Positions 1-25,976 of a DNA stretch of 25,976 bases are shown piece after piece; within the stretch, counting starts at the first letter, position 1, and each line of letters starts with the position of its first letter. Origin of the DNA: a virus. Lineage: Duplodnaviria; Heunggongvirae; Uroviricota; Caudoviricetes. The translations under genes were made by a program, and so were the position numbers. The notes under the pieces were generated by a model. The model was not told the origin of the DNA and did no database searches. It saw only the letters and a program-made list of their open reading frames with translations. The stretch is taken from positions 1-25,976 of IMG/VR virus record IMGVR_UViG_2529293141_000017; one strand, 5' to 3'.

Positions 1-918
1 GAAACCCGCAATGAAATCACGCAGACGGTCAGTAAAACTCTGGAAGACCAGAGTGCCACCATACAGCAGATACAGCGGGTGCAGACAGACACAAATAACG
101 ACCTGGCTGCGCTGTACATGCTGAAGGTGCAGAAAACAAAAAACGGCATTCCGTATGTTGCCGGTATAGGTGCGGGGATTGAGGATGCTGATGGCCAGCC
201 CCTGAGCAATATACTGCTGCAGGCGGACCGTATCGCGATGATTAACCCGGAGAACGGCAACAGCACGCCGCTGTTTGTGGCGCAGGGGAATCAGCTGTTC
301 ATGAACGATGTGTTCCTGAAGCGACTGTTTGCAGTGAGCATCACCTCGTCCGGCAATCCCCCGACGTTCTCCCTGACGCCGGAGGGCAGGCTGACGGCCC
401 GCAATGCGGACATCAGCGGACATATCAGTGCGAACTCGGGCACGCTCAATAATGTCGTGATAGCGGAGAACTGTACGATAAATGGCACGCTGAAAGCGGA
501 GAACATTATTGGTGATCTTGTGAAATGTGCAGGGGTGGCTTTTCCGGTGGATGGTAGTTACCTTGCGAACGGTACACGAACGCTGACGGTGTATGACGAT
601 CACAGCTTTGACCGGCAGATTATAATCCCGCCGATAATCTATGTCGGGTCAAAACAGGAATCCCGCACCAGTAATGACATCTGGACAGAGTGCTTCCTGC
701 ATGTTGATCAGAACGGACGCCGGATTTATTCAGGCAGGTCAGTGACAGAGCCGGGAATTTTCAGCGGGATCATCGATATGCCAGCCGGTCATGGTCATAT
801 CACCCTGAGTTTTACCGTAAGTTCACGACGTCAGAACGGGAGTTTTGGCAGTTCACGTATCAGTAACCTTCAGGCGATAGTGGTGAAGAAAAACAGCGCG
901 GGGATCAGTATCCGCTGA
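1..918 (+). CDS. J: Phage tail tip / host-specificity protein J, C-terminal part (5' end outside window)
   Basis: Open frame from base 1 with no stop until 918; it sits immediately upstream of the side-tail-fibre gene, as in lambda. The product assignment is from reading the translation, not from a search. Confidence 0.7.
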
Positions 919-1116
919 ACATCGCGCCCCGGGATTGCCGGAAGGAGACAAAAACCGTACAGTATGCGCGGGTGCCTTTGGCTGATGGCCGGAGGGAACA
1001 CCTGAAGGCCGGAAAGACGAAGGCCCCGGACAAACATTCATGTTTAACCCGAGGCCTGACGTTCTTCCTTCAGCAAGAAGAAGGTTAGCGCCTCTCCGTA
1101 AAAGGAGCAAGCGTTT

Positions 1117-1251
1117 ATGTCGCAAAAACCGTTAAAAACCACCGTGATTTGTATCACGGTAGTGCTCATTATCTGGATCACCCACAGTTCACTGTGCGAG
1201 TTCCGGTTCCGGATAGCGGGGCGCGGAGATTGCGGCGTTCTTACAGTGTAA
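1117..1251 (+). CDS. Hok/Gef-family-like small membrane peptide (44 aa), possibly truncated
   Basis: Own translation MSQKPLKTTVICITVVLIIWITHSSLCEFRFRIAGRGDCGVLTV: an N-terminal hydrophobic helix followed by SLCEFRFR, matching the Hok/RelF core (KSLCEIRYR). AAGGAG sits 6 nt upstream of the ATG. The C-terminus diverges from Hok. Confidence 0.3.
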   Translation: MSQKPLKTTVICITVVLIIWITHSSLCEFRFRIAGRGDCGVLTV

Positions 1252-1353
1252 GCAGTAAGAAACCGTGGCGGGGGAGAATATCCCCCGCCGACCGGTTGCT
1301 GAGGGTGGTCAGCCGGATGGCACCGTTTTAACACCAACAAACCACAAATTTTA

Positions 1354-1387
1354 CCGCAGGCCGGGAAACCGGTACTGCGGTTTTTTT
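1354..1387 (+). terminator. Rho-independent terminator-like hairpin immediately upstream of stf
   Basis: CCGCAGG ... CTGCGG stem with a nested CCGG pair, followed by T7, then GGGGG and the ATG at 1401. Confidence 0.5.
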
Positions 1388-1400
1388 ATGGGGGAAATCC

Positions 1401-2801
1401 ATGACAGTCAGAATATCGGGTGTGCTGAAGGATGGTACGGGAAAACCGGTACCGGGATGCACGATAGAGCTGAAAGCGCGCCGCACAACGGAGACGGTGA
1501 TTGTCACCACGGTGGCGTATGGTCAGCCGGGGGAAACCGGCAGTTACAGTATGGATGTTGAGCCGGGTCTGTACCGGGTGACGCTGAACACGGAAGGGTA
1601 CGCGCCGTCATATGTGGGTGACATTCTGGTGAAGGCGGATTCTGCACCGGGAACGCTGAATAAATTTCTGATGGACCTGGAGGACGCACAGTATTACCCG
1701 AAAGCCCTTGCAGAGCTGGAAGCGGTGGCAGCGGAAATCCTGAAACGTGCAGAAGCGTCAGCGGCCAGTGCGGAGGAGGCAAAAAAACGGGCAGAGAATG
1801 CGCGGGGACCGAAGGGGGATAAGGGGGACACCGGGCCGCAGGGTATTCCCGGGCCAAAAGGCGATACCCGCGAGCGGGGGCCAAAGGGTGAGCGTGGTGA
1901 GACAGGACCACAGGGGCTTCAGGGTGTGAAAGGTGAACGGGGAGAGAAGGGCGAAAAAGGCGAGCCGGGAGGGCCGGATGCGACGACGGCACAGAAGGGA
2001 ATTGTGCAGTTAAGCAGCACAACGGACAGTGATGATGAAACGAAGGCAGCCACCCCGAAAGCGGTGAAAGCGGCAATGGACAAAGCGGACGGATGCCTGG
2101 AGAAAGCGAAAAACGGTGACGATATCCCGGATAAGGTGAAGTTTCTGAACACCGTGGGGGCAGCCAGAGTATACGGGCGGGACATTCATACGGGGGCCGG
2201 TGAATGGACCACGAGTGAGTTTGTCGCCTGGCTGAAAGAAAAAGGGGCATTTGACCAGCCTTACTGGATGATGAAGGCATCACTGCTTGCGGAATTTAAT
2301 AAGGTCATCACGGATGTCGGACCGGGAAAACTCAATCTGGGAGGCTGCGCCATTGAGGTGATGGGGACGTATAACGCAGCCATAGTCCGGGTCACCATCG
2401 GCGAATACGGTGGCGATGGTTTTCTGAACGGCACGGTCTGTACCTGTACAGTTTATGGAGACACACAACGTTTTCACTGGCGGGTGGATTACAGCACAAA
2501 AAACAAGCCCACAACAGCAAGCCTGACAGTAAATGGCTGGGAGCGTGATGAAGTAACCGGTCGTTTGCGGCAATGGGGCAGTATTGAGGTAAGTGAGGAT
2601 GATGGTAAGCTTATGACACAGCACTCTATCCGTTTTCCTGTCGCTTTTCCGGTTGCTGCTCTGAATGCTCAGGTGTCTGCAGTGGGAGACCCCAACGCCA
2701 TTAAGATGTATACCCTGTCGAATCCGTCATTAGTGTCTGTGACTCTGATAACAGTCAGGGGATGCTACGGCAAGTTTTCATGGGAAGCGATCGGATACTG
2801 A
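1401..2801 (+). CDS. stf: Side tail fibre protein (lambda Stf-like) with an internal collagen-like Gly-X-Y repeat region
   Basis: The N-terminus MTVRISGVLKDGTGKPV..CTIELKARR parallels lambda Stf (MAVKISGVLKDGTGKPV), and KGIVQLSSTTDS..ATPKAVKAAMD matches the conserved fibre motif. About 58 residues of G-X-Y repeats lie at nt 1806-1980. Confidence 0.85.
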   Translation: MTVRISGVLKDGTGKPVPGCTIELKARRTTETVIVTTVAYGQPGETGSYSMDVEPGLYRVTLNTEGYAPSYVGDILVKADSAPGTLNKFLMDLEDAQYYPKALAELEAVAAEILKRAEASAASAEEAKKRAENARGPKGDKGDTGPQGIPGPKGDTRERGPKGERGETGPQGLQGVKGERGEKGEKGEPGGPDATTAQKGIVQLSSTTDSDDETKAATPKAVKAAMDKADGCLEKAKNGDDIPDKVKFLNTVGAARVYGRDIHTGAGEWTTSEFVAWLKEKGAFDQPYWMMKASLLAEFNKVITDVGPGKLNLGGCAIEVMGTYNAAIVRVTIGEYGGDGFLNGTVCTCTVYGDTQRFHWRVDYSTKNKPTTASLTVNGWERDEVTGRLRQWGSIEVSEDDGKLMTQHSIRFPVAFPVAALNAQVSAVGDPNAIKMYTLSNPSLVSVTLITVRGCYGKFSWEAIGY

Positions 2802-2810
2802 GGGCATTGT

Positions 2811-3035
2811 ATGGAACAGTATGTTTTTTCACCGTCAGAGAATATGTTCTATCCCCTGTCCCTGCGGCCGGTTTATGAGGCAGCAGGGCGCTGGCCGGAA
2901 GACGGTATTGTGGTGGATTATGTGGTGTATAAAGTCTTTGCAGCGGATGCTGCACCGGCAGGTATGAAGCGGGGCGTCGGTGCGGAAAAAATGCCGGTCT
3001 GGGTGCCGGTATCGGAGGAGGGCACGGAAACATGA
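2811..3035 (+). CDS. Tail fibre assembly protein-like, N-terminal-type fragment (74 aa)
   Basis: The N-terminus MEQYVFSPSENMFYP...AGRWPEDG resembles the N-terminal motif of tail fibre assembly chaperones. It is too short for a full Tfa and its stop overlaps the next start (ATGA). Confidence 0.4.
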   Translation: MEQYVFSPSENMFYPLSLRPVYEAAGRWPEDGIVVDYVVYKVFAADAAPAGMKRGVGAEKMPVWVPVSEEGTET

Positions 3036-3304
3036 TGCATATCAGAAATTTTTCGTATTACACCCCGGCGGAGCCGGATGTTGCAGGCGCGATGTACCTG
3101 AAGTCTGAGGATGGTCAGGACTGGTATGAGTGTCAGGCGTTGTTTTCGCCGGAGACGCTGAAGGTGGTGTATGACAGCCGGGGTGTGATTACGGGATACG
3201 GTAAGGACACTGCGTTACTGTGGCCGGTGAACCAGAGTGTGGCAGAAGTGCCGGATACCCCGGAGAACAGGAAAATTGACCTGAGCGGGCGCTGGGGGTT
3301 TTGA
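3032..3304 (+). CDS. tfa: Tail fibre assembly protein (Mu U / P2 G-like), N-terminal part; frame broken at a T4 run
   Basis: SEDGQDWYE...ETLKVVYD...VAEVPD...DLSGRWGF parallels P2 G / Mu U up to the W-x-F motif and then stops. The continuation DGEKI... lies in the -1 frame (see findings). Confidence 0.55.
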   Translation: MMHIRNFSYYTPAEPDVAGAMYLKSEDGQDWYECQALFSPETLKVVYDSRGVITGYGKDTALLWPVNQSVAEVPDTPENRKIDLSGRWGF

Positions 3305-3350
3305 CGGGGAGAAAATCACGGACCTGCTGACCGCGGAGAAAGCGCGAGGG

Positions 3351-3707
3351 ATGAAGGGCGATGAAATTAACGCCTGGCGTAATGCGATGGAAGCGGCGAA
3401 CTACACGTTTGAGCACAATGGGCGTAAATGGGACTACGGGAAGTCAACGCAGACGCGTCTTGAGCCATCGGTGGCGGCGGCGAAAGCGGGGAAACTGCCG
3501 GAGGCGTTTTTCTGGACGGATGCGGAAAACAATGATGTGCCGGTGACAGCAGAAGAGCTTATTGCGCTGAGTGAAGCGGCAGAGCAGGCGATGTTCACTA
3601 AAGGGATGGAAATCCACATTCGCCAGCGCACCATGAAGAAGGACCTGGAATCGCTGAGCAGTGCGGATGAGATCCTGGCATACAGGGTTGGCTGGGCACA
3701 GGAATAA
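3351..3707 (+). CDS. tfa: Downstream part of the same tail fibre assembly gene (or a separate 118-aa chaperone-domain ORF)
   Basis: The frame is open from 3285 and reads ...FDGEKITDLL..., completing the W-G-F-D-G motif of the upstream ORF. ATG 3351 has only a poor Shine-Dalgarno. Confidence 0.45.
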   Translation: MKGDEINAWRNAMEAANYTFEHNGRKWDYGKSTQTRLEPSVAAAKAGKLPEAFFWTDAENNDVPVTAEELIALSEAAEQAMFTKGMEIHIRQRTMKKDLESLSSADEILAYRVGWAQE

Positions 3708-3870
3708 CAGACAAAAAGATGGGGGACCATCACCTCCCCCATGAACTGCGTTGATTATGTCATTATTGTGAAGATATACACTATGCCGGGTAAATAGTGC
3801 CACGGAAAAGTTAATTCCGGAAGTGACGGAACTCTCATTTTTCGCGCATCCTGTTGATATGGATGATTTT

Positions 3871-4200
3871 TCAGATTTCCGGAAGTCCGTATTTTGCCCG
3901 GGCGCGGTTGCATGCTTCATTTGCGATGCCATTTTCTCCGGACATTGCGAATTCCCGGCACGTGGACGGACGGTTTTTGTAAACAGAGCAATATGCGTTT
4001 TTACCCGGAGTTCCCGCCAGAGCGACACATCGGGGATTTTTCTGACTGGTGCCGCGCATACAGCGATGAAAGGGGGATATTTGCTCAGTGAGACTGACCG
4101 GAACCTTTCCGCCAGCATCGTCAGCTTCTGCCCAGTAAAAAGAGACGCGGAAAAATGCACAACAGGCACCACACGTCATGCATGGATTCGGATTGTTCAT
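3871..4200 (-). CDS. YkgJ-family Cys-cluster (CxxCxxCC) zinc/iron-chelating protein, prophage moron
   Basis: [12 protein letters not shown]...RCMRGT...PRCVALAG...[14 protein letters not shown] fits the YkgJ-type pattern. Start chosen at MNNPNPC; an alternative in-frame ATG lies at 4257. Confidence 0.5.
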
Positions 4201-4299
4201 TTTTATACTATTTGTTGTTTTTTCAGCGATCAGATCAAAGGACGCTGAAAAAAACATTCTCCAAAATTAAATTATAACTATTTGATTTTATGGATAGAG

Positions 4300-4331
4300 G
4301 CATGCTTTTTACGCAAAAGTAAAAAGCATGC
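4300..4331. other. Perfect 13-bp-stem hairpin (GCATGCTTTTTAC / GTAAAAAGCATGC) between the prophage end and the potB stop
   Basis: Exact inverted repeat with a 6-nt loop, about 35 bp beyond the potB stop codon. Confidence 0.5.
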
Positions 4332-4364
4332 CAAATTTGCTATTAACTCTTTGAATATTCAGCA

Positions 4365-5228
4365 CTAATCATCTATTTCGGTTGCCTTCTTATTCAGCAA
4401 ACGAGAAGCGCGCCAGTAAACCAGCAACATCAGGCCCATTACGATAGTCAGCGTAATGCTGGTAGCTGCACCAAACGGCCAGTCACGAATATTAAGGAAC
4501 TGGACCTTGATGACGTTACCGATCAGCAGGTTTTTCGCACCGCCCATCAGGTCGGATACATAGAACAGGCCCATCGCTGGCAGCATCACCAGCAGACATC
4601 CGGCAATAATTCCCGGCATCGTCAGTGGAATAATGATACGGATAAAAGTCTGTAACTTGCTGGCACCGAGATCGCGCGCCGCCTCAAGCAACGGCTTATC
4701 CAGTTTTTCGATACTGGAGTACAGCGGCATCACCATAAACGGCAGCAGAATGTAAACCAGACCGATAATCACCGCACTGGGCGTGAACATGATACGGATT
4801 GGTGTGTCGATAACGCCCAGCCAGAGCAAAAACTCGTTGAGATAGCCTTTGGTGCTGAGGAAAATTTTCAGCCCGTAGATACGAATTAATGAGTTGGTCC
4901 AGAACGGAACAATCAGCAGAAACAGCAGCAGCGGACGCACCTTGTGTGGCAACTTCGCCAGAAACCAGGCAAACGGGTAGCCCAGCACCAGGCAGGCGAG
5001 GGTGGCGATCAGCGCCATATTCAGCGAGTGCAATAGCACTTCAAAATAGAGCGGATCGAGCAGACGCGTGTAGTTATCCAGCGTAAAGACCATTTTGACA
5101 AAACTGGCGTCGTCGCGGGTCAAAAAGCTGGTGCCAATGATCATCAGGTTGGGCAGAAAGACAAACAACACAAGCCAACCGACAATAGTGACAATCACTA
5201 CATTCTGGAACTTACTTGTGTTCTTCAT
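4365..5228 (-). CDS. potB: Spermidine/putrescine ABC transporter permease PotB
   Basis: 287-aa multi-TM permease with the EAARDLGA signature. Its start overlaps the potA stop, as in the potABCD operon. Confidence 0.93.
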
Positions 5229-6348
5229 CAGCCAGTACGACCTCCCAGCTTTCTACCCAATTAATGGCCATTTTTTGGTCGAGAGAGTGGTCAAAGTCAG
5301 GATCGTCTTCATTGAAGAATTCGCTGACCATCACCATCTTGCCATTTTCCAGTTCAACAACCGACTCCAGCGTCATGCCTTTGTAGTTACGCTCGCGAAC
5401 GTAACCAATCAGCCCTTCAGCGTGGTTGTCGTCGTTAATCTCTTCAACACGTAAGTCTTCCGGGCGCAGCAGAACATGCAGTTTTTGCCCCGGTTCAACG
5501 GCGAAGTTAACGTAGATATTACATTCGCGGCCTTCAACGTTGGCGCGTACGCGCTGCTCGTCTAGACGTTCGATGACAGTGGCGTTAAACATATTGATTT
5601 CGCCAATGAAGCCGGCAACAAACAGGTTTTTCGGCTCTTCGTAGATTTCACGCGGCGTGCCGTCTTGCTCAATGCGACCATCGCGCATCACCACAATCCT
5701 GTCTGACATGGTGAGTGCTTCTTCCTGGTCGTGAGTCACAAAGACGAATGTAATGCCAAGCTTACGCTGTAACGCTTTCAGCTCGTTCTGCATTTGCTTA
5801 CGCAGTTTGTAATCCAGCGCTGAGAGCGACTCATCCAGCAACAACAGACGAGGCTTGTTAACCACCGCGCGAGCAATGGCGACGCGTTGCTGTTGACCAC
5901 CAGAGAGCTGATGCGGTTTGCGTTGAGCGAAGGTTTCCAACTGCACCATCCGCAGGGCTTCCATCACGCGGGGCGTAATTTCAGCAGCGGGGGTTTTTTG
6001 CATGCGCAACCCAAAGGCCACATTTTCGAACACGGTCATGTGGGGGAAAAGTGCGTAGCTTTGGAAAACAGTGTTCACATAGCGGTTTTCCGCCGGAACG
6101 TGGGTGATGTCCTCGTTATCCAGCATGATGCGTCCGGAATCAACAGTTTCCAGACCTGCAATCAGGCGAAGAACGGTTGTTTTACCGCAGCCAGAAGGGC
6201 CAAGCAGCGTGAGGAACTCGCCATTGTTGATAGTCAGATCCAGCTGGGGAATGACCTCTTTACCATCAAAGCATTTGCGAATTCCCGCCAATTGCACCAG
6301 CGGTGAAAGCGAACTCGGTTGTTTATTCAATTTTTTACTCTGTCCCAT
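5212..6348 (-). CDS. potA: Spermidine/putrescine ABC transporter ATP-binding protein PotA
   Basis: 378 aa with Walker [13 protein letters not shown] signature LSGGQQQR and Walker B LLLDE. Confidence 0.96.
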
Positions 6349-6597
6349 GTAAACGCAACGGATGGCTTACCGATGCGGGGTTTGTGGTTAACCACCTTGG
6401 TGACTCTTAATGAGGGCGGTAATTCTACGGCAAACCGCTTGAATCGCCAATCTTTGTTGTGAATTACTGGCTTAGCTTTATATTCATTAAGGTAATGCTG
6501 ATAAATATTCCCGCTTGCAGGGGTAAAAGTGACCTGACGCAATATTTGTCTTTTCTTGCTTCTTAATAATGTTGTCACAAAAAGTGAGGGTGACTAC

Positions 6598-7824
6598 ATG
6601 GATAAACTACTTGAGCGATTTTTGAACTACGTGTCTCTGGATACCCAATCAAAAGCAGGGGTGAGACAGGTTCCCAGCACGGAAGGCCAATGGAAGTTAT
6701 TGCATCTGCTGAAAGAGCAGCTCGAAGAGATGGGGCTTATCAATGTGACCTTAAGTGAGAAGGGCACTTTGATGGCGACGTTACCGGCTAACGTCCCTGG
6801 CGATATCCCGGCGATTGGCTTTATTTCTCATGTGGATACCTCACCGGATTGCAGCGGCAAAAATGTGAATCCGCAAATTGTTGAAAACTATCGCGGTGGC
6901 GATATTGCGCTGGGTATCGGCGATGAAGTTTTATCACCGGTTATGTTCCCGGTGCTGCATCAGCTACTGGGTCAGACGCTGATTACCACCGATGGTAAAA
7001 CCTTGTTAGGTGCCGATGACAAAGCAGGTATTGCAGAAATCATGACCGCGCTGGCGGTATTGCAACAGAAAAAAATTCCGCATGGTGATATTCGCGTCGC
7101 CTTTACCCCGGATGAAGAAGTGGGCAAAGGGGCGAAACATTTTGATGTTGACGCCTTCGATGCCCGCTGGGCTTACACTGTTGATGGTGGTGGCGTAGGC
7201 GAACTGGAGTTTGAAAACTTCAACGCCGCGTCGGTCAATATCAAAATTGTCGGTAACAATGTTCATCCGGGCACGGCGAAAGGAGTGATGGTAAATGCGC
7301 TGTCGCTGGCGGCACGTATTCATGCGGAAGTTCCGGCGGATGAAAGCCCGGAAATGACAGAAGGCTATGAAGGTTTCTATCATCTGGCGAGCATGAAAGG
7401 CACCGTTGAACGGGCCGATATGCACTACATCATCCGTGATTTCGACCGTAAACAGTTTGAAGCGCGTAAACGTAAAATGATGGAGATCGCCAAAAAAGTG
7501 GGCAAAGGGTTACATCCTGATTGCTACATTGAACTGGTGATTGAAGACAGTTACTACAATATGCGCGAGAAAGTGGTTGAGCATCCGCATATTCTCGATA
7601 TCGCCCAGCAGGCGATGCGCGATTGCGATATTGAACCGGAACTGAAACCGATCCGCGGTGGTACCGACGGCGCGCAGTTGTCGTTTATGGGATTACCGTG
7701 CCCGAACCTGTTCACTGGCGGTTACAACTATCATGGTAAGCATGAGTTTGTGACTCTGGAAGGTATGGAAAAAGCGGTGCAGGTGATCGTCCGTATTGCC
7801 GAGTTAACGGCGCAACGGAAGTAA
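6598..7824 (+). CDS. pepT: Peptidase T (tripeptide aminopeptidase)
   Basis: 408 aa starting [21 protein letters not shown]; GAGGG Shine-Dalgarno upstream. The longer ORF start at 6556 is rejected. Confidence 0.93.
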
Positions 7825-7833
7825 GCGAAAAGG

Positions 7834-7856
7834 GATGCGGCATGTGATGCCGCATC
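7834..7856. terminator. Bidirectional terminator hairpin between convergent pepT and roxA
   Basis: GATGCGGCAT gtg ATGCCGCATC, a 10-bp perfect stem. Confidence 0.5.
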
Positions 7857-7872
7857 CGGCTTAAATCCAAAC

Positions 7873-8994
7873 TTACCCTTCGAAGAACCAATACCCGCTA
7901 TTGACCAGCGCCGCGAGCATCGCGAGGAATGACGGATCTTCCAGCGCATCGCCAAAATTCTCCGCAGTCAGCGCAATGTTGCTGGCGAGTGCATCCAGTG
8001 CCGGACGGTGCGGGGAATCGATCTTCTCACCATTGGCATACACGTCGTCGCCAATGCGCAATACGCGCAGACCACCCAGGCGCACCAGCACTTCACCTTG
8101 TTTCAGCGCATCGTAGATTTCATCCGGCTGATAAGGCGGCTCTGGCGGCGCGATATCCAGTTCATGACGTGACTGGGATATAAACTCGCCAAACCATTGC
8201 TTAAAGTGTTCCGGCTGGTTGATCAATTCGAGCATCATCTCACGCAGTTTATCCATCTCTTGCGGCAGAACATCCGCAGGATGAGCGCGAGGTGGAACAT
8301 CCGGATCGCTGTAGTAGTTGCCGCCCAGTTCACGTTGCAGCACATAATCGGCAAATCCACTAATCAGTTCCCGCGTATTTGGCGCGCGAAAGCCCACGGA
8401 ATAGTTCATCGCATTTTCCAGCGCGTAGCCTTCATGCGGGAATCCTGGCGGAATATAAAGAATATCACCAGGCTCCAGCTCTTCATCGATGATGGCTTCG
8501 AACGGATCGACCTGTAACAGATCCGGATGTGGGCAGTGCTGTTTCATTTGCAGCTTTTCGCCCACTCGCCAGCGACGACGTCCGGTACCCTGAATGATAA
8601 ACACGTCGTACTGATCGAGATGCGGACCGACGCCGCCGCCGGGTACAGAAAAAGAAATCATCAGATCATCAATACGCCAGTCCGGTAGTTCACGGAACGG
8701 TCGCATCAGCGCGGCGGTCGGCTCATGCCAGTGGTTCACTGCCTGTACCAGTAATGACCAGTTGGTTTCACCGAGATGATCGTAGCTTTCGAACGGGCCG
8801 TGGCTGACCTGCCATTTGCCATCCTGGTGACTGACCAGTCGACTGTCAACTTCGCTTTCCATCGCCAGACCCGCCAACTCGTCTGGAGAGATCGGGTCAA
8901 TAAAATTATTAAAGCCGCGTTTTAACACCACCGGGCGTTTCTGCCAGTGACGTTCAAGAAAATCGGGCCAGTTAAGAGTGAGTTGGTATTCCAT
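7873..8994 (-). CDS. roxA: Ribosomal protein uL16 arginine hydroxylase (YcfD/RoxA, JmjC/cupin family)
   Basis: 373 aa from MEYQLTLNWPDFLERHWQKRP, in conserved synteny with pepT. Confidence 0.9.
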   Translation of the reverse strand: MEYQLTLNWPDFLERHWQKRPVVLKRGFNNFIDPISPDELAGLAMESEVDSRLVSHQDGKWQVSHGPFESYDHLGETNWSLLVQAVNHWHEPTAALMRPFRELPDWRIDDLMISFSVPGGGVGPHLDQYDVFIIQGTGRRRWRVGEKLQMKQHCPHPDLLQVDPFEAIIDEELEPGDILYIPPGFPHEGYALENAMNYSVGFRAPNTRELISGFADYVLQRELGGNYYSDPDVPPRAHPADVLPQEMDKLREMMLELINQPEHFKQWFGEFISQSRHELDIAPPEPPYQPDEIYDALKQGEVLVRLGGLRVLRIGDDVYANGEKIDSPHRPALDALASNIALTAENFGDALEDPSFLAMLAALVNSGYWFFEG

Positions 8995-9195
8995 GTTAAG
9001 CATCCACAGGCTGGTATCTGCAACCGATTATAACGGATGCTTAACGTAATGCGTGAAGTATGGACATATTTTATCAATTAGTGTTTTTTGCCGTTTCATA
9101 ATGTTTCAGGTTGTGCATTATGTTTTTGATTATAAACAGATTTGTGATTTTTCTTGTTCCAGCTTGTTTCACGTTGTAGCCCTTTGTGCAACGAT

Positions 9196-9221
9196 CGGTG
9201 TAGTTAATGGTGTAGTTAATT
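9196..9221. repeat. Candidate attL core (CGGTGTAGTTAATGGTGTAGTTAATT)
   Basis: Direct repeat of 24410-24435; lies immediately 5' of the int start. Confidence 0.55.
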
Positions 9222-9242
9222 GTGATGACCGGATTCAAAATT

Positions 9243-10472
9243 ATGAGCAGAGCACTTAACAAACTGAGCGATACACAGCTGAGGAAAATCAACGGCACAC
9301 CCGCCCAAAAAACAGCCTTTCTTAATGACGGTGGAAACCTGAGCGTCAGGCATTCAACCAGTGGCCTTTTAACCTGGTATTTCACTTACAGGGCCGGAAC
9401 GGGAAGGGGGGCACCACCGGAACGCATTAAGCTGGGAAATTATCCTGATCTGAGCCTGAAATCAGCCAGGGAAAAAGCCGCCCAGTGTCGCGCATGGCTG
9501 GCAGAGGGGAAAAATCCACGTCATGAAATGAATTACACCGTACAGGAAGCGTTAAAGCCGGTAACGGTTGGCGATGCGCTCACCTACTGGCTTGAGTCGT
9601 ACGCAAAGGAAAACCGTGTGGATTATGACCCACTGAAAAAGCGGCTAAATAATCACGTAATACAGCACATTGGCCCTATGCCGCTGGATAAATGCGAGCT
9701 ACGGCACTGGCTGACCTGTTTTGATCGGGTGGCAAAGAAAGCCCCTGTTTCCGCCGGGTTCCTGCTACAGACATGCAAGCAGGCGCTTAAGTTCTGCAGG
9801 AAGCGGCGCTATGCAATCAGCAACGTTCTTGATGATATGAGTGTGGCGGACGTTGGGAAAAAACCGGATATAAGTGAGCGTGTCTTAAGTAACAAAGAAC
9901 TTGGCGAATTATTGCAGGCACTGGACAAAAAAATATTTTCCCCTTACTACGTCGCACTAATCCGCCTCCTGATTGTTTTCGGATGCCGGACAGTAGAACT
10001 GAGGTTATCGGAGATCGGCGAGTGGGATTTTACCGAAATGCTCTGGACCGTTCCGAAGGAGCACAGCAAAACGAAGGTAGCCATATTCCGGCCCATACCG
10101 GAAGCGATACTGCCGTTCGTCACGCAGCTGGTGGAGCAGAACAGGCACACGGGCTTATTGCTGGGGGAAGTGAAACAGGAAACCAGCGTATCGCAGTACG
10201 GCAGATTGGTGCACAGGAGGCTTAAACACCCTCACTGGTCACTGCATGACATCCGGCGCACCTTTACAACCATGCTGAACGATTTAGGCGTTGATCCTCA
10301 CGTCGTGGAGCAGCTTACAGGCCACCAGATGCCAGGAATGCAACGCGTGTACAACCATTCCCGCTATATTGATGCGAAACGCAATGCGCTTGATATGTGG
10401 GTGGAGCGGTTGGAGATACTGGCGGGAACACATGAAAACGTAACCACGCTACCAGTAACCAGAATAAAATAA
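9243..10472 (+). CDS. int: Tyrosine integrase (P4-type)
   Basis: N-terminal LSDTQLRKI...NDGGNLSV...WYFTYR arm-binding-like region, and a C-terminal catalytic region with HDIRRTF and a terminal RY...H. Alternative ATG at 9222. Confidence 0.88.
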   Translation: MSRALNKLSDTQLRKINGTPAQKTAFLNDGGNLSVRHSTSGLLTWYFTYRAGTGRGAPPERIKLGNYPDLSLKSAREKAAQCRAWLAEGKNPRHEMNYTVQEALKPVTVGDALTYWLESYAKENRVDYDPLKKRLNNHVIQHIGPMPLDKCELRHWLTCFDRVAKKAPVSAGFLLQTCKQALKFCRKRRYAISNVLDDMSVADVGKKPDISERVLSNKELGELLQALDKKIFSPYYVALIRLLIVFGCRTVELRLSEIGEWDFTEMLWTVPKEHSKTKVAIFRPIPEAILPFVTQLVEQNRHTGLLLGEVKQETSVSQYGRLVHRRLKHPHWSLHDIRRTFTTMLNDLGVDPHVVEQLTGHQMPGMQRVYNHSRYIDAKRNALDMWVERLEILAGTHENVTTLPVTRIK

Positions 10473-10846
10473 TTTTTTTCGTGTTTTTTCAGTATGCGCA
10501 TACTGGATAAGTGCACAGATACAACGTGAAACAATGTGCAATAACGTGACACAATCACGAACAAGAGGCCAAAAAGAATACAGATTTATAAGTTACTGAT
10601 TTTTAATGCTCAGCTGGTTTTTTATACATTAGTGAATTACGCGTTAAAGCGTGCGAAAAAAGGCATAAAACAAGATTTTATGCCTTTGTATTAACATGAA
10701 TTTAAATGATTTTATCCTGATTATTCCTCTTTCTGTAAACCATGCGACACCAACATTTGCCAACTCTGAATCATCCTGACACAATCAGACACATCCCAAC
10801 GCAATAGAACACGAAATAACTCTTTAAGAAACGAAAGGGGGCAATA

Positions 10847-11035
10847 GTGTTAAGCACTGATCGGTTTATACGTGAAAAAGAATGCGAAAAGCTAACAGGC
10901 CTTAGCCGCTCATGCCGCTACCGCCTGGAAAAGGCCGGACAATTCCCATCACGTCGTAAACTTGGCGGGCGTTCTGTTGGCTGGTCTTTATCTGAGGTTT
11001 TGGCCTGGAAGGATAGCTGCAAGGCAGTTCACTAA
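10847..11035 (+). CDS. alpA: AlpA-family (MerR/Xis-like) transcriptional regulator
   Basis: 62 aa with LTGLSRS..YRL...FP..RKLGGRSVGW, matching the AlpA pattern. GTG start with an AAGGGGG Shine-Dalgarno. Confidence 0.75.
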   Translation: MLSTDRFIREKECEKLTGLSRSCRYRLEKAGQFPSRRKLGGRSVGWSLSEVLAWKDSCKAVH

Positions 11036-11215
11036 AAAGACTGGCGGCACACAGCCACCACCAATCCATTATTGACCGATACCGGGATCTCGGTATCGGG
11101 AATAAACGCCATAATACTGAGGTATAACCATGATGAAATATACGCCCGTACAGGGGCGGGGATTCGTTCGCCCTGGTGAATCTGAAAAGCCATGCTATAG
11201 GGTATTTTCAGGCAT

Positions 11216-11243
11216 AAAAAAAGCGGTCCCGATATGGAACCGC
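11216..11243 (-). terminator. Rho-independent terminator for the minus-strand repressor cassette
   Basis: On the minus strand: GGCGGTTCC atatc GGGACCGC followed by T7. Confidence 0.45.
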
Positions 11244-11311
11244 CTTTCTGAACAATTAACCCGCTGCGCCGTATGTGTCAACAATCATAAGCCCGAACAT
11301 GATAACCGTGA

Positions 11312-11515
11312 TCAGGCTGGTGGGCAATTACCTTGCTTGTTGGGGCCGTATTGTGCTGCCATTTTCATCCGTTCAGAACGTGAATATTTTTTTAGAAACT
11401 CATCAAGGACAAAAGCGCATGGAGCGAATCTTTCTGATTCATGCTCGAGCGCCATATTTTCGTGCTCTCTGTTCGTTTTTTGCGATGGTGTATTGGTTGA
11501 TTCTTTATTGGTCAT
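11312..11515 (-). CDS. Hypothetical small protein (67 aa), second gene of repressor cassette A
   Basis: Paralogue of 12028-12255: shared MTN start and a conserved C-terminal F-x-L-D/E-x-F-x-K-Y-x-R motif. It is followed by a terminator. Confidence 0.45.
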   Translation of the reverse strand: MTNKESTNTPSQKTNREHENMALEHESERFAPCAFVLDEFLKKYSRSERMKMAAQYGPNKQGNCPPA

Positions 11516-11572
11516 TGTGTGTACCTGTAAAGCAATGCGCCGTAGTACCTCACGCCACGGCGCTGATAGTAA

Positions 11573-11752
11573 TTATTCTGATTCTTTGGCCTTGCGGCGC
11601 TGGCGGCGTTTGATCTCGCCTTTTGCTGCCGTAACTAGAAATCCGGCGGTACTTTCGCCAGGTTCTTTAAGTTGCTCAATATCGGTCATTACCTCATGCG
11701 GGATTCTGACCGTTGTCATTTGTGATTTTGCGTTCTTTGCACCTGTTGCCAT
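11573..11752 (-). CDS. Ribbon-helix-helix DNA-binding protein (59 aa), candidate island repressor, copy A
   Basis: Own translation MATGAKNAKSQMTTVRIPHEVMTDIEQLKEPGESTAGFLVTAAKGEIKRRQRRKAKESE, with a beta-strand / helix / helix pattern. AGGAGA Shine-Dalgarno 7 nt upstream. Divergent from a plus-strand promoter and operators. Confidence 0.55.
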   Translation of the reverse strand: MATGAKNAKSQMTTVRIPHEVMTDIEQLKEPGESTAGFLVTAAKGEIKRRQRRKAKESE

Positions 11753-11771
11753 TTCTGGTTCTCCTGATAAT

Positions 11772-11864
11772 CGGTGTATTTCAGTATACGCAAAAAAAAG
11801 ATAAAAAAAGTCTTGCGGTGTATTTCACCTGAATGTAGATTTAAAAATGAAGGTGAAATACACC
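11772..11864. promoter_or_regulatory. Operator/promoter region A: GGTGTATTTCACC in three copies, two forming a perfect 13-bp inverted pair
   Basis: 11817-11829 and 11852-11864 are exact reverse complements; a third direct copy lies at 11772-11783. The region sits between divergent genes. Confidence 0.45.
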
Positions 11865-11938
11865 CAAAACAACAACGCCCCGCAGTGATGGGAACACATA
11901 CGGGGCGTCTAACCAAACCATTAATTGAGGTAACGATT

Positions 11939-12010
11939 ATGGCTATAAAAGAGCATAGCTTACTCTTTATACACACACAAACGCCCCGGAAACGGAATAA
12001 TCCGTTTCAT
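11939..12010 (+). pseudogene. Truncated 5' remnant of an Icd-like gene (paralogue of 12685-12879)
   Basis: MAIKEHSLLFIHTQT... shares the M-x-x-x-H-x-x-x-L-x-HTQT start with 12685, then loses similarity where cassette B begins. Confidence 0.35.
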
Positions 12011-12027
12011 AGTTCGGTTTTGTGCAC

Positions 12028-12255
12028 TCATCCTGGCGGTCGGTTTTTGCCGGATTTAAGCCGCCGTGGGTATTTATCGACAAAATCTTCAAGGGCAAAT
12101 TTTTCTGGTGGCACTAAGCGCGGCGCTGGTGGTGGTATTTTTGTTCTGGTTAGTTCTTCCTCAACTCTGGCGCAGGCTTCTGACTGCCTTTGCCGGATGA
12201 TTTCATCATCTTGCGTTTGCGTGTCTTGTATTGGTGATAGTGTGTTGTTGGTCAT
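12028..12255 (-). CDS. Hypothetical small protein (75 aa), second gene of repressor cassette B
   Basis: Paralogue of 11312-11515, same position in the cassette. Confidence 0.5.
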   Translation of the reverse strand: MTNNTLSPIQDTQTQDDEIIRQRQSEACARVEEELTRTKIPPPAPRLVPPEKFALEDFVDKYPRRLKSGKNRPPG

Positions 12256-12312
12256 GATACTGCCCTGTAAAGCAATGCGCCGTAGTACCTCACACCACGG
12301 CGCTGATAGTGA

Positions 12313-12492
12313 TTATTCTGATTCTTTGGCCTTGCGACGCTGGCGGTATTCAACTTCCCGCTTTAATGCAGCTGTAACAAACTGCCCTGTACTTTCGCCG
12401 GGCATTTTTACCGCCTCAACATTGTTCATAACTTCATGTGGAACCCTTGCCGCAACTGTTTGTGATTTTGCGTTTACTGCTTTTGTCGCCAT
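12313..12492 (-). CDS. Ribbon-helix-helix DNA-binding protein (59 aa), candidate island repressor, copy B
   Basis: MATKAVNAKSQTVAARVPHEVMNNVEAVKMPGESTGQFVTAALKREV.... GAGGGG Shine-Dalgarno upstream. Divergent from the replication operon. Confidence 0.6.
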   Translation of the reverse strand: MATKAVNAKSQTVAARVPHEVMNNVEAVKMPGESTGQFVTAALKREVEYRQRRKAKESE

Positions 12493-12542
12493 GTTGAGCA
12501 CCCCTCATAAAAAACAAATGCAGTATGCAGGAAAAAAAACAA

Positions 12543-12594
12543 GTGTTCAACACTTGACGTGTTTAACACCTCGATTTAAATTGGTGTTCAACAC
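12543..12594. promoter_or_regulatory. Operator/promoter region B: three GTGTT(C/T)AACAC palindromes overlapping a TTGACG-N17-TAAATT promoter
   Basis: Palindromes at 12543, 12559 and 12584 bracket the -35 and -10 of the plus-strand promoter feeding 12685 onward. Confidence 0.5.
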
Positions 12595-12684
12595 CTTATT
12601 TAGGCAAGGTGTAGAAACGACGAAACCCCGCACTGTAGGAGCAGTAACGGGGCTTCTAACCAACAACGTAAACGAGGAGCCGTT

Positions 12685-12879
12685 ATGGTTGCCGTAAATC
12701 ATATACCACACCTTGTACACACACAAACGGCCTTTGTGTGGCGTTTTCTGGCACTGAGTGCCGGAGAATCTCAAATCATCCACGTAACCGCCTGGACGGA
12801 ACGCGAAGCGCGTAACCTTTGCCCGTCCGGTTGTGTTGCTGTATTTGCCGCCCGTATTCGCCAGGGGGTAGGCTTATGA
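12685..12879 (+). CDS. Small protein, possibly Icd-like (host cell division inhibitor family); first gene of the early operon
   Basis: 64 aa with a GAGGAG Shine-Dalgarno. The motif FVWRFLALS...TEREAR...FAARI resembles Icd-like proteins of P4-type elements, from memory only. Confidence 0.5.
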   Translation: MVAVNHIPHLVHTQTAFVWRFLALSAGESQIIHVTAWTEREARNLCPSGCVAVFAARIRQGVGL

Positions 12880-13109
12880 GCCAGGAAATCACACTACAAC
12901 AGGCAGCAGAACGCGCCCACCAAATCGAAGTTATTTGCGCACTGGCAGAGGATTACCCTGGCATGATGACCGACAGCGAATCAGGGGCAATCATCGGCTT
13001 ACTTAAACGCCTTAGCGGTGAGGTCTGCGTATTCCTGAGCGATGAACAGGAAAGAAGAACGCTTATTTCTAACGAAAAAAAATGCGGAGGGGTACACCAT
13101 GTGCAATAA
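12876..13109 (+). CDS. Hypothetical protein (77 aa)
   Basis: ATG overlaps the upstream stop (ATGA); GGGGGT Shine-Dalgarno; translationally coupled. Confidence 0.5.
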   Translation: MSQEITLQQAAERAHQIEVICALAEDYPGMMTDSESGAIIGLLKRLSGEVCVFLSDEQERRTLISNEKKCGGVHHVQ

Positions 13110-13341
13110 CATCCGTCCGGACGCAGCCGCCGCCGCACTCACTACGCTGATGCACGCGCTTATTGATATTGAATGCACGGCAGAGCTTGCACAAAAGGAA
13201 GAACGGGAGGAATACACATTGTTCGCCCTGGAATGTATCCGATACACCGCCACGCGGTCGCTGAATGACGCTAAAAATATTCTTGTTGCAGATTGTGAAA
13301 ATGGGGGGGGGTTATGCGTGATGATCGTTTTAATTCCCTGA
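13099..13341 (+). CDS. Hypothetical protein (80 aa) with a G9 tract near its 3' end
   Basis: GGAGGGG Shine-Dalgarno before ATG 13099; overlaps the neighbouring genes. Confidence 0.45.
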   Translation: MCNNIRPDAAAAALTTLMHALIDIECTAELAQKEEREEYTLFALECIRYTATRSLNDAKNILVADCENGGGLCVMIVLIP

Positions 13342-13547
13342 AACAAGAATTTTCCGGCGTTCCTGATGATGCGGCTGATGCGCTTTCGTCAATGCCAGAA
13401 CTTATTAGAGCGGCTTTTTTCTTACTTTCCACGAGAGAATATAAATCAACGGGGCTTGATGTACTGAATATCGCCGCCGATTATGCGGAATATGTGGCAG
13501 AGGCGCGTTACAGAAGAAAATTTCCTGAGGATGTAAGCCATGCGTGA
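13314..13547 (+). CDS. Hypothetical protein (77 aa)
   Basis: ATG directly after the G9 tract, which serves as its Shine-Dalgarno; operon context. Confidence 0.5.
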   Translation: MRDDRFNSLKQEFSGVPDDAADALSSMPELIRAAFFLLSTREYKSTGLDVLNIAADYAEYVAEARYRRKFPEDVSHA

Positions 13548-13773
13548 TATTTACCACGAAACAACAGAACGCGTATTTCTTGCACTTTCTCACAGTGAAA
13601 ACATGCTGGAAATATTGCGCATATGGCTTGAAACACTTGGCGACAATGAACGCGACAAACAAAAATCAAGAATTGTCACGGCATTAATAACGCTTCTTGA
13701 GCCTGTAATAATGGAACTACAAGAAATAGAGACATTGCACGACAGATATAACGAACAGCACACCGGAGAATAA
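13540..13773 (+). CDS. Hypothetical protein (77 aa)
   Basis: Start overlaps the upstream stop (ATGCGTGA); operon context. Confidence 0.5.
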   Translation: MRDIYHETTERVFLALSHSENMLEILRIWLETLGDNERDKQKSRIVTALITLLEPVIMELQEIETLHDRYNEQHTGE

Positions 13774-13778
13774 AAATA

Positions 13779-14078
13779 ATGAAACTTAAATATTCTGGCT
13801 TAACTGCCAGTGGCAACACTCACCCTAAATTTACGCGCGGTGATATTTACCGCGACCAGTACGGCGGTACGGTAATGATTAAGGGCGTGGCGGGACGGTG
13901 CGTAACTTACCGCCGTGAAGGTTACGAATATGATTGCGTGATGCCTGTTTATCAGTTCCGGCGTGATTTTTCTCTGGTACAGACCGCGCCGCATAACGTG
14001 CCCACCAGCAGGGAGAAAGCACGCGCCAATATTCAGAAGATGAAAAACATGATTAACGGATTCAGGGGCAAGAAATGA
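13779..14078 (+). CDS. Hypothetical protein (99 aa), translationally coupled to the helicase gene
   Basis: Stop overlaps the helicase ATG (ATGA). Confidence 0.55.
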   Translation: MKLKYSGLTASGNTHPKFTRGDIYRDQYGGTVMIKGVAGRCVTYRREGYEYDCVMPVYQFRRDFSLVQTAPHNVPTSREKARANIQKMKNMINGFRGKK

Positions 14079-15472
14079 AAAGCGCACCGAACTTAAAAAA
14101 ACAGCCTTACGACAAGATGACCGAAGTCATCATTTTTGCGGGTAGTGATGCGTGGGCACATGCGAAACAGTGGCAGGAACAGGACGGGCGACTGGCTGGC
14201 GATAATGTGCCTCCCATTGTGCTGGCTGATGATCAACTGGATGAACTGGCAGACCTGAGAATCATCGACGAGGGGCGCTATTGTGTCCGGCTGTACAAGG
14301 CAGGCCACATCAGGCCATCAAATATTAATGCCATTGCGCACAAGCTGGCGGCGGCGGGCGTAACTGATGCGAATTATTACCCCGAAGGGATACACAGCCA
14401 GAAGCGGGAGAACTGGCGCGAATATCTGGAACGGGAGCGGGGGAAAAAGCCAGGGGAAGAACACCACCAGCGAAAAACCACGCTACCGATGAGCGTTGGA
14501 TCTGCCGGATACGACACGCAATTAGATTACGTGGTAAAGGGGATTATTCCGGCATCGTCGCTTTGCAGCATATACGGGGCGAGCGGTTCCTATAAATCAT
14601 TCCTTGCGGGTTCGTGGGCGTGTCACGTTTCCACGGGCCGCCAGTGGGGAGGCCGCAGGGTGGCGCATGGCGCTGTTCTCTATGTGGTTGGTGAAGGCGG
14701 TATCGGCGTTCCGCGTCGTGTAAAAGCCTGGGAGGTTGTGCACGGTGAGCAGGTGAAAAATCTGTATCTGGTAAACCGTCCCATCTTTCCGGCGGTCCCG
14801 CTTGATGTTGATGAAATGGTTATCGCTGCCCGTCAGGTGGAGCGGGAAACGGGTAAACCTGTACGCATGATTATTCTGGATACGCTGGCGCGTTGCTTTG
14901 GTGGGAATGATGAAAATGATTCCCGTGATATGGGGGCGTTTATCCGTGGTTGTGACGAACTGAAACGACGCACAGGGGCCACGGTGCTGGTGGTTCACCA
15001 TTCCGGCAAGGATGAGACGAAAGGCGCGCGCGGTTCCAGTGCATTTCGTGCATCACTGGATGCTGAATACCGGATACGCAGGGAGGACGCAGGAAGCGAA
15101 GCGCTGGTTATCTCATGCACCAAAATGAAGGACGCGGAGGAACTCAAAGAAGCCGCATATGACTTACGCGTGGTGGAGCTGTTTACCGACGCTGACGGGG
15201 AGTTAATCACGTCGCTGGTGGTGGTGGATAAGCCGCGCCCTCCCGTTGAACTGGAGCGCATCGAGGAGGCAGGCAACAAGACGGAAAACCATACCGCACT
15301 ATGGGGGTGCATCCGTTCACGCACACAGAACGGCGACAAGTGCACGATCCCGCTGTTACGTGATGACATGAAACGGCTTGGGTATGACGTGAAAAATATG
15401 CGGCGATGGTTAGCCAAACTGGAAAAAGACGCCGTGATTTACATTGATGGTGATGATGTAGGACCACTGTAA
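14075..15472 (+). CDS. Replicative ATPase/helicase (RecA-fold, RepA/AAA_25-like) with an N-terminal domain of unknown role
   Basis: Walker A GASGSYKS, Walker B-like ILDTLARCFGG, and VVHHSGKD...GARGSSA motifs. Confidence 0.8.
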   Translation: MKSAPNLKKQPYDKMTEVIIFAGSDAWAHAKQWQEQDGRLAGDNVPPIVLADDQLDELADLRIIDEGRYCVRLYKAGHIRPSNINAIAHKLAAAGVTDANYYPEGIHSQKRENWREYLERERGKKPGEEHHQRKTTLPMSVGSAGYDTQLDYVVKGIIPASSLCSIYGASGSYKSFLAGSWACHVSTGRQWGGRRVAHGAVLYVVGEGGIGVPRRVKAWEVVHGEQVKNLYLVNRPIFPAVPLDVDEMVIAARQVERETGKPVRMIILDTLARCFGGNDENDSRDMGAFIRGCDELKRRTGATVLVVHHSGKDETKGARGSSAFRASLDAEYRIRREDAGSEALVISCTKMKDAEELKEAAYDLRVVELFTDADGELITSLVVVDKPRPPVELERIEEAGNKTENHTALWGCIRSRTQNGDKCTIPLLRDDMKRLGYDVKNMRRWLAKLEKDAVIYIDGDDVGPL

Positions 15473-15672
15473 AAAGTGAGTAGCAAAAGTGAGTAATGAT
15501 GAGGTTTTTACAAAATATTAACACGATTACTCACTTTCTCACCTGTATACATGCTCAAAAGTGAGGAGTAAAAAAATCATTATGAAACATACACATAAAG
15601 CATCAAAAAATATCAAGTGAGACGAAGCGAGACGCTTTAAAAAGTGAGGTGTAAAAGTGAGCATGAGTGAGG
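15473..15672. repeat. Iteron array (AAAGTGAG, at least 7 direct and 1-2 inverted copies) with an AT-rich spacer: candidate island replication origin
   Basis: Copies at 15473, 15486, 15530 (inverted), 15558, 15615, 15641 and 15654, immediately 3' of the helicase gene. Confidence 0.55.
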
Positions 15673-15926
15673 AGATAACCAAAATGCGCAGAGACAGAAC
15701 AGGGCCGAAATATAAAGCGTTAGACATGACAGAGCACGCCTTAAAGGTGGCAATCAGGGTAATAGACCGCCACGCGGGGGAAGGATACGCGAAAGCACAT
15801 CCCGAACTGATAAGCGCATTCATGACCACGACGGCGGCAAATTTTGCCACGCTGACAGAGCGGGAGATTGCCGAAGCGGAACAGGTAACAACCATCAACG
15901 TTAAAACCGGAGAGGTGGAATCATGA
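15663..15926 (+). CDS. Hypothetical protein (87 aa)
   Basis: ORF begins inside the last iterons; its stop overlaps the next ATG. Confidence 0.4.
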   Translation: MSEEITKMRRDRTGPKYKALDMTEHALKVAIRVIDRHAGEGYAKAHPELISAFMTTTAANFATLTEREIAEAEQVTTINVKTGEVES

Positions 15927-16228
15927 GCGAACCAAAATTTGGTGAAAAATTTTACAAGCACAACGGACGGATCACGATTCTGCAAATAAGCGCAGCTACA
16001 CCAGGCTGGTGGGTTGAAACAGACGAAGGATCCTCACCCGTGGCATCATGGGCGCTTTGTGTGCTTAGTTACCCTGACCGCGATGTGTATCAGGATATTC
16101 TGCCTGTGATATCCACTGACAAAGGCATGAAACCCGTAGACATCAAAAACATGGGGTTTCAGTGCGTAATGCTCACTGAAAAAATGATGGAAGAGATGAA
16201 AAAGAACAATGCCGGATCGCTTCACTGA
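15923..16228 (+). CDS. Hypothetical protein (101 aa)
   Basis: Coupled ORF upstream of ssb. Confidence 0.5.
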   Translation: MSEPKFGEKFYKHNGRITILQISAATPGWWVETDEGSSPVASWALCVLSYPDRDVYQDILPVISTDKGMKPVDIKNMGFQCVMLTEKMMEEMKKNNAGSLH

Positions 16229-16237
16229 GGTGGCAAT

Positions 16238-16648
16238 ATGACAGCACAAATTGCAGCTTACGGGCGGCTGGTGGACGACCCGCAGGTAAAACAGAGCAGC
16301 AAGGGCACACCGATGACTCTGGCGCGTATGGCGGTATCGTTGCCATGCAGCCAGGCACATGACGGACAGGCGACGTTATGGTTATCGGTTATCGCATTTG
16401 GCAAACAGGCCGATTTCCTGGCTAAACATCAAAAAGGCGATGTTGCCAGCGTATCCGGCACGATGCAGGTAAGCCAGTGGACCGGACAGAACGGGGAAAC
16501 GCGGCGGGGGTATCAGGTTATTGCAGACAGCGTAATCAGTGCCCGCGCGGCACGTCCAGGCGGGAACAGACGCAAAACCACAGGCACACAGGGTAATCAG
16601 CCACCAGCGGGAGGCGATGACCCTTACGGTGACGGTATTCCGTTCTGA
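16238..16648 (+). CDS. ssb: Single-stranded DNA-binding protein
   Basis: OB-fold-like N-terminal region, a Gly/Pro/Gln-rich linker, and an acidic C-terminal tip DDPYGDGIPF (compare DDDIPF of SSB). Confidence 0.8.
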   Translation: MTAQIAAYGRLVDDPQVKQSSKGTPMTLARMAVSLPCSQAHDGQATLWLSVIAFGKQADFLAKHQKGDVASVSGTMQVSQWTGQNGETRRGYQVIADSVISARAARPGGNRRKTTGTQGNQPPAGGDDPYGDGIPF

Positions 16649-16658
16649 GGGGGTGACG

Positions 16659-16907
16659 ATGGTACATGACCGCATAGCGGAGGAACTCGAGGCAAAAGGC
16701 TTTTACCGGAGGGCGTCGGCGCGATGGGGTGAAGTCATGCAACTGGTGGAGACAGACAAGGAACGGCATCAGGTTACGATGCGACGGCTGGAATGTTCCA
16801 GGAAGGCACAGAGGCCACCGGAGCCGCCAACGGAGAACTACGCAGACCTGAGAAATGCAGTAAATCGCACTTACGCAGACATGGGGCTGAGCAAATTAGC
16901 AGAGTAG
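16659..16907 (+). CDS. PerC-family-like transcriptional regulator (82 aa)
   Basis: MVHDRIAEELEAKGFYRRASARWGEVM resembles the PerC/Pch N-terminal motif; GAGGGGG Shine-Dalgarno. Confidence 0.5.
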   Translation: MVHDRIAEELEAKGFYRRASARWGEVMQLVETDKERHQVTMRRLECSRKAQRPPEPPTENYADLRNAVNRTYADMGLSKLAE

Positions 16908-17173
16908 GAATATCAGAACCACACCATACAGCCGGAGCAATCCGGCTTTTTGTTATTTTTTGTAAATTATTTGTTCGTGGTTGTTCCACGTTGTTCACTG
17001 AGCGGATCGGCATATTTTACCCGAACTGAATCATGATTATTCTCGCCCGTGGTGCCAGGACGCTGGGGCCACTTTCCCGCCTGTTAATGTGCTCGCCAAT
17101 ATTCATTACCAGGCGGGAAAACGATCGGTGCGATTGCTGATTTCCTTATGAAAAACGGTTGAGTGTTTGCCGC

Positions 17174-17211
17174 GTCCTGGAGTTCCTTACTTAACCCCAG
17201 GACTTTTTTTT
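17174..17211 (+). terminator. Terminator-like hairpin plus T8 ending 1 nt before the major capsid ATG
   Basis: GTCCTGG ... CCAGGAC stem followed by TTTTTTTT and then ATG 17212. Confidence 0.45.
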
Positions 17212-18369
17212 ATGCCGAGAATAATCGAATTACGCCAGCAGAAAACCGCCATTAAAAATCAGATGCGCGACATGCTGGAGAACGCTGAAAAAGAAAACCG
17301 CAGTCTTAACGATGCTGAGGGCGCAAAATTTGACGAATTACGCGCTAAAGCTGAATCCCTCGATAAAGACATTTCCCGCCTTGAAGCCATTGCAGACGAA
17401 GAGCGCAGCAAGCCAGGTAAAAGCAGTCAGACCACTGACCCCGCAGAACTACGAAACTACATTCTGACGGGTGAAACCCGCGCATTAAGTACAGGCGTTC
17501 CCGCTGATGGTGGTTATACCGTTATCCCCGAACTGAACACCGAAATCATGCGAATGCTGACGGATGAATCCACCATGCGCCGCATCTGTACCGTGAAGAA
17601 AATCAGCAGCAACGAGTTTAAGCAGCTTGTTTCCGCTGGCGGTGCGACCGTTAACCACGGTGAAGAGGGTAAGGCACGCGAACAGACCAGCACCCCGCAG
17701 ATTAACGAGGTGAGCATTAAGCTGTATCCGGTCTATGCGTACCCGCGCACCACACAGGAAATCGTGGATTTTTCCGATGTGGACATCCTTTCATGGCTGA
17801 CGGGTGAGATTGGCGACACCTTCACGGAAACCGAAGAAAGCGATCTGGTTGTGGGCGACGGTGACAAAAAAGCAAAAGGTTTTTTATCCGTACCCCGTGC
17901 AGAGAAGAACGACAAAGAGCGTGATTTTGGTACGTTGCAGGTAATTAAACCTTCCGAATCTCTGGCGTGGACATCTGCGGACCCGTTGATCGACCTGAAA
18001 TTTGCATTACGTAAAAAATACCGCAAAAACGCGGTCTGGGTGGTTAACTCCACGACGGCGGCAAAACTTCAGAAGGTGAAGAACGCGAACGGTGATTACA
18101 TCTGGCGCGACCGTTTACAGGCGGGTGATCCTGATACGTTGCTGGGCCTTCCGGTCGAATATCTGGAGTTTATGCCTGATAACGTTATTGCCCTGGGTGA
18201 CTTCAAACGCGGTTACTACATTGTTGATCACGAAACAGGTGTTCGCACCAGACCGGACAACCTCACAGAGCCGGGCTTCATCAAAATTTTCACGCAGAAA
18301 TATTTAGGCGGTGGCGTGGTGGATTCGAACGCGATCAAGATTCTGGAACTGCCACAGGACGACGATTAA
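17212..18369 (+). CDS. Major capsid protein (HK97 fold)
   Basis: Coiled-coil delta-domain-like N-terminus, ~385 aa, followed by a prohead protease gene. The TTG at 17167 is rejected because it would read through the hairpin. Confidence 0.88.
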   Translation: MPRIIELRQQKTAIKNQMRDMLENAEKENRSLNDAEGAKFDELRAKAESLDKDISRLEAIADEERSKPGKSSQTTDPAELRNYILTGETRALSTGVPADGGYTVIPELNTEIMRMLTDESTMRRICTVKKISSNEFKQLVSAGGATVNHGEEGKAREQTSTPQINEVSIKLYPVYAYPRTTQEIVDFSDVDILSWLTGEIGDTFTETEESDLVVGDGDKKAKGFLSVPRAEKNDKERDFGTLQVIKPSESLAWTSADPLIDLKFALRKKYRKNAVWVVNSTTAAKLQKVKNANGDYIWRDRLQAGDPDTLLGLPVEYLEFMPDNVIALGDFKRGYYIVDHETGVRTRPDNLTEPGFIKIFTQKYLGGGVVDSNAIKILELPQDDD

Positions 18370-18423
18370 CAGCATACAGAAGGGGCTTAAAAGCCCCTTT
18401 AGTGTTTTATGGGTGAAAAAATT

Positions 18424-18981
18424 ATGAAGAGTATGGAAATCCGGTCATCGGAAATCACCACCAGCGGAGCCGGTACGCTGACGGGCTACGTTGTTCGCTG
18501 GGATAAGCTTTCAGAACTGTTATGGGGTGAGTTTTACGAAAAATTCCAGCGGGGAGCGTTTACTGAATGGCTTGCAGCGGGTAATGACGTTCGCGGCCTG
18601 TATGAGCATGACCACAGTATGTTACTGGGGCGTACCCGTTCCGGCACGCTGAAACTGGAAGAGGACGAAACAGGGTTACGCTTTGAACTGACCCCACCGG
18701 ATACCAGCACAGGGCGGGACGTTATCGAACTGGTTAAACGTGGTGATATATCCGGCATGAGCTTTGGCTTTCGTTCCCGTAAGGATGTATGGGATACCAC
18801 AACAGATCCATGCGTGCGCACCGTGCTGGTGGCGGAACTGTACGAAATTACCGTTACATCCGTTCCGGCTTACCCTGATTCCGGCGTGGAGCTGGCCCGC
18901 CGTTCCCTGTATGAGCAGCACCCCGAAAAAATGCCGCGTGCGGATAATCGCCGCTGGTGGGTGGATTTAGCGGGGGTGTGA
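18424..18981 (+). CDS. Prohead maturation protease (HK97-family)
   Basis: Position between capsid and portal genes, and size. Alternative ATG at 18409. Confidence 0.8.
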   Translation: MKSMEIRSSEITTSGAGTLTGYVVRWDKLSELLWGEFYEKFQRGAFTEWLAAGNDVRGLYEHDHSMLLGRTRSGTLKLEEDETGLRFELTPPDTSTGRDVIELVKRGDISGMSFGFRSRKDVWDTTTDPCVRTVLVAELYEITVTSVPAYPDSGVELARRSLYEQHPEKMPRADNRRWWVDLAGV

Positions 18982-18982
18982 T

Positions 18983-20194
18983 ATGTGGCCTTTCAGAAGA
19001 AAAAAAGAGCAGCGCAGCATGACGCTTGATGAATTTATGGCGCTGGCTGGCACATCGAACACGGGGGCGGGTGAGTACGTATCATCGGGGACAGCGGAAT
19101 CACTGCCCGCCGTCATGAACGCCGTCACGGTCATCTCTGAGGCGGTGGCTACCATGCCGTGTTACCTGTACCTGGTACGCAATGAGAAGGGGAAGGAGGC
19201 CCGCGAGTGGCTTGATTCTCATCCGGTCGATCACATCCTCAACGAGCGCCCGAACGCATGGCAAACCCCCTACCAGTTTAAGCGAATGATGATCCGCCAC
19301 TGCCTGTTAAACGGTAATGCTTATGCGGTGATTCAGTGGGGGCGTGATGGTTTTCCGGCGGCTTTACATCCTTACCCGCCGCAGTCGGTGAACGTGGAGC
19401 AGACAGGCGAACACAACTGGCGCTACTGCATCACTGACGCCTACACCGGAAACACCCGCAACTATTTACCGTGGGAAGTACTTCACCTTCGTTACTCCAC
19501 GGATGACGGCTTTATGGGGCGCTCACCTGTAACCATCTGCCGCGAATCGCTGGGGCTTGGGCTGGCCCAACAACGCCACGGCGCGAGCGTGATGCGTGAT
19601 GGCATGATGGCGGCAGGGGTTATCACGTCAGGCGAATGGCTGGACGGCGTGAAGGGCAAACAGGCATTAGCCGCACTGGAACGCTACAAAGGGGCCAGAA
19701 ACGCCGGAAAAACGCCCATCCTTGAAGGGGGGATGAGCTATCAGCAGCTGGGCATGAGTAATCAGGATGCTGAATGGCTGGCCTCCCGTCGCTTCACCAT
19801 TGAAGACATCGCCCGAATGTTCAACGTCTCGCCGATTTTTTTGCAGGAATACAGCAACAGCACCTACAGCAATTTCAGCGAGGCAAGCCGCGCATTTCTC
19901 ACCATGACGATGCGCCCGTGGCTGGCGAACTTTGAGCAGCAGATAAAAAACGCCCTGCTGGTGGCCTCGCCTGTACCTGGTATCCGGTATCAGGTGGAGT
20001 TTGACAGCGCGGACCTGTTACGGGCCACACCTGGCGAACGCTTTGCCACCTATGAGCGCGGCATCAAATCCGGCGTTATGTGCCCGAACGAAGCCCGCGA
20101 ACGTGAAGGACTGTCACCGCGTGATGGTGGTGATGAGTTCAGTCAGGCATGGAAACAGGAAGTAAAAATCAGCGAGGGAGAAAAACCGGAATGA
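18983..20194 (+). CDS. Portal protein
   Basis: 403 aa immediately downstream of the protease, with a GGGGG Shine-Dalgarno. Confidence 0.88.
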   Translation: MWPFRRKKEQRSMTLDEFMALAGTSNTGAGEYVSSGTAESLPAVMNAVTVISEAVATMPCYLYLVRNEKGKEAREWLDSHPVDHILNERPNAWQTPYQFKRMMIRHCLLNGNAYAVIQWGRDGFPAALHPYPPQSVNVEQTGEHNWRYCITDAYTGNTRNYLPWEVLHLRYSTDDGFMGRSPVTICRESLGLGLAQQRHGASVMRDGMMAAGVITSGEWLDGVKGKQALAALERYKGARNAGKTPILEGGMSYQQLGMSNQDAEWLASRRFTIEDIARMFNVSPIFLQEYSNSTYSNFSEASRAFLTMTMRPWLANFEQQIKNALLVASPVPGIRYQVEFDSADLLRATPGERFATYERGIKSGVMCPNEAREREGLSPRDGGDEFSQAWKQEVKISEGEKPE

Positions 20195-20529
20195 ACATAG
20201 GGCGACTGCGTGACAGGATAACGATTCAGACCCTGAAACAGACCAGAGCCATGACGGGCGAAATACTCGAAACGTGGGAGGACGGTCACACACTCTGGGC
20301 AAGCGTGAACATGATCAGCAGCAAGGAGGCCATTTCATCGGGCGCAGAGCTGGCGATTGGTACCGTAAGGATCTGGATACGGTACCGGAAGGACATCAAC
20401 GCCACCAGCCGGATAAAGGTCAGTACGGGGCCGCTGGCGGGGCGTGTACTGAATATCATCGGGCAGCCGTTGCCGGATGTCGCCAGGACACGCCTTGAAA
20501 TTCTTTGTCGTGAGGGCGCGGAAAAATGA
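20191..20529 (+). CDS. Head-tail adaptor / head closure protein
   Basis: Small coupled ORF after the portal gene (ATGA overlap); the longer start at 20149 is rejected. Confidence 0.55.
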   Translation: MNIGRLRDRITIQTLKQTRAMTGEILETWEDGHTLWASVNMISSKEAISSGAELAIGTVRIWIRYRKDINATSRIKVSTGPLAGRVLNIIGQPLPDVARTRLEILCREGAEK

Positions 20530-20822
20530 CAGAAGAACTTATCACCCTGGAAGAAGTGAAACTCCATTGCCGTATCGATGGAGACGAGGAAGACCAGTTA
20601 ATCAGCGGATACATTGCCGCATCGCTTGAGGCGTGCCAGATACACATAGGCAGGCGCTTTGATGACGGGCTGGAGTTCACGCCAGCCATAAAGATTGGCT
20701 GCATGATGTTTATCGCTCACCTGTATGAGAATCGCCAGATTGTCGCGGATAACGCAAAAACACGCGTACCCATGACGATTGGCGCACTCTGGACGGCTTA
20801 CCGTGATGTGGGGGTGTACTGA
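20526..20822 (+). CDS. Head-tail connector (gp6-like)
   Basis: 98 aa, coupled, in the typical position. Confidence 0.55.
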   Translation: MTEELITLEEVKLHCRIDGDEEDQLISGYIAASLEACQIHIGRRFDDGLEFTPAIKIGCMMFIAHLYENRQIVADNAKTRVPMTIGALWTAYRDVGVY

Positions 20823-21262
20823 TGCCGTGGCAACCATTAAGACGATGCACAGAACCAGGCTGTAACAGGCGCGTTAAATCCGGCAAGTGTGAAGAGCACA
20901 GGCGGGCGGCATGGCGTGCAGAGGATGCCAGACGAGGACACCGCCGCGCGCGTGGATATTCCAGACAGTGGGACAAATACCGCGCCATGTATCTGAGTAA
21001 AAACCCGTTATGCGTGCGATGCCTTGAGAAGGGGATATATACGCCCGCCGTGGTGGTGGATCACATTATCCCGATTAATGGCGGTGATGATGTTCTCTTC
21101 TGGCCCGAATGGAACCATCAACCATTGTGTCAGGCGTGTCATAACCAGAAAACGAAATGGCTTGATCCGGCAACAAAAAGCAAGCGTGCCGCAGGTGGAT
21201 TTCGTGAAGAGGAAGAACGGGCCGCTAACCGCAATAACTGGATGTATGACGCTGATGAATGA
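20822..21262 (+). CDS. HNH endonuclease (terminase-associated)
   Basis: Cys-rich N-terminus and DHIIP...N.QPLC..CHN.KT HNH motif; located just upstream of terS. Confidence 0.85.
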   Translation: MPWQPLRRCTEPGCNRRVKSGKCEEHRRAAWRAEDARRGHRRARGYSRQWDKYRAMYLSKNPLCVRCLEKGIYTPAVVVDHIIPINGGDDVLFWPEWNHQPLCQACHNQKTKWLDPATKSKRAAGGFREEEERAANRNNWMYDADE

Positions 21263-21431
21263 GCGGGAACAAAACCGCCTTATCCGTGGACTTATAAGGC
21301 AGCGTGACGCATGGAAGACACAGGAAACAGGGCATAAAGATAAAGCGTCAGGACGTGCAGAACGCATCACAGCGAAGCGATTAACCGACCGTGACCGCGA
21401 GGTTATGGAATGTTTCCGCAATCGCTGGTGA
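21255..21431 (+). CDS. Candidate small basic protein (58 aa) overlapping the HNH stop
   Basis: Own translation MNEREQNRLIRGLIRQRDAWKTQETGHKDKASGRAERITAKRLTDRDREVMECFRNRW; the ATG overlaps the HNH stop by 8 nt. Confidence 0.3.
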   Translation: MNEREQNRLIRGLIRQRDAWKTQETGHKDKASGRAERITAKRLTDRDREVMECFRNRW

Positions 21432-21552
21432 TGCTGTATGACGGGGTGGGGGGGCGTTTTCAGGACAAACCCGACCCCGCCGGGCACCGAACGCCTCCTC
21501 AAATTTTTATGCACGGGAATTTTTTGAAAAATAATCTGGCGAAAAAATAAGC

Positions 21553-21909
21553 ATGGCAAGACCACCGAAAGCCCCCGCCTACCTGGATGATATCGCCGTG
21601 AAGCAGTGGCGGGAAAAATCGCGGCAGCTTGCGGAACGGGGTGACCTGACCCCCGCCGACTGGAGTAATCTGGAACTGTATTGCGTCAATTACTCGATAT
21701 ACCGGAAAGCCGTCGCAGACCTTGCGGCGCGCGGGTTCAGCATTGTTAACAGTCAGGGCGGAGAGAGCAGAAACCCCGCATTAAGCGCGAAATCCGACGC
21801 GGAAAGAGTGATGATAAAAATGGCCTCCTTGCTCGGTTTTGACCCGATAAGCCGCCGTAAAAATCCACCGGAAACAGAAGAAGAGGACGAGCTTGACCGC
21901 CTGGAATAA
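21553..21909 (+). CDS. terS: Terminase small subunit (P27-family-like)
   Basis: MARPPKAPAYLDD... N-terminus; overlaps the terL start. Confidence 0.75.
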   Translation: MARPPKAPAYLDDIAVKQWREKSRQLAERGDLTPADWSNLELYCVNYSIYRKAVADLAARGFSIVNSQGGESRNPALSAKSDAERVMIKMASLLGFDPISRRKNPPETEEEDELDRLE

Positions 21910-23554
21910 GTACGCAGAAGACGTAAAAACGGGCAAAATTCCGGCCTGTAAACGGCTGAAACAGGCCGTTAAACGGTACTTTTCGGACCTTGAAAGCCCC
22001 CTTTACACGTTCGATCGTGAGGTTGTGGAGCGGTTTATTGCCTTTTCCAGGGTGTGCCCGCACGTAAAAGGGCCGATGCGTGGCAGACCCATTGAGCTGG
22101 AGCCGTGGCAGCAGTTCGCCTTTGCGTGCATCCTCGGCTTTAAGGTTAAGGCCACCGGACGGCGCAAATACACGAGCGCCTTTATCGAAGTGCCGCGCAA
22201 AAATGCGAAATCCACGACCGCCGCGATTCTGGCTAACTGGTTTCTGATTATGGAGAACGGGCAGCAGGATATTTACACCGCAGCGGTGAGCCGTGACCAG
22301 GCGCGGATCGTTTTTGATGATGCGCGTCAGATGTGCCTTTTATCCCGACCGTTACGCAGGCGGGTGAATATTCAGGCCCACAAGGTGATGCACCCGAAAA
22401 GCAACAGCCTGTTAAAGCCGCTGGCAGCAAAAGCGGCAACCATCGAGGGAACAAACCCCAGCCTTTCCATCGTGGACGAATACCACCTACACCCCGATAA
22501 CGGCGTTTATTCCGCGCTTGAGCTGGGGATGGGCGCACGTCCCGAAGGGCTGTTATTTGCCATTACCACATCGGGCAGTAACGTCGTTTCAACCTGTAAA
22601 CAGCACTATGATTATTGCTGCCAGATCCTGGACGGCGAAGAGGTCAACGATTCAATTTTTGTGCTGATTTACGAGCTGGACGACGAAAACGAGGTTGATG
22701 ATCCGGCGATGTGGATAAAGGCTAACCCTAACATCGATGTTTCCGTGGATCGTGAAAAACTGGCCTCAACCATCCAGAAAGCGCGGGGTATTCCGTCGCA
22801 ATGGGTGGAGATGATGACAAAGCGATTTAATATCTGGTGCCAGGGGGCTACCCCGTGGATGGGTAACGGCGCATGGGCTGAGTGTGCCGGAACGTTCACG
22901 GAGGAAGATTTACACGGGCAGGAGTGTTACGCGGGGCTGGACTTATCATCAACCAGCGATATTTCCAGCGTGTGCTATGCCTTTCCGGTCGGTAAAAATA
23001 TCATGCTGGTTTCCCGTCATTATCTGCCGGAGTTCCAGCTACAGAACCCCGCCAATAAAAACCGCGCTGTCTATCGCCAGTGGGCTAAAGCGGGCTGGAT
23101 ACGCACAACGCCAGGTGACTGCATTGATTACGACCGGATCAGAGATGACATCATGCAGGATGCGGAGAAATTTAATATCAGGCTGGTGGGCTTTGATACG
23201 TGGAACGCCACGCATCTCAGGACGCAATTACAGGGGGCTGGTTTTGAGGTGGAGCCGTTCCCGCAAACCTACCTCAGATTCAGTCCGGCGGCGAAATCGT
23301 TCGAAGTTTTTGTTAACCGCAGGGTGATTGTGCATCGTGGCGATCCGGTGTTGTCCTGGTCGATGAGTAACGTCGTGATGCAGAGTGACGCGAACGCCAA
23401 TATCAAGCCGAACAAGAAAAAATCACCGAACAAGATAGACCCGAGCGTGGCGGCGCTGATGGCGTTTGGTACATTCCAGGCAGAGCATGAGGATTTTGCT
23501 TTTGATATAAGCGACAGCCACCGCCAGAAACTGGAAGAATTTAGCGGGGTGTAA
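21893..23554 (+). CDS. terL: Terminase large subunit
   Basis: 553 aa with ATPase motifs (VPRKNAKST; LSIVDEYH) and a nuclease-like C-terminal region. Confidence 0.9.
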   Translation: MTAWNKYAEDVKTGKIPACKRLKQAVKRYFSDLESPLYTFDREVVERFIAFSRVCPHVKGPMRGRPIELEPWQQFAFACILGFKVKATGRRKYTSAFIEVPRKNAKSTTAAILANWFLIMENGQQDIYTAAVSRDQARIVFDDARQMCLLSRPLRRRVNIQAHKVMHPKSNSLLKPLAAKAATIEGTNPSLSIVDEYHLHPDNGVYSALELGMGARPEGLLFAITTSGSNVVSTCKQHYDYCCQILDGEEVNDSIFVLIYELDDENEVDDPAMWIKANPNIDVSVDREKLASTIQKARGIPSQWVEMMTKRFNIWCQGATPWMGNGAWAECAGTFTEEDLHGQECYAGLDLSSTSDISSVCYAFPVGKNIMLVSRHYLPEFQLQNPANKNRAVYRQWAKAGWIRTTPGDCIDYDRIRDDIMQDAEKFNIRLVGFDTWNATHLRTQLQGAGFEVEPFPQTYLRFSPAAKSFEVFVNRRVIVHRGDPVLSWSMSNVVMQSDANANIKPNKKKSPNKIDPSVAALMAFGTFQAEHEDFAFDISDSHRQKLEEFSGV

Positions 23555-23567
23555 TGAGGTCAGCAGC

Positions 23568-23849
23568 ATGACAGAAGCCGAAATACTGCGATTAATCCGC
23601 CGCGTCTCTGGAATCAGCCAGCAGGCTGACGAACAGACCACGCAGCCGGACAGCGTGACAGCCGAAAATTATGCGCGTGTTGTTGCTGAGGTGATGCGCC
23701 GTGATGGTATCCAGCTTAATGATGCGGATATGCGCGACATACGGATCCGCGTTCTGGAAATGCTGGCCTACAATCGCCGCGTTGAACTGTATCGGGAGAA
23801 GGAGAAAATCACGTACCACTGGAAGAAGCCGGAGCGGTTACGGCGGTAA
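23568..23849 (+). CDS. Hypothetical protein (93 aa), last gene of the packaging operon
   Basis: GAGG Shine-Dalgarno; followed by a terminator at 24052. Confidence 0.5.
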   Translation: MTEAEILRLIRRVSGISQQADEQTTQPDSVTAENYARVVAEVMRRDGIQLNDADMRDIRIRVLEMLAYNRRVELYREKEKITYHWKKPERLRR

Positions 23850-23963
23850 CTTGTTGATTAAAAGGCGGCTCAATTCTGAGCTGGGTAGCTGACGGCGGTA
23901 ACTGTTTTATATTCCCGATAGCGCAAAAATGCGCGGTCGGGCAGAATGACCACCACCTCAATC

Positions 23964-23998
23964 GTGACGGAGAGTGACAACCAGTGACACACCGTGAC
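23964..23998. repeat. Four GTGAC motifs phased at exactly 10 bp: candidate protein-binding array
   Basis: GTGAC at 23964, 23974, 23984 and 23994. Confidence 0.5.
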
Positions 23999-24051
23999 AA
24001 AAAGACGGTTTAACCGTTCATTAAAAATCGACGTGATTTTGTGCTATCAGG

Positions 24052-24075
24052 ATGACGTGGCCAACGTCATTTTTT
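24052..24075 (+). terminator. Rho-independent terminator
   Basis: ATGACGT ggcca ACGTCAT followed by a T-run. Confidence 0.5.
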
Positions 24076-24107
24076 AGCGAAAAATTCTGATTAAGGTCAC
24101 TGGCTGA

Positions 24108-24233
24108 ATGGTCATAATGACCACGCAGACCATCGAGGCAACCATAGCGATCATCGTTACGGTTGGAGCTTTTCCGCCATTGGTGGAAAAGGTGCACATC
24201 TGGATCATCATTACGGTGATCAAGGGTATGTAA
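24108..24233 (+). CDS. Candidate 41-aa hydrophobic peptide
   Basis: Own translation MVIMTTQTIEATIAIIVTVGAFPPLVEKVHIWIIITVIKGM. Weak Shine-Dalgarno; not in the provided ORF track because it is under 60 aa. Confidence 0.2.
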   Translation: MVIMTTQTIEATIAIIVTVGAFPPLVEKVHIWIIITVIKGM

Positions 24234-24409
24234 AACCCACCAGCCTGATTAAATGTTAACCGGAAAAAAAATCCGGTAGCCCCGTTATGGGGATCCCCAT
24301 ATCGACATTAACGCCCCTCATGAATTGGTGCGCTTCCCCCTGGAAAGATTACCCGCCTGTATATTTCTTGTGTCTATTTGTTCCACGTTGTTTCATACAG
24401 TGCACCGAA

Positions 24410-24435
24410 CGGTGTAGTTAATGGTGTAGTCAATT
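24410..24435. repeat. Candidate attR core (CGGTGTAGTTAATGGTGTAGTCAATT)
   Basis: 25/26 identical to 9196-9221, in direct orientation. Confidence 0.55.
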
Positions 24436-24515
24436 TGCGATTTTTGGCACTTTTTCAATGATAATTGTTTAATTAAATCAATGACTTGACCTGGTGTGGT
24501 GATAAAAGGACATAT

Positions 24516-25976
24516 TTATTCATCTTTCGGCGCAGAATGCTGGCGACCAAAAATCACCTCCATCCGCGCACCGCCCAGCATGCTCTCTCCGGCGACGATT
24601 TTACCCTCATATTGCTCGGTGATTTCGCGGGCTACCGCCAGCCCTACACCTTGCCCAGGGCGTAAAGTATCAACCCGTTGACCACGGTCGAAAATGACCT
24701 CTCGCTTGCTTAATGGAATACCGGGGCCATCATCCTCGACCACAATATAGAGATGCTCGTCGGTTTGCCTTGCAGAAATTTCGACAAACTCGAGGCAATA
24801 TTTACAGGCATTATCCAGCACGTTGCCCATCACCTCGACAAAATCGTTCTGCTCACCGACAAAGCTGATCTCTGGCGAAATATCGAGAGAGATATTGACC
24901 CCTTTGCGTTGATACACTTTGTTCAGCGCTGAGGTGAGATTGTCCAGCAGTGGGGCGACCGGATGCAGCTCGCGGCTGAGCAATGTCCCGCCGCGCATAC
25001 TGGCACGATGCAGGTAGTAGCCAATTTGCTGTGAAATGCGGCTGATTTGCTCCAGCATTACCGGCTCAGCATCACTGACGCTCATCTTTTCACTACGCAG
25101 AGAACGCAGCGTACTTTGCAGCACCGCCAGTGGCGTTTTCAGACTATGGGTCAGGTCGGTGAGCGTCGTACGGTATTTGTCGTAACGTTCGCGTTCACTT
25201 TTTAACAATCGGTTCAGGTTTCGTACCAGACTGGTCAGTTCTCGCGTTGTGGCTGGATTGAGCAATTCGCGGTTATGTTCTTCCAGTTCGCGGACTTCTT
25301 TTGCCAGGGCTTCGATGGGGCGTAAACTCCACCAGGCGGCGACCCACAGCAGCGGGATCACTAACAGCAGATTGGCTGAGAGCACATAGATAAACCAGCT
25401 CCAGACCATATAGGAACTTTTTAGCTCCACCGGAATGGTATCCACCACCACAATGGTTAATTTTGGCATCCGCGATGTTGCCGGGTAGACGTTTACTGCC
25501 ACCGAGTGGGTCATCTCCGCGTCGTCATCATCTTCCCGCACTTCCTGCAACTGTTGCTGTATCGAATGATCTCCACTCAGCAAGAGGCTGGTATCGTTAA
25601 CATCCGCTTCAATTTCATGAAAACCATTCGATTTCAGCCAGTCAGGCTGGATCATCTTCATCAGCCAGGGCACGTCACGTTGCGCCCATAAAAGCTGCCC
25701 GTTCTCATCATAAATTAGCGTCATGGTGGGGCTTTGCTTGTCGATATTTTCGGGTAACTCGACATGCAACTTATTGTTTTCCCACTTCGCAAGGGTATAG
25801 AACAGATTGCTCTCGCCACGTAACAGCCGAAACGTAGTTTTATCGAAACTGACGCTATAACCGATCAGCGCGACCATTCCGTAGGCAAGCGAAAGCACCA
25901 GTACTACCGCTGCCGTTGCCAACAGAAAACGTACCCGCAGCGAGAGCGGGAAAAAAAGACGCAGTAATTTTTTCAT
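24516..25976 (-). CDS. phoQ: Sensor histidine kinase PhoQ
   Basis: 486 aa starting [25 protein letters not shown]..., with a periplasmic sensor region, HAMP and a HisKA/ATPase core; the start lies at the window edge. Confidence 0.96.

Follow-up and report, generated by a model that had tools for sequence, protein, structure and literature searches.

The classic case of a phage that inserts into the 3′ end of a gene and carries a replacement for the end that it displaces is Campbell's, that of phage 21 and e14 in icd. The prophage insertion in potB analysed here has the same character: it lies in the 3′ end of the protein-coding gene, and a substitute C-terminus encoded in frame by the phage arm keeps a reading frame open. 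The two differ in extent, with about 50 codons of icd being replaced by a near-identical copy whereas four codons of potB are replaced by six different ones, and the potB insertion, unlike that in icd, also divides an operon whose genes overlap translationally. Lambda differs from the potB phage in core sequence and in chromosomal target, which for lambda is the intergenic gal-bio region. What the two phages have in common is architecture: relatives of the potB phage share the order int-xis-exo ... J-stf-tfa-att and an Int homologue with an adjacent excisionase, and their arms have three tandem repeats on the int side, one copy on the other side and a match to the IHF consensus, all candidate binding sites that are recognised from conservation only.

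Prophage insertion at potB/potC is real but already known: the site is published and very common, and ~30% of complete E. coli genomes have a prophage there. Published examples are Sakai Sp6, placed between potC and potB (PMC8190617), and O104:H4 prophage J, assigned to potB/potC (PMC3486847), and the literature also gives potC/potB as the site of the O113:H21 Stx2 phages; ‘potC’ is not mentioned in the main text of Steyert 2012. By their published sites, these STEC ‘potC’ prophages (Sakai Sp6, O157:H7 prophage 5, O104:H4 prophage J and the O113:H21 Stx2a/Stx2d phages) share the position of the insertion described here, and they are also lambdoid. The one O157:H7 junction examined, that of MB9-1, has the same att core and a homologous att arm, but its PotB tail reads ATEIDN rather than ATEIDD, and O157:H7 has the T3SS effector gene espK beside attR where the present DNA has a ykgJ paralogue.

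We analysed a 25,976-bp stretch of DNA (the window), and consider that its positions 1-4384 are, with a probability of about 0.93, the right, tail-fibre end of a lambda-like temperate prophage integrated site-specifically at a core in potB. Alignment with the reference locates a junction and a potB 3′ end that differs from that of K-12: the 4370 bp of positions 4385-8754 differ from K-12 by a single mismatch, and the DNA left of potB is all phage by Pfam and PHROG assignments. The attR junction falls at 4384/4385, inside potB and 20 nt upstream of its stop codon. The earlier note had placed the start of phage DNA about 100 bp beyond the stop, which proves to be too far out; the phage att arm fills the ~100 bp that separate the potB stop from the next open reading frame.

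The core was defined by a three-way comparison of attB (K-12), attR (the window and five other genomes) and attL (three genomes). It comprises 12 bp common to host attB and phage (4385..4396; CCTTCTTATTCA on the plus strand, TGAATAAGAAGG in the potB sense), and divergence from K-12 falls exactly at its edge. Crossover probably occurs within the 7-bp segment TGAATAA (4390-4396), because an imperfect inverted repeat, CCTTA/GAAGG, flanks this segment in the reconstructed attP. In the mechanism that we propose, a tyrosine integrase of the lambda Int family would recombine attP with the host core, which lies among the final codons of potB, immediately before the potB stop and potC start (overlapping in ATGA in K-12). 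Integration would split potABCD, leaving potA and potB beside the tail end of the prophage and moving potC and potD ~51 kb away, to the int-proximal end. The operon is split in the sequences, with both halves keeping their open reading frames.

The potB half is complete in the window, with potA at 5212-6348 and the hybrid potB at 4365..5228, both on the minus strand. In the list of open reading frames the latter encodes 287 aa from an upstream ATG, or 277 aa from the GTG annotated in K-12. Its product (Pfam BPD_transp_1) is identical to K-12 PotB through NKK, and only the last six codons are non-host. As the earlier note had suspected, these codons are supplied by the phage: K-12 identity ends at the core edge, and the native ending KKVELE becomes KKATEIDD, with four residues lost and six phage-encoded ones gained. 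The phage-encoded 3′ end (4365..4384, minus strand) consists of the stop and six codons, one base of which is common with the core, so that codons (A)TEIDD and TAG replace the native VELE and TGA. Surrogate tails occur in two diverged arm families, as ATEIDD or ATEIDN in one and VSELDD in the other; they are always of the same length and acidic, and their E-(I/L)-D motif is similar to the E-L-E of the native end. The hybrid PotB may still be functional. Leu274 of PotB, inside the replaced VELE, is said to have been found moderately important for spermidine uptake by Higashi and colleagues in 2010. A text search of the literature on the role of Leu274 returned nothing, and the PotD-PotABC structure paper is silent on the PotB C-terminus.

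The other half of the operon was sought with K-12 potC and potD as queries. Searches by blastn and tblastn across the 25,976 bp returned neither gene, the only matches being to the paralogous permease motif inside potB; the claim that potC is missing from its expected position is borne out. In OkiPb01714 and FWSEC0010, the two relatives with the same junction that were examined, a single contiguous prophage of ~51 kb separates potB from an intact potC-potD pair, which lies next to int and xis. In OkiPb01714, which has the same tail end as the window and is without stx, an intact potC (264 aa) and potD lie 50.8 kb from potB, and int, xis, exo, a replication module, Q, lysis, terminase, and head and tail genes come between. 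The O113:H21 genome FWSEC0010, the closest to the window (92% coverage, 97% identity), carries a 51.2-kb Stx2a prophage with stx2a, and its int/xis lie 166 bp from potC. Along its full length the integrase of the relatives shares 45% identity with lambda Int, and an excisionase gene is adjacent. A second copy of the core (attL) is found beside potC in OkiPb01714, FWSEC0010 and vB_EcoS-640R1, the last being a prophage-derived sequence since its record includes potC and potD. The same type of integrase is carried by vB_EcoS-640R1. With the tail-proximal attR in the window and potC-potD at the far end in two relatives, the earlier proposal of a lambdoid prophage at the potB/potC junction holds; the window stops inside J, and by analogy with these relatives its source genome probably also has potC and int at the far end of the prophage.

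The tail-proximal att arm is ~180 bp long (4201..4384, no strand assigned). Four attR arms in alignment are otherwise diverged, but all of them have TCTCCAAAA unchanged at -127 from the core. The corresponding motif, TTCTCCAAAA at 4257-4266, is a candidate arm-type Int site; it has its sole exact match in the window here, and the int-side arm carries it three times in tandem. A match to the IHF consensus (4275-4287, minus strand) is also conserved. By analogy with lambda attP, TTCTCCAAAA and the IHF-like motif may be sites for recombination proteins. The arm further contains the palindrome TGAATATTCA (4352-4361) and a perfect hairpin with a 14-bp stem (4299-4332); the fold of the 80 nt around it (4285-4364) has an energy of -26.9 kcal/mol (z = -5.95). 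We considered this hairpin as a terminator for potAB and rejected it, as it is not followed by a U-tract and is not among the calls of the terminator scan. The sister arm, viewed by eye and unfolded, apparently has a stem-loop of different sequence at the same position. When a phage collection was searched with the reconstructed attP, no free-phage record gave an uninterrupted match, and the only matches, at 44% coverage, were to Stx1a prophage records.

At the int-proximal end in the relatives, potC keeps its start codon and its own ribosome-binding site, AAGGTGG, which straddles the core. Recombination at attL also creates a mini-ORF, ATG AAT AAG AAG GTG GAA CTC GAA TGA (MNKKVELE and stop), that ends on the potC start in 3/3 attL sequences. 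We discarded it as a device for translational coupling: its ATG, the A of which lies in the inferred core-type repeat, has no Shine-Dalgarno sequence ahead of it, and the ORF appears incidental.

The only known promoter of the potABCD operon lies upstream of potA. The insertion physically cuts potCD off from it, and no sigma-70 consensus promoter was found either in the int-side arm upstream of potC (vB_EcoS-640R1) or in the arm in the window. Since Int and Xis are encoded in relatives, the prophage could conceivably act as a switch, turning the split potAB/potCD off or down when integrated and restoring spermidine uptake on precise excision. This form of active lysogeny, framed on sequence features, seems improbable to us: the phage arm preserves both an in-frame ending for PotB and the ribosome-binding site of potC, and such a switch would in any case add to the integration explanation rather than replace it. 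A transcriptome paper that mentions potABCD is uninformative on lysogens.

Positions 1-4384 carry J, hok/sok, stf and tfa on the plus strand in lambda order, with a cargo gene and the att arm at the end; the late genes (J, side tail fibre and tail-fibre assembly) point towards attR, and the order matches that of annotated relatives. The window opens in the 3′ part of the gpJ tail-tip/host-specificity gene (1..918, plus strand), of which the last 305 codons are present, the gene running off the window start (Pfam Phage_Tail_Tip 7.5e-25 and Ig_GpJ_C 7.3e-37; PHROG tail fibre 7.5e-132; gpJ is so annotated in relatives). Between J and the side tail fibre gene lies a toxin-antitoxin locus of hok/sok type (970..1251, plus strand), with a sok match at 970-1128 (Rfam RF01794, 62.9 bits against a gathering score of 59) and a small ORF of the Hok/Gef family at 1117-1251 (Pfam HOK_GEF 3.4e-7; PHROG MokW-like 2.2e-14). 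The side tail fibre gene (1401..2801, plus strand, 466 aa) matches Pfam phage_tail_N (1.5e-41), Collagen, Phage_fiber_2 and Gp53-like_C, and PHROG tail fibre at 2.5e-99; a small ORF akin to tail-fibre assembly proteins follows (2811..3035, plus strand, 74 aa; phrog_19350 4.1e-47, phrog_188 tail fibre assembly 1.7e-14). Next to the arm, on the minus strand, is the cargo gene, which belongs to the YkgJ family and has a CxxCxxCC cysteine cluster (3871..4200, 109 aa, the longest ORF reaching 4257; Pfam CxxCxxCC 9e-12). Its product is 83% identical to chromosomal K-12 YkgJ, relatives have it annotated as a 330-bp YkgJ-family CDS, and PHROG and PADLOC searches with it gave no match. Downstream of it, also on the minus strand, the terminator scan found a terminator-like hairpin with a T-run (3718..3742; 8-bp stem with 5 GC pairs, tail CTTTTTGTCT), which is a consensus match only. 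A tRNA scan of the window found no tRNA genes.

The tail-fibre/cargo region upstream of the shared att arm varies by strain, with ykgJ here, espK in O157 and a methyltransferase gene in UPEC, and this variation upstream of the same arm implies frequent exchange of modules. Homologous recombination between resident lambdoid prophages, by inversion, deletion or the formation of a tandem or compound prophage, could have reshuffled the element, so that the tail end on the potB side would no longer belong to the prophage whose int lies on the potC side and the attR arm alone would be a relic of the original integration. Such events are on record for O157:H7 (PMC10925052): prophage 5 (potC) and prophage 7 (yebW) hold the breakpoints of a 650-kb inversion, and a compound potC prophage has undergone an internal deletion of 47 kb. 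We nevertheless judge a reshuffled element to be highly improbable here, as OkiPb01714 and FWSEC0010, which share the tail end of the window, each have their prophage in one contiguous piece, and the window itself gives no sign of rearrangement.

One phage gene in the window is frameshifted. The DUF4376 tail-fibre (assembly) gene (3032..3707, plus strand) reads as two ORFs, 3032-3304 and 3351-3707, because a G-run at ~3294-3298 is one base too long: alignment has GGGGG in the window and GGGG in relatives; the two ORFs match positions 1-89 and 106-223 of phrog_11571 (Pfam DUF4376 2.4e-18), and in relatives the gene is one intact 675-bp CDS. The prophage may be defective, or the extra base may be a homopolymer error in the assembly. 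Together with the lack of potC and potD in the window, the broken gene might suggest that these two genes were deleted from the genome and that a phage remnant was fused to a truncated potB. The odds on such a deletion are very long: the breakpoint falls, to the base, at the att core that over 1600 genomes use, and nothing is missing from the conserved att arm. Among 5426 complete E. coli genomes, 676 have the window-type attR arm and 971 the sister arm (tail VSELDD), and the int-side arm is joined to potC in 1624; the counts of int-side and attR arms are about equal, which indicates that potC is normally retained in lysogens. A junction produced by chimeric assembly or faulty sequencing, for which the homopolymer-type frameshift might be taken as a hint of imperfect consensus quality, is virtually excluded because the same 120-bp junction is found full-length in all 676 of the former genomes, hundreds of them independently assembled.

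Site-specific integration at the potB core leaves current understanding unchanged in this base-level description, which is useful as a refinement: it specifies the 12-bp core, the hybrid PotB tails, the retained potC ribosome-binding site, the conserved arm motifs and the occupancy of the site. For annotation, an ATEIDD ending in a potB allele is a sign that a prophage occupies the site and that potC and potD lie a prophage length away; this prophage may be Stx-converting, like that of the closest relative. The physiological question raised is what effect a split potABCD has on spermidine uptake in ~30% of E. coli. Phages at this site might have evolved att arms that keep the split potAB/potCD working; alternatively, this share of the species would have altered spermidine uptake, modulated by the prophage or switched upon excision. 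We offer this proposal as a speculation that is rather unlikely as it stands; within it, a surrogate in-frame PotB tail and a crossover that spares the potC ribosome-binding site would fit maintained function rather than switching.

In K-12 MG1655 the potB stop and the potC start overlap in ATGA. BLAST comparison of the window with the K-12 potD-roxA region returned one block, 4385-8754, with 1 mismatch in 4370 bp, and no match to that region left of 4385. This boundary lies inside potB (4365-5228, - strand; potA, 5212-6348, - strand; both from the ORF listing and direct reading): on the coding strand the K-12 gene ends ...CTG AAT AAG AAG GTG GAA CTC GAA TGA (NKKVELE*) and that of the window ...CTG AAT AAG AAG GCA ACC GAA ATA GAT GAT TAG (NKKATEIDD*). 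Phage DNA starts 20 nt ahead of the stop codon and, as an earlier note had suspected, supplies the last potB codons, replacing VELE* with ATEIDD*. The same note had set the phage boundary ~100 bp past the potB stop, which has to be corrected: the ~100 bp separating that stop from the next ORF are part of the phage attachment-site arm. Its remark that potC is missing from the expected place holds, with no potC or potD sequence in the entire 25,976-bp window. Across the backbone (4385-8754, potB-potA-pepT-roxA) the sole base differing from K-12 MG1655 is 8626 (A/G). The nearest counterparts of the window's phage and island parts come from O113:H21 and other LEE-negative STEC; a K-12-like strain (phylogroup A) is a possible host.

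The other end of the prophage can be seen in relatives. The closest complete E. coli genome to the window, O113:H21 FWSEC0010 (92% coverage, 97% identity), has an Stx2a-converting prophage of 51.2 kb at the potB/potC site, in which int stops 166 bp from potC. In E. coli OkiPb01714, which is 98.4% identical to the window's tail end, a lambdoid prophage of 50.8 kb adjoins potB and closes with xis and int, after which come intact potC-potD. These arrangements support the earlier reading of a prophage integrated at the potB/potC junction. Comparison of attB (the host site), attR (the tail-proximal end) and attL (the int-proximal end) gives a 12-bp core, TGAATAAGAAGG, at window 4385-4396. The attL junctions read phage-...CCTTA TGAATAA(G/A)AAGG TGGAACTCGAATG-potC, and in the reconstructed attP TGAATAA is flanked by an imperfect inverted repeat, CCTTA / GAAGG; we infer by analogy with lambda that TGAATAA would be the 7-bp crossover segment. 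The potC Shine-Dalgarno-like sequence AAGGTGG straddles core and host arm, so attL retains both it and the native start codon. attL also creates an eight-codon mini-ORF ending on the potC start, which has no ribosome-binding site and is probably incidental. OkiPb01714 has a 2.2-kb insert between attL and int (14611-16133 of its extracted stretch L002, NZ_AP042687.1) encoding an AAA ATPase and a small ORF (PADLOC AbiLi 1.4e-24, AbiLii weak at 3.8e-4), likely abortive-infection cargo; this AbiL-type insert is missing from FWSEC0010 and vB_EcoS-640R1.

The integrase of these relatives' prophages is 45% identical to lambda Int over a full-length alignment and 98% identical to that of vB_EcoS-640R1 and vB_EcoS-813R8; the 640R1 record contains potC/potD and is thus a prophage-derived sequence. 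The int-side arm holds three tandem copies of TTTTGG(G/A)GA(A/G)A. The window's attR arm has one, TTCTCCAAAA (4257-4266), with no other exact match within the window, and this motif has the identical position, -127 from the core, in 4/4 aligned arms that are otherwise substantially diverged. An IHF-consensus match (4275-4287, - strand) is also conserved in the four-arm alignment. A perfect hairpin with a 14-bp stem follows at 4299-4332, and the 80-nt stretch including it (4285-4364) folds at -26.9 kcal/mol (z = -5.95); in a second attR arm family, the sister arm, a stem-loop with another sequence occupies this position, as judged by eye only. By conservation and analogy, these candidate sites would fit a lambda-type attP architecture.

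Pfam and PHROG scans show that the plus-strand gene block left of potB is the end of the late operon in a lambda-like phage. It comprises the C-terminal 305 residues of tail-tip protein J (1-918), a Hok/Gef-type small ORF (1117-1251), the side tail fibre (1401-2801), a tail-fibre-assembly-like small ORF (2811-3035) and a DUF4376 tail-fibre (assembly) gene (3032-3707). With an Rfam match to sok (970-1128; 62.9 bits), the Hok/Gef-type ORF makes a hok/sok-type toxin-antitoxin locus (970-1251) that separates gene J from the side tail fibre, the position occupied by lom in lambda. Alignment shows that the DUF4376 gene, a single intact 675-bp CDS in two relatives, is split into two ORFs by an extra G in the G-run near 3294-3298. 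This is either a homopolymer sequencing error or a true pseudogene, in which case the prophage is possibly defective. Just inside attR lies a YkgJ-family cysteine-cluster gene on the - strand (3871-4200; CxxCxxCC domain, Pfam). Its product shares 83% amino-acid identity with that of chromosomal K-12 ykgJ (b0288) and it has no match in PHROG or PADLOC scans, so it looks like phage cargo. Cargo here differs by strain: ykgJ in the window, espK in O157:H7, a methyltransferase together with tail-fibre-assembly pseudogene fragments in the two sister-arm strains examined and, in one of these, 675SK2, a DinI pseudogene in addition.

Occupied sites were counted by sequence queries against 5426 complete E. 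coli genomes. The window-type junction (120 bp) occurs in 676/5426, a 1151-bp stretch including the ykgJ cargo in 95/5426, and the sister arm in 971/5426 (O104:H4 among the matches; sequences examined in UPEC strain 455U and 675SK2). Together the two attR counts give 1647, close to the 1624/5426 for the int-side arm joined to potC, so ~30% of complete E. coli genomes have the site occupied. Published Stx-phage insertion sites include potC (PMC8065619), potC and potB flank Sakai prophage Sp6 (PMC8190617), and O104:H4 prophage J is located at potB/potC (PMC3486847). The arrangement is therefore known and very common, and was correctly recognized in the earlier note. Large rearrangements in O157:H7 involve 'prophage 5 (potC)' (PMC10925052); a prophage-prophage rearrangement separating the window's tail end from this genome's own attL/potC end, beyond the window, is a minor possibility. 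Also minor is a deletion as the origin of the potB-phage junction; potC and potD are absent here and intact at the far prophage end in relatives. That the junction, found in hundreds of genomes, is an artefact deserves little weight.

roxA and phoQ are separated by a second element, an island of 15,436 bp (9072-24507), which is flanked by a 10-bp direct repeat, GGACATATTT (9062-9071 and 24508-24517), and is missing from the K-12-like and OkiPb01714 arrangements. Its relative in FWSEC0010 is annotated with an integrase, HTH regulator, Icd-like protein, RepA helicase, SSB, major capsid, prohead protease, portal, head closure and connector proteins, HNH, TerS and TerL, and with no tail genes. Architecture and size match capsid-forming PICI satellites such as EcCIEDL933 (15.4 kb; bioRxiv 10.1101/2022.09.08.507074). 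The island is at least 80% covered in 63/5426 genomes, and O157:H7 is also credited with a roxA/phoQ element (PMC8190617).

Integration physically splits the potABCD operon, leaving reading frames intact in both halves. potCD is cut off from the promoter upstream of potA, and a promoter scan of the int-side arm found no sigma-70 consensus promoter for it. PotB gains a phage-encoded tail: ATEIDD in the window, ATEIDN in O157:H7 strain MB9-1 and VSELDD in the sister arm, all six residues long and acidic with E-(I/L)-D, resembling the native E-L-E. Recombination constraints could explain this conservation equally well, as the tail stretch adjoins the att core; judged from sequence, the likeness may instead reflect selection for a working PotB.

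Follow-up and report, generated by a model that had tools for sequence, protein, structure and literature searches.

The hok/mok/sok (parB) system of plasmid R1 encodes a small membrane peptide together with a cis-antisense RNA of ~64 nt, and it needs the 70-codon mok frame to be translated up to the hok Shine-Dalgarno (SD) sequence. The residues conserved in >80% of Hok peptides are M1, C16, T18, L30, C31, E32, and E41, and the C-terminal periplasmic segment of Hok reads E41-V-A-A-F-M-x-(Y/C)48 in R1 numbering. The toxicity of R1 Hok is suppressed by premature stops, M46I, Y48N, loss of the stop codon, or a C-terminal tag (PMC9841398), and truncated R1 Hok is non-toxic.

The hokW-mokW-sokW locus of Sp5/933W is a type I toxin–antitoxin (TA) cassette of a lambdoid prophage and the only prophage hok that has been studied experimentally (PMC8621323). 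HokW has 51 aa and falls into the HokD cluster, mokW extends the same reading frame upstream, and the sokW antisense RNA is ~71 nt long. Changing the -10 box of sokW to GAGCCT (primers YO-421/422) abolished the antitoxin activity (PMC8621323). Closer to the locus analysed here is a lineage of 46-aa prophage Hok peptides (survey clusters 72 and 79), which includes WP_000078852.1/WP_000078853.1 (79_1563, cluster 79, bioRxiv 10.1101/2025.08.07.668861) and the L0129 product (72_1589) of 933W/Sp5/Shigella phage 75/02-type Stx phages. Peptide 79_1563, which differs from the intact form of our peptide only by Q46R, was among the 45 homologues tested (bioRxiv 10.1101/2025.08.07.668861), and by exclusion it is toxic, as it is absent from the three peptides named as non-toxic. 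A literature search found no paper on the lom-adjacent 46-aa hok locus itself.

We analysed a 25,976-nt stretch of viral DNA (Caudoviricetes; IMG/VR record IMGVR_UViG_2529293141_000017), referred to below as the window. Judged from the sequence, positions 935-1388 very probably form a complete hok/sok-type type I TA cassette, which lies as a moron in a lambdoid prophage integrated next to potB and is flanked by gpJ and the side-tail-fibre gene. The locus is already known: it is annotated in RefSeq, a survey has already catalogued and tested its intact peptide, and it is an ordinary prophage hok/sok. The hok of WP_000078852.1/WP_000078853.1 (79_1563) sits at the same gpJ/tail-fibre locus, where the DNA is 99.8% identical to that of the window over 521 bases, with no difference in the leader, the Sok region, the hairpin, or the terminator. 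However, that locus has GGG where the window has GGGG at positions 1218-1221, and the window is left with a 44-aa ORF.

Results

Setting and relatives of the cassette

The cassette (Table 1) lies between the C-terminus of gpJ, which ends at 918, and the side-tail-fibre gene, which starts at 1401. This is the slot in which lambda carries lom, as the preliminary description of this DNA had proposed. Related loci were gathered by DNA similarity searches. Of 5426 complete E. coli genomes, 119 have this hok locus at the J-stf position, and the related L0129 version is present in ~1400. At least 1000 contigs carry WP_000078852.1, which belongs to a cluster of 112 member sequences.

The L0129 locus of 933W has the same architecture as the window locus, with ~77.5% DNA identity over 380 bases. 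The two loci agree in the SD, the Sok -10 region, and the 5' end of the mRNA, and L0129 also shares the C-terminus, the post-stop hairpin, and the end-pairing of the window lineage. It too belongs to a tail-end moron region, yet it lies downstream of lom, whereas the window locus takes the place of lom. The mature peptide region differs between the two. In addition, the L0129 locus has no terminator of its own, the next gene beginning at the fbi-like element; it has no upstream ORF reading through the SD; and it falls below the Rfam gathering score, whereas the window lies above it.

The hokW locus resembles the window in having a recognisable post-stop hairpin and complementary 5' and 3' ends. 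In contrast to the window hok, hokW is a different paralogue, sits on the other strand close to the right end of its phage, and has mokW, for which the window lineage has no conserved counterpart. It has been studied experimentally, whereas experiments on the window lineage amount to an overexpression test. With plasmid R1, the window shares the same membrane-peptide layout (39% identity over the core) and, as predictions in the window, a cis-antisense RNA of ~64 nt, the tac/fbi end-pairing, the tac/ucb alternative, the target hairpin, and a sequestered hok SD. Unlike R1, the window has a ~28-nt unstructured spacer between its fbi-like arm and its terminator, its context is a prophage late region instead of a plasmid, and its lineage has no conserved frame of the kind that R1 needs in mok.

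Table 1 Features of the hok/sok-type cassette, in window coordinates.
Feature	Position	Strand	Details	Basis
Predicted weak hok promoter	935..963	+	-35 TTGCCG (935-940), 17-nt spacer, -10 TACAGT (958-963)	Assigned by hand
Predicted full-length hok mRNA	970..1388	+	419 nt	5' end, start of RF01794 match/invariant GGGTGCC; 3' end, intrinsic terminator
Alternative 5' hairpin, tac/ucb-like	970..1027	+	Predicted after loss of the 3' arm	Truncated-mRNA folds, RNAalifold, RF01794
5' arm of end-pairing, tac-like	971..986	+	Pairs with 1308-1324	Minimum free energy (MFE) fold
Predicted Sok-like RNA	1013..1075	-	~63 nt; long hairpin between a single-stranded 5' end and a U-rich tail	Homology
Leader ORF	1040..1135	+	31 codons, reading across the SD and start of hok; resembles mok in position only	ORF list
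Target hairpin GAGGC...GCCUC	1051..1094	+	Loop 1068-1076 with UUCA complementary to Sok 5' end	Predicted
Predicted Sok promoter	1082..1110	-	-35 TTGCTC (1110-1105), 17-nt spacer, -10 TAACCT (1087-1082)	
hok Shine-Dalgarno	1102-1107	+	AAGGAG, 9 bases 5' of ATG	
hok ORF as it stands	1117..1251	+	44 aa; codons 1-35 Hok, codons 36-44 out of frame	
G run with one extra G, frameshift site	1218..1221	+	GGGG	GGG in all relatives aligned
Displaced remnant of ancestral C-terminus	1223..1258	+	AEIAAFLQCKQ and stop (1256-1258), out of frame	Translation of relatives
Conserved 3'-UTR stem-loop	1261..1297	+	Outer stem 1261-1265/1293-1297, palindrome 1267-1275/1281-1289	
3' arm of end-pairing, fbi-like	1308..1324	+		MFE fold, alignment
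Intrinsic terminator of hok mRNA	1353..1387	+	12-bp stem, GAAA loop, T7; 13 nt before tail-fibre ATG 1401	

The toxin gene and its frameshift

The hok ORF translates as MSQKPLKTTVICITVVLIIWITHSSLCEFRFRIAGRGDCGVLTV, a peptide identical to WP_432706721.1. The preliminary description had seen in it a small ORF with a good Shine-Dalgarno, a transmembrane helix, and the SLCEFRFR motif, all of which we indeed observed, and its assignment to the Hok/Gef toxins was borne out by profile searches. The window peptide scored 30.2 bits against Pfam HOK_GEF (PF01848; cut-off 22, E = 3.4e-7; profile positions 8-30 of 42) and matched PHROG 251 (MokW-like host killing; moron category) with E = 2.2e-14 over residues 1-35, and RefSeq labels its homologues as Hok/Gef family protein. 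Because of these matches and homologues, the ORF is not a chance one. Residues 8-22 (TTVICITVVLIIWIT) form a hydrophobic stretch with a mean Kyte-Doolittle hydropathy of 2.5, compared with 3.1 at the same position in R1 Hok. In the alignment, M1, C12, T14, L26, C27, and E28 represent six of the seven residues conserved in Hok peptides; the equivalent of E41 is absent.

All profile matches of the window peptide end at residue 32-35. When one G was removed, the repaired peptide reached 46.6 bits against HOK_GEF (profile positions 8-42), and the intact form matched PHROG 251 with E = 1.8e-21 over residues 1-46 (profile span 2-49/50). BLASTP aligned the intact 46-aa form (from H1/L001) with R1 Hok at 39% identity over 33 residues (E = 7e-11). 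At the level of subfamilies, the HokA identity used by one source was rejected, as the scores against NCBIfam NF007290 were 22.9 bits for the window peptide and 38.2 for the intact one at a cut-off of 89. The scores against the Hok subfamily NF007279 (27.1 and 37.2 bits, respectively) were also both below the cut-off, which is 73.

The frameshift is seen in alignments of the window with H1, H4, H6, phage 1720a-02, JNE120393, and nine further loci. In close relatives of the window locus, the gene is 141 nt long and encodes 46 aa. The one extra G shifts the frame past codon 35 (Gly35), and residues 36-46 of the family, AEIAAFLQCKQ, which are invariant among cluster members, are replaced by RGDCGVLTV in the window peptide. 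The window peptide keeps the transmembrane helix and LCE and loses the E-(I/V)-A-A-F-(L/M)-x-(C/Y) tail, that is, the C-terminal periplasmic segment of Hok; deleting one G restores it. The toxicity of the 44-aa allele is doubtful because the +1 frameshift removes the conserved C-terminal third, and, by analogy with R1 Hok, the allele is most likely inactive or much less toxic, unless the G is an assembly error. The 44-aa product retains the transmembrane helix and a second cysteine, and residual toxicity is possible. We also considered the shorter entries of the cluster as frameshift alleles, and they proved to be alternative start calls or contig-edge partials.

The hok mRNA and its fold-back pairing

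The two promoters of the cassette, both weak relative to the consensus, were assigned by hand and through homology; a sigma-70 consensus scan of positions 800-1500 flagged no promoter. The hok promoter matches 8 of 12 consensus positions, which is below the threshold of the scan, and in each of the 13 loci of the alignment a TAnnnT hexamer stands equally far from the conserved GGGTGCC. Rfam RF01794 matched at 970-1128 over its full model (1-157), with 62.9 bits (gathering score, 59). The match is on the hok-sense strand, and so it is in 933W, whose annotated sokW lies on the other strand.

The predicted fold of the hok mRNA has an MFE of -187.6 kcal/mol (z = -8.3 vs dinucleotide shuffles). In this fold, the two ends of the mRNA engage in a 16-bp tac/fbi fold-back pairing, which was found in 13/13 loci with the 3' arm ~310 nt downstream. 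On the alignment, 94.1% of the cells were paired, compared with 31-51% in slid controls, and none of 500 shuffles reached this value. Six pairs change on both sides, mostly through one compensated indel that is common to related rows. The window-type loci lack one nucleotide in the 5' arm, and their 3' arm is likewise 1 nt shorter, which preserves the register.

Truncation of the mRNA changed the predicted structure. The alternative 5' hairpin appeared in folds of mRNA cut at 1292-1306, in the RNAalifold consensus of 8 loci, and as the first consensus helix of RF01794. The target hairpin formed only in the truncated mRNA, its stem being kept in both the RNAalifold and the RF01794 consensus, and the predicted probability of positions 1060-1076 being unpaired rose from 0.16 to 0.51 upon truncation.

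Sok-like antisense RNA and leader ORF

A cis-encoded antisense RNA gene with its own promoter is predicted inside the hok leader. The preliminary description had proposed looking on the minus strand for an antisense promoter and a Sok-like RNA, and the corresponding sequence features were found there. The ends of Sok were placed by homology with the annotated sokW of 933W, and the fold of 1076->1010 has an energy of -29.9 kcal/mol (z = -4.3). The -10 box of Sok, TAACCT, is identical to that of sokW and in a homologous place. On the plus strand, AGGTTAGCGCCTC and AAAGGAG-CAAG are invariant across the alignment of 13 loci.

The leader ORF was ruled out as a conserved mok, since a three-frame scan found no upstream start reading through the hok SD in 7/13 related loci; as a positive control, the scan recovered mokW in the hokW locus of 933W. 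As the mok frame is not conserved in the lineage, the R1 mechanism is not transferable unchanged. In the full-length folds, and likewise in the Sok-blocked ones, a 9-10-bp hairpin formed by 1087-1097 and 1104-1115 sequesters the GGAG of the hok SD, compared with a stem of only 3 bp in the truncated free fold.

Post-stop hairpin and terminator

The palindromic hairpin that had been described at 1266-1288 is present, and its true position is one base to the right, at 1267-1289. It consists of 9 bp, 8 of them G-C, and a 5-nt loop. For the stem-loop as a whole, RNAalifold on 7 distinct loci gave 14 pairs, 4 of which show compensatory changes on both sides. It is most improbable that this palindrome terminates hok or a minus-strand transcript. 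The consensus scan does list it as terminator-like on the minus strand, but no minus-strand gene enters it. On the plus strand, it is followed by GACCGG and not by a T run, the fbi-like arm, which is necessarily within the mRNA, sits downstream, and a proper terminator comes further on, at 1353-1387. Moreover, the hairpin is kept with compensatory changes in every context, even where the downstream sequence differs. The palindrome was rejected as the hok terminator because of the missing T run and the downstream fbi-like arm, and the post-stop hairpin is a conserved internal 3'-UTR element.

The terminator itself is conserved in the J-stf context, with other sequence in its place in other contexts, and it is absent from the list of the consensus scan. 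Weak Rfam matches at 1258-1387, to Clostridiales-2 (16 bits, gathering score 58.6) and isrK (15 bits, gathering score 50), were dismissed as fortuitous hits on the GC hairpin and the terminator.

Discussion

The promoters, the RNA ends, and the switch proposed here rest on homology and thermodynamic prediction. Following the R1 and hokW paradigms, the full-length hok mRNA would be kept inert by its end-pairing. Slow trimming of the 3' end would then lead to refolding, in which the Sok target loop is exposed and the stem on the hok SD is loosened. While it is made, the short-lived Sok would pair with the leader, and RNase III would destroy the duplex. Once Sok synthesis stops, Hok would be made and the inner membrane would be permeabilised. 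Such a stop could come from loss of the element, from induction, or from transcriptional shut-off by an infecting phage.

How the 44-aa allele is to be read depends on the origin of the extra G. We see an even chance that it stems from a miscounted homopolymer in the draft assembly AFDW01000015.1, in which case the real prophage would carry an intact, toxic 46-aa hok. Between window positions 1-3707 and the closest complete genome there are 32 substitutions and only two indels; in each of these the window has one G more in a G run (at 1218 and at 3294), which breaks a gene that is intact in every relative. Of the four indels in a block of 99% identity (16920-23934), three likewise lengthen a window homopolymer by one base (T8/T7, G7/G6, A6/A5), although these three differences are intergenic and could be natural variation, and a three-G run is short for a homopolymer miscall. 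Also in line with an error, the 44-aa allele is found on a single contig among ~15 billion proteins. However, chromosomal TA toxin genes are often naturally inactivated, and according to the literature chromosomal hok loci are often inactive. A real slippage mutation has to be weighed as well, and we rate it just short of an even bet; the window would then hold a toxin-dead hok allele that still makes Sok, a stage in which the right end of the prophage is being domesticated or is decaying. The adjoining DUF4376 gene is likewise frameshifted, which fits a decaying tail module, and the RNA control elements of the window locus are all identical to those of loci with the intact gene, as would be expected soon after an inactivating hit. 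Nevertheless, the same pattern would be expected from a sequencing error, and a real mutation sits less easily with the allele being a singleton and with the lack of any further frameshift allele at positions 1218-1221 among the cluster members listed. In either case, WP_432706721.1 is the product of a singleton frameshift, and caution is advisable before it is treated as a natural variant without read-level confirmation.

As to the biological role, we tentatively consider that the intact cassette may act as a lysis accelerator upon prophage induction, with loss of Sok, early membrane damage by Hok, and more phage release. Such an acceleration of lysis has been shown for hokW-sokW: sokW RNA was lost and HokW appeared in a RecA-dependent manner after mitomycin C, growth stopped earlier, and phage release doubled (PMC8621323). 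The window hok lies co-oriented inside the late operon, where late transcription would oppose the Sok promoter. However, hokW, with its 51 aa and its mokW, represents another paralogue and is located on the opposite strand elsewhere in the phage. Post-segregational stabilisation of the prophage, or abortive infection and exclusion of other phages, as the preliminary description had suggested, appears rather unlikely to us. It would accord with the R1 hok/sok system, which stabilises plasmids and reduced T4 plating (cited in PMC8621323), with the annotation of 933W hokW as 'prophage maintenance', and with the ~four-fold enrichment of hok genes in prophages. On the other hand, the chromosomal hok loci tested earlier gave no post-segregational killing, and among the defence-system protein models of PADLOC-DB 2.0 no family matched the window or the intact peptide at E <= 1, for which reason membership of the cassette in a defence system was rejected.

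It is also doubtful, though conceivable, that the 46-aa prophage Hok lineage works without mok and that Sok represses hok through an anti-SD switch. In the 3'-trimmed mRNA, positions 1077-1094 would be held in the target hairpin, leaving just a 3-bp stem over the hok SD. Sok bound to 1013-1075 would strip off the 5' half of the target hairpin and free 1087-1097, which would in turn close the 9-10-bp stem over the SD. If this model is true, hok translation would be repressed directly, unlike the leader-ORF block of R1. Taken together, our analysis lays out the RNA anatomy of the cassette for a widespread prophage hok lineage that until now has been analysed at the peptide level only. The need of R1 for mok is not conserved in this lineage, and the way in which Sok governs translation there becomes a modest question that lends itself to testing.

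A hok-like gene between gpJ and the side tail fibre

The preliminary description proposed a Hok-like toxin in the place where lambda carries lom, and database searches bear this out. The ORF translates to MSQKPLKTTVICITVVLIIWITHSSLCEFRFRIAGRGDCGVLTV, which scored 30.2 bits against Pfam HOK_GEF (cut-off 22) and, at E = 2e-14, matched PHROG 251 ('MokW-like host killing'); as a candidate HokA it was rejected, falling under the NCBIfam cut-offs. The Shine-Dalgarno (SD) sequence noted earlier is AAGGAG, nine bases 5' of the ATG, and the proposed transmembrane helix coincides with a strongly hydrophobic stretch (residues 8-22), placed as in Hok of plasmid R1. On one side of the ORF gpJ ends, with its stop at 918, and on the other a side-tail-fibre gene with collagen repeats spans 1401-2801, indicating that the ORF indeed fills lambda's lom slot. 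In the side-tail-fibre protein, collagen-like Gly-X-Y repeats (Pfam Collagen) separate the phage_tail_N domain from a C-terminal domain that is Gp53-like.

A stretch of 521 bases around the ORF recurs with 97.5-99.8% identity in the best matches listed from complete E. coli genomes, and at the inspected loci it sits between gpJ and the tail fibre with the annotation 'Hok/Gef family protein'. The window version is present nearly full length in 119 of 5426 complete E. coli genomes, and a relative about 77% identical in about 1400 further genomes of this set.

At its right end the lambdoid prophage borders potB (window 3707-4365), and a gene for a YkgJ-family CxxCxxCC protein (3871-4200, minus strand) is the last ahead of potB. 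According to the annotation of the matching region in E. coli JNE120393, an island at about 9222-23900, between roxA and phoQ, encodes an integrase, an Icd-like protein, RepA helicase, SSB, PerC, HK97 capsid, protease, portal, connectors, HNH, TerS and TerL, with no tail genes. The island resembles a phage-inducible chromosomal island (satellite) of the capsid-forming type.

Conserved leader and predicted antisense RNA

Rfam RF01794 (sok), the sole Rfam family over threshold across the entire window, scored 62.9 bits at 970-1128 (gathering score 59). This 'sok antitoxin' match has the orientation of hok and spans the leader from the 5' end of the mRNA up to the AUG of hok; it takes the hok-sense strand in the 933W stretch L016 (603-777) as well. 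Since sokW is annotated opposite to the RF01794 strand in 933W, the match marks the leader and not the antisense-RNA strand. At the lom-adjacent locus of phage 75/02, the RF01794 score was under the gathering score.

The window and 12 related loci (n = 13) were placed in one alignment. Four contexts are represented: lambdoid prophages, with the locus at J/tail fibre; 933W-type Stx phages, where it follows lom; P2-like elements, where it follows ogr; and IncI1 plasmids. The mRNA 5' end GGGTGCCTTT, AAGGCCCCG, AGGTTAGCGCCTC and AAAGGAG-CAAG are invariant in all 13 loci and better conserved than the coding sequence. A consensus promoter scan found no hok promoter; a TAnnnT box occupies the hok -10 place in all aligned loci. 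A minus-strand promoter and a Sok-like RNA, which the preliminary description had suggested looking for, are predicted inside the leader. Sok and sokW share the same -10 box, and changing it to GAGCCT in sokW abolished antitoxin activity (PMC8621323).

Features of the predicted hok/sok cassette (window positions)
Feature	Position	Strand	Basis or remark
Predicted weak hok promoter	-35 TTGCCG 935-940; -10 TACAGT 958-963	+	read by hand; precedes mRNA 5' end
Predicted full-length hok mRNA	970-1388 (419 nt)	+	unusually structured, z = -8.3
End-pairing	971-986 with 1308-1324	+	predicted fold
Refolded 5' hairpin	970-1027	+	predicted, without 3' arm
Predicted Sok-like RNA	about 1075 to about 1013	-	homology with annotated sokW of 933W
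Target hairpin	1051-1094, loop 1068-1076 presented	+	predicted, without 3' arm
Predicted Sok promoter	-35 TTGCTC 1110-1105; 17-nt spacer; -10 TAACCT 1087-1082	-	sequence
hok ORF	1117-1251	+	
Conserved 3'-UTR stem-loop	1261-1297		four compensatory pairs
Palindrome GGCGGGGGA/TCCCCCGCC	1267-1275/1281-1289		core of the 3'-UTR stem-loop
Intrinsic terminator	1353-1387	+	13 bases before tail-fibre start

An equivalent end-pairing, with its partner about 310 nt downstream, was found in 13/13 loci. In the aligned arms the paired share of cells is 94.1%, compared with 31-51% once the partner is slid, and no shuffle matches this; six pairs change on both sides, most of these changes stemming from one compensated 1-nt indel and so counting as few events. 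For the Sok-like RNA the predicted fold is a long hairpin followed by a U-rich tail (z = -4.3), and the free 5' end of this RNA complements the target-hairpin loop. The palindrome reported earlier at 1266-1288 is present, one base to the right of that position. As a terminator it was rejected, as it has no T run and the real terminator lies downstream.

Taken together, what the sequence and the predicted structures show agrees with the R1 paradigm of end-pairing, refolding and antisense control summarised in PMC9841398. In such a scheme, the full-length mRNA would be inert, locked by end-pairing, until slow 3' trimming led to a refolding that permits both translation and antisense binding. RNase III would cut the Sok duplex, and killing would ensue once unstable Sok is no longer made.

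R1 strictly requires mok to be translated as far as the hok SD (PMC9841398), whereas this lineage has no conserved mok: 7 of the 13 loci contain no start codon in any frame reading through the hok SD, and mokW was recovered when 933W was scanned in this way as a control. The 31-codon ORF of the window (1040-1135) is therefore probably fortuitous. In E. coli JNE120393 (L007, about 1547-1757), single-nucleotide indels at two sites, compared with the window, yield a 70-codon ORF with its ATG at mRNA +71, which overlaps hok in another frame and has the length of R1 mok; phage 1720a-02, at 96% identity, has a stop at that site instead. In the predicted folds, a 9-10-bp stem encloses GGAG of the SD when the mRNA is full-length or blocked by Sok, against a 3-bp stem when it is trimmed and free, and we hypothesize that Sok might act through an anti-SD switch.

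A one-base difference in the hok coding sequence

Profile matches to the window peptide all end at residue 32-35. In the alignment with relatives, the cassette differs at a single point, 1218-1221, which reads GGGG in the window and GGG in every relative. The extra G shifts the frame after Gly35, so that AEIAAFLQCKQ becomes RGDCGVLTV and the stop falls at 1249-1251 instead of the ancestral 1256-1258; the relatives' hok has 141 nt and the product MSQKPLKTTVICITVVLIIWITHSSLCEFRFRIAGAEIAAFLQCKQ. When one G was deleted in silico, the Pfam score reached 46.6 bits (profile positions 8-42) and PHROG 251 was matched end to end. The 44-aa sequence is NCBI WP_432706721.1, a singleton from one contig, AFDW01000015.1 (GCA_000225145.2), whose first 25976 bases are the window. 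The intact peptide is found on at least 1000 contigs, and the C terminus is invariant across members of its cluster.

The window allele lacks the whole segment aligned with R1 residues 40-50. Toxicity of R1 Hok is suppressed by premature stops, M46I, Y48N, stop-codon loss and a C-terminal tag (PMC9841398), and truncated Hok is non-toxic (bioRxiv 10.1101/2025.08.07.668861). By analogy, we infer that the window allele would be inactive or much weakened, if the G is real.

The extra G could equally well be a homopolymer miscall or a real slippage mutation in a decaying prophage end. Between window 1-3707 and the closest complete genome there are 32 substitutions and just two indels, both +1 G in window G runs (1218 in hok and 3294 in a DUF4376 gene), and in another block, 99% identical, +1 changes in window homopolymers make up three of four indels. 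This pattern is typical of homopolymer miscalls; however, slippage in a decaying prophage end would give the same one, and we consider the two explanations evenly balanced. At 3294, GGGGG (GGGG in relatives) splits the tail-fibre-associated DUF4376 gene, a single 675-nt CDS in close relatives, into ORFs 3032-3304 and 3351-3707. Against a 99%-identical genome, the +1 homopolymer differences at 17204, 21448 and 21542 (T8/T7, G7/G6 and A6/A5, the window being longer) are all intergenic and fit homopolymer miscalls in a draft assembly.

Relation to known systems and possible role

The window locus is a frameshifted copy of RefSeq WP_000078852.1. Peptide 79_1563 of a Hok survey, which differs from the intact form solely at the last residue, was among 45 homologues tested, of which three others alone were named non-toxic (bioRxiv 10.1101/2025.08.07.668861). 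Among distinct relatives, the closest is a 46-aa hok that has no name and follows lom in 933W/Sp5-type phages. The hokW-mokW-sokW locus of these phages represents a different paralogue and lies elsewhere. These Stx phages carry both loci (L016, 933W 58.4-58.7 kb; 933W 45.5-45.9 kb; L004), the unnamed one directly after lom and annotated as no more than hypothetical; the hokW paper is silent on this second locus (PMC8621323).

The data do not choose among three roles: helping lysis once the prophage is induced, which was measured for hokW-sokW (PMC8621323), prophage maintenance, and phage exclusion. PADLOC models gave no match to the window hok, which bears on the defence reading, and hok genes are about four-fold enriched in prophages (bioRxiv 10.1101/2025.08.07.668861). 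The locus is of an already known type, and its points of record are a singleton frameshift, perhaps an assembly error, and a lineage with no conserved mok.

Follow-up and report, generated by a model that had tools for sequence, protein, structure and literature searches.

A prophage gene that is divided between two reading frames in a deposited genome may be a pseudogene, a recoding site, a pair of separate genes or a sequencing artefact, and the tail fibre assembly region of a lambdoid prophage in Escherichia coli STEC EH250 raises the question of which of these applies. This region was examined within a window of 25,976 nucleotides, the whole stretch of DNA analysed here (IMG/VR record IMGVR_UViG_2529293141_000017), which corresponds to positions 1-25976 of AFDW01000015.1 (GCA_000225145.2) and is identical over its positions 1-8707 to the locus labelled L018. 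The AFDW00000000 genome is that of E. coli EH250 (O118:H12, stx2b), a draft assembled with Celera 6.0 from 454 Titanium FLX reads only (PMC3491183). The start of the window falls inside the prophage, of which approximately 3.7 kb is included, and the locus is the right end of this prophage, adjoining potB (Table 1).

Table 1. Features of the prophage end and the adjoining chromosome, in window coordinates.
Feature	Position	Strand	Remarks
Tail-tip protein J, C-terminus	79-918	+	
hok/gef-family gene	1117-1251	+	private extra G at 1215-1218
Side tail fibre gene, 466 aa, intact	1401-2801	+	Pfam domains (see text); relatives annotated 'prophage tail fiber N-terminal domain-containing protein'
74-aa stand-alone ORF, intact	2811-3035	+	phrog_19350; 100% identical to WP_001367204.1
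Upstream piece of broken 224-aa gene, 90 codons + TGA	3032-3304	+	TfaMu-type N-domain
GGGGG run at frame break	3294-3298	+	one G above every related sequence
Downstream piece, 134 codons + stop, +1 frame	3303-3707	+	DUF4376 C-domain, PF14301
ykgJ-like CxxCxxCC gene, with 14-bp hairpin at 4299-4332	3871-4332	-	between prophage end and potB
potB	4365-5228	-	then potA, pepT, roxA downstream

The module itself is an ordinary lambdoid unit of a side tail fibre and its chaperone. The fibre gene carries the Pfam domains PF08400 (1.5e-41), PF03406 (Phage_fiber_2 repeat, 7.6e-18), PF01391 (collagen) and PF21882 (gp53-like tip, 4.9e-07), and it is followed on the same strand by the 74-aa ORF and then by the interrupted gene at 3032-3707, an order that is the same in all relatives examined. 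Between the prophage end and potB there is a perfect 14-bp hairpin (4299-4332). Since potC does not adjoin potB in the window, the prophage seems to have entered at or beside the 3' end of potB. In other E. coli strains the same potB site holds different lambdoid prophages, including one with type III secretion system (T3SS) effector cargo (L013).

The original prediction, made from the letters of the sequence, had described a tfa-like gene whose frame is broken at 3294-3304 by one extra T, with the conserved motif continuing in the -1 frame. The break lies at those positions, where GGGGGTTTTGA is found: the 90-aa ORF, which overlaps the 74-aa ORF by ATGA, ends there in ...SGRWGF-TGA, and translation from 3303 reads DGEKITDLL... 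and runs without interruption as far as the stop at 3707. A one-base insertion is likewise borne out by alignment with relatives, but both the base and the direction of the shift had to be corrected. In base-level alignments the window has GGGGG where L001, L002 and L005 have GGGG, and the T run that follows is unchanged (TTTT or CTTT in relatives). The extra base is thus a G, and a search for reads with TTT rather than TTTT, which had been proposed as decisive, is aimed at the wrong run. Relative to the upstream ORF, reading resumes in the +1 frame, with the stop at 3302-3304 and GAC at 3303-3305. Among 5,426 complete E. coli genomes, all 27 full-length matches across the break align 120 bases to the 121-base query, every one with four G. 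The alignment with intact homologues that had been suggested therefore returned a single in-frame ORF with G4 in the relatives, an uninterrupted 675 bp annotated by PGAP as 'DUF4376 domain-containing protein'. The two ORFs are not a chance pattern, because homology crosses the break both in the end-to-end match to phrog_11571 and in the TfaMu alignment, which runs through 'SGRWGF.DGEKI'.

When the frame is repaired, the 224-aa protein matches phrog_11571 over its whole length (E=1.3e-147), and its two halves resemble different families. Residues 1-99 match the Tfa family phrog_136 (E=3.3e-31), and residues 19-106 align straight through the break to residues 25-113 of TfaMu (PDB 5YVQ_B, phmmer E=1.3e-14). 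Residues 105-211 constitute a DUF4376 domain (PF14301), scoring 65.4 bits in the repaired protein and 67.2 bits (E=2e-18) in the +1 frame of the window against a cut-off of 25. The Pfam Caudo_TAP profile (PF02413) reached 17.7 bits, below its gathering score of 22.1, and was matched at profile positions 2-57 of 131 only. An AlphaFold model built with 27 homologues (pLDDT 94) shows a beta-sandwich N-domain (1-96) and a C-domain of helices and hairpins (100-215); the sole Foldseek match was TfaMu, to the N-domain only (E=3.9e-9, target TM 0.85, rmsd 1.6 A). The earlier description of a P2 G or Mu U-like tfa gene consequently holds for residues 1 to approximately 100, but not for the C-terminal half, which is DUF4376 and not the classical Tfa C-domain. 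The homologue search yielded 340 clusters; almost all of the best 120 listed come from E. coli and Salmonella, and fused proteins of about 219-236 aa predominate. In the family alignment S84, G85, W87, F89, D90 and G91 are invariant; since these are residues of SGRWGFDG, the break lies in the most conserved motif of the protein, at the junction between the N-domain and the DUF4376 domain. On the evidence of sequence and predicted fold, the intact gene can be assigned as a common type of putative tail fibre assembly chaperone that combines a TfaMu-like N-domain with a DUF4376 C-domain.

Experiments on the Alteromonas phages V22 and A5 and on Campylobacter CJIE1 prophages have shown that DUF4376 proteins whose genes follow a fibre gene either bind functional fibres or are required for them (PMC7289586, PMC10579305, PMC7882524). 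The modular model of Tfa proteins assigns fibre-tip binding to the N-domain and oligomerisation to the C-domain (PMC9608196). The analogy of TfaMu, Pam3 gp25 and the DUF4376 chaperones from the Alteromonas phages and CJIE1 suggests that the N-domain of the EH250 protein would dock on the C-terminal tip of the fibre, and that the C-domain would oligomerise and promote fibre trimerisation. Earlier work has already described this gene family, its location 3' of the fibre gene and the exchange of its modules.

The five-G allele is confined to a single assembly. The exact 33-mer with G5 had no match in IMG/VR, in the GTDB species-representative genomes or in the JGI metagenomes, and the G4 version had six IMG/VR matches. 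Besides the source contig, the truncated 90-aa ORF or the internal 118-aa ORF was found in other public assemblies only as partial genes at contig ends; the four contigs with a 90-aa partial that were inspected (L014-L017) read GGGGTTTT(G) and end at the hinge. No independent sequence data reproducing the frameshift were found, and the 454-only EH250 assembly is its sole carrier. The prophage part of the window holds a second private G, 2.1 kb upstream in the hok/gef gene, where GGGG stands in place of GGG and the C-terminus is altered (44 aa ending ...IAGRGDCGVLTV as compared with 46 aa ending ...IAGAEIAAFLQCKQ). Of 38 records from E. coli genomes with at least 99% identity, all of the best 25, which were listed, align 200 bases to the 201-base query, with this base as the sole difference. 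Other homopolymer differences, which distinguish the window from L006 at 17204, 21448 and 21542, are natural alleles with 100% identity in other genomes.

These observations bear on four readings of the split gene, of which a 454 homopolymer overcall that survived into the Celera consensus is the probable one; the gene of the actual phage is then probably intact. Consensus sequences from 454 data are known for errors in homopolymer length, and a rough estimate from these errors gives one to two false frameshifts among the approximately 35 genes of the window. An overcall is the best explanation because G5 is private and is accompanied by the second private G in hok/gef; an out-of-frame G9 tract in a satellite gene fits the same pattern, and the possibility of a sequencing error, which the original prediction had allowed for, has thereby become the most likely cause. 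A generally careless assembly was also considered and found only partial support: the assembly is not riddled with homopolymer errors, because the three other differences checked are natural alleles. Against an artefact, both private events fall in the 3.7-kb prophage part, which holds 37 of the 146 G/C runs of at least four bases in the window, and this clustering fits relaxed selection on the prophage slightly better than uniform sequencing error. The main competitor is accordingly a real mutation, in which recent +1 slippage in a G4 run pseudogenised the EH250 chaperone gene and an independent G was gained in hok/gef. Such slippage is the commonest real spontaneous frameshift and a normal mutational route, prophage accessory genes often decay, the frameshift is present in the deposited sequence and both private events are in prophage genes dispensable to the host. 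Prophages of related genomes are also truly damaged: IS66 interrupts the L001 fibre gene, and gpJ is frameshifted in L004. We nevertheless consider a real pseudogene unlikely, as among thousands of relatives a single 454-only assembly carries the allele, and two homopolymer changes of the same base and direction within 2.1 kb are the expected signature of pyrosequencing. Secondary decay is also lacking: the downstream frame is open, the fibre gene and the 74-aa ORF are intact, no other decay was seen in the module and, the extra G aside, two substitutions over 672 nt separate the gene from that of L001. Were the G5 run real and the gene dead, the fibre would be left without its two-domain chaperone, with a 90-aa N-domain fragment alone remaining.

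The two other readings take the extra G as real and the product as functional, and both are far less probable. In one, a prfB-like +1 ribosomal frameshift, at a site created by chance, would let a fraction of ribosomes produce the full-length protein and leave the fibre partly functional, with peptidyl-tRNA-Phe slipping from UUU at 3299-3301 to UUU at 3300-3302 at the weak stop UGA-C, downstream of a G-rich run resembling a Shine-Dalgarno element. The sequence UGGGGG-UUU-UGA-C does recall the prfB site (AGGGGG-UAU-CUU-UGA-C) in its G-rich run, its U-rich slippery codon and its in-frame UGA followed by C; once slipped, the tRNA would re-pair perfectly, and the GAC codon that follows brings back the conserved D of SGRWGFDG. 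The resemblance is superficial, however, for prfB needs a spacer of about 3 nt between the Shine-Dalgarno-like element and the slippery codon and here GGGGG abuts UUU with none. The homologues are in frame: neither the 27 close relatives nor the 28 family members aligned contain the shift, and a site confined to one draft genome can hardly be called programmed. The site is probably absent from the real DNA, and an artefactual G would leave no such site at all. We therefore hold recoding to be very improbable. The last reading, that the split is a functional design in which the 90-aa N-domain and a 118-aa DUF4376 protein, starting at the first ATG of the +1 frame (3351), are made as two proteins, is scarcely credible. 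Its attraction is that the break falls at the domain hinge and that both domain types are recombined elsewhere, in the DUF4376-only 'ORF-191' of P-Eib phages and in N-modules fused to other C-domains. Yet most of the homologue list consists of the fused proteins of about 219-236 aa and most shorter entries are labelled partial, the ATG at 3351 lies inside the predicted helix 100-120 and would remove 17 conserved residues, GAGGG abuts this ATG with no spacer, and the arrangement occurs in no other assembly. In the collections searched, separate and selected ORFs divided at the hinge occurred in no independently sequenced phage or prophage, and a promoter scan found no sigma-70-like site able to drive a separate downstream ORF. 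Beyond this locus, the overcall that we favour carries a caution, in that 454-only drafts such as the 2011-2012 STEC set yield private homopolymer frameshifts that resemble pseudogenes or recoding sites.

The 74-aa ORF between the fibre gene and the interrupted gene had been taken for a fragment of one Tfa type. Homology to the N-terminal module of another Tfa type is indeed present, but the ORF is a selected gene in its own right: it matches the 70-aa family phrog_19350 over its full length (E=4.1e-47), with a weaker match to the Tfa family phrog_188 (E=1.7e-14). A scan of 1.84 billion representatives gave 273 HMMER matches, in two size classes: proteins of 66-90 aa that stand alone, and the first 67 or so residues of 130-200-aa proteins that match Caudo_TAP (PF02413) along their entire length. 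Rare fusions link the same module to DUF4376 (P0178, 186 aa) and to a Gp53-like_C fibre tip (P0149, 229 aa), and the homologues also include a 504-aa fusion of a fibre tip with Caudo_TAP (P0188); the pattern shows free shuffling between fibre tips and chaperone modules. In every relative examined the ORF is separate, annotated as 'hypothetical', 'phage tail protein' or 'tail fiber assembly protein'. Its dN/dS against diverged copies was 0.17 (dS 0.63) and 0.22 (dS 1.01), equal to the value for the 224-aa gene. Conservation, dN/dS of about 0.2 and the full-length PHROG match rule out a decaying fragment. The AlphaFold (AF2) model has a pLDDT of 89; a Foldseek search of it against the PDB gave no solved-structure match, and its weak matches were only to unnamed viral proteins of about 150 aa. 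We also considered whether the 74-aa protein is a paralogue of the TfaMu-like N-domain, for which there was no support (hhalign probability of 0.6% against the 224-aa family, and Foldseek without a PDB match). An NCBIfam search returned no match for either small protein. The ORF therefore belongs to a widespread uncharacterised family that includes stand-alone small proteins under purifying selection, and its product may well be a second tip-specific assembly factor.

The mosaic character ascribed to the region by the original prediction is evident in comparisons with other prophages, in which identity differs from module to module as is typical of tail fibre modules. Relative to L004 and L006, protein identity is 51% for the C-terminal 136 aa of the fibre, 71% for the 74-aa ORF, 71% for the N-domain of the 224-aa protein and 100% for its DUF4376 half; the protein of the downstream piece is likewise 100% identical to those of L001 and L002. 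Relative to L005 the order is reversed, with 100% for each of the first three segments and 95% for the DUF4376 half, and the corresponding values for L008 are 99%, 100%, 98% and 95%. Outside its C-terminus the L008 fibre is far less similar, with 50-72% identity. Counted in nucleotides, the N-half and C-half of the chaperone gene differ from L005 at 0 and 18 positions and from L004 at 79 and 9 positions, respectively. The N-domain therefore co-varies with the C-terminal 136 aa of the fibre, as does the 74-aa ORF, and the DUF4376 half does not. Because the nucleotide differences switch between the two halves, the exchange boundary is placed at the conserved hinge, SGRWGFDG, where a generic DUF4376 module is joined to one specific to the fibre tip. 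This tip-specific module, which travels as one exchangeable unit, consists of the fibre C-terminus, the 74-aa protein and the TfaMu-like N-domain.

Several further observations concern the same modules in other genomes. Draft contigs break near the SGRWGF-DGEKI hinge, with L014-L017 ending exactly there and L019 and L020 starting inside the DUF4376 half, as expected at a repeat boundary. This suggests that prophages of one genome carry repeats of the two halves in varying combinations, which break assemblies there. In L007 (IMGVR_UViG_2660238269_000004, 8671-10895) the fibre and DUF4376 genes match the window proteins in several frames, suggesting multiple frameshifts or a low-quality assembly. 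Some prophages have a YadA-like gene directly 3' of the DUF4376 gene (L005, 3842-4993), and 'ORF-191' of the P-Eib phages (H103-H107) matches the same DUF4376 module.

Comparison with known systems places the EH250 module among several partial counterparts. It resembles TfaMu (Mu U, 5YVQ chain B) and P2 G in the position of the gene just 3' of a fibre gene, in the alignment and fold of the N-domain and in the conserved motif SG(R/K)W.F.DG, but its C-half is made of the helices and beta-hairpins of DUF4376 and not of the short helical Caudo_TAP C-domain. With Alteromonas V22 gp27, A5 gp9 and the gene downstream of the Campylobacter CJIE1 H-fibre it shares a C-terminal PF14301 domain and a location 3' of the fibre gene; the N-domains differ, an extra 74-aa gene stands here between fibre and chaperone, and the host and phage type are also different, the EH250 fibre being the side fibre of a lambdoid siphovirus. 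The arrangement is like that of stf-tfa in lambda, since it follows gpJ and a small moron (lom in lambda, hok/gef here) and consists of a fibre with the N-terminal domain PF08400 and a downstream chaperone gene. Unlike lambda, the fibre ends in a gp53-like tip (PF21882), the chaperone combines a TfaMu-type N-domain with DUF4376 in place of lambda Tfa, and the 74-aa ORF is additional.

In contrast to Mu and P1, the EH250 locus has no invertible segment or invertase. Inspection of the ORFs showed no recombinase between the fibre genes and potB, where the ykgJ-like gene is the only one present, and no tfa-like ORF on the minus strand. A repeat search of positions 1-4400 found two inverted repeats only, a 76%-matched pair at 1178/1601 and the hairpin at 4299-4332, neither of which flanks the tfa region. 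An invertible host-range switch of the Mu G, P1 C or e14 P kind is therefore rejected, in agreement with the original prediction that neither an invertase nor inverted crossover sites are present.

Elsewhere in the window, a hypothetical gene of a satellite element is out of frame at a G9 tract (13296-13304) and is split into 13042-13341 and 13314-13547. In strain 25-07338 this gene has G7 and forms an intact 154-aa ORF (L013, 16697-17161), and other genomes match a 181-bp query across the tract with 179, 180 or 184 bases. As judged from these alignments the length of the tract seems to differ between genomes, and it may be hypermutable or phase-variable, or may reflect homopolymer sequencing noise. 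The element, which resembles a capsid-forming phage-inducible chromosomal island (cf-PICI class), occupies approximately 9200-23900 between roxA and phoQ. It encodes a tyrosine integrase, an HTH regulator, an Icd-like protein, a RepA-family helicase, SSB and a PerC-like regulator, together with an HK97 capsid protein, prohead protease, portal, head closure and connector proteins, an HNH endonuclease and the small and large terminase, and it contains no tail genes.

Follow-up and report, generated by a model that had tools for sequence, protein, structure and literature searches.

Tandem 12-bp doublets as probable integrase arm-type sites, and phased TTGTT arrays as putative AlpA sites, in a capsid-forming PICI at phoQ

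In the window analyzed here, a stretch of 25,976 nucleotides, a phage satellite is integrated at the 3′ end of phoQ; it is a capsid-forming PICI that resembles EcCIEDL933. Two 26-bp direct repeats near the ends of this element are probably integrase arm-type sites; they lie inside the element on both sides of the true 10-bp crossover site. The explanation that accounts best for the data as a whole, and that we consider likely, is that 12-bp doublets within these repeats are arm sites of the integrase (Int), that arrays of TTGTT units beside them are separate, putative AlpA sites, and that the core is a short crossover sequence.

Results

The element and its crossover site

Comparison with the empty site of K-12 and with a reconstructed attB delimits the whole integrated element as a segment of 15,446 bp (Table 1), which corrects the element boundaries by 73–134 bp per end. 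When the window up to 9071 is joined to the window from 24518 onward, the resulting 86 nt are found at 100% identity in several of the E. coli genomes listed, and the reconstructed empty site is at least 80% covered in 4826 of 5426 genomes. The identity block at the junctions, GGACATATTT, occurs exactly twice in the window, and its right copy (24508–24517) overlaps the phoQ stop codon (24516–24518, minus strand). Rfam at the gathering threshold and tRNA scans detected no RNA gene in or around the att regions; the site is not a tRNA- or sRNA-type attB. The same element with the same arms is also found in tqsA, where the core differs (ATAACAGCA), and 125 bp of element DNA on the left and 73–82 bp on the right, outside the 26-mers, travel with it to tqsA and to other sites. 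The segment 9068–9195 was considered as a remnant of an older element and rejected, because it is contiguous with int at five other integration sites and because precise deletion of the element regenerates the natural attB.

The gene order is int, alpA, an Icd-like gene, DUF4222, RepA helicase, iterons, SSB, and PerC, followed by HK97 capsid, protease, portal, head-closure and connector proteins, HNH, TerS, TerL, and a conserved 93-aa ORF. By Pfam and the annotation of related elements, int, alpA, and a replication module are thus combined with HK97 capsid, protease, portal, connectors, HNH, TerS, and TerL in ∼15 kb that contain no tail or lysis genes, as expected of a capsid-forming PICI; EcCIEDL933 is described in the literature as 15.4 kb. 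No complete E. coli genome in the collection carries a copy identical to the window element end to end at 100%.

The first 7 bp of the identity block, GGACATA, are presumed to be the overlap (crossover) region, with overlap centers at 9065 on the left and 24511 on the right. In the reconstructed attP, TTTTATCA is a perfect inverted repeat of TGATAAAA (24500–24507) across this 7-bp spacer, and recombination would take place within the short attP core TGATAAAA-GGACATA-TTTTATCA. The IHF consensus WATCAANNNNTTR has four matches in the window where 1.17 are expected. One of these lies between the P-arm doublet and the core and is partly kept in related elements, which makes it a candidate IHF bend site on the strength of the motif match.

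Table 1. Positions of the element, its att features, and the genes discussed (window coordinates)
Feature	Coordinates	Strand	Evidence
Whole element	9072..24517	+	Empty-site comparison; Pfam; 93–97% identical annotated E. coli elements; literature
attL identity block GGACATATTT	9062..9071	.	Two occurrences in window; junction versus K-12 and reconstructed attB
TTTTATCA, presumed core-type site C′	9069..9076	+	Read from sequence
P′-arm array TTGTTCCAGC TTGTTTCACG TTGTAGCCCT TTGTGCAACG	9154..9193	+	Four units, 10-bp period
P′-arm arm-type doublet GGTGTAGTTAAT ×2, predicted	9197..9220	+	Tandem Repeats Finder; motif count; Int N-domain covariation
int, P4/CP4-57-like tyrosine integrase, 409 aa	9243..10472	+	Pfam PF13356 E=7.8e-18, PF00589 E=4.7e-17
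Inverted array	10517..10566	-	Reads TTGTTCGTGA TTGTGTCACG TTATTGCACA TTGTTTCACG TTGTATCTGT on minus strand
alpA, 62-aa winged-helix regulator, candidate binder of TTGTT arrays	10847..11035	+	Pfam PF05930 E=5e-18
Internal array ("third copy") TTGTTCGTGG TTGTTCCACG TTGTTCACTG (16971–17000) plus two weaker TTGT units	16950..17000	+	
P-arm array TTGTGTCTAT TTGTTCCACG TTGTTTCATA	24368..24397	+	Three units, in register with P′-arm array
P-arm arm-type doublet GGTGTAGTTAAT GGTGTAGTCAAT, predicted	24411..24434	+	Tandem Repeats Finder; motif count
AATCAATGACTTG, IHF-consensus match, candidate bending site	24476..24488	+	Motif match to WATCAANNNNTTR
TGATAAAA (presumed core-type site C), then attR block GGACATATTT	24500..24517	.	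Sequence; K-12 comparison

The 26-bp repeats are doublets of a 12-bp unit

The left repeat, cggtgtagttaatggtgtagttaatt at 9196–9221, and the right repeat, cggtgtagttaatggtgtagtcaatt at 24410–24435, match at 25 of 26 positions, as a first-pass annotation had reported and far above chance. Each is a tandem doublet of the 12-bp unit GGTGTAGTTAAT, and Tandem Repeats Finder detects the doublets independently (9197–9224 and 24411–24434). With at most one mismatch, GGTGTAGTNANT is found at exactly four positions of the window, all of them in the doublets, where 0.8 are expected. The 26-mers form the 3′ end of a longer, 75-nt direct repeat that is in register at 9147–9221 and 24361–24435 with 77% identity.

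The P′-arm doublet starts 132 bp from its overlap center and ends 22 bp ahead of the int start codon, while the P-arm doublet ends 77 bp before the overlap center on its side, so that the two span +132 to +155 and −77 to −100, respectively. They are located in both arms, within about 150 bp of the crossover, and are unrelated to the core. Every E. coli locus examined has only two such doublets, one per arm, and the T/C difference in the second P-arm unit recurs in loci L003, L004, and L005.

The doublet unit changes with a segment of the integrase

The N-terminal Arm-DNA-bind_3 domain (PF13356) of Int spans residues 8–95, has PDB relatives 3JTZ and 3JU0, and is followed by the catalytic domain. 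In 13 E. coli loci and in ∼55 from other Enterobacterales, the doublet unit changes with one short segment of this arm-binding region and not with AlpA. Between the window and L002, AlpA is identical but the Int segment is LSVRHSTSGLL versus LSVKYLTSGKL, and the unit has GTTAAT versus GTCACT in both arms while the arm DNA between is conserved. In L009–L011, the window's Int segment and 12-mer are kept and AlpA and the TTGTT units differ. L012 has the AlpA type of L009 along with TTGTTCG units, but its Int segment differs and its 12-mer is TGTGTGGTCAGT. About ten variants of the Int segment, each with its own doublet, are found across the ∼55 other Enterobacterales loci, and in the whole set of ∼70 loci the covariation is dissociated from both AlpA and core specificity.

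A second copy of the doublet (20–24 of 24 matches) is present in 18 of the 19 loci whose far end is visible, these being all 14 E. coli loci and five of the ∼55 others; the best match in the host flank is 13–17 of 24 in all loci but one. In the P′ arm, the variable part of the 12-mer is only ∼25–45 bp from the 5′ end of int, so the P′ half of the covariation is owed in part to linkage. What argues for selection is the copy in the P arm together with the mosaic pattern. The R or K in LSV[R/K] pairs with CAAT or CACT, respectively, in two independent backgrounds, and the pairs of doublet and Int segment suggest a simple recognition code for Arm-DNA-bind_3 domains. Such pairs could help to re-target PICI-based delivery vehicles.

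Phased TTGTT arrays

The motif that precedes both repeats is real, although the coordinates first given for it were 2–5 nt off: it reads TTGTTCCAGCTTGTTTCA at 9154–9171 and TTGTTCCACGTTGTTTCA at 24378–24395, and an internal copy reads TTGTTCCACGTTGTTCA at 16981–16997. It is part of arrays of TTGT units with an exact 10-bp period, which are present at four places, namely, in both arms, after int, and before the capsid operon. The arm arrays have three to four TTGT units each and end 3 nt before each doublet, and the position of the P′-arm array is kept in all related E. coli elements. The inverted array, which was missed in the first-pass annotation, is located just after the int stop codon and ∼280 bp upstream of alpA; three to six units are found there in 10 of 12 related E. 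coli loci.

Chains of at least three TTGT at a 10-bp period were observed three times, compared with 0.0025 expected from 400 first-order Markov simulations, and TTGT pairs at 10 bp were observed 11 times (10 of them within the four arrays), compared with 1.25 ± 1.1. Sigma-70 promoter scans of 9000–11100 and 16600–17300 gave nothing convincing beside the arrays and picked up only the perC terminator (16930–16947), so the promoter assignments made here are provisional. The first-pass annotation had suggested that the repeats and their flanking motif could be integrase arm-type sites. Sites of this type are probably involved, but the role falls to the 12-bp doublets and not to the TTGTT motif, since the array does not follow the integrase. 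PerC was considered as the array binder and rejected, as perC is absent in L009, L014, and L016 and the arms of L009 nevertheless have TTGTTCG arrays.

Discussion

A model for the attP arms

We propose that the 26-bp repeats belong to a 75-nt composite module, of which the element contains one copy in each attP arm. The satellite integrase, which is of the heterobivalent tyrosine type, would contact the GGTGTAGTTAAT doublets through its N-terminal Arm-DNA-bind_3 domain. With four half-sites placed −77 and +132 bp from the crossover, an integrase tetramer could bridge the arms and the core in an intasome that includes the candidate IHF bend in the P arm. The TTGTTC(C/G) array just upstream of each doublet, with one unit per helical turn, would be bound cooperatively by AlpA, which at the arm arrays may act as a recombination directionality factor (RDF). 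Through the arrays after int and before the capsid operon, AlpA would activate its own gene and the late genes, and with AlpA operators at both regions, excision would be coupled to induction.

The element boundaries, the placement and geometry of the modules, the motif specificity, and the covariation of the 12-mer with the Int N-domain are established by the data; binding of the proteins and a regulatory role of the internal array are proposals. The part of this model that concerns AlpA is tentative. That the TTGTTC(C/G) arrays are the AlpA operator, with AlpA serving as excisionase at both arms, as its own activator, and as activator of capsid and packaging genes through 16950–17000, is in our estimate a little short of an even chance. 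Published work has found that AlpA over-expression leads to int-dependent excision and auto-activation. No xis gene is recognized in the element by Pfam or in the annotation of related elements. We found no description of an AlpA binding site in the PICI literature searched, and a search for AlpA EMSAs gave nothing relevant. Elements with the 62-aa AlpA have TTGTTYCACG units, those with the 69/74-aa AlpA have TTGTTCGNNN, and the Nissle PICI with its own AlpA has CACCGGA; however, the unit types overlap, TTGTTCG units being found also in elements with the 62-aa AlpA, and covariation with AlpA is therefore much weaker than that with Int. Furthermore, in the classical PICIs of CFT073 and 042, which have the same AlpA, the third array is absent. 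AlpA acts as the master switch when Gram-negative PICIs are induced, and the arrays are a testable candidate for its operator. If the assignment is correct, they would be the first defined cis-element for the induction of Gram-negative PICIs and would explain how excision is coupled with capsid production.

Alternative explanations

One alternative is that the TTGTT arrays are not AlpA sites but are bound by some other factor, be it a nucleoid protein of the host, an inducer from the helper phage, or a different PICI protein, or act mainly as intrinsically bent DNA. We regard this as unlikely, but it deserves real weight. In published work, AlpA had no effect on a Pint-lacZ fusion of EcCICFT073, even though a TTGTT array is directly upstream of int. 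According to the same work, helper phages switch on alpA, and an array sits in the int–alpA interval. In addition, L015 has a different AlpA allele and yet keeps the array at the capsid promoter, which travels with the capsid module.

On the other hand, the arrays are confined to the elements: among the 13 E. coli loci, whose host flanks add up to an estimated ∼300 kb, no phased TTGT chain was found outside the elements, and a strict search for phased TGTT in 55 distant loci gave four hits, none of them in 442 kb of upstream flank. Arrays in the distant relatives are too degenerate or too different for this strict criterion, and several of them were judged by eye instead. Where AlpA is very different, so is the array sequence, as in the Nissle PICI, where phased CACCGGA units occupy the P′ arm and the stretch immediately before alpA. 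All 16 E. coli elements examined encode AlpA, as do the 12 further loci tested, and the arrays resemble the sites of TorI in core sequence and phasing. By analogy with the TorI sites, AlpA is the putative binder of the arrays.

A second alternative is that AlpA or another protein, and not the Int arm domain, binds the 12-bp doublets, an option listed for the doubled motif of helper-embedded PICIs (HE-PICIs; PMC10111431). We consider this improbable because AlpA proteins that are 100% identical occur with different doublets and different AlpA proteins occur with the same doublet, while the doublet tracks the Int N-domain segment in every case. Binding by the Int arm domain is the reading that we prefer for the doublets.

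It is more improbable still that site-specific recombination joined the replication and capsid modules and left the internal TTGTT copy at ∼16981 as its scar, as the first-pass annotation had proposed. The copy does sit at the junction of these modules, as was claimed: it is directly 3′ of the perC terminator (16930–16947), ∼170 bp upstream of the capsid gene (17167), and ∼20–45 bp from both the homology breakpoint with the classical PICI of CFT073 (16951) and the start of the capsid block common to O157 elements (16925). However, there is no 12-mer doublet and no core-like sequence at the internal array, and neither GGACATATTT nor the 12-mers recur elsewhere in the window, which indicates a regulatory array and not a recombination scar. 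The array also appears to be under selection, as it forms a conserved island in the otherwise diverged promoter region of the capsid-forming PICIs L008 and L015. The island is modular, as had been suggested, but the breakpoint is at a terminator hairpin, AGCCGGAGCAATCCGGCT, which four of the five other PICIs inspected also have, in slightly varying form, downstream of perC or ssb. A module boundary at this conserved homologous linker fits ordinary recombination between related satellites. We therefore take the internal copy as an array with a putative regulatory role.

Finally, the idea that the 26-bp repeats are an att core duplicated on integration, with the element running from ∼9196 to 24435, can be dismissed almost outright, for although these near-perfect direct repeats enclose the genes of the element from int to the last one, the 26-mer is absent from the empty roxA-phoQ intergenic region of K-12 (only 75 bp), the very check that the first-pass annotation had named, deletion of 9072–24517 gives an attB seen verbatim in many genomes, and 9068–9195 and 24436–24486, which are outside the 26-mers, move with the element, for example to tqsA.

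Comparison with known systems

In common with a lambda-type intasome of a heterobivalent integrase, the predicted arm sites are distinct from the core and are on both sides of attP inside the element, the integrase has an N-terminal arm-binding domain, an inverted-repeat core surrounds a 7-bp overlap, and a candidate IHF site lies between arm and core. A lambda-type intasome has arm sites P1/P2 and P′1–3 along with IHF and Xis sites. In contrast to lambda, the integrase here is of the P4/CP4-57-like clade (PF13356), its predicted arm sites form two symmetric doublets, each arm and not just one has a putative RDF array, and transcription of int starts within attL.

P2 Cox and P4 Vis are small proteins that bind direct repeats near helical phasing at att sites and promoters. 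The same logic is proposed here for AlpA, but the protein (sub)families and motifs differ. AlpA in the published EcCICFT073 work is moreover an activator, and its role as an excisionase is our suggestion.

The IntS/TorI system of KplE1 (CPS-53; PMC2951348) is similar in that int is next to attL with its promoter within the arm, and in that a small winged-helix protein, TorI, has short sites beside the Int arm-type sites. TorI binds GTTCG, GATCG, and GTCCG sites, including a set of three with 10-bp periodicity next to PintS (PMC2951348). TorI is not a PF05930 member by the Pfam threshold, and its pairwise similarity to AlpA is weak (26% over 42 aa). Unlike in our element, TorI sites are described only in attL, and KplE1 is a prophage remnant and not a satellite.

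Another parallel is the HE-PICI attP, which has a doubled motif, tgTGTATTGCantgTGTATTGCa, 81 ± 2 bp upstream and 132 ± 2 bp downstream of the crossover center; the motif was reported as unique to HE-PICIs, and its binder was left open (PMC10111431, 2023). In both systems, each attP has two copies of a tandem doublet of an 11- to 12-bp unit; the copies point the same way, and their distances from the crossover center nearly agree between the systems (∼77 to the end of one doublet and 132 to the start of the other here, in the window and in L002). The integrase is of the same family, and alpA is next to int. The unit here, however, is GGTGTAGTTAAT and not the core sequence TGTATTGC; units of the latter type are found only in L071, L072, and L074, together with a different Int segment, and the automatic detector found no doublet at L070. 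Unlike in the HE-PICI report, the doublet here is one of many covarying variants across an integrase family, which points to the Int arm domain. A motif that was called unique to HE-PICIs in 2023 thus extends to the wider P4/CP4-57-like integrase family, and the natural swaps speak to the binder question of that report, favoring integrase over AlpA.

Also close are the PICIs EcCIEDL933 and EcCICFT073 (PMC6092414; bioRxiv 10.1101/2022.09.08.507074), which have the same integration site, integrase, alpA, and arm sequences; identity over the P′ arm and the 5′ end of int is 96–98.6%, and EcCIEDL933 also has the same capsid-forming gene set. The window element differs from both in being a variant. 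The literature searched gave no account of the arm sites or core anatomy of either element, nor of an operator for AlpA. The map presented here, with its core, overlap, doublets, candidate IHF site, and putative RDF arrays, provides an attP map for one of the two experimental E. coli model PICIs.

Ends and gene content of the element

Alignment of the window with K-12 places the attL junction between gtgaagtatGGACATATTT and tatcaattagtg and the attR junction between gtgataaaaGGACATATTT and attcatctttcgg. The identity block GGACATATTT lies at both ends and nowhere else in the window. We joined the window up to 9071 to the window from 24518 onward to reconstruct an 86-nt attB and searched it in 5,426 complete E. 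coli genomes; several of the listed genomes contain a 100% identical copy, and 4,826 of the 5,426 cover 80% or more of its length. From the K-12 junctions and the reconstructed attB, we therefore conclude that the element is 15,446 bp long. Its reconstructed attP core, TGATAAAA-GGACATA-TTTTATCA, is a perfect 8-bp inverted repeat with a 7-bp spacer, and tyrosine-recombinase cores are usually built in this way. The first-pass annotation had taken two 26-bp sequences as att-like repeats, and this is refuted as far as the core is concerned, with the element ending further out and both the 26-mer and the TTGTT motif absent from the 75-bp roxA-phoQ spacer of K-12. The same element within tqsA in other strains (identity block ATAACAGCA) matches the window from 9068 to 24486, past the 26-mers at both sides, and thus the 26-mers are internal to the mobile DNA.

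The element is of a known capsid-forming PICI type, EcCIEDL933 (15.4 kb), and an element of this type occupies the same site in O157:H7 genomes. Gene order was taken from Pfam and from the annotation of 93-97% identical elements. The first gene, int, encodes a P4/CP4-57-like tyrosine integrase that has an Arm-DNA-bind_3 domain at its N terminus, and it is followed by alpA (AlpA), genes for an Icd-like and then a DUF4222 protein, a RepA-family helicase gene, iterons, SSB and PerC, HK97-type capsid, prohead protease, portal, head-closure and connector proteins, HNH, TerS and TerL, and finally a conserved 93-aa ORF. CFT073 carries at the same site the classical PICI EcCICFT073, whose P' arm and int 5' end are 96% identical.

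Other features of the window are included in the table. The iteron-like repeats just 3' of the helicase gene are probably the satellite replication origin, in line with general descriptions of Gram-negative PICIs. The GTGAC units in non-coding DNA past the last gene form a lone conserved island in the diverged capsid-forming PICI L008 (23963-24009, 97.9%), are also kept by the strain 042 classical PICI, and may serve as a cos/TerS site for packaging or as a further array for protein binding. A 125-nt direct repeat spans two copies of a small minus-strand gene, assigned to the YlcI/YnfO family in the annotation of related elements. The window starts within the tail end of a lambdoid prophage. 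Encoded there are the GpJ C-terminus, a tail-fibre N-terminal and collagen-repeat protein, and one with DUF4376 that we interpret as acting in tail-fibre assembly. Prophage DNA occurs at the same position in CFT073 and one O157 strain, and because the prophage adjoins potB, it seems that potC has been interrupted or replaced. Between the gpJ-like gene and the tail-fibre gene, still in the prophage tail region, lies a match to the sok antitoxin RNA.

Coordinates of features in the window
Feature	Position	Detail
Lambdoid prophage, tail end	1-4250	
sok match, Rfam RF01794	970-1128 (+)	62.9 bits; gathering score 59
Identity block	9062-9071; 24508-24517	right copy overlaps phoQ stop codon
Element	9072-24517	
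75-nt direct repeat, in register	9147-9221; 24361-24435	77% identity
P'-arm TTGT array	9154-9193	TTGTTCCAGC TTGTTTCACG TTGTAGCCCT TTGTGCAACG
Fourth TTGT array, inverted	10517-10566	directly 3' of int stop codon
125-nt direct repeat	11505-11629; 12245-12369	82% identity
Iteron-like repeats	15467-15683	AAAAGTGAG(G/T)AG, ~85 bp apart
Terminator hairpin	16930-16947	AGCCGGAGCAATCCGGCT
Internal TTGT array	16971-17000	TTGTTCGTGG TTGTTCCACG TTGTTCACTG
Four GTGAC units	23964-24003	cGTGACggagaGTGACaaccaGTGACacaccGTGACaaaaag, 10-11-bp period
P-arm TTGT array	24368-24397	TTGTGTCTAT TTGTTCCACG TTGTTTCATA

The 26-bp repeats are doublets that vary with the integrase N-domain

The two 26-mers had been placed exactly, and they differ at one position. 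Each is a head-to-tail doublet of the 12-bp unit GGTGTAGTTAAT (unit 2 of the right copy is GGTGTAGTCAAT), both doublets were recovered independently by Tandem Repeats Finder, and the unit, allowing up to one mismatch, has no sites in the 26 kb beyond the four in the doublets. The doublets are the 3' ends of the 75-nt direct repeat. The left one starts 132 bp past the overlap centre, with 22 bp between its end and the int start, and the right one ends 77 bp before the overlap centre.

Our E. coli sample contained 16 elements at nine integration sites (roxA/phoQ, tqsA, abgR/smrA, yifB, cspD/clpS, rcnR/thiM, tRNA-Pro, gcd/hpt and a prophage terminase gene). The nine loci scanned for doublets, among them the window and comparison loci L002 (the tqsA element), L004, L008, L009, L012, L014 and L015, have a 12-bp doublet just 5' of int and a co-oriented second one at the far end, with no further copy in 23-40 kb. 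The remaining E. coli loci of the Int family have a far-end copy at 23-24 of 24 matches; in L016, the prophage-embedded PICI, no doublet was identified. The 12-bp unit varies together with a single short N-domain segment of Int. The window and L002 have 100% identical AlpA proteins and 89% identical integrases, with the differences clustering at residues 1-60 and 121-210, and both of their doublets differ while the DNA between doublets and core is conserved. This mosaic argues for co-selection of the doublet and the Int segment over simple linkage.

A wider scan, with one genome per species, gave 69 loci, mostly in other Enterobacterales, whose integrases for the most part share 41-57% identity with the query; ~55 of these loci were analysed. 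In most (~44, by automatic detector) the doublet lies 32-60 bp 5' of int, with two outliers near 130 bp, and its sequence tracks the same Int segment. The five loci whose DNA demonstrably reaches the far end have a second doublet at 20-24 of 24 matches; the best host-flank match is 13-17 of 24 in every locus but one.

Int N-domain segments and the 12-bp units found with them
Int segment	12-bp unit	Loci
NDGGNLSVRHSTSGLLTWYF	GGTGTAGTTAAT	E. coli elements
SDGGNLSVKYLTSGKLTWYF	GGTGTAGTCACT	E. coli elements
SDGGGLEIKHSKGGKLTWYF	TGTGTGGTCAGT	E. coli elements
ADGEGLSVKVSKQGNVSWVF	GGTRTATCACTC	E. coli elements
LSVRASKQGQLSW	GGTGTATCAATC	wider scan
LSIKAFKSGQLSW	GGTGTATCACTC	wider scan
LSAKASKAGGISW	TGTATAAACAWT	wider scan
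LMIRVTKKGSISW	GGTGGGGTAMTC	wider scan
LSVRVSTNGSVSF	TGTGTATTGCA	wider scan

Within the motif LSV[R/K], R occurs with CAAT and K with CACT in two independent backgrounds (the GTAGT and GTATC series), which pairs Int residues ~33-44 (window 9339-9374) with positions 9-11 of the unit and may reflect a direct residue-base contact. Solved structures of CP4-like integrase N-domains (3JTZ and 3JU0) align with that of Int. The earlier suggestion of integrase arm sites, made for the TTGTT motif, thus suits the 26-mers, whose unit tracks the Int N-domain, and is wrong for the motif itself. RefSeq annotates a 60-aa minus-strand "hypothetical protein" across the P' arm (L002 4007-4189 and comparison locus L007 20007-20189, corresponding to window ~9074-9260), spanning the TTGTT array, the doublet and the int start; since the site architecture is conserved, this ORF is probably an annotation artefact.

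TTGTT arrays and a possible role for AlpA

TTGT recurs at an exact 10-bp period 5' of each doublet. The first-pass annotation had seen this motif, with coordinates 2-5 nt off, and had missed the inverted array. Chance does not account for it, since chains of at least three TTGT at this period number 3 against 0.0025 expected and pairs 10 bp apart number 11 against 1.25 expected, 10 of the 11 within the four arrays. In 13 of 13 E. coli loci, such chains are element-internal only (host flank estimated at ~300 kb).

The internal array had been read as a possible scar of site-specific recombination between two modules, and a homology breakpoint does lie beside it. Homology between the window and CFT073 extends with gaps from the left end as far as 16951 and picks up again at 23568, the capsid block common to O157 elements starts at 16925, and the breakpoint coincides with a terminator hairpin; the array starts ~20 bp past the hairpin, as part of the capsid module. 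Because this hairpin is kept, with small variants, 3' of perC or ssb in four of five other PICIs inspected, it is a plausible homologous linker. A search of the window found no 12-mer and no core-like sequence at the internal array, which leaves the scar unsupported. With 16941-16996 an isolated conserved island (87.7%) in the otherwise diverged region of L008, and the array also present in L015, we regard it as a putative regulatory element heading the capsid operon. The proposed search for half-elements was fruitful, as the left half and right end are common to classical PICIs and, in L008 and L015, the capsid module is combined with other int/alpA sets.

Across the loci compared, the TTGTT arrays do not track the integrase. 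The window and L002 have the same arrays despite different Int N-domains and doublets. Loci L009-11 have the window's Int segment and doublet with a 69-aa AlpA, and TTGTTCGNNN units replace TTGTTYCACG; L012 has L009-type AlpA and units with a different Int and doublet. In the Nissle PICI, whose AlpA is very different, CACCGGA units recur every 10 bp in the P' arm, and two more lie 25-35 bp 5' of alpA. In distant relatives from Erwinia and Proteus, the int-alpA interval contains, 5' of alpA, ~9 GTTC(A/G/C) units (L057, ~11900-12000) and ~4 ATTGTC units (L051), both at a 10-bp period, and a phased array 5' of alpA thus appears to be family-wide.

A close analogue in core sequence and phasing is found in KplE1 attL, where the experimentally defined sites of the recombination directionality factor TorI are GTTCG, GATCG and GTCCG (PMC2951348); in the K-12 sequence three of these sites lie at a 10-bp period (caGTTCGtcatgGTTCGcttcaGATCGttgaca), adjoining Int arm sites and the int promoter. 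[quoted passage not shown] No xis gene was recognised within the element. Given the arrays' indifference to Int, the TorI analogy, these effects of AlpA and the lack of a recognised xis, we lean slightly towards AlpA as the protein that would bind the TTGTT arrays, with a directionality role in the arms and an activating role at the remaining two arrays. Against this, a Pint fusion was unaffected by AlpA (PMC6092414), unit types overlap among AlpA alleles, L015 has another AlpA allele yet retains the capsid-promoter array, and the third array is absent from classical PICIs with the same AlpA.

Comparison with helper-embedded PICIs

A 2023 study of helper-embedded PICIs described a doubled motif, tgTGTATTGCantgTGTATTGCa, present twice in each attP in one orientation, with one copy 81 +/- 2 bp upstream of the attP centre and the other 132 +/- 2 bp downstream of it. 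The study stated that other PICIs were not found to have the motif, and allowed for integrase arm domains, AlpA or another protein as its binder (PMC10111431). The window has this same geometry with another unit, and loci L071, L072 and L074 carry the TGTATTGC-type unit; the doublet is therefore a family-wide feature whose sequence covaries. On the swap evidence, its more likely binder is the integrase arm domain. We read the feature as integrase arm-type sites next to putative directionality-factor arrays, in a known satellite family; what is added here is that the doubled motif of helper-embedded PICIs is generalised, together with an AlpA-operator hypothesis open to testing.

Follow-up and report, generated by a model that had tools for sequence, protein, structure and literature searches.

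A capsid-forming PICI of the EcCIEDL933 lineage very probably occupies the roxA-phoQ site, with replication and alpA-proximal alleles also found in classical PICIs

Main finding

By comparing the window (the whole 25,976-nt stretch of viral DNA that was analysed) with E. coli K-12, EDL933 and other complete genomes, the insert between roxA and phoQ may be identified with high confidence as an intact capsid-forming PICI (cf-PICI) of the EcCIEDL933 lineage (O-island 51 / CP-933C / Sakai Sp7) at the roxA-phoQ attB. The sequence-only reading had recognised a capsid-forming PICI, and this is borne out by an attB and core shared with EcCIEDL933 and by packaging proteins that are 97-100% identical. 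The novelty that it implied does not hold: the element is a close variant of the characterised EcCIEDL933, the prototype cf-PICI of E. coli O157:H7, which makes small capsids of its own and takes nothing but tails from a helper phage. Annotation of the island as CP-933C / OI-51 / Sp7 goes back to the O157 genome papers (in Sakai, the corresponding region is labelled 'prophage Sp7; untypable'). Its location beside phoQ and a regulatory effect on LEE were published in 2011 (PMC3378721). The discovery value is low: publications already cover the family, the site, the capsid structure and how transfer works, and dozens of RefSeq genomes contain near-identical copies. For annotation, the island documents that modules are exchanged between classical PICIs and cf-PICIs sharing one site: in place of the Rep/ori and alpA-proximal cassette of EcCIEDL933, it has alleles that also occur in classical PICIs there.

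Integration site and limits of the island

In K-12, roxA and phoQ are 75 bp apart, as expected of the neighbours they had been said to be in reference E. coli; in the window, about 15.4 kb of non-core DNA separates them. Homology to K-12 stops at 9071 and restarts at 24508, and the insert relative to K-12 spans 9072-24517 (15,446 bp). At its ends lies a 10-bp direct repeat, GGACATATTT, whose left copy (attL core, 9062-9071) marks the end of K-12 homology and whose right copy (attR core, 24508-24517) overlaps, and restores, the phoQ stop codon at 24516-24518. This core is identical in EDL933, Sakai and JNE120393, and the insert limits match those of the Sakai 'Sp7' feature.

The 26-bp direct repeats, previously taken as the boundaries of the element, do exist (9196-9221 on the plus strand and 24410-24435; 25/26 positions identical), but they lie inside it, 125 and 72 bp from the junctions given by the K-12 homology limits (9071/24508). 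Each consists of two GGTGTAGTYAAT units in tandem (2x GGTGTAGTTAAT in the left copy), and the left copy ends 21 bp before the int ATG and 1 bp before an alternative GTG at 9222. In a variant that integrates at tqsA, the arm repeat becomes GGTGTAGTCACT at both ends, and there the N-terminal domain of Int has diverged. Because the repeats co-vary with this arm-binding domain, they are probably integrase arm sites. The exact att limits, with the 26-bp repeats placed as internal arm sites, are of value for annotation.

Presence of the segment as core DNA in K-12-like genomes had been named beforehand as an argument against an island; K-12 lacks it, as do 89% of complete genomes, and the roxA-phoQ junction is uninterrupted in 4,822 of 5,426 complete E. 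coli genomes. The whole element, at a coverage of at least 80%, is found in 63 of these 5,426 genomes and the packaging module in 413, with the compact architecture recurring at several att sites. The same element is also found at tqsA, a second known PICI site, with a different core. Two sampled genomes with an interrupted junction contained one classical PICI and one IS5 element and no prophage (n=2); in this small sample the att site, which is common to EcCIEDL933 and EcCICFT073, is prophage-free. Tail genes directly beyond the repeats, a second point raised in advance, are not there either: the DNA just outside both ends is roxA and phoQ, and the tail genes at 1-3700 of the window are part of another prophage, a lambdoid one in potC that lies four core genes away.

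Integrase, AlpA and regulatory region

Features expected of cf-PICIs were taken from Alqurainy et al. (10.1101/2022.09.08.507074). The insert is close in size to EcCIEDL933 (15.4 kb) and lies at the upper edge of their 10-15 kb search range, far below a temperate phage. Its left end carries int followed by alpA, an arrangement of the canonical Gram-negative PICI type. The tyrosine integrase (9243-10472, plus strand; 409 aa, with the alternative GTG start at 9222) matches Pfam Arm-DNA-bind_3 (7.8e-18) and Phage_integrase (4.7e-17) and is 95% identical to EcCIEDL933 Int. AlpA (10847-11035, plus strand; 62 aa; Pfam Phage_AlpA 5e-18) is 98% identical to its EcCIEDL933 counterpart; AlpA is the activator required for PICI induction (PMC6092414; 10.1101/2022.09.08.507074).

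A repressor cassette had also been read in the element. This label is not sustained: downstream of alpA, the minus strand of 11312-12501 carries a YlcI/YnfO-family gene in duplicate, together with a small ORF, and no repressor fold is predicted there. Cassette 1 (11312-11752) comprises a YlcI/YnfO-family gene at 11573-11752 and a 67-aa ORF at 11312-11515 (NCBIfam NF041551 3.8e-17; phrog_949 and phrog_21027). Cassette 2 (12028-12501), with the family gene at 12313-12501 (NF041551 2.4e-16) and a 75-aa ORF at 12028-12255, is a diverged duplicate of it; the two share a 125-nt repeat (11505-11629 / 12245-12369, 82% identical), and the two paralogues are 60% identical. The YlcI/YnfO proteins matched no DNA-binding family, and a Foldseek search with their structure model (pLDDT 70) gave no match. 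The syntenic EDL933 ORF has a HicB/Arc match below threshold. The cassettes diverge from the plus-strand operon beginning at 12685, so that the 'divergent pair of regulators' next to int is matched by position only. In EDL933 and Sakai, annotation wrongly places a 247-aa ORF on the plus strand where this cassette lies; the minus-strand cassette of EDL933 may be RHH-like.

The motif TTGTTYCACGTTGT occurs in the left arm at 9101, 9154 and 9164 (9101-9177, plus strand), the last two spaced 10 bp, and these copies form a putative regulator or excision-factor site; inverted copies (10521-10554, minus strand) lie in the int-alpA spacer. Upstream of the packaging operon, a terminator-like hairpin (16930-16947) is followed by a conserved element, TTTTGTAAATTATTTGT + TTGTTCCACGTTGT (16930-16995 as a whole, plus strand). 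A 17-nt block of this element is invariant in four cf-type elements, one of them from a Klebsiella-derived record, and 14 nt of the block are missing from the classical PICI at the roxA-phoQ site. The right non-coding arm (23850-24507) begins with a variable stretch (23858-24106), continues as a conserved arm that holds TTGTTCCACGTTGT (24378-24391) and the right 26-bp repeat, and had no match in Rfam. The TTGTTYCA/TTGTTYCACGTTGT motif is phased and is found at both att arms, inverted between int and alpA, and immediately after the terminator-like hairpin upstream of the capsid gene. It is conceivable, albeit doubtful, that this motif is the operator of AlpA or a partner and, separately, that the YlcI/YnfO cassette is the missing repressor of Gram-negative PICIs. 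If true, the operator would physically couple excision, alpA auto-activation and the switching-on of the capsid operon.

Rightward operon and replication

The rightward operon starts with an Icd-like gene (12685-12879; NCBIfam phage_ICD_like 3.2e-18), followed, like all genes below on the plus strand, by four small ORFs (12876-13109, 13099-13341, 13314-13547 and 13540-13773) of PHROG families without assigned function. Next is a DUF4222 protein (13779-14078; Pfam 2e-23), an orthologue of RgdR (ECs1581), whose function is described in PMC3378721; it is 81% identical to Sakai ECs_1581 and keeps the RGD motif at residues 20-22.

The island has its own replication module, as cf-PICIs do: a 465-aa replication initiator/helicase (14075-15472; Pfam AAA_25 7.9e-44) and, directly 3' of it, a probable origin with seven AAGTGAG iterons (15474-15661), consistent with the replicative ATPase and adjacent iteron array read earlier from the sequence. 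Rep also matches phrog_2850 and primase/helicase PHROGs and, weakly, RSF1010 RepA (PDB 1g8y). Its N-terminal 122 aa are 68% identical to EDL933 Rep; the rest is unrelated, with a C-terminal domain of the RepA-type AAA_25. Six of the iterons are direct and one is inverted, around an AT-rich stretch; AAGTGAG occurs 11 times in the whole window against 2.1 expected, and the array is also present in loci L002 and L003.

Beyond the origin are two small ORFs, 15675-15926 (phrog_1231) and 15923-16228 (phrog_27268), the second of which is missing in EcCIEDL933 (blastn gap at 15926-16227 against EDL933). They are followed by a single-stranded DNA-binding protein (16238-16648; Pfam SSB 3.3e-16; 98% identical to EDL933) and a PerC-family regulator (16659-16907; Pfam PerC 3.2e-35), a PchE homologue 73% identical to EDL933/Sakai PchE. 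The RgdR orthologue, whose RGD motif is preserved, and this PchE-like PerC protein are notable: in EHEC, both influence LEE expression.

Head and packaging operon

The plus-strand operon follows the order capsid-protease-portal-connectors-hnh-terS-terL of EcCIEDL933, with 97-100% protein identity. The HK97-fold major capsid protein (17212-18369; 385 aa; Pfam Phage_capsid 1.8e-61) is 99.7% identical to that of EcCIEDL933 and essentially identical to PDB 9gyi_B, the cf-PICI capsid (E 3e-256). The prohead serine protease (18409-18981; Peptidase_S78 7e-48) and the portal protein (18983-20194; Phage_portal 2.5e-90) are 97.4% and 99.3% identical to their EcCIEDL933 counterparts. The head closure / head completion protein (20191-20529; 112 aa; Phage_HCP 1.1e-22; phrog_25), which is essentially identical to PDB 2kz4 (E 4e-68), and the gp6-like head-tail adaptor (20526-20822; 98 aa; Phage_connect_1 8.4e-12; phrog_40) are both 100% identical to EDL933. 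An HNH endonuclease of HK97-type packaging (20822-21262; HNH 1.8e-8; 99.3% identical to EcCIEDL933) and a small conserved 61-aa ORF (21246-21431; phrog_3173 8e-37; 98% identical to EDL933) precede a G+C-rich probable cos region, GGGGTGGGGGGG...CCCGACCCCGCCGGG (21432-21552). A related 16.5-kb linear record, vB_KppS-Ant, ends at the equivalent of 21466 in the window and starts 22 nt before terS. The small terminase (21553-21909; P27 / Terminase_4 family, Pfam 1.3e-23) is 100% identical to EDL933, and the large terminase (21893-23554; TerL_ATPase 2.4e-25, TerL_nuclease 1.6e-50) is 98.2% identical to EcCIEDL933. The last gene, a conserved 93-aa ORF (23568-23849; phrog_1561 1.5e-55; 93.5% identical to EDL933), is also present in classical PICIs, including locus L008, and is widespread on its own. 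The head and packaging set, Int, AlpA and SSB had been listed beforehand, and Pfam agrees in every case.

Pfam and PHROG profile searches of 9072-24517 matched no tail, lysis or CI/Cro family, in line with the earlier claim that tail, lysis and lysogeny-switch genes are lacking, and the largest unassigned ORF accepted as a gene is 101 aa. Between the att cores there are no tail, tape-measure, lysis or CI/Cro genes, the hallmarks of a complete HK97-like prophage. A deletion remnant of a prophage might likewise keep head genes and lack tail genes, and the region was historically annotated as a prophage (PMC3378721), but this explanation is improbable. Every island gene is full length relative to EDL933, the compact architecture is repeated in the 413 genomes and at several att sites, and the near-identical EDL933 element excises, replicates, forms small capsids and transfers. 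Furthermore, the head genes have no close homologues in any complete phage. Ordinary full-size phages in the collection searched reach at most 37-40% protein identity to the head and terminase genes, contrary to the possibility, raised in advance, that an ordinary complete prophage is the closest relative; the closest TerL/head relatives in the phage collection are satellite-sized records of 10-16.5 kb plus one 106.5-kb record labelled as a Klebsiella phage.

Even less probable is a classical PICI or P4-like satellite that needs helper capsid proteins and whose own head genes merely interfere with the helper. From int and alpA through Rep, ssb and perC to the last ORF and both arms, the backbone of the island is indeed 88-97% identical to the classical PICI at the same site in strain Z1323CEC0015, and its Int, AlpA and Rep bear a distant resemblance to those of P4 (PMC6092414). 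Nevertheless, a full capsid-protease-portal-connector-HNH-TerS-TerL set is encoded, island transfer in EcCIEDL933 depends on every one of these head/packaging genes while phage transfer needs none of them (10.1101/2022.09.08.507074), and searches of the island for Sid, Psu and Delta families, P4-type (CI/C4) RNA and a lambda-type cosN found none of them. A GTA-like domesticated head module packaging host DNA can practically be set aside: the best solved-structure matches of capsid and portal besides the cf-PICI capsid include the Rhodobacter capsulatus GTA (6tb9, 6tba), but GTAs carry tail genes and are inherited vertically, whereas this island is strain-variable and mobile between sites, carries a replicon of its own along with int and att sites, and packages through a cos-type system of TerS/HNH.

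Proposed life cycle

The experimental basis for the cf-PICI mechanism comes from EcCIEDL933 and EcCICFT073 (10.1101/2022.09.08.507074, 10.1101/2025.02.11.637232, PMC6092414); for EcCIEDL933, experiments demonstrated induction dependent on a helper phage and AlpA, excision, replication, small capsids made by the island, packaging of island DNA alone, and transfer for which the helper supplies nothing but tails. Extrapolating from its near-identical proteins, the copy in the window may be expected to do the same. A helper phage would turn on alpA, and AlpA would drive Int-mediated excision and expression of the rightward operon. Rep would melt the iteron origin, leading to island replication, while the island capsid, protease and portal would assemble small capsids. 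HNH-TerS-TerL would then cut and package only island DNA at cos, probably just upstream of terS, and the filled, tail-less heads would be finished with the tails of a helper siphovirus. Since its adaptor and head-closure proteins match the EcCIEDL933 ones exactly, HK106-type tails should fit the island's heads. The 17 prophages resident in EDL933 all failed to induce the island there. As Rep/ori and the alpA-proximal region are unlike those of the prototype, this copy could respond to a different inducing signal and replicate in another way.

Comparison with known systems

The island shares with EcCIEDL933 the attB (roxA/ycfD-phoQ), the 10-bp core, the arm repeats, the gene order and a capsid, protease, portal, head-closure protein, adaptor, HNH, TerS and TerL that are 97-100% identical. 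At the DNA level they are 94% identical from the left flank through int and alpA, 97.6% identical in 16925-23858 and 97% identical in the right arm. The two differ in Rep, which in EcCIEDL933 is a 710-aa DUF927 protein with TAACCCGCA iterons and in the window is the 465-aa RepA/AAA_25 protein with AAGTGAG. The window has two YlcI/YnfO cassettes where EcCIEDL933 has one, which RefSeq gives as an opposite-strand ORF of 247 aa; the window also has the extra 101-aa ORF at 15923-16228, a variable stretch at 23858-24106, and RgdR and PchE that are 81% and 73% identical.

Classical PICIs at this site (EcCICFT073 / CP073-3 and the Z1323CEC0015 element) use the same attB and are 94.5% identical over int-alpA, 89% over Rep and ori, 92% over ssb-perC, 88.5% in the last ORF and 97% in the right arm. 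Their 3.7-kb module comprises a capsid homologue, a decoration protein and a TerS-like gene, and they depend on the helper for capsids and terminase, whereas the window has a 6.6-kb self-sufficient head and packaging operon. Satellite P4 likewise has an Arm-DNA-bind_3 integrase, a small AlpA/Vis-like HTH protein, an Icd-like gene and helper dependence, but it lacks genes for capsid, portal and terminase, relying on the Sid-resized P2 capsid and the P2 cos site. With HK97-like siphoviruses such as the helper HK106, the island has in common an HK97-fold capsid, S78 protease, portal, gp6-like adaptor and HNH-dependent TerS/TerL cos packaging; unlike them, it is one third of their genome size and has no tail, lysis or CI/Cro genes.

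Insertion site and boundaries

In the window, the end of a prophage is followed by potB, potA, pepT, roxA, the insert and phoQ. As the sequence-only reading had it, roxA and phoQ are adjacent in reference E. coli and split here: the spacer is 75 bp in K-12 MG1655, against an insert of 15,446 bp. In the alignment of K-12 with the window, K-12 1-2318 corresponds to window 6754-9071 and K-12 2309-3777 to window 24508-25976, each at 99.9% identity, and since these blocks overlap by 10 bases, the insert occupies 9072-24517. It is flanked by the core repeat GGACATATTT (9062-9071 and 24508-24517), of which the right-hand copy extends into the phoQ stop codon (24516-24518); phoQ still encodes 486 residues, and roxA is unbroken. 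A tRNA search found no tRNA, so the island is not tRNA-targeting. The attB of K-12 (L001 2309-2318) reads GGGCATATTT, and attL and attR read GGACATATTT in all four lysogens examined; this difference reflects either an attB polymorphism or an identity segment with the island's base on both sides. In one genome, strain LP5-1 (L009 17269-18249), the roxA-phoQ spacer is broken by the IS5-like ISKpn26, not by a satellite.

The 26-bp repeats previously taken as the bounds do exist (9196-9221 and 24410-24435, 25/26 identical), each consisting of two tandem GGTGTAGTYAAT units embedded in a longer 75-nt similarity (77%), and K-12 has no copy of them. They are internal to the element, the left one 125 bp and the right one 72 bp off the junctions, which leaves the earlier bounds about 125 bp short on the left and 82 bp short on the right; the limits of the element annotated in Sakai match the junctions, not these repeats. 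An element 96-98% identical to that of the window is integrated in tqsA of strain 10 (L003 4001-19575) with the core ATAACAGCA. Its tandem units at both ends are GGTGTAGTCACT, where the window has GGTGTAGTTAAT; the substitutions in its Int fall mostly in residues 1-60 (the arm-binding domain), and its AlpA is identical. Because the arm units and the first 60 residues of Int vary together, the 26-bp repeats are probably the arm-type sites that Int binds on either side of the core in attP, and the tqsA variant, judged from this comparison, represents a natural specificity switch.

Gene content of the island

Genes were assigned with Pfam, PHROGs and NCBIfam. The left part encodes a tyrosine integrase with an Arm-DNA-bind_3 N-terminal domain (9243-10472), AlpA (10847-11035), a cassette of a YlcI/YnfO-family gene and a small ORF that is present in two diverged copies (11312-12501, minus strand), an Icd-like gene with four small ORFs (12685-13773), a DUF4222 protein (13779-14078), a 465-aa AAA_25 RepA-type protein (14075-15472), two small ORFs (15675-16228), SSB (16238-16648) and a PerC-family regulator (16659-16907). 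The packaging operon follows, with the major capsid protein (17212-18369), S78 prohead protease (18409-18981), portal (18983-20194), head-closure protein (20191-20529), gp6-like adaptor (20526-20822), HNH endonuclease (20822-21262), a 61-aa ORF (21246-21431), TerS (21553-21909), TerL (21893-23554) and a 93-aa ORF (23568-23849). The iteron array proposed beside the replicative ATPase is borne out by seven AAGTGAG copies in the 190 bp immediately 3' of rep; the whole window holds 11 against 2.1 expected, a number reached in 0/100 shuffles. Family searches likewise agree with the reported lack of tail, baseplate, tape-measure and lysis genes: no match to tail, tape-measure, baseplate, holin, endolysin or CI/Cro families was found in the island by Pfam, PHROGs or NCBIfam. 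Functionally unassigned ORFs accepted as genes are at most 101 aa, and PADLOC defence models gave no credible match on ten small ORFs. Rfam was applied to the whole window at the gathering threshold and to the regulatory region and non-coding arms in E-value mode, with no credible match in the island; its sole matches were a sok antitoxin RNA in the adjacent prophage (970-1128, 62.9 bits) and one noise match. In the otherwise non-coding right arm, a hydrophobic 49-aa ORF (24074-24223, minus strand; MITVMMIQ...VTMIAMVASMVCVVIMTI...) with a promoter-like site (24234-24207) matches no family and could be spurious.

The minus-strand cassettes had been labelled a repressor, a label unsupported by profile, PDB sequence, model and Foldseek searches. 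Specifically, a ribbon-helix-helix repressor was supported neither by permissive-E Pfam and PDB sequence searches nor by the AlphaFold model (pLDDT 70, with a disordered N-terminus and then two helices) and its Foldseek comparison with the PDB. The master repressor of Gram-negative PICIs has been described as unclear (PMC6092414). Two plus-strand ORFs of 224 and 307 aa (11130-12697) were rejected, being Cys/Ser/Arg-rich and antisense to the HMM-supported YlcI/YnfO genes.

Decayed or larger prophage

A decayed prophage could account for head genes without tails. This reading fails, however, since every gene is full length, among 5,426 complete E. coli genomes 63 have the whole element (at least 80% coverage) and 413 the packaging module, and other att sites are used, e.g., tqsA (strain 10) and gcd-hpt (ATCC 43886). 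In addition, the closest TerL and capsid homologues in the phage collection (58-82%) come mostly from 10-16.5-kb records, the small ones being vB_KppS-Ant, Pasteurella Pmp7 and Pmp8 and a 3.8-kb Salmonella fragment. One match lies in a 106.5-kb Klebsiella phage record (PQ569648); all other full-size phages reach at most 37-40% identity. The full-length genes and the rarity of close full-size phages thus argue against the deletion remnant of an ordinary prophage that the sequence-only reading had considered. Membership in a larger prophage could be suggested by the tail genes at 1-3700, comprising the GpJ C-terminal receptor-binding domain (1-918), an Stf-like side tail fibre (1401-2801) and a DUF4376 tail-fibre assembly protein (3351-3707). 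These belong, however, to the right end (1-4350) of a lambdoid prophage in potC, and potB, potA, pepT and roxA stand between it and the island, so that no tail genes lie directly beyond the repeats. A P4-like or GTA-like identity fails on the features that define each type.

Predicted mobilization and packaging

The sequence shows an att core, an integrase, AlpA, a replicon and full sets of head and terminase genes. In published systems, alpA is switched on by helper phages, and AlpA is self-activating and required for induction (PMC6092414; 10.1101/2022.09.08.507074). In EcCIEDL933, island transfer depends on each gene of the packaging module, while phage transfer depends on none of them; island transfer persists with helper capsid mutants and is lost with helper tail mutants (10.1101/2022.09.08.507074). 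Filled tail-less capsids are released and then acquire free tails, and tail compatibility is set by the adaptor and connector proteins, EcCIEDL933 taking HK106 but not HK022 tails (10.1101/2025.02.11.637232). Carried over from these near-identical proteins, a helper would switch on alpA and hence induction, and the island would build its own capsids and receive helper tails. The adaptor and head-closure proteins do not differ from those of EcCIEDL933 (100% identity), and the window element is therefore predicted to prefer the same tails (HK106, not HK022). A siphovirus-type tail donor, the potC prophage, lies 5 kb from the island, and the same arrangement is found in EDL933 and Z1323CEC0015.

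In the related vB_KppS-Ant, the linear record stops at what would be 21466 in the window and starts 22 nt ahead of terS, and on this basis the cos site is probably within 21432-21552. The Lambda/phi80-type cosN (GGGCGGCGACCT) of classical PICIs has zero matches inside the island. vB_KppS-Ant itself (LR881103.1, 16,548 bp) is filed as an Escherichia phage, yet has the layout and size of a cf-PICI; its 766-aa gene 3' of terL, in the accessory position, is annotated as 'tail length tape measure protein' and may be mis-annotated cargo.

A repeated 14-bp motif and a conserved late block

The 14-bp motif TTGTTYCACGTTGT occurs seven times in the window at up to two mismatches, against 0.5 expected, always in island non-coding DNA and partly as 10-bp phased tandems. 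The copies are located in the left arm (9101, 9154 and 9164; span 9101-9177), inverted in the int-alpA spacer (10521 and 10541; span 10521-10554, minus strand), ahead of the capsid gene on the 3' side of a terminator-like hairpin (16981-16994), and in the right arm (24378-24391). They are kept at homologous places in EDL933, Sakai, a relative with the AAGTGAG array (L002) and the strain 10 element; the classical PICI of Z1323CEC0015 has the arm and int-alpA copies without the late one. The motif may be a regulator or excision-factor site. A putative AlpA operator is an attractive reading, although the assignment is ambiguous because the ATCC 43886 element, with a different int/alpA, has the late copy only and no end copies. 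The late copy is adjoined by a 17-nt block, TTTTGTAAATTATTTGT (16957-16973), just 3' of the hairpin and approximately 240 bp upstream of the capsid gene. This block is invariant in four cf-type elements (the window element, EDL933 at L004 37869, L006 at 10257, and vB_KppS-Ant at L007 12057), whose capsid genes are only 65-80% identical, and its 14-nt core TGTAAATTATTTGT is missing from the classical PICI at the same site (L008).

Regulatory cargo

RgdR (ECs1581) and the DUF4222 protein share 81% identity, and the latter has an intact RGD motif (residues 20-22), a motif necessary for LEE activation by RgdR (Flockhart et al., PMC3378721). Identity between the PerC-family protein and PchE is 73%. 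Since the LEE roles of these homologues are published, the link between island and virulence regulation is not new. Similarly, the position beside phoPQ, raised earlier as a point of interest, is real but already in the literature (PMC3378721).

Comparison with EcCIEDL933 and module exchange

E. coli O157:H7 EDL933 carries a 15.4-kb element at exactly the same roxA-phoQ site, with the same core and arm repeats. Annotated in Sakai as 'prophage Sp7; untypable' and located between ycfD and phoQ as O-island 51/CP-933C/Sp7 (Flockhart et al., PMC3378721), it was renamed EcCIEDL933 and made the prototype of capsid-forming PICIs by Alqurainy et al. (10.1101/2022.09.08.507074). DNA identity is 94% over 4174-11579, which takes in the left flank, int and alpA; it is 97.6% over 16925-23858 (the entire packaging operon) and 97% from 24106 to the window end. 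Protein identity is 100% for head closure, adaptor and TerS, 99.7% for the capsid, 99.3% for portal and HNH, 98.2% for TerL, 98% for AlpA and SSB, 97.4% for the protease and 95% for Int. The capsid protein also matches PDB 9gyi chain B across all 385 residues (E 3e-256), and the head-closure protein matches PDB 2kz4 (E 4e-68). The earlier identification of a capsid-forming satellite was therefore correct, given the shared site, core and packaging proteins (97.4-100% identical), while its novelty was overrated, as a well-characterised satellite sits at its canonical site.

On the other hand, DNA comparison with EDL933 reveals three exchanged blocks. The Rep of EcCIEDL933 is a 710-aa DUF927 protein that shares with the window Rep only the first 122 residues (68%; window 14075-14440, L004 34038-34412), beyond which the latter is a RepA-type helicase; the origin iterons are AAGTGAG in the window and TAACCCGCA in EDL933. 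The two Rep types (RepA/AAA_25 and DUF927) thus have in common a conserved N-terminal domain, which places a recombination joint inside rep, the iterons switching with the C-terminal part. In the region 3' of alpA, the window has the two minus-strand YlcI/YnfO cassettes, whereas RefSeq gives EDL933 and Sakai a plus-strand 247-aa 'hypothetical protein' (ECs1576, Sakai ECs_1576; L004 32169-32912), corresponding to window 11130-11804. Two small proteins are encoded on the strand opposite it, one of 63 aa whose HicB/Arc (ribbon-helix-helix) matches stay below threshold and one of 62 aa that is homologous to the 67-aa ORF in the window; because this pair is syntenic with the YlcI/YnfO cassettes, the 247-aa ORF is probably an antisense artefact. 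The window further differs by an extra 101-aa ORF (15923-16228) and a variable stretch (23858-24106). Its backbone alleles are present in the classical PICI at the same site in strain Z1323CEC0015 (Rep plus ori, 89%), from which the window element differs essentially only in the packaging module. Based on these shared alleles, the window element is a mosaic of known modules and represents one allele of a satellite that is well characterised and sits here at its canonical site.

Follow-up and report, generated by a model that had tools for sequence, protein, structure and literature searches.

We propose that the 374-bp gap between int and alpA, which is left without any RefSeq annotation in a near-identical genome, is probably a cis-regulatory region that serves alpA, the gene acting as master switch in a capsid-forming phage-inducible chromosomal island, and that it brings together an insulating terminator, a promoter of its own and a set of boxes shared with the att sites and the late operon. 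The window, that is the whole 25,976-nt stretch of DNA analysed here, is E. coli chromosome carrying such an island between roxA and phoQ. In the near-identical annotated genome, the host genes potB, potA, pepT and roxA precede the island, which begins with the integrase gene and the gene of a 62-aa helix-turn-helix protein, continues with YlcI/YnfO genes, ash/icd-like genes and the genes for the RepA helicase, SSB and PerC, and ends with the late genes for capsid, protease, portal, head-closure, connector, HNH, TerS and TerL, after which phoQ follows. This is the layout of a PICI, with int and alpA co-oriented at the left end of the island, replication and packaging genes, and flanking att repeats. 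By its gene content, the island is of the same type as EcCIEDL933, which is also called O-island 51 (OI-51) or CP-933C, and induction of EcCIEDL933 by HK106 and HK446 requires alpA. The 62-aa alpA product matches PF05930 (E=5e-18) and has 8c3t ("AlpA family protein", E=2.6e-6) as its nearest match in the PDB, so that a small winged-helix protein of the RDF family is encoded within the island itself. The helper-phage inducer of alpA in Gram-negative phage-inducible islands is still unknown (PMC6092414, PMC10803314), and how helper phages turn on alpA in these islands is an open question. What had been an unannotated gap now offers a shortlist of conserved elements that can be mutated, namely a putative terminator, a candidate promoter, two box arrays, an IHF-like site and a LexA-like 20-mer (Table 1).

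A first-pass annotation of this DNA had described an AT-rich int-alpA gap of about 370 bp that could hold the alpA promoter and operators, or else an antisense small RNA. The gap is real and, at 374 bp from the int stop codon to the alpA start codon, has the size given there; its GC content is 0.34-0.40. Of 5426 complete E. coli genomes, 878 (~16%) carry a homologous gap. For comparison we used 12 annotated loci, which span five integration sites (roxA, tqsA, allE, comM/yifB and abgR), together with 68 IMG/VR loci, and these yielded 57 distinct gap sequences of 68-99% identity. EcCICFT073, the island of CFT073, occupies the same roxA-phoQ site as the island in the window; its gap is 69% identical to the window gap over the full length and 99.7% identical to that of one locus in the comparison set. 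The promoter activity of this relative has been measured: a fusion of the EcCICFT073 alpA promoter is activated by AlpA and the helper phages lambda and phi80, and not by mitomycin C alone (PMC6092414), and an EcCIMP1 reporter carrying the fragment from -449 to +50 behaves in the same way. Because the two gaps are homologous and the islands share their site, we take these experiments to bear directly on the gap in the window. The suggestion that the gap holds the alpA promoter and operators is supported by this homology, by a sigma-70 promoter found in 57 of 57 variants and by conserved candidate protein-binding sites. We rejected a small protein gene within the gap, as no ORF is kept across the gap lineages. 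Searches that reached further afield gave little: no DNA match to the gap was found in the phage collection, scanning the species genomes with the one AlpA protein yielded three loci only, and a distant int-gap-alpA locus (L015), examined for analogous motifs, gave no clear outcome either way.

Table 1. Features of the int-alpA gap and of the related sites elsewhere in the island (window coordinates).
Feature	Position	Strand	Remarks
attL core GGACATATTT	9062..9071		alignment with the empty K-12 roxA-phoQ site; attR copy at 24508-24517
Box array, left (P') att arm	9153..9192	-	conserved in islands at five integration sites
Doubled motif GGTGTAGTTAAT x2, putative integrase arm-type sites	9197..9220	+	left arm
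int-alpA gap, probable alpA control region	10473..10846		int TAA 10470-10472; alpA GTG 10847
Perfect 16-bp palindrome CAGTATGCGCATACTG, lineage-specific	10490..10505		type I gaps only
LexA-like site A, CTG-N10-CAG, TACTGGATAAGTGCACAGAT	10501..10520		type I gaps only; overlaps the palindrome
Distal array, five 10-bp-phased boxes, putative AlpA sites	10516..10565	+	position-weight-matrix clusters
IHF-like site AATCAGTAACTTA, matches WATCARNNNNTTR	10589..10601	-	conserved position
Near-invariant LexA-box-like 20-mer, minus strand TAATGTATAAAAAACCAGCT	10612..10631	-	best LexA-like site in 57/57 variants
Intrinsic-terminator-like hairpin, possibly bidirectional (symmetric)	10656..10692	+	A6, arms 10659-10670/10676-10687, then TTTGTATT
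Candidate alpA promoter, -35 TTGCCA 10757-10762, 17-bp spacer, TGn and -10 CACAAT 10777-10785	10757..10785	+	promoter scan; predicted start ~10792
Proximal boxes CTGACACAAT and CAGACACATC over the -10 and start region	10776..10795	+	fixed offset
End of alpA leader: near-invariant ACTCTTTAAGAAA 10819-10831, Shine-Dalgarno AAGGGGG 10835-10841, GTG 10847	10819..10849	+	variant alignment
Box array after the early-operon terminator, upstream of the capsid operon	16970..16999	-	equivalent place in islands L086 and L087
Box array, right (P) att arm	24367..24396	-	14-mer and position-weight-matrix clusters
Doubled motif GGTGTAGTTAAT/GGTGTAGTCAAT	24411..24434	+	right arm

The candidate alpA promoter lies in the right-hand third of the gap. 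In a rough position-weight-matrix scan, TTGCCA-17-[C/A]ACAAT was present in 57 of 57 variants, across three sequence types distinguished by 10-bp indels to the left or right of the -10 element. The same scan of the 57 variants returned no other plus-strand promoter, and no minus-strand promoter of any kind, that is conserved across lineages. We suggest that alpA is transcribed from this sigma-70 promoter of its own (TTGCCA-17-TGnCACAAT), which would give the mRNA a leader of ~55 nt.

Upstream of the promoter lies a hairpin with a minus-strand T-run, just as the first-pass annotation had described it. It has 12-bp arms and a loop of 5, and the A6 that precedes it on the plus strand is the T6 that follows it on the minus strand. 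Perfect stems of at least 11 bp are expected 0.03 times per window under the null; the fold z-score is -4.9 on the plus strand and -5.3 on the minus strand, and none of 200 shuffled sequences folded as well. The hairpin is present in all 57 gap variants, in the form of 26 distinct hairpin sequences. Pairs were counted over these 26 with a register-aware script, since MAFFT columns put two hairpin types 1 nt out of register, and the pair cells comprise 274 Watson-Crick pairs, 21 that are G·U on the plus strand only, 8 that are G·U on the minus strand only, and 9 that pair on neither. One pair has undergone a double change from A-T to G-C, with G·T intermediates present among the variants, and this change, together with the excess of plus-strand G·U pairs, points to pairing under RNA-level selection. 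In addition, several hairpin variants fold better on the plus strand (-12.5 vs -8.0 and -11.3 vs -4.3 kcal/mol). The 12-bp stem has a folding energy of -12.8 kcal/mol; when the 9-bp core stem is taken instead, the tails read UUUGUAUU on the plus strand and UUUUUUCG on the minus strand. The stem contains only 3 G-C pairs, the plus-strand tail UUUGUAUU is weaker than the U6 tail of the minus strand, and a simple terminator scan against the consensus did not flag the hairpin. The 3' end of int showed no RNA structure in the fold test. Because the compensatory and G·U changes favour the plus strand, we read the hairpin as a putative plus-strand intrinsic terminator that would shield alpA from int transcription and whose symmetry may let it act leftward too. 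In the PICMI satellite family int is constitutive and alpA is induced (PMC10803314), and such a regime would create the need to insulate alpA.

The GTGACACAATCA repeats that had been noticed in the gap are part of larger arrays of boxes that follow each other at 10-bp intervals and have the consensus GTGRAACAAY. The original observation holds for the gap, where TGACACAATCA has exactly two copies in the 26-kb window, at 10547 and 10777, and the boxes go beyond it, as they belong to a 10-bp-phased set that extends across the island. All 57 gaps carry 5-7 boxes with a spacing of 10 +/- 1 bp, located 260-355 bp upstream of alpA, which in a few variants read as adjacent shorter runs; the boxes are thus direct repeats one helical turn apart. 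Moreover, each of the three promoter types has a strong box (9.3-9.8 bits) at a constant offset of +19 from the -35 element and a weaker box 10 bp beyond it. A box over the -10 and start region is unusual for a protein reported to activate the same promoter, and this position sits uneasily with our main model. The 14-mer ACAACGTGRAACAA occurs four times in the window, at 9164 (-), 10521 (+), 16981 (-) and 24378 (-), where 0.01 copies are expected. Phased clusters were likewise confined in the window to the gap, the two att arms and the region before the capsid operon, with 0.1 per window in the shuffled null. Two other capsid-forming islands (L086 and L087) have clusters at the same four places and a few extra minimal three-box runs, and EcCICFT073 has the two att arrays and the gap array and lacks the array at the capsid operon. 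The box matrix was trained on the arrays of the window itself, and the independent support comes from the exact 14-mer count and from the recurrence of the same four positions in related islands. Decisive for the arrays were this exact count and the clusters of phased boxes seen with the position-weight matrix; little enrichment emerged when short motifs were counted by strict regular expressions, local alignment of the gap with the att arms was borderline only, and Tandem Repeats Finder did not detect the arrays. We also considered the gap array as a piece of attP and rejected this, as the core (9062-9071) is 1.4 kb away.

In both att arms the box array stands beside the doubled GGTGTAGTTAAT motif. 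In each arm, the motif GGTGTAGTYAMT varies along with the N-terminal allele of Int, a comparison that comprises two alleles only: islands with the alternative Int N-terminal (arm-binding) allele have GGTGTAGTCACT instead, both in the near arm and in the far arm 15 kb off. Since the doubled motif tracks the Int N-terminal allele at both arms, we take it to be the putative arm site of the integrase. The boxes are constant across islands with either Int allele, and so is AlpA, with at least 89% identity. Because the boxes are constant as AlpA is, and because their pattern is that of a dual excisionase and regulator such as 186 Apl, we infer that the boxes bind AlpA. The sites of RDF proteins are direct repeats one helical turn apart that are also found at promoters, as described for 186 Apl (PMC7498355) and RdfS (PMC11963761). 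Furthermore, an AlpA-family protein binds both att arms of ROD21 (PMC8844411), and the AlpA protein of PICMI acts as an excisionase (PMC10803314).

Signals from the host or the helper phage may enter at two further conserved sites, which lie downstream of the distal boxes and upstream of the hairpin. One of these sites fits the IHF consensus WATCARNNNNTTR; 55 of the 57 variants have a single match to it, and its place in the alignment is the same in each. Across these variants the consensus positions are kept and the N4 stretch varies, the pattern expected of an IHF site, and we refer to it as IHF-like. The distal array is ~200 bp from the promoter, and a bend at the IHF-like site has no obvious way to join the two, a geometry that is less easily accommodated by our main model. 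The other site is a near-invariant 20-mer resembling a LexA box, with a heterology index (HI) of 6.7 in the window, where it is the best such site, and of 5.8-10.4 over the 57 variants; an HI of 6.7 or lower is expected 0.017 times per shuffled window, by a reconstructed scoring matrix. The first CTG of the 20-mer is ATG or GTG in 57 of 57 variants. Site A, scored with the same reconstructed matrix, has an HI of 9-12, with 11-12 for the site at 10501-10520, and ~1.8 sites as good are expected per shuffled window; among the type I variants its CTG and CAG are kept and the 10 nt between them vary. By analogy, the failure of DNA damage alone to induce EcCICFT073 argues against LexA as the sole control of alpA.

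The hairpin could be put to a different use if alpA were transcribed from a promoter upstream of it, and TTTAAT-17-TACAYT (-10 at 10625-10630) is the candidate for such a promoter. In that case the hairpin would act as a terminator within the leader, with read-through or antitermination turning alpA on, or with a plus-strand RNA of ~55 nt as the product. The geometry would suit an activator-dependent promoter, as the box array (about -72 to -121) and the IHF-like site precede the -35 and the LexA-like block lies over the -10 in the manner of an operator; TACAYT is found in all variants, inside the near-invariant block, and the G·U changes favour a plus-strand RNA hairpin. We nevertheless consider this arrangement quite unlikely. 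Its -35 is poor and is not conserved in type II gaps, including that of EcCICFT073, so that the promoter scores 7.0 at most and passes in 29 of 57 variants, while the better promoter downstream of the hairpin is kept in all of them, and the gap matches no Rfam family: with Rfam 15, nothing reached the gathering threshold, the only hit, BSnc120, scoring 27.3 bits where the gathering score is 114. This last result also weighs against the antisense small RNA that had been suggested earlier, a putative minus-strand transcript with its start in the stretch from alpA to the hairpin and its end at the hairpin and T6. Such an RNA would have the better tail, with UUUUUU directly after the hairpin and the A6/T6 run conserved, and the fold z-score of -5.3 is found on its strand. 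However, the only promoter-like site available to it, TTTACA-19-TAAAAT, has a poor 19-bp spacer, is present in 37 of 57 variants and would produce an RNA of ~45 nt, and the hairpin variants are mostly mismatched on the minus strand. With no conserved minus-strand promoter, no Rfam family at threshold and hairpin variants that pair better on the plus strand (21 vs 8), the suggestion is not supported, and we regard a minus-strand RNA as very improbable. Known small RNAs were rejected as well, as Esr41 sits in another island and Rfam is without a match.

The ligand of the boxes and the meaning of the 20-mer invite alternatives of their own. The boxes might be additional arm-type sites of the integrase, or be recognised by some other protein of the island or the host; or else, as A-rich tracts in helical phase, they might serve to bend the DNA or to nucleate silencing by H-NS. 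They do adjoin the doubled Int motif in both arms, their units are A-rich and helically phased in a gap of low GC content, and for a comparable doubled att motif of HE-PICIs the choice between Int, AlpA and another protein has been left open (PMC10111431). Against this, what changes with the Int N-terminal allele in the two arms is a different motif and not the boxes, the sequence-specific conservation, with ACAACGTGRAACAA exact at four places, exceeds what bending needs, and the precedent of the RDF family suits direct repeats at one-turn intervals; we therefore think it unlikely that the boxes belong to something other than AlpA. A further possibility, which can coexist with our main model, is that the 20-mer, together with site A in type I gaps, is a real LexA operator, in which case DNA damage would be one of two keys and a helper factor the other. 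The packaging operon of staphylococcal islands is under LexA control, and the 20-mer is the best LexA-like site both in the window and in every variant, at the low chance expectation given above, and resembles the uvrB operator, which we take to be its nearest known LexA operator. On the other hand, one essential CTG is replaced in every variant, the scoring matrix is a reconstruction, the EcCICFT073 and EcCIMP1 reporters are not induced by mitomycin C in the absence of a helper, and the 20-mer does not overlap the conserved promoter, and on balance we hold an SOS input of this kind to be a minor possibility. A bolder combination would make the gap a third "arm-like" nucleoprotein site, composed of AlpA boxes and IHF, that couples assembly of the excision complex physically and kinetically to the alpA switch, with the 20-mer as a real operator for LexA or a helper-phage protein and with alpA firing only if DNA damage and a helper factor coincide. 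We put this forward as a speculation that is rather unlikely to be correct; if it were true, it would put a name to the site, sought for a long time, at which the helper signal enters in Gram-negative phage-inducible islands.

Under our preferred reading, in which the gap is the control region of alpA with its own terminator and promoter, int would be transcribed rightward from the left att arm, and int transcripts or other rightward transcripts would end at the hairpin (10659-10687), with the consequence that alpA would not be co-expressed with int. The five distal boxes are 230-280 bp upstream of the promoter, whose -10 and start carry one or two more, and the predicted ligand of both sets is AlpA, a 62-aa winged-helix protein of the Xis/Vis-like kind. 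When bound to its boxes, AlpA may promote excision, feed back on its own promoter and turn the late operon on, in the manner of Apl, Cox, Vis and RdfS. The positive sign of this feedback and the dependence of alpA on helper phages are taken from the experiments on the EcCICFT073 gap and not from the sequence of the window. The model predicts that excision, self-regulation and late-gene expression are tied together by AlpA through one set of boxes.

The closest known system is EcCICFT073 (Fillol-Salom et al., 2018; PMC6092414), which resembles the island in the window in its roxA-phoQ site, its int-then-alpA layout and the alignment of its gap along the whole length, and whose gap shares the boxes, the IHF-like site, the 20-mer block, the hairpin and the TTGCCA promoter. 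Unlike EcCICFT073, the island in the window is capsid-forming and carries an additional, fourth box array ahead of the capsid operon, and its gap is of type I rather than type II, with the palindrome present and one box fewer. The published EcCICFT073-type literature, as far as it was consulted, does not describe the cis-elements of the gap. By analogy, the architecture is that of the known dual excisionase/regulator type, here found among phage satellites of an already known family. The dual-purpose excisionase/regulators of this type include P2 Cox and P4 Vis. Similar to what is described for 186 Apl (PMC7498355) and RdfS (PMC11963761), a small winged-helix protein is encoded beside int and the sites are direct repeats of one turn, and as with the Apl and RdfS sites, the boxes in the window, predicted to be AlpA sites, lie at att and also at regulatory promoters, among them that of alpA itself. 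There are also differences: Apl and Cox act mainly as repressors, whereas AlpA reportedly activates the promoter of its own gene, and the boxes in the window are found in both att arms and in two regulatory gaps. The doubled attP motif of HE-PICIs (PMC10111431) is comparable to the doubled motif described here in that a tandem 12-bp motif occurs once per att arm at fixed distances from the core. It differs in sequence (TGTATTGC there, GGTGTAGTTAAT here), and the motif in our islands covaries with the Int N-terminal allele and is absent from the gap. With the AlpA protein of Pseudomonas aeruginosa (PMC7969949, PMC9371919) the system in the window shares no more than its name and the broad concept of a switch controlled by a terminator. 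P. aeruginosa AlpA has DNA-contact residues up to 142 and a 21Q-like fold, its binding element lies between -35 and -10, and the terminator is downstream; the protein in the window, in contrast, is 62 aa long and belongs to PF05930, and the hairpin is upstream of the conserved promoter. An antitermination switch of the Q-like or P. aeruginosa AlpA kind was rejected on these grounds, the 62-aa PF05930 protein being unrelated and the hairpin standing before the promoter.

Finally, the gap contains the 16-bp palindrome that the first-pass annotation had reported at 10486-10501. The palindrome is perfect as stated, but its position is 10490-10505, 4 bases further to the right, and it is not general among such gaps, being confined to those of type I. 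Under a first-order Markov null, 26 kb should contain 0.385 perfect 16-bp palindromes, and the window has two, the second at 24286; by itself, the palindrome is weak evidence, and its RNA fold z-score is only -1.9. Among the exact copies in IMG/VR, 39 of 41 stand in the same island context, and we rejected the idea of a common phage operator, given that the copies are found almost only there. In type II gaps, including that of EcCICFT073, further boxes occupy the position of the palindrome. We regard the 16-bp element as a lineage-specific addition.

Both att arms of the island carry a doubled 12-bp motif, GGTGTAGTTAAT, which we also examined in two other capsid-forming islands (L086 and L087). 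Across this island comparison, GGTGTAGTCACT replaces GGTGTAGTTAAT in islands with the other integrase N-terminal allele, and it does so alike in both arms. The doubled motifs are likely integrase arm-type sites, and an analogous doubled motif has been reported for helper-embedded PICIs (PMC10111431). The right arm additionally contains a second perfect 16-bp palindrome.

The EcCICFT073 island of strain CFT073 (L088, 7930-19200) has its integrase type, att site, alpA and int-alpA gap in common with the capsid-forming islands, whereas the replication and packaging modules of this classical island differ from theirs. This pattern suggests that modules have been exchanged downstream of a shared zone for integration and regulation. 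In the window, the 10-bp-phased boxes also recur further along the capsid-forming island: three of them, in inverted orientation, directly follow the strong terminator that closes the early operon, with the capsid gene approximately 170-240 bp further on, and a 25-nt stretch of this region (within 16928-17003) recurs unchanged in a further island, L004, as part of its gap array.

Features located in the window.
Feature	Position	Strand	Remarks
sok antitoxin RNA	970-1128	+	Rfam RF01794, 62.9 bits
Doubled 12-bp motif GGTGTAGTTAAT	9197-9220 and 24411-24434		both att arms
Possible small hairpin, UAGUGU/GCACUG	about 10842-10866		around alpA GUG start
Terminator-like hairpin	11038-11067	flagged on minus	immediately 3' of alpA stop codon
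125-nt direct repeat, 82% identical	11505-11629 and 12245-12369		ORF-poor zone
Strong terminator, AGCCGGAGCAATCCGGCT then T-run	within 16928-17003	+	closes early operon
Second perfect 16-bp palindrome TATGGGGATCCCCATA	24286-24301		right att arm, ~210 bp off core

In the possible hairpin at the alpA start codon, two pairs are altered on both sides between gap lineages, via synonymous codon positions, and in two recombinant variants one of these pairs no longer forms. The terminator-like hairpin behind the stop codon would keep convergent YlcI/YnfO transcripts from entering alpA antisense. After alpA, the ORF-poor zone (11040-12800) holds two YlcI/YnfO-family genes on the minus strand, divergent from the ash/icd/replication operon, a position that would suit a repressor. 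P4-like immunity RNAs have been reported in the literature for the corresponding zone of related islands, and Rfam found none in this zone of the window.

In a distant locus from an alphaproteobacterial metagenome contig (L015, 1-2700), the order is likewise int, a gap of approximately 550 bp and alpA; upstream of int there is a GGGAATAT motif, of which an inverted copy appears in the gap, a hint that the same logic applies there with different boxes. Outside the island, the sok RNA sits amid prophage tail-fibre remnants upstream of potB and is part of a hok/sok module of the neighbouring prophage remnant.

Follow-up and report, generated by a model that had tools for sequence, protein, structure and literature searches.

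Two non-identical ribbon-helix-helix modules in a putative immunity-like control region of a capsid-forming satellite of Escherichia coli

Results and discussion

Gene content and borders of the region

The open reading frames of the window, the whole stretch of 25,976 nucleotides that was analysed, were colinear with island L001 of E. coli strain 10 (99 % identical), which is inserted in tqsA. The gene content was read from the annotation of this near-identical island: genes for int, alpA, RepA helicase, capsid, protease, portal, connector and terminase were present and tail genes were absent, which identifies the element as a capsid-forming PICI (cf-PICI). Two leftward two-gene cassettes, each with a ribbon-helix-helix (RHH) gene and a small ORF whose product starts with MTN, are flanked by alpA and the icd-like/replication operon of this E. 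coli-type cf-PICI. All cassette coordinates of an earlier sequence-only reading held in the ORF check. The layout is shared by an O157:H7 island of the EcCIEDL933 type, in which there is one cassette. We regard it as fairly probable, judged from the sequence, that the interval is an immunity-like control region of the satellite with two non-identical module copies.

The left edge of the regulatory region is formed by alpA (10847..11035, plus strand; Pfam Phage_AlpA, E 5e-18; annotated as HTH regulator in L001), the known activator/excision regulator of the satellite. An intrinsic terminator for the leftward transcript of module A is located on the minus strand at 11216..11243, with the stem GCGGUUCC-AUAUC-GGGACCGC followed by U7. 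RNAfold gave -21.2 kcal/mol for the minus strand versus -12.5 kcal/mol for the plus strand, and a compensatory change from U-A to C-G in the stem was read by eye in the O157 island. On the right side an intact icd-like gene (12685..12879, plus strand; NCBIfam NF033153 phage_ICD_like, 65.5 bits), beginning with MVAVNHIPHLVHTQT, heads the rightward early/replication operon, which runs on to the RepA helicase. The ORF at 11939, beginning with MAIKEHSLLFIHTQT, comprises the initial 15 codons of this gene and then diverges: homology stops after CACACACAAACG, leaving an icd' stub at 11939..11983 (plus strand). The rightward gene of cassette A is indeed a truncated remnant, as had been supposed.

The plus-strand ORFs 11130-11804 and 11774-12697 were rejected as real genes for lack of family support. 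Synonymous-codon shuffles for the long plus-strand ORFs yielded P values of 0.18, 0.54 and 0.07, the pN/pS of the plus-strand antisense ORFs was 0.86 and a frameshifted variant occurred in one locus. These long antisense ORFs arise as a side effect of the amino-acid composition of the genes on the minus strand, and the "Icd-like pseudogene" annotated by PGAP in O157 (L061 2812-3405) is the same antisense-ORF artefact. An antisense-RNA immunity of the P1 C4, P4 CI or isrK kind was rejected as well, since Rfam had no match to C4, isrK or any other family at gathering scores in the window and none at E values up to 5 in 10700-13400.

The RHH proteins

Both cassettes encode a 59-aa protein on the minus strand, RHH-A (11573..11752; phrog_949) and RHH-B (12313..12492), that belongs to NCBIfam NF041551 (YlcI/YnfO_N) with 62.1 and 59.7 bits, respectively, at a cut-off of 30. 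The two share 61 % identity and carry the beta-strand alleles QMTTV (RHH-A) and QTVAA (RHH-B); the MAT start of RHH-B is backed by the family alignment. They have the N-terminal beta-strand and two helices within about 45 residues that make up the fold of the RHH superfamily (Arc/MetJ/CopG), in agreement with the assignment made from the letters alone. Profile searches, suggested together with that assignment, placed the RHH proteins in the NCBIfam family above cut-off and left the MTN proteins without a Pfam, NCBIfam or PADLOC family at meaningful scores. For the RHH proteins Pfam offered no family at cut-off, and DUF3950, the annotation of K-12 YlcI, was absent among the weak matches listed up to E = 1. 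A tblastn search of 50,697 phage records revealed no relatives of RHH-B. Five variable beta-strand residues lie between the invariant N-x-K-S and R-V-P-H, and 49 different pentapeptides were present at this position among 122 family members.

Putative operators and promoters

The intergenic regions of both modules contain sites with a common frame, xTG-N5-CAx, of 11-13 bp, in three copies per module on a divergent promoter pair. In module A, O1(A) (GGTGTATTTCAGT; 11773..11785, plus strand) has 2 mismatches to GGTGTATTTCACC and adjoins the leftward promoter -10 (TATACT, minus strand, 11783-11788); it lies at offset 21 from the RHH start, as does O1 of every YlcI-type allele. O2(A) is an exact GGTGTATTTCACC (11817..11829, plus strand) overlapping the -35 and the spacer of the rightward promoter P_R(A), and O3(A), an exact inverted copy (11852..11864, minus strand), is located downstream of the -10 within the inverted repeat I3 (14 nt, 100 % complementary). 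About 0.5 matches to the A motif are expected in the whole window. P_R(A) (11813..11841, plus strand; TTGCGG, 17-nt spacer, TAGATT) was read from the sequence. It is a weak match to the consensus with 7/12 positions, below the threshold of 9/12 of the promoter scan, and was thus not reported by the scan.

In module B, the exact GTGTTCAACAC of O1(B) (12543..12553, plus strand) holds a -35 (TTGAAC, minus strand), which together with CATACT as -10 (12522-12527) would form the leftward promoter. O2(B) (GTGTTTAACAC, 1 mismatch; 12559..12569, plus strand) begins at the last base of the -35 of P_R(B), and O3(B), again an exact GTGTTCAACAC (12584..12594, plus strand), begins 2 nt past the -10. P_R(B), the promoter of the icd-like/replication operon (12554..12582, plus strand; TTGACG, 17-nt spacer, TAAATT), scored 9/12 in the scan. 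The B motif had 6 strand-matches versus 0.62 expected, a number reached in 0 of 100 shuffles, and neither the A nor the B motif occurred in the 26-kb window outside its own intergenic region. In P_R(B) the -10 lies between the sites O2 and O3, and this layout was the same in all YlcI-type alleles. The proposal that each cassette has an operator set of its own on a divergent promoter pair is borne out by the enrichment and confinement of the motifs. The description of the sites of module B as palindromes needs correction: the B sites are only near-palindromic, and the A sites are not palindromes.

Downstream of the sites, the rightward transcript has a conserved 5' leader with a hairpin followed by TCTAACCA (11875..11908 in module A and 12624..12655 in module B, both on the plus strand). 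Compensatory changes were observed at 10 of the 12 pairs of the hairpin among 18 sequences.

We propose that a module consists of the leftward 59-aa YlcI/YnfO RHH gene, about 125 bp with the promoters and three sites, and the conserved structured leader. RHH dimers would insert their beta-ribbon into the site cores, binding at O2, which abuts the -35, and at O3, just past the -10, would shut the rightward promoter, and O1 at the leftward promoter may serve autoregulation. The layout points to repression of the adjacent promoters by the RHH proteins. The icd-proximal module B would then gate the early/replication operon of the island.

Covariation of beta-strand and site core

Among about 16 alleles from many Enterobacterales, changes in the five variable residues of the beta-strand went along with changes in the 5-bp core of the site. 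The offsets of the three sites from the RHH start, read in 13 allele classes, were about 21, 66 and 88-101, and the xTG..CAx flanks were nearly invariant. The cores of O1 and O2 agreed in 4.46 of 5 positions within a locus versus 1.83 of 5 between classes, a value that was reached by 0 of 100,000 permutations. Close beta-strands had close cores: QMTTV is found with TATTT and QLTTV with TGTTT, KRFDV and KRIDA with TC[CG]GA, KKIDV with TCTGA and KKLEA with GCTGA. The alleles KKIDV, QALRA and KRIDA, which were fetched afterwards and are out of sample, each had three own sites at the predicted offsets. In allele QQKTA, O1 was mismatched to its own O2 and O3. The RHH gene and the sites are physically linked, and the association of allele and site alone could therefore reflect co-inheritance; the argument is instead that three separate sites within a conserved scaffold agree with each other in concert. 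In addition, one RHH allele could be joined to more than one MTN class and to more than one leader or icd gene. The specificity block thus recombines on both sides, and the N-terminal part of the RHH protein is the only protein sequence that is always linked to the sites. The earlier suggestion that the differing beta-strands correspond to differing DNA specificities gains strong comparative support from this covariation, and the specificities themselves are to be read as predicted. Indirect support, and no other, comes from it for obligate dimers whose paired beta-strands would read the major groove of the repeated sites.

The 82-bp joint and the MTN genes

The segments 11525-11606 and 12265-12346 are identical in 79 of 82 positions, while the mean column identity of the enclosing cassette alignment is 76 %. 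This agrees with the patch of ~96 % identity, covering the 3' end of the RHH gene and an intergenic hairpin, that had been noticed earlier. On the minus strand, copy A comprises the last 11 codons of RHH-A, a hairpin at 11537-11563 (-16.9 kcal/mol) and the leader of MTN-A; the hairpin of copy B, likewise on the minus strand, is at 12277-12303 (-22.5 kcal/mol) and is a terminator-like match of 12 pairs followed by ATTGCTTTAC. Among 40 distinct segments the identity peaked at 0.96 in the patch and was about 0.45 on its upstream side and 0.5-0.6 on its downstream side; it is a local island of identity and not part of a wider, uniformly conserved region. The patch recurs with at least 10 RHH alleles, unrelated Arc-like RHHs among them, and with 4-5 classes of downstream small ORFs, in free combination. 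Because the identity island is this sharp across many alleles and ORF classes, it is a conserved module joint rather than a sign of recent duplication. The place of the joint hairpin is taken in other genera by a canonical intrinsic terminator behind the RHH gene. The exchangeable specificity block would be bounded by this joint on one side and by the conserved rightward leader on the other.

Downstream of the joint, the minus strand encodes MTN-A (67 aa, MTNKEST class; 11312..11515; phrog_21027, function unknown) and MTN-B (75 aa, MTNNTL class; 12028..12255). The order of an RHH gene and a small ORF resembles operons with RHH antitoxins, and the sequence-only reading had considered the partner as a toxin or an anti-repressor target. 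We consider a type II toxin-antitoxin system of RHH antitoxin and MTN toxin hardly credible. A co-adapted pair was not evident, as the MTN classes mix freely with RHH alleles, also with unrelated ones. The genes are split by a 57-nt spacer with the terminator-like hairpin, the RHH proteins have no C-terminal toxin-binding extension, and Pfam, NCBIfam and PADLOC assigned no toxin or defence family to the MTN proteins at meaningful scores. Matches of MTN-A to Cas8 were rejected as noise (17.6 bits at a cut-off of 125). The AF2 model of MTN-B showed one long helix (residues 8-39) and a short helix with a pTM of 0.33, which is no toxin fold, and its 17 homologues were all from E. coli and without a Pfam domain. 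MTN genes were E. coli-restricted and absent in other genera, where the RHH gene is followed by a terminator. Neither role of the partner, toxin or anti-repressor target, found support. MTN-A and MTN-B shared only 31 % identity over 42 residues with a common motif F-A/V-L-E/D-x-F, and their pN/pS ratios were 0.43 (6 variants) and 0.48, respectively. The MTN proteins are cargo and not toxin partners; their genes would represent separate, fast-evolving cargo that is transcribed through the terminator-like hairpin.

Origin and role of the stacked modules

The cassette is single in the O157:H7 island and in L062. Stacked modules, recognised by a coverage of the stub junction of 80 % or more, are present in at least 110 of the 5,426 complete E. 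coli genomes. The stacked allele pairs were many and always heterotypic. In nearly all loci that were read, one and the same stub of 15 icd codons closed the alpA-proximal module, and the stub was also present in 13 viral-contig loci; in the stacked variant L041 leader and stub were both lost.

The sequence-only reading had described the cassettes as tandem duplicated and diverged. Their colinearity extends over about 740 bp, the two starts being 740 apart, and gene conversion could have kept the patch identical after a duplication in place. This origin is nevertheless very improbable, as both alleles exist independently elsewhere: QMTTV (A) is the only cassette in L062, beside a full icd-like gene, and QTVAA (B) is also found in Edwardsiella (L002). 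The same stub junction bears many allele pairs, the patch, a joint common to all E. coli-type alleles, is about 96 % identical in at least 10 of them including those with non-homologous Arc-like RHHs, and the MTN partners have the low identity given above. The alleles come from a pool, and recombination between two islands explains the likely origin of module A better than a duplication that diverged on the spot.

In module A the RHH gene is intact and O2 and O3 are perfect; of the target gene only the icd stub is left, and the -35 is weakened. The -35 of allele QMTTV was TTGCGG in the alpA-proximal position versus TTGAAG as sole cassette (L062), and that of KQISI was TTTACC or TTTGCC in the alpA-proximal versus TTGACC in the icd-proximal position; the weaker -35 is a finding on these two YlcI-type alleles, as the promoters of Arc-like alleles are not confidently assignable. 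Such a promoter, the stub as sole remainder of the rightward gene and a stack that lacks even leader and stub (L041) would suit a mere recombination relic, without a role and decaying. We hold this to be rather unlikely, though worth weighing, since the RHH ORF was intact in every alpA-proximal copy read, for at least 5 alleles, and the O2 and O3 sites of module A are perfect 13-mers. The stacked lineage, present in at least 110 genomes with alleles replaced at both positions, indicates a long persistence without loss of the module.

Transcription from P_R(A) might also pass the stub, cross module B in antisense and enter the operon, in which case the tandem promoters would act as an OR gate. 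P_R(A) and P_R(B) are co-directional, the plus-strand form of the joint hairpin is the weaker one, and the scan called it terminator-like on the minus strand only (12303-12277). Weaker terminator-like sites were found by the scan on the plus strand between P_R(A) and the operon (12437-12454, 12583-12595). If true, the loss of either repressor would induce the island, widening the range of helper signals. We think this improbable: in two alleles the alpA-proximal copies have a degraded -35 in P_R(A), the opposite of what is expected for a used promoter, and stacks of the L041 type have no leader.

Stacked double immunity, proposed already from the sequence, stays the best reading, with repression as its predicted basis. 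Module A is most likely kept as a second immunity specificity that would act in trans on other class-A islands; most genomes with module A had no second class-A island, which speaks neither for nor against it. If true, the stacked pair would silence a rival satellite class or answer a second signal while the island keeps its own replication control. Induction would probably proceed without cleavage of the RHH protein, and AlpA, encoded upstream and co-oriented, may drive or allow transcription across the region. Over-expression of AlpA alone induces the related island EcCIEDL933 (10.1101/2025.02.11.637232); the RHH protein may therefore not be the master switch. A tentative proposal, for which we see less than an even chance, is that master repression and immunity in Gram-negative PICIs are determined by the RHH/operator blocks, with dozens of heteroimmune classes, a readable recognition code and stacking as second immunity.

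Comparison with known control regions

The immI region of phage P22 encodes the RHH repressors Mnt and Arc with divergent promoters P_mnt and P_ant, and the operators are inside the back-to-back promoter pair. The region described here likewise has small RHH proteins on back-to-back promoters, with predicted autoregulation and repression of a rightward operon, and some of the joint-sharing alleles are Arc-like in sequence, while the YlcI-type alleles have no sequence similarity to Arc or Mnt. In contrast to P22, each module has one RHH protein and three sites, the element is a satellite and not a phage, and the rightward operon carries icd-like and replication genes in place of the antirepressor. 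Lambdoid immunity regions are known for many repressor and operator alleles, three operators on divergent promoters and blocks that are swapped between conserved flanks. Many specificity alleles, three sites on divergent promoters and blocks bounded by conserved sequence are found here as well; the 59-aa RHH protein differs in that it has no domain for cleavage or sensing, blocks can be stacked in twos, and no Cro-like counterpart was identified. CopG of pMV158 and omega are RHH repressors of replication-operon promoters, CopG being co-transcribed with rep and acting on a single pseudo-symmetric operator. They share with the modules an RHH protein on a replication-operon promoter with repeated short sites, where repression is predicted in our case, but are not known to have the hypervariable specificity series.

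The island position is that of Stl/Str in SaPIs: in Gram-positive PICIs a repressor gene divergent from the replication operon lies between the integration genes and the replication module (PMC6092414). Stl is a large HTH repressor to which helper-phage proteins bind directly, unlike the minimal RHH proteins of the present island, for which AlpA is the known induction factor. Immunity RNAs of the C4/isrK type have been reported for this zone of Gram-negative PICIs (PMC10111431). As in the immI of P1 (c4 RNA - icd - ant) and the CI system of P4, an icd-like gene heads the controlled operon after a structured leader, but the region has no Rfam C4/isrK match and its controls are repeats of a protein-binding type. 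For Gram-negative PICIs, AlpA has been named as activator and the existence of a repressor is unclear (PMC6092414; 10.1101/2025.02.11.637232); the gene that follows alpA varies and has no known function (10.1101/2025.02.11.637232). The region offers a testable repressor candidate for these islands, a minimal RHH protein with predicted sites on the replication-operon promoter at the place of Stl. About 16 readable alleles and the 49 beta-strand variants in a fixed scaffold form an unusually clean series for the reading of DNA by a beta-ribbon, from which orthogonal pairs of repressor and operator could be drawn. Should the stacked heterotypic modules be functional, they would mean that satellites compete with each other through immunity in a phage-like manner.

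A literature search found no published function for YlcI (DLP12) and YnfO (Qin) of E. coli K-12, which belong to the same family NF041551. YlcI is 22 % identical to RHH-B and lies beside nohD/cos in a lambdoid late region; in sequence it resembles the 65-aa alleles of the AKKNI type (...NFSAWV...).

Results and discussion

Genomic setting of the cassettes

Positions 10800-12870 were 99.3 % identical to an island inserted in tqsA of E. coli strain 10. The annotation of this island begins with an integrase and an AlpA-type regulator, continues with two genes labelled 'YlcI/YnfO family', each paired with a hypothetical gene, and then with genes for an Icd-like protein, DUF4222, a RepA-family helicase, SSB and PerC, and closes with those for capsid, prohead protease, portal, head-closure, connector, HNH and the small and large terminase; the content is that described for capsid-forming PICIs (10.1101/2022.09.08.507074). 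The studied interval is bounded by alpA (10847-11035, Pfam Phage_AlpA) on the left and the icd-like gene (12685-12879, NF033153) on the right. alpA lies upstream of the icd-rep operon in the same orientation, with two antisense modules in between. The sequence-only reading had described each as a ribbon-helix-helix (RHH) gene followed by a small MTN ORF, and all four minus-strand ORFs were confirmed: RHH-A (11573-11752) and MTN-A (11312-11515) near alpA, RHH-B (12313-12492) and MTN-B (12028-12255) near the icd-like gene. A perfect 12+12 palindrome (CCGATACCGGGA/TCTCGGTATCGG, 11076-11099) without T-tract lies 40 nt past the alpA stop, with a dG of about -26 kcal/mol including flanks. A match to sok antitoxin RNA at 970-1128(+) (Rfam RF01794, 62.9 bits, gathering score 59) indicates a hok/sok-type locus in the chromosomal DNA that flanks the island.

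RHH proteins and their putative operators

RHH-A and RHH-B, each of 59 aa, share 61 % identity. Both matched NCBIfam NF041551 (YlcI/YnfO_N) with about 60 bits (cut-off 30) and phrog_949, while no Pfam family was matched at its cut-off. The AF2 model (43 homologues, pLDDT 85) predicts an extended N-terminus and two helices, in support of the RHH assignment. The family is narrow and hypervariable: 84 cluster representatives were present in 1.84 billion proteins, none was found among 50,697 phage records, and all named members originated from Enterobacterales. The alignment has the invariant frame M-A-T-x3-N-x-K-S-[5 variable]-R-V-P-H...G-E-S-T, the five variable residues occupying the expected place of the RHH beta-strand; 49 different pentapeptides were counted among 122 members and serve here as allele names (RHH-A QMTTV, RHH-B QTVAA). 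No paper connecting RHH or YlcI/YnfO proteins with PICI control was found; neither YlcI nor YnfO has been characterised, and the ylcI gene of K-12 lies in a genomic context different from that of the PICI RHH genes.

Each module has its own repeat set, as had been claimed. GGTGTATTTCACC is present in two exact copies, one inverted, and one copy with two mismatches, GTGTTCAACAC in two exact copies and one with a single mismatch; both were far over shuffle expectation, and across the 26 kb no further copy of either was found beyond its own region. The comparison covered 35 loci, one genome per species, together with loci of the E. coli type taken from complete genomes and viral contigs. All YlcI-type loci followed one scaffold over the ~125 bp from the RHH start to the leader hairpin: a first site (O1) at an offset of about 21; then CAGTATAC, on the RHH strand a -10 of the form TATACT; a stretch rich in A; CTTGA(C/A)(G) as -35 of the rightward promoter P_R; directly thereafter the second site (O2, offset about 66); a -10; and a third site at offset 88-101, inverted in some loci. 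The putative sites keep a near-invariant frame, xTG-N5-CAx, and the N5 core varies with the allele: TTCAA for QT[VLI]AA, TATTT for QMTTV, TGTTT for QLTTV, G[GA]CCA for QSLKS, GCTGA for [KR]KLEA, TC[CG]GA for KRFDV, CGATT for QQLNA, CAAGT for QQKTA, GAATC for QKLQA and QKIQA, GGTGC for QKMSA and TGATT for KQISI. Core identity between O1 and O2 was 4.46/5 within a locus versus 1.83/5 between classes, and the observed sum was reached in none of 100,000 permutations, which supports the proposal that differing beta-strands may confer differing specificities. The alleles KKIDV, QALRA and KRIDA, fetched later, each carried a separate set of three sites, at offsets 21, 67 and 92-101, as predicted; KRIDA shares the core of KRFDV. 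In Edwardsiella hoshinae (locus L002, 4001-4171) an RHH protein equals RHH-B over 57 identical residues and has the same GTGTTCAACAC operators, with different downstream DNA, in agreement with the spread of capsid-forming PICIs between genera that has been reported.

The exchangeable block

The two modules, previously described as tandem duplicates, share a patch (11525-11606 and 12265-12346) with 79 of 82 positions identical. The patch does not point to a recent duplication; it is a conserved module flank, or joint, common to many alleles. In 24 loci recovered from viral contigs with the 27-nt joint hairpin as query, the hairpin linked at least ten RHH alleles, including three Arc-like proteins without sequence relationship to the YlcI type, with 4-5 classes of downstream small ORFs (two MTNNTL subtypes, MTNKEST, MTNEEST and MQDNTMTDKEL) in free combination. 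The patch is indeed a local island of identity: across 40 distinct segments the mean pairwise identity was 0.96 for the hairpin plus the 13 nt after it, and dropped to about 0.45 within the body of the RHH gene and to 0.5-0.6 within MTN. Read on the RHH strand, this hairpin folds with -17 to -22.5 kcal/mol, precedes AUUGCUUUAC and was classed as terminator-like by the scan. At the same position Xenorhabdus, Limnobaculum, Dryocola and other genera have a canonical intrinsic terminator after the RHH gene, and the MTN gene is absent there; the E. coli-type joint is also missing in Edwardsiella hoshinae. On the other side, the rightward leader is likewise conserved, and one RHH allele occurs with differing leaders and differing icd-like genes. 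Conserved flanks with variable partners on both sides thus define the exchangeable unit as RHH up to about residue 45 plus the operator region. Since this block recombines on both sides, no protein sequence other than the N-terminal part of RHH stays linked to the sites in all cases, and this is the main argument that RHH reads them. For an argument from sequence alone, the case for cognate operators is strong. A diverged joint hairpin, GCGCCGTGGAGTGATGAACTGTGGCGC, precedes an MTD... small ORF at 881-960 of loci L073/L074, an island with the KRIDA allele and an Ash-family gene; the joint therefore varies beyond the searched 27-mer, and counts of the exact hairpin are lower bounds.

MTN-A and MTN-B are barely alignable (31 % identity over 42 residues). 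All 17 homologues of MTN-B came from E. coli and had no Pfam domain, and the MTN classes have the C-terminal motif (K/R)FA(L/I)EDF(V/L)xK(Y/C)PRR in common. A pN/pS of 0.2-0.55 suggests that the proteins are probably translated, under weak constraint. The suggestion of a toxin partner was not borne out: searches of toxin and defence families gave no match, the model predicted a single long helix and a short one (pTM 0.33), and the free assortment with RHH alleles as well as the absence in other genera argue against a toxin or an obligatory partner of RHH. MTN is best regarded as cargo whose expression depends on read-through at the joint hairpin. Overall, the observations of the sequence-only reading were confirmed and its interpretation was supported in part, with the duplication and toxin ideas rejected.

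Stacked modules

The truncated plus-strand gene at 11939 in module A has 15 leading codons identical to the intact icd-like gene and diverges thereafter. This stub was present in 13 viral-contig loci, and the junction of stub and MTN-B (11880-12080) was covered to at least 80 % in 110 of 5,426 complete E. coli genomes. Single cassettes also occur: in locus L062 QMTTV is the sole cassette and adjoins a full icd-like gene, and the O157:H7 island of EcCIEDL933 type has one Arc-like cassette with ATGGTAATTACC repeats. Allele pairs in the stacks included, alpA-proximal allele first, QMTTV with QTVAA, Arc-like or AKKNI, Arc-like with QQKTA or a long YlcI-type, and KQISI or Arc-like-2 with QKLQA; the same allele was never found twice within one stack. 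All variants but one had MAIKEHSLLFIHTQT as the stub that ends the alpA-proximal unit; in the exception (L041) the break falls in the leader hairpin arm. The varied heterotypic pairs, the shared stub and QMTTV as sole cassette point to recombination between islands as origin of the stack, with later exchange of alleles at both positions.

Two YlcI-type alleles were seen in both positions, and in these the rightward -35 was weaker in the alpA-proximal copy: TTGCGG versus TTGAAG for QMTTV, TTTACC or TTTGCC versus TTGACC for KQISI. The RHH ORF and the sites of these copies were intact. From these two alleles we infer that module A now drives no operon and is retained as an autoregulated unit for the expression of RHH-A and MTN-A, which would provide a second immunity specificity. 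In two rival explanations, module A would be a relic or an upstream auxiliary promoter.

Induction and the rightward leader

AlpA is needed for induction; it switches on its own promoter as well as genes downstream, and the helper triggers its expression (PMC6092414); EcCIEDL933 was driven by alpA over-expression (10.1101/2025.02.11.637232). A two-state scheme is plausible: in the integrated state RHH would hold P_R shut, and upon induction AlpA-dependent transcription may activate P_R, or cross the region and interfere with RHH expression. In function the module is similar to P22 immI (Arc/Mnt), to lambdoid immunity blocks and to RHH repressors of plasmid copy control, and it occupies the place that the Stl/Str pair has in Gram-positive PICIs. 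Some Gram-negative PICIs are reported to have RNA immunity (PMC10111431); this was rejected here, as the control region had no Rfam match.

The stop-free frames antisense to the cassettes are very long, 224, 307 and 314 codons (11130-11804(+), 11774-12697(+) and 2812-3756(+) of the O157 island, the last labelled an Icd-like pseudogene by PGAP). As genes they were rejected on missing family support, a pN/pS of 0.86, one frameshifted variant and non-significant synonymous shuffles; the composition of the minus-strand genes produces them as by-products.

The leader of the icd-like operon is conserved and structured (11875-11938 and 12624-12684, same position in L002-L074): a two-part hairpin, single-stranded TCTAACCA and a small hairpin with the Shine-Dalgarno sequence in its loop. 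In the first hairpin 10 of 12 pairs were maintained through double changes (18 sequences). No Rfam family matched the leader, which could be an antisense-RNA target, an RNA-stability element or a processing site. A terminator-like hairpin at 12720-12740(+), CACACAAACGGCCTTTGTGTG and then GCGTTTTCTG, falls within codons 12-19 of the icd-like gene, and the break of the module A stub lies in the loop of its counterpart; the hairpin may be due to chance, or might act as an early attenuator with a bearing on AlpA action.

Follow-up and report, generated by a model that had tools for sequence, protein, structure and literature searches.

A leader hairpin of an E. coli phage satellite as the probable terminator of an unannotated cis-antisense sRNA

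A GC-rich hairpin in the control region of an E. coli phage satellite is most probably part of an unannotated antisense sRNA gene with an intrinsic terminator, rather than a site of antitermination or processing on the plus strand, because the G.U wobbles, the folding, the U-tract and the CLASH reads are all on the minus strand. It is probable that the hairpin is the Rho-independent terminator of a minus-strand cis-antisense sRNA of about 77-80 nt, and that the conserved flank TCTAACCAA complements the first stem of this RNA. That the hairpin terminates a minus-strand sRNA can be stated with still more confidence, and the chances that this sRNA represses the early operon are about even. The structure, its strand and its covariation are direct observations, and minus-strand RNA with matching ends has been recovered in vivo from a homologous island; we infer the activity of the antisense promoter in the strain of the window, and the regulatory effect; the window is the whole stretch of 25,976 nt analyzed here.

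The predicted RNA is a new phage/satellite cis-antisense sRNA and a positional counterpart of the C4/P4-CI RNAs. A search of the literature on cf-PICIs, Icd-like proteins, antisense RNAs of PICIs and CP-933C/ECs157x yielded no description of it, it is missing from Rfam and unannotated in all RefSeq records examined, and the cf-PICI paper mentions neither a repressor nor a promoter. The silencing and release of early operons in Gram-negative PICIs and cf-PICIs have been known just as AlpA plus an uncharacterised divergent regulator pair. A conserved and expressed antisense RNA at the early-operon leader is a concrete candidate for a regulator, which is testable by mutation. In addition, a "leader hairpin" may be a terminator that has been read from the wrong strand.

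The island and the two copies of the hairpin

The E. coli phage satellite in the window belongs to the capsid-forming PICIs (cf-PICIs), and a 99%-identical island is inserted in tqsA in strain '10'. The integrase and AlpA genes are followed by the regulatory region (Table 1), which consists of two diverged tandem modules, A and B. In each module, a pair of small genes on the minus strand, of which one belongs to the YlcI/YnfO family, is accompanied by a divergent promoter region that has operators of its own and precedes the hairpin. The two modules (11130-11983 versus 12000-12879) are about 80% identical and differ in their operators, which are GGTGTATTTCACC repeats in module A and three copies of GTGTTNAACAC in module B. 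Judged from its sequence, the divergent control region seems to possess a leftward promoter of its own (TTGAAC-17-CATACT). At least a partial match to the 111-nt element region (12600-12710) is present in 1255 of 5426 complete E. coli genomes, O157:H7 included, with a coverage of at least 80% in 148, and a match that covers at least 80% of the 2-kb two-module region is present in just 13 of the 5426 genomes. Long plus-strand ORFs extend across the regulatory region (11774-12697 in the window, 11732-12475 in the locus L167, corresponding to Sakai ECs_1576, and 5267-6010 in the locus L165), and some of them have been annotated as 'hypothetical protein'. They are antisense to the real small minus-strand regulator genes and are probably spurious.

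A long plus-strand early operon (12 kb) begins with the Icd-like gene, which is followed by genes for a DUF4222/RgdR-type protein, a RepA helicase, SSB, PerC, capsid, protease, portal, HNH and terminase. The DUF4222 protein (13779-14078, plus strand) has the operon position of RgdR (ECs1581), which controls motility as well as LEE type III secretion in O157:H7 (PMC3378721), and the PerC-type regulator (16793-17029, plus strand) has that of pchE; therefore, the island carries host-directed regulators. The O157:H7 prophage Sp7/CP-933C has been described to modulate LEE expression (PMC3378721). Codons 12-21 of the Icd-like gene (HTQTAFVWRF) contain a terminator-like plus-strand hairpin, CACACAAACGGCCTTTGTGTG followed by GCGTTTTCTG (12720-12740, tail to 12750), which overlaps the putative antisense -35 box, is kept in most variants and might serve as an attenuator coupled to translation. 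In the chromosomal flank, outside of the island, a match to the sok antitoxin RNA (970-1128, plus strand; Rfam RF01794, 62.9 bits, gathering score 59) indicates a type I toxin-antitoxin locus of the hok/sok type.

The original prediction, made from the sequence of the window, was that the same stem and 3' flank recur with variable loops about 30-40 nt upstream of plus-strand start codons, in the leaders of two early operons. The arms and TCTAACCAA were located at both sites, the loops of copies A and B indeed differ, and the end of the hairpin is 31 nt (copy A, ATG 11939) and 32 nt (copy B, ATG 12685) away from the start codon. The idea of two early-operon leaders holds for copy B, which precedes an intact Icd-like gene, but not for copy A, which precedes a remnant of 15 codons. 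Two exact occurrences of GGGNNTCTAACCAA in the window compare to 0.10 expected. A repeat search of the window revealed a 26-nt repeat (81% identity, spacing 747 nt) within the two diverged modules, whose 125-nt repeat is 82% identical. Both hairpins fold; the plus-strand folding energies of the hairpins are -16.0 kcal/mol (copy A) and -13.5 kcal/mol (copy B). At the base of the stem, the two copies differ by one compensatory change (C-G versus A-U) and by one wobble that exists on the minus strand only (G-C versus G.U).

Table 1. Features of the island and of its regulatory region in the window, including the predicted antisense sRNAs.
Feature	Position	Strand	Remarks
Integrase gene	9222-10472		island
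AlpA gene	10847-11035		island; regulatory region comes next
Module A	about 11130-11940		
Predicted antisense sRNA, copy A	11866-11944	-	about 79 nt; intact beside truncated target gene; fold z = -5.1
Stem-loop 2/terminator hairpin, copy A	11874-11909 (core 11876-11907)	-	tail UUGUUGUUUU at 11866-11875
Stem arms, copy A	11876-11882 and 11901-11907	plus-strand reading	CGCCCCG and CGGGGCG; then TCTAACCAA at 11908-11916
Stem-loop 1, copy A	11911-11944	-	AGCCAUAAUCGUUA CCUCAAU UAAUGGUUUGGUU
Icd-like remnant	11939-11983	+	15 codons (MAIKEHSLLFIHTQT); homology stops just past the -35 box of the copy A antisense promoter
Putative antisense promoter, copy A	11952-11957 (-10) and 11975-11980 (-35)	-	TATGCT and TTGTGT; 17-nt spacer; direct sequence reading
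Module B	about 12000-12690		
Operators GTGTTNAACAC	12543-12553, 12559-12569 and 12584-12594		three; flank and overlap the early promoter
Early promoter	12554-12582	+	TTGACG-17-TAAATT; +1 near 12589; called by simple promoter scan
U-rich tail, copy B	12613-12625	-	UUUCGUCGUUUCU; direct sequence reading
Predicted antisense sRNA, copy B	12614-12690	-	about 77 nt; 5' end at ATG+5 of the Icd-like gene, 3' end in the U-rich tract
Stem-loop 2 (terminator stem), copy B	12622-12656	-	GAAGCCCCG...CGGGGUUUC; the originally predicted hairpin read on the minus strand
Stem arms, copy B	12626-12630 and 12648-12652	plus-strand reading	CCCCG and CGGGG; then TCTAACCAA at 12655-12663
Stem-loop 1, copy B	12658-12690	-	5' arm complementary to the start codon region
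Shine-Dalgarno sequence of the Icd-like gene	12674-12679	+	GAGGAG
Icd-like gene	12685-12879	+	64 aa; NCBIfam NF033153, 65.5 bits; RefSeq annotation of the 99%-identical island
Putative antisense -10 box, copy B	12698-12703	-	TATGAT; inside Icd-like codons 5-7 (AAT CAT ATA)
Putative antisense -35 box, copy B	12721-12726	-	TTGTGT; 17-nt spacer; 3/6 consensus match

Strand and conservation of the structure

The Icd-like protein was used as an unbiased anchor for the retrieval of 160 related loci from viral and metagenome contigs and of two from genomes. The 122 unique 5' regions of Icd-like genes comprise 79 with the GC hairpin and (G/T)T(C/A)TAACCA and 43 of the C4 type. The hairpin element is present in 79 of the 79 non-C4 leaders, far more than expected by chance. 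The remaining 43 contain a C4 antisense RNA according to Rfam (RF01695, 70-78 bits), often with IsrK (RF01394) ahead of it. A scan of genome contigs with a single Icd-like protein gave matches in Shigella flexneri and E. albertii alone. Hairpin types and RBS types have been shuffled independently, and the element marks mosaic boundaries between the variable modules and the conserved operon. A complementarity between loop and RBS as in C4 RNAs was rejected, because hairpin and RBS types have recombined independently. Many sister islands carry both RNA types (e.g., L094 680-767, L035 1846-1933 and L125 1061-1434). In islands of this kind, the hairpin-type unit is found at the first, sometimes short, icd-like ORF, and IsrK and/or C4 are found before the second Icd-like gene. 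Proteins annotated as 'ash family protein' (PF10554), as seen for L125 (1347-1434, icd ATG at 1501) and the protein P0049, are Icd-like proteins with an N-terminal extension of about 45 residues, which reads through the C4 antisense RNA gene; this extension looks like an artefact of annotation, and so perhaps does the whole Pfam family.

The hairpin occurs in 26 distinct variants with 15 stem positions. Pairing was found for 94.5% of the stem cells, which was equaled by 0 of 500 shuffles, and slid registers reached 36-54%. Double compensatory changes (C-G<->A-U, C-G<->G-C, G-C<->C-G and A-U<->G-C) are present at four stem positions and, therefore, the similarity of the hairpins is not mere DNA duplication. 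The view that the element is a conserved structured RNA has thus gained support from the related islands, and the simple explanation of a duplication without compensatory changes fails.

In the gap-corrected alignment, 299 stem cells are Watson-Crick pairs, 52 are G.U pairs on the minus strand, equivalent to A.C on the plus strand, and 0 are G.U pairs on the plus strand only (for this count a gap that MAFFT had misplaced in one hairpin group was moved by hand, and the value of 94.5% stems from the uncorrected alignment). The 52 wobbles are spread over seven stem positions. All of them are G.U on the minus strand and none on the plus strand, which places the selected structure on the former.

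When each strand is compared with dinucleotide shuffles of itself, the region from the hairpin to the first codons folds better on the minus strand than on the plus strand in all 61 unique variants (mean z of -4.7 and -2.1, respectively); these variants are related and mosaic and hence not independent. A two-hairpin architecture on the minus strand is shared by five unrelated RBS sequence types and by the remnant of module A, and for copy B the z of this fold is -4.7. Stem-loop 1 is more stable on the minus strand than on the plus strand in 24 of 24 unique sequences, and across the types it has a 5' arm that complements the region of the start codon, an anti-Shine-Dalgarno loop and a 3' arm that ends with UGGUUA, complementing TAACCA. 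In copy B, the loop contains the anti-Shine-Dalgarno sequence CUCCUC, and the 3' arm UUGGUU complements the conserved AACCAA; TCTAACCAA is the complement of the 3' arm of this first stem-loop of the antisense RNA. The predicted sRNA of copy B spans the Shine-Dalgarno sequence and the ATG of the Icd-like gene and is thus, by geometry, complementary to the RBS and start codon.

In all 26 variants, the stem of the hairpin comprises 10-15 bp on the minus strand and is followed by a U-rich tail, UUUGCUUUUU, GUUGUUUUUU or UUUCGUCGUUUC, and no U-tract follows the hairpin on the plus strand in the variants examined. A GC-rich stem-loop that is directly followed by a U-rich tract, i.e., the arrangement of an intrinsic terminator, is therefore found on the minus strand. 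A simple consensus scan for promoters and terminators confirmed the early promoter and called neither the antisense promoter nor the hairpins, which were missed owing to limits on the loop and the U count. The covariance model R1, built for the antisense unit, matches the window over its full length at just two sites, 11864-11948 (90.3 bits) and 12612-12694 (81.2 bits), on the minus strand in both cases. It has 52 matches in 60 related loci, every one of them on the strand opposite to the icd-like gene.

The putative promoter of the antisense RNA includes a -10 box, TATGAT or TATGCT, which is present in 78 of 78 hairpin-type leaders (and in one more with a mutated hairpin) versus 0 of 43 C4-type leaders, a correlation that lacks phylogenetic independence. 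T1, A2 and T6 of this box are invariant while the encoded residues vary (N/Q/E-H-I/T/S), and its conservation could in part result from protein constraint or shared ancestry. The -35 box TTGTGT is located 17 nt upstream of the -10 box in most types, and one type has an extended -10 box, TGGTATGAT, instead. The latter is found in the icd-like genes of 'type e' (L125, L151, L156 and similar), which have an extra GC hairpin, CCCGCAAGGGCGGG, in codons 8-12. The remnant of module A has retained exactly the stretch from the terminator to the -35 box.

An antisense transcript in vivo, its possible action, and alternatives

The homologous island of O157:H7 Sakai is the prophage Sp7 (CP-933C, OI-51, EcCIEDL933 cf-PICI), and the respective gene is ECs_1577. 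RNase E-CLASH of Sakai yielded the hybrid 158815-2_16, 'asECs1576 1597315-1597288 / asECs1577 1597367-1597312', which is listed in Table EV2 with 196 unique hybrids from 2 replicates, -26.8 kcal/mol and Hfq-CRAC sites under both halves (PMC5286369). The two halves of the read, AATGACACTTGCGGGGCT and AGAAGCCCTGCGAGTGGT, map to the minus strand only and correspond to both arms of the hairpin in end-to-end fusion. After conversion of old to new coordinates (+138, calibrated on three single-read hybrids in icd and phoP) the cluster extends over 80 nt, from 1597426 to 1597505 of NC_002695.2. Its 5' limit is ATG+5, an A that is located 8 nt downstream of TATGAT, and its 3' limit, 1597426, is the end of a U6 run after the hairpin. 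These limits of reads from a sister island, which are not mapped ends, coincide with both predicted ends of the RNA, and the ends of the predicted copy B sRNA were placed by analogy with this cluster. The evidence from living cells consists of a single row in a supplementary table, on a homologous island with another hairpin variant, and it reveals a discrete small antisense-strand transcript in vivo specifically for the Sakai homolog. The catalogue of Hfq-CRAC sRNAs for Sakai contains no peak within Sp7, and EcOnc61 (SpLE3) from the EcOnc catalogue turned out to belong to an unrelated island.

The wobbles (52 versus 0), the folding of 61 of 61 variants, the U-tract and the CLASH reads, which are all on the minus strand, contradict that part of the original prediction which had suggested an antitermination or processing site on the plus strand. 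Its further suggestion of an sRNA target came near: the plus-strand leader is the perfectly complementary target of a cis-antisense RNA, but the strand and the role of the hairpin had been missed.

We propose that this RNA acts in the following way. A promoter concealed within the initial codons of the Icd-like gene, with its -10 box TATGAT/TATGCT in codons 5-7 and the weak -35 box TTGTGT in the HTQT codons, would initiate antisense transcription about 5 nt inside the gene, and RNA polymerase would pass the start codon and then the Shine-Dalgarno sequence. The RNA would fold as stem-loop 1, with the anti-Shine-Dalgarno sequence in its loop, and transcription would stop at stem-loop 2 and the U-tract, about 25 nt short of the early +1 and the operators. 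The RNA would be perfectly complementary to the 5' UTR, the Shine-Dalgarno sequence and the start codon of the early mRNA, so that, most likely, ribosome loading would be blocked and/or the duplex would be cleaved by an RNase. Together with interference between the convergent promoters, with the early +1 near 12589 and the antisense +1 near 12690 (about 100 bp apart), this effect may keep the early (replication/packaging) operon silent. At the same time, the terminator would prevent the antisense polymerase from entering the divergent repressor/early promoter region. It might also be speculated that the hairpin at 12720-12740 couples lost translation to lost downstream transcription, by analogy with P1 immI.

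A wider idea, which we put forward tentatively and consider doubtful, is that the RNA might be the immunity switch of a large group of E. coli PICI/cf-PICI satellites, as a strand-swapped replacement of C4/P4-CI. Blocked translation of the Icd-like gene would then unmask the hairpin at 12720-12740 and shut off the operon, the types of stem-loop 1 would represent immunity specificities, and orphan copies like copy A would act in trans against incoming islands of another type.

Several alternatives to the antisense sRNA have to be weighed. The hairpin could be solely an insulating terminator, which stops stray minus-strand transcription before it reaches the divergent promoter and the operators, with the RNA as a by-product without a regulatory role. 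We regard this as unlikely, even though the terminator is only about 25 nt away from the early +1 and the operators, the -35 box is weak, and the RNA is missing from the Hfq-CRAC sRNA list. The structure of stem-loop 1 has been kept in five sequence types, with minus-strand wobbles, the -10 box is invariant at key positions and strictly co-occurs with the hairpin, and the unit from promoter to terminator has been retained as a whole beside a truncated gene. Furthermore, the 196 CLASH hybrids overlap Hfq sites, and relatives carry C4-type regulators at the same place.

Somewhat lower still is the probability that it is the early mRNA in which the hairpin and UCUAACCAA have their function, as a boxB/boxA-like antitermination element, a processing site, a stabiliser or a protein-binding site. 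The 52 A.C mismatches without any compensating plus-strand G.U, and plus-strand z values that average just -2.1 and are worse than those of the minus strand in 61 of 61 variants, speak against such a leader element, as do the independent recombination of hairpin types and RBS types, the missing Rfam match and the origin of the in vivo reads from the minus strand. What it has in its favor is the position within the 5' UTR, about 40 nt past the predicted +1 of the early promoter, a plus-strand hairpin that still folds with -13 to -16 kcal/mol and might have a role of its own, the pairing of AACCA with the start codon region UGGUU, which is of the Watson-Crick type on both strands, and a resemblance of GCUUCUAACCAA to the rrn boxA GCUCUUUAACAA at 8 of 12 positions. 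A nut/rrn boxA/boxB antitermination site was rejected, because pairing on the sense strand is degraded (52 A.C and no sense-only wobble). The search of Rfam with the whole window at the gathering threshold, and with 11600-12900 at E<=10, gave chance matches only (InvR with 17.7 bits, and a miRNA) and neither C4, IsrK nor another family on the element. A phage database search with the element region gave no match. A resemblance of UGGUUAGA to tRNA D-arms was dropped, and a scan for tRNA and tmRNA found none.

About equally improbable is a type I toxin-antitoxin system, in which the Icd-like protein would be a toxin that inhibits cell division and the antisense RNA its antitoxin, for maintenance of the island rather than for control of the early operon. 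The target is a 64-aa member of the NF033153 family 'host cell division inhibitor Icd-like', the antisense RNA spans its RBS, and the sok RNA elsewhere in the window indicates that such systems exist in the genome. However, the Icd-like gene is no stand-alone toxin gene but heads a long operon, which is atypical of such systems, and relatives control the same gene by immunity RNAs of the C4/CI type, as P1 does in immI. A DNA-level inverted repeat, i.e., a protein-binding palindrome, a cruciform or a recombination site, might be suspected at the mosaic junction between highly variable regulatory modules and a conserved operon, but is highly improbable, since arm transitions that result in G.U on one strand only are an RNA signature and a DNA palindrome needs Watson-Crick symmetry, the loops vary freely in length and sequence, and the true operators are other repeats.

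Comparison with known antisense RNAs

In function and geometry, the closest analog of the predicted antisense RNA would be the sar RNA of the P22 immI region. This cis-antisense RNA of 68-69 nt is transcribed from a promoter convergent with that of the ant operon, is complementary to the ant RBS, ends at an intrinsic terminator and represses translation. Both RNAs are alike in size, in convergent promoters about 100 bp apart, in the target region and in the terminator. The predicted RNA has no Rfam match. Unlike sar, the predicted RNA has its promoter inside the first codons of its own target, its host is a cf-PICI, and its target is an Icd-like gene.

The OOP RNA of phage lambda is an antisense transcript of about 77 nt with its own promoter and an intrinsic terminator, which overlaps a regulatory gene. 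It overlaps the 3' end of cII and acts via RNase III, whereas the predicted RNA overlaps the 5' UTR and the start codon of its target. Type I antitoxins (Sok, Sib, IstR) are small antisense RNAs that regulate the translation of a small and potentially toxic protein, as may the predicted RNA, and the sokC rows of the RNase E-CLASH data contain intramolecular hybrids similar to those of the predicted RNA. In contrast to the targets of these antitoxins, the Icd-like gene heads a 12-kb operon and does not encode a hydrophobic membrane peptide, and the predicted RNA is without an Rfam match.

The C4 RNAs (RF01695; P1/P7 c4, P4 CI), together with IsrK (RF01394), occupy the same site as the predicted RNA, the leader of Icd-like genes, in sister islands. 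The c4 RNA of P1 controls icd/ant by masking the icd RBS, and the same role as an immunity RNA ahead of icd may be assumed for the predicted RNA. However, the C4 RNA shares its coding strand with icd, arises by processing of the leader and uses short pairings between loop and target, whereas the predicted RNA is encoded on the opposite strand and is fully complementary. The C4 model (gathering score 45 bits) has no match in the window, nor at E<=10 in 11600-12900, and reaches 70-78 bits at the sister loci. Since, in addition, icd is encoded on the strand opposite to that of the selected structure and of the in vivo reads, membership in the C4 family was rejected. Islands of this group thus swap between two RNA solutions at one control point, with the C4 RNA encoded on the strand of icd and the antisense RNA on the other.

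What the first reader, a model, noticed from the sequence alone, without database searches (positions are those of the whole stretch)
12685..14078. Six short, translationally coupled ORFs between the repressor and the helicase
Six ORFs of 64-99 aa are packed with overlapping stops and starts ahead of the replicative ATPase. In satellites this position commonly holds excision factors, helper-sensing or derepression factors, and helper-interference proteins. The first may be Icd-like; the rest have no function I can assign.
Basis: inference. Interest (0 to 1): 0.45.

Follow-up and report, generated by a model that had tools for sequence, protein, structure and literature searches.

The report
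Small early genes of a phage satellite
The six short ORFs are real, selected genes at the start of the replication operon of an E. coli capsid-forming phage satellite; only two belong to named families, none has a tested function, and two are halves of one gene split at a variable run of G's.

Summary
Six ORFs (12685-14078, + strand; best starts give 64, 77, 80, 77, 77 and 99 aa) run head to tail into a RepA-family helicase. Stops and starts overlap by 4, 11, 28, 8 and 4 nt, with one 5-nt gap. All six evolve under purifying selection (dN/dS 0.29-0.54), so they are genes. The island is a capsid-forming PICI.

O1 is Icd-like and matches the 65-aa ORF downstream of P4's CI RNA. I take that ORF to be P4 kil from memory. 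O6 is a DUF4222 protein with an SH3/Tudor-like barrel. O2-O5 are four unrelated, all-helical proteins almost confined to enterobacterial satellites, with no family, defence or structure match.

"Six" depends on state. O3 and O4 are one 144-155-aa gene when a G tract (G9 here) has 7 or 10 G's. The tract ranges from 7 to 11 G's in 89 copies. A7 instead of A8 fuses O2 to O3.

The block behaves as a cassette array that reshuffles freely and sits ahead of different replicases. In relatives the same block follows P4-type isrK/C4 immunity RNAs. Here it follows a YlcI/YnfO-like gene, three operator palindromes and a covarying leader hairpin.

Verdict: an ordinary, uncharacterised satellite early operon. 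No excision or derepression function is supported.

The parts
12313..12501 (-).
   Evidence: NCBIfam NF041551 at 2.4e-16. PGAP names it so in L001. A homologue lies next to the Icd-like gene in 65 of 89 related copies. A repressor role is inferred only.
12543..12594 (.). Three copies of the 11-bp palindrome GTGTTNAACAC (12543, 12559, 12584): candidate operators
   Evidence: 3 matches against 0.02 expected, and none elsewhere in the window. Relatives with other YlcI alleles carry other palindromes at the same place.
12554..12582 (+). Sigma-70-like promoter TTGACG-17-TAAATT for the rightward operon, interleaved with the palindromes
   Evidence: Consensus scan, 9 of 12 matches. This is a pattern match only; the total number of such sites in the region is not above chance.
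12623..12668 (+). Leader RNA hairpin (12623-12655) followed by the invariant tail CTAACCAACAACG (12656-12668)
   Evidence: 30 sequence variants in 71 related loci. 88.7% of cells are paired against 30-52% in slid controls. 8 of 12 pairs show compensatory changes and 0 of 500 shuffles reach the observed values. No Rfam family matches.
12685..12879 (+). O1: Icd-like protein (64 aa), first gene of the operon
   Evidence: NF033153 at 3.2e-18. The 65-aa ORF downstream of P4 CI RNA hits the same model at 1.6e-21. hhalign to that P4 ORF gives E 9e-5 at 60% probability. dN/dS is 0.32.
12720..12750 (+). Terminator-like hairpin plus T run inside O1 (CACACAAACGGCCTTTGTGTG GCGTTTTCTG)
   Evidence: Scan hit. 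Present only in O1 alleles at least 83% identical to this one and absent from other Icd-like alleles, so its significance is doubtful.
12876..13109 (+). O2: 77-aa helical protein (phrog_1478), an optional cassette
   Evidence: phrog_1478 at 3e-28. Present in 19 of 89 related copies. 40-43% identical homologues exist in the early-left regions of Fels-1 and Klebsiella temperate phages. dN/dS is 0.54 from only 17 pairs.
13075..13082 (+). A8 tract at the O2/O3 junction; A7 fuses O2 to O3
   Evidence: A8 in 17 and A7 in 2 of 19 copies. Natural fusions include O2-O3-O4 (P0008, 221 aa, 52 contigs; P0019) and O2-O3 (P0469).
13099..13341 (+). O3: 80-aa helical protein, the N-terminal half of the phrog_2512 gene
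   Evidence: phrog_5146 at 1.9e-14; phrog_2512 residues 1-77 of 154. There are two main allele groups, about 50% identical. dN/dS is 0.39.
13303..13311 (+). G9 tract at the O3/O4 junction, the longest homopolymer in the window; its length sets whether O3 and O4 are fused or separate
   Evidence: Among 89 copies: G7 24, G8 34, G9 21, G10 4, G11 2 and interrupted tracts 4. Six of 10 haplotypes with identical flanks show more than one length. G7 in L082 gives one 148-aa ORF. It is the only G or C run of 8 or more in the window.
13314..13547 (+). O4: 77-aa helical protein, the C-terminal half of the phrog_2512 gene, with its own ATG
   Evidence: phrog_2512 residues 78-154 at 1.8e-49 and phrog_24341 at 1.8e-41. 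dN/dS is 0.29. The exact sequence is on at least 1000 contigs.
13540..13773 (+). O5: 77-aa helical protein (phrog_2196)
   Evidence: phrog_2196 at 4.7e-38. All 120 listed of 521 homologues are named from E. coli where a name is given. Present in 72 of 89 copies. dN/dS is 0.31.
13779..14078 (+). O6: DUF4222 protein (99 aa) with an SH3/Tudor-like barrel and a C-terminal helix; its stop overlaps the replicase start
14075..15472 (+). RepA-family (AAA_25) replicative helicase, the distal partner of the coupled array
   Evidence: PF13481 at 7.9e-44. phrog_2850 matches over the full length. PGAP calls it 'helicase RepA family protein'.

Best explanation
The six ORFs are genuine genes. They form the promoter-proximal half of the rightward early (replication) operon of an E. 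coli capsid-forming PICI. By position they correspond to the P4 left-operon stretch between the immunity region and the alpha replicase.

Shown: they are conserved, selected, tightly packed and co-oriented with the replicase. O1 is an Icd-like protein. O6 is a DUF4222 protein with an SH3/Tudor-like barrel. O2-O5 are four unrelated small families, predicted helical for O2-O4 from a low-confidence model, and nearly confined to enterobacterial satellites. The slots reassort freely between islands. O2, O3 and O4 occur in nature both as separate proteins and as fused polypeptides, depending on the length of an A tract and a G tract at their junctions.

Inferred mechanism: on induction, a single mRNA starts at the operator-flanked promoter near 12554-12582. 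Ribosomes load at the strong O1 site. Overlapping stop/start junctions then pass translation from gene to gene into the helicase. This keeps the small proteins and the replicase co-expressed and keeps the transcript covered against Rho-dependent polarity. That is the logic described for P4 kil/eta and P1 icd.

Inferred products: O1 arrests host division. O2-O3-O4 act together as one unit (the fusion argument), and with O5 they are accessory early proteins directed at host or helper components. O6 accompanies the replicase.

The G tract is best read as a mutational hotspot. All three frames are tolerated because O4 keeps its own start codon and a G-rich ribosome-binding site.
For: Genes are real: dN/dS is 0.29-0.54 for all six against 0.18 for the helicase. 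PGAP makes the same calls. The exact proteins sit on about 300 to at least 1000 contigs each.

Context: the cf-PICI gene set is present. The block matches 1521 of 5426 complete E. coli genomes and precedes RepA helicase, primase-family or DUF5906 replicases.

Families.

Layout parallel to P4: the order alpA/vis, immunity region, Icd-like ORF, small genes, replicase is shared. Relatives L095, L104, L118 and L119 carry isrK and C4 RNAs directly upstream of an O1 homologue that is followed by O3, O4 and O6 (O5 in three of the four).

Fusions.

Reassortment: adjusted mutual information between non-adjacent slots is at most 0.15.

Control region: palindromes, promoter-like site, covarying leader hairpin. 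No promoter- or terminator-like site above chance lies between O1 and the helicase.

Literature: P4 Eta/Kil translation prevents early termination (PMC10111431). The region downstream of alpA in cf-PICIs is variable and of unknown function.
Against: No expression data exist: the transcript, its start and the coupling are all inferred. O2-O6 show no sequence similarity to P4 epsilon, orf151 or cnr, so the P4 parallel rests on position only, apart from O1.

The window has no C4/isrK RNA. An Icd-type translational control therefore has no known effector here.

The hairpin plus T run inside O1 is allele-specific.

DUF4222 is found beside only 2 of 80 helicase relatives in other genera. O6 is thus not an obligatory replicase partner, and its linkage may reflect a shared recombination block.

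The AF2 model of the O2-O3-O4 fusion is unreliable (pLDDT 46), so no structure supports a complex.

Differences in tract length could partly be sequencing errors.
Confidence: 0.6

Rival explanations
1. O3/O4 in this window is a broken copy, a frameshift pseudogene, of one 144-155-aa gene. The array then has five genes, one of them inactive.
For: The fused form is one intact ORF in the closest relative over the block, L082 (96.9% identical, G7). Many fused 144-155-aa proteins exist, and three of the clusters alone sit on 258, 212 and 152 contigs. PGAP labels the G9 copy in L084 'frameshifted'. phrog_2512 is the fused form.
Against: Split phases make up about two thirds of 89 copies (G8 34, G9 21, plus G11 and interrupted tracts). 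In every phase O4 begins with its own ATG behind a G-rich Shine-Dalgarno-like run. In the commonest phase (G8) the junction is ATGCGTGA, identical to the intact O4/O5 junction. The four interrupted tracts (GGGGGTGG x3, G8TGG x1) all sit in the split phase. O4 dN/dS is 0.29 across fused and split copies. The exact 80-aa G9-type O3 is on 298 contigs.
Confidence: 0.15
2. The homopolymer tracts are a purposeful switch. This could be phase variation, or -1 ribosomal or transcriptional slippage on the G run. It would set the ratio of separate to fused O2/O3/O4 proteins and so tune an activity such as helper specificity.
For: Tract length differs between copies with identical 430-nt flanks in 6 of 10 haplotypes. 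G9 is the only G or C run of 8 or more in the window and lies exactly at a gene junction. A second tract (A8) lies at the neighbouring junction. In the G9 phase, G_GGG_GGG is a perfect slippery heptamer, and a -1 shift would yield exactly the natural fusion sequence ...CENGGGVMRDD.
Against: No phase is conserved, although a programmed frameshift site would need one. There is no stimulatory structure downstream of the run (z = -0.54). No phase switches any ORF off. A8 is nearly fixed (17 of 19). Homopolymer miscalls in draft assemblies could inflate the variation. There are no within-strain data.
Confidence: 0.1
3. One reading: several of the small proteins are helper-directed factors (derepression, helper sensing, interference) or excision factors.
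For: Position only. P4 epsilon, which derepresses the helper, lies in the equivalent place. The families are nearly satellite-specific: tblastn against 50,697 phage records finds nothing for O3 or O4 and one small record each for O1 and O6. dN/dS values are moderately high and alleles are diverse, as expected for proteins that meet varying partners.
Against: There is no match to PF25738 (epsilon), AlpA/Xis/HTH, Cnr or any PADLOC model. AlpA, encoded upstream, is the known activator in Gram-negative PICIs and is needed for excision and circularization in EcCIMP1. In the papers I could search, no mutant data exist for these genes.
Confidence: 0.25
4. Some or all of the ORFs are chance reading frames in a non-coding leader.
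For: They are short, and four have no Pfam family.
Against: There is purifying selection in the annotated frame for all six. PHROG families score 1e-14 to 1e-49. Hundreds of homologues keep their length. Shine-Dalgarno motifs precede every start.
Confidence: 0.02

Closest known systems
Satellite phage P4 left operon (vis, isrK/CI RNA, kil/eta, epsilon, orf151, cnr, alpha)
   Same: The gene order is the same: an AlpA/Vis homologue (47% identity), an immunity region, an Icd-like ORF of about 65 aa as the first gene, several small genes, then the replicase. Some relatives of this island even carry P4-type isrK and C4 RNAs upstream of the same block.
   Different: The window has no C4/isrK RNA. 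In its place it has a divergent YlcI/YnfO-like gene, palindromic operators and a different leader hairpin. O2-O6 share no detectable similarity with epsilon, orf151 or cnr. The replicase is a RepA-type helicase rather than the alpha primase-helicase.
Phage P1/P7 immI region (c4 RNA, icd, ant)
   Same: O1 belongs to the NCBIfam family named after P1 Icd. It is likewise the first small ORF ahead of translationally linked downstream genes. The P1 details come from my own knowledge and were not checked here.
   Different: There is no c4 RNA, no a/b target sites and no ant homologue. Division inhibition by O1 is untested.
Early region between alpA and pri-rep of Gram-negative PICIs and cf-PICIs (EcCICFT073, EcCIEDL933)
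   Same: It is the same kind of element with the same position. AlpA activates downstream genes (PMC6092414). The cf-PICI papers call the region after alpA variable and of unknown function. Nearly the same block precedes primase-type PICI replicases in other E. coli strains.
   Different: The published work I could read does not dissect these genes. It states that a global repressor in Gram-negative PICIs is unclear, whereas this island has an operator-flanked promoter and a divergent small regulator candidate.
Homopolymer contingency loci and gene fission/fusion at slippery tracts
   Same: A G7-G11 tract at a coding junction varies between otherwise identical haplotypes.
   Different: It does not switch a gene on and off. 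Every phase keeps both reading frames translatable, and only the linkage (fused or separate) changes. Within-strain switching was not shown.

Membership tests
Icd-like proteins (NCBIfam NF033153; P1 Icd, P4 65-aa ORF) | Match to the family HMM above the curated cutoff | tested here: met
   O1 scores 65.5 bits against a cutoff of 25, E 3.2e-18. The 65-aa ORF downstream of P4 CI RNA scores 76.1 bits against the same model.
Icd-like proteins (NCBIfam NF033153; P1 Icd, P4 65-aa ORF) | First translated gene downstream of a C4/CI-type immunity RNA | tested here: not met
   No C4, isrK or c4-a1b1 hit in the window at gathering score or at E<=5. The positive controls work: P4 and relatives L095, L104, L118 and L119.
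Icd-like proteins (NCBIfam NF033153; P1 Icd, P4 65-aa ORF) | Inhibits host cell division or kills when overexpressed | not testable with these tools
   This needs an expression experiment.
DUF4222 (Pfam PF13973) | Match to the family HMM above the gathering score | tested here: met
   O6 scores 82.1 bits against 27, E 2e-23, covering profile positions 1-53 of 53.
P4 epsilon derepression protein family (Pfam PF25738) | HMM or profile similarity to epsilon | tested here: not met
   Pfam at E<=10 finds nothing for O1-O6. P4 epsilon itself scores 170 bits. hhalign probabilities are below 1%.
P4 Cnr (DUF5375) and P4 orf151 | Sequence or profile similarity | tested here: not met
   blastp and tblastn give E above 0.08. 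hhalign probability is at most 2.3%.
Excisionase / AlpA / HTH_17 | HTH family match in any of O1-O6 | tested here: not met
   Only the upstream gene 10847-11035 matches Phage_AlpA (5e-18). O1-O6 do not.
Capsid-forming PICI (cf-PICI) | int and alpA, a replication module, own capsid/protease/portal/connectors/HNH/TerS/TerL, no tail or lysis genes, about 10-18 kb | tested here: met
   The window ORF layout spans 9222-23849. A 98.5%-identical relative is annotated with exactly this gene set. The criteria are as stated. Only the regulatory and replication genes of the window were run against HMM libraries here.
Capsid-forming PICI (cf-PICI) | Induction by a helper phage and transfer in own capsids with helper tails | not testable with these tools
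   This is an experimental property.
Anti-phage defence systems (PADLOC-DB) | Match to any defence-protein model | tested here: not met
   No hit at E<=1 for O1, O2, the O3-O4 fusion, O5, O6 or their neighbours.
Phase-variable contingency locus | Homopolymer tract whose length varies between near-identical backgrounds | tested here: met
   G7 to G11 among 89 copies. Six of 10 identical-flank haplotypes carry more than one length. Caveat: many copies come from draft assemblies.
Phase-variable contingency locus | Length change switches the product on and off | tested here: not met
   All three phases keep O3 and O4 open, either fused or separate.
Programmed -1 ribosomal frameshift site | Slippery heptamer in phase, a downstream stimulatory structure and a conserved phase | tested here: not met
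   The heptamer G_GGG_GGG is in phase in the G9 state. There is no significant downstream structure (z = -0.54), and the phase is not conserved.

The most novel reading that the evidence does not exclude
The A8 and G7-G11 tracts at the O2/O3 and O3/O4 junctions act as a heritable or recoding switch. They let a satellite population make the same three small domains either as separate proteins or as one fused polypeptide, which changes how the satellite deals with its helper or host. In parallel, the YlcI/YnfO gene, its palindromes and the covarying leader hairpin form a protein-based immunity cassette that is interchangeable with the P4-type isrK/C4 RNA cassette. That would supply the 'missing repressor' of Gram-negative PICIs.
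Probability: 0.12. Interest if true: 0.6.

Novelty: new member of a known kind. Interest (0 to 1): 0.33.

Why it matters
Capsid-forming PICIs and classical Gram-negative PICIs are widespread vehicles of gene transfer in E. coli. The genes between alpA and the replicase are still a blank on their maps, and whether these islands have a repressor is stated to be unclear. This analysis shows that the blank holds a defined, selected and freely reshuffled set of gene slots. The set opens with an Icd-like gene of the P4 type, and the same set can sit behind either RNA-based (isrK/C4) or apparently protein-based control. That gives concrete constructs to test for induction control and for early satellite functions. 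The fused and split forms of O2/O3/O4 point to proteins that work together, and they warn annotators that 'frameshifted' calls here may be functional variants. None of this changes the verdict that the six-ORF finding itself is an ordinary feature of a known kind of element.

Tried and rejected
- **C4/CI or isrK RNA upstream of O1.** Rfam found none at gathering score or at E<=5. The same models find them in P4 and in four relatives.
- **O2-O5 as a diverged paralogue array.** All-against-all hhalign gave probabilities below 2%. MAFFT's tendency to align O2 helix 2 with O3 helix 1 is not supported by profiles.
- **Remote homology.** Pfam at E<=10, NCBIfam, PADLOC and PDB sequence searches gave nothing beyond Icd-like and DUF4222.
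- **Homology to P4 epsilon, orf151 or cnr.** None.
- **Structure of the natural O2-O3-O4 fusion.** AF2 gave pLDDT 46, usable for secondary structure at most, so I ran no fold search on it. MAFFT misaligned the O2-only homologues, so they had to be left out.
- **O6 fold searches.** They gave only the generic SH3/Tudor/KOW barrel. The afdb50 library was not available.
- **O6 as an obligatory replicase partner.** Only 2 of 80 helicase relatives in other genera have a DUF4222 ORF nearby.
- **Terminator-like hairpin inside O1 as a conserved attenuator.** It is present only in the closest allele group.
- **Stimulatory RNA structure after the G run.** None.
- **Cluster listing.** The 90% clusters mix unrelated proteins: long Icd-like forms appear with O2 and helicases with O6. 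I used only the contig counts and P0469 from it.
- **Literature.** Searches on DUF4222, YlcI/YnfO and PICI early genes gave no functional data. One search on P4 kil/eta returned only irrelevant papers.
Full report
**Observation.** The + strand between 12685 and 14078 holds six ORFs that run into a 465-aa helicase gene. Using the starts conserved in homologues, they are as follows.

| ORF | Coordinates | Length |
|---|---|---|
| O1 | 12685-12879 | 64 aa |
| O2 | 12876-13109 | 77 aa |
| O3 | 13099-13341 | 80 aa |
| O4 | 13314-13547 | 77 aa |
| O5 | 13540-13773 | 77 aa |
| O6 | 13779-14078 | 99 aa |

Junctions are ATGA (O1/O2), an 11-nt overlap, a 28-nt overlap, ATGCGTGA (O4/O5), a 5-nt gap, and ATGA (O6/helicase). 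Every start has a purine-rich motif 2-10 nt upstream. That the genes are translationally coupled is an inference from the overlaps.

**Are they genes?** Yes.
- PGAP annotates the same six genes in a 98.5%-identical E. coli relative.
- Each exact protein is in the protein collection on about 300 to at least 1000 contigs.
- I collected 84 related loci from IMG/VR and 4 from complete E. coli genomes and computed Nei-Gojobori dN/dS on codon alignments. The medians are O1 0.32, O2 0.54 (few pairs), O3 0.39, O4 0.29, O5 0.31 and O6 0.36. The helicase gives 0.18 and AlpA 0.12. Between 94% and 100% of pairs fall below 1.
- Caveat: homologues were picked by tblastn in the annotated frame.

**Context.** The window carries, in order:
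- int (9222-10472) and alpA (10847-11035; Phage_AlpA 5e-18);
- two tandem minus-strand modules, each a small hypothetical gene plus a YlcI/YnfO-family gene;
- the six ORFs and a RepA/AAA_25 helicase;
- SSB, a PerC-family gene, an HK97-type capsid, protease, portal, connectors, HNH, TerS and TerL.

This is the gene set of capsid-forming PICIs as defined for EcCIEDL933. The block 12540-14100 matches 1521 of 5426 complete E. coli genomes, with at least 80% coverage in 162. It precedes different replicases in different genomes: RepA helicase, primase-family, DUF5906 and primase-like DNA-binding proteins. Conversely, among 80 loci with helicase relatives from other Enterobacterales, O1 is found in four, O6 in two and O2-O5 in none. 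The small-gene block and the replicase are therefore separable modules.

**Family assignments.**
- O1 is Icd-like (NF033153, 65.5 bits against a cutoff of 25).
- O6 is DUF4222 (PF13973, 2e-23).
- O2-O5 match only unannotated PHROGs: 1478; 5146 and the N-terminal half of 2512; 24341 and the C-terminal half of 2512; and 2196.
- O2-O5 have no hit in Pfam at E<=10 apart from one O5 match at E 0.21 far below the cutoff. They have none in PADLOC, and only chance-level PDB sequence matches for O5 (E at least 0.46).
- Profile-profile comparison shows no paralogy among the six.
- A search of 1.84 billion cluster representatives with a natural O2-O3-O4 fusion found only 66 relatives, so these are narrow families.
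- Against 50,697 phage records, only O2 has true-phage homologues (Fels-1 and Klebsiella temperate phages). In Fels-1 it lies in the early-left region between the repressor and xis/int. O3 and O4 have none. O1 and O6 each hit one small satellite-sized record.

**Structure.**
- AF2 on the O2-O3-O4 fusion was unreliable (pLDDT 46). Its DSSP assignment is all-helical: two long helices each in O2 and O3, and two long plus short helices in O4.
- O6 folded with pLDDT about 90 over residues 20-70, as a five-stranded SH3/Tudor-like barrel followed by a C-terminal helix.
- This is fold-level resemblance only.

**Fission and fusion at homopolymer tracts.**
- The O3/O4 junction is a G9 run (13303-13311). 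It is the longest homopolymer in the window and the only G or C run of 8 or more.
- In L082, the closest relative over the block (96.9% identical), the run is G7 and O3+O4 is one 148-aa ORF.
- A pattern scan plus the E. coli loci gave 89 copies: G7 24, G8 34, G9 21, G10 4, G11 2, GGGGGTGG 3 and G8TGG 1.
- Frame logic from the sequence: 7 or 10 G's fuse the two (...CENGG(G)VMRDD...). With 8 or 11, O3 ends in a TGA that overlaps O4's ATG as ATGCGTGA. With 9 (this window) there is a 28-nt overlap.
- Six of the ten haplotypes with identical 430-nt flanks that were seen more than once carry more than one run length. The length therefore changes on very short timescales, or is sometimes miscalled.
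- Fused 144-155-aa proteins are abundant. The exact split G9-type O3 is nevertheless on 298 contigs.
- The neighbouring O2/O3 junction has an A8 run. A7, seen in 2 of 19 copies, fuses O2 to O3. Natural O2-O3-O4 polypeptides of 217-221 aa exist, one of them on 52 contigs.
- No stimulatory RNA structure follows the G run and no phase is conserved. I therefore read the tract as a tolerated mutational hotspot rather than a programmed frameshift.
- The fusions are Rosetta-stone-type evidence that O2, O3 and O4 act together.

**Cassette behaviour.**
- O2 is present in 19 of 89 copies, O5 in 72 and O6 in 83.
- O1 and O3 each fall into two allele groups about 50% identical. O4 shows values clustered near 68% and near 100%, but intermediates join them into one group at the 85% threshold.
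- Adjusted mutual information between allele classes of non-adjacent slots is at most 0.15. It is higher only for neighbours: O2-O3 0.34, O5-O6 0.54 and O6-replicase 0.40.
- O6's stop overlaps the next gene's ATG in 74 of 80 copies, across two replicase classes.
- DUF4222 is absent from 78 of 80 helicase loci in other genera. A dedicated replicase-accessory role is therefore not established.

**Control region.**
- The intergenic region between the YlcI/YnfO-like gene (12313-12501, minus strand) and O1 holds three copies of the palindrome GTGTTNAACAC (0.02 expected).
- The palindromes are interleaved with a TTGACG-17-TAAATT promoter-like site.
- Relatives with other YlcI alleles have other palindromes at the same place.
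- The leader contains a hairpin (12623-12655) followed by an invariant CTAACCAMCAACG. Across 18 diverse variants, 88.7% of cells pair against 30-52% in slid controls. Eight of 12 pairs show compensatory changes, and no shuffle of 500 reaches the observed values.
- The hairpin matches no Rfam family and its role is unknown.

**Comparison with known systems.**
- P4's left operon reads vis, isrK-like RNA, CI RNA (Rfam C4), a 65-aa ORF, epsilon, orf151, cnr, alpha.
- That 65-aa ORF hits the same Icd-like model as O1 (1.6e-21). I take it to be P4 kil from my own knowledge of the P4 literature. The logic that translating eta/kil prevents premature termination is summarised in PMC10111431.
- O2-O6 have no similarity to epsilon, orf151 or cnr.
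- Four relatives (L095, L104, L118, L119) carry an O1 homologue followed by O3, O4 and O6 (O5 in three of the four). In them, isrK and C4 RNAs lie directly upstream of the Icd-like gene.
- The same downstream block is thus found behind either a P4-type RNA immunity cassette or the cassette seen here (YlcI gene, palindromes and hairpin). This supports reading O1 as the first gene under immunity control. It also makes a repressor role for the YlcI-like protein plausible, though untested.
- The PICI literature states that a repressor in Gram-negative PICIs is unclear, that AlpA is an activator, and that the region after alpA in cf-PICIs is variable and of unknown function.

**Mechanism and verdict.**
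- Best-supported reading: one early operon mRNA with chained translation from O1 into the helicase.
- O1 would be a Kil/Icd-type division inhibitor and leader gene.
- O2-O5 would be satellite-specific accessory proteins, with O2-O4 acting as one unit.
- O6 would be a small barrel protein co-expressed with the replicase.
- Only the gene reality, family memberships, organisation, fusions and reshuffling are shown. Transcription, coupling and all activities are inferred.
Helper interference cannot be excluded.
- The finding is an ordinary, widely distributed and functionally uncharacterised part of a known kind of element. The split-gene tract, the interchangeable control cassettes and the covarying leader hairpin are modest points of added interest.

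Noticed in passing
window 12623-12668 (second copy about 11874-11919): A leader RNA hairpin with strong covariation, followed by an invariant CTAACCAMCAACG tail. It lies upstream of the Icd-like gene in 71 related loci and is in no Rfam family. On the minus strand it is followed by a T-rich tail, so it could also act as a leftward terminator.
   Followed up: partly
L095:4979-5164, L104:2748-2933, L118:3198-3386, L119:3235-3898: In these relatives, P4-type isrK and C4 immunity RNAs (plus a c4-a1b1 target site in L119) precede the Icd-like gene. They take the place of the YlcI/palindrome/hairpin cassette of the window, which suggests interchangeable control modules.
   Followed up: partly
window 11312-11752 and 12028-12501 (minus strand); repeat 11505-11629 / 12245-12369: The module (small hypothetical gene plus YlcI/YnfO-like gene) is duplicated in tandem, with a 125-nt direct repeat 82% identical. 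Unit A has its own inverted pair GGTGTATTTCACC (11817/11852), its own leader hairpin, and a truncated Icd-like start at 11939. Rightward transcription from unit A would therefore run antisense through unit B.
   Followed up: partly
window 11130-11804 and 11774-12697 (+ strand): Two long ORFs (224 and 307 aa) lie antisense to the YlcI modules. Their translations look low in complexity, and only a 34-aa stretch of the second was run against a family library, with no hit. PGAP annotates the equivalent stretch in relatives as a partial Icd-like pseudogene. They are probably not genes.
   Followed up: no
window 12720-12750: A terminator-like hairpin plus T run lies inside the 5' part of O1. It is conserved only among O1 alleles at least 83% identical, so it may be a by-product of the HTQTAFVWRF codons.
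   Followed up: yes
window 970-1128: An Rfam sok antitoxin RNA (RF01794, 62.9 bits against a gathering score of 59) lies outside the island. It points to a hok/sok-type toxin-antitoxin locus in the flanking chromosome.
   Followed up: no
L084:4456-4690 (equivalent to window O5): PGAP marks the O5 homologue as frameshifted in strain 2013C-4081. The alignment shows that copy diverged with a one-base difference around an A-rich stretch in a region where the window reads ACAAACAAAAATC, suggesting another slippage-prone site in the block.
   Followed up: no
L001:14376-14838 against window 12876-13300: In the relative with the best overall match over 10500-15500 (98.5% over the aligned part), O2 and most of O3 are replaced by unrelated sequence. 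One replacement is a 70-aa ORF whose relatives are found fused to O4 (P0253). This illustrates cassette swapping with breakpoints inside the array.
   Followed up: partly
window 14075-14400 against L083:4956-5250: The RepA-type (about 465 aa) and primase-type (about 584 aa) replicases begin with similar codons (MKSAPNLKK against MKLAPNVK). The recombination breakpoint between replicase classes therefore seems to lie inside the replicase gene, which would explain the near-universal ATGA link to O6.
   Followed up: no
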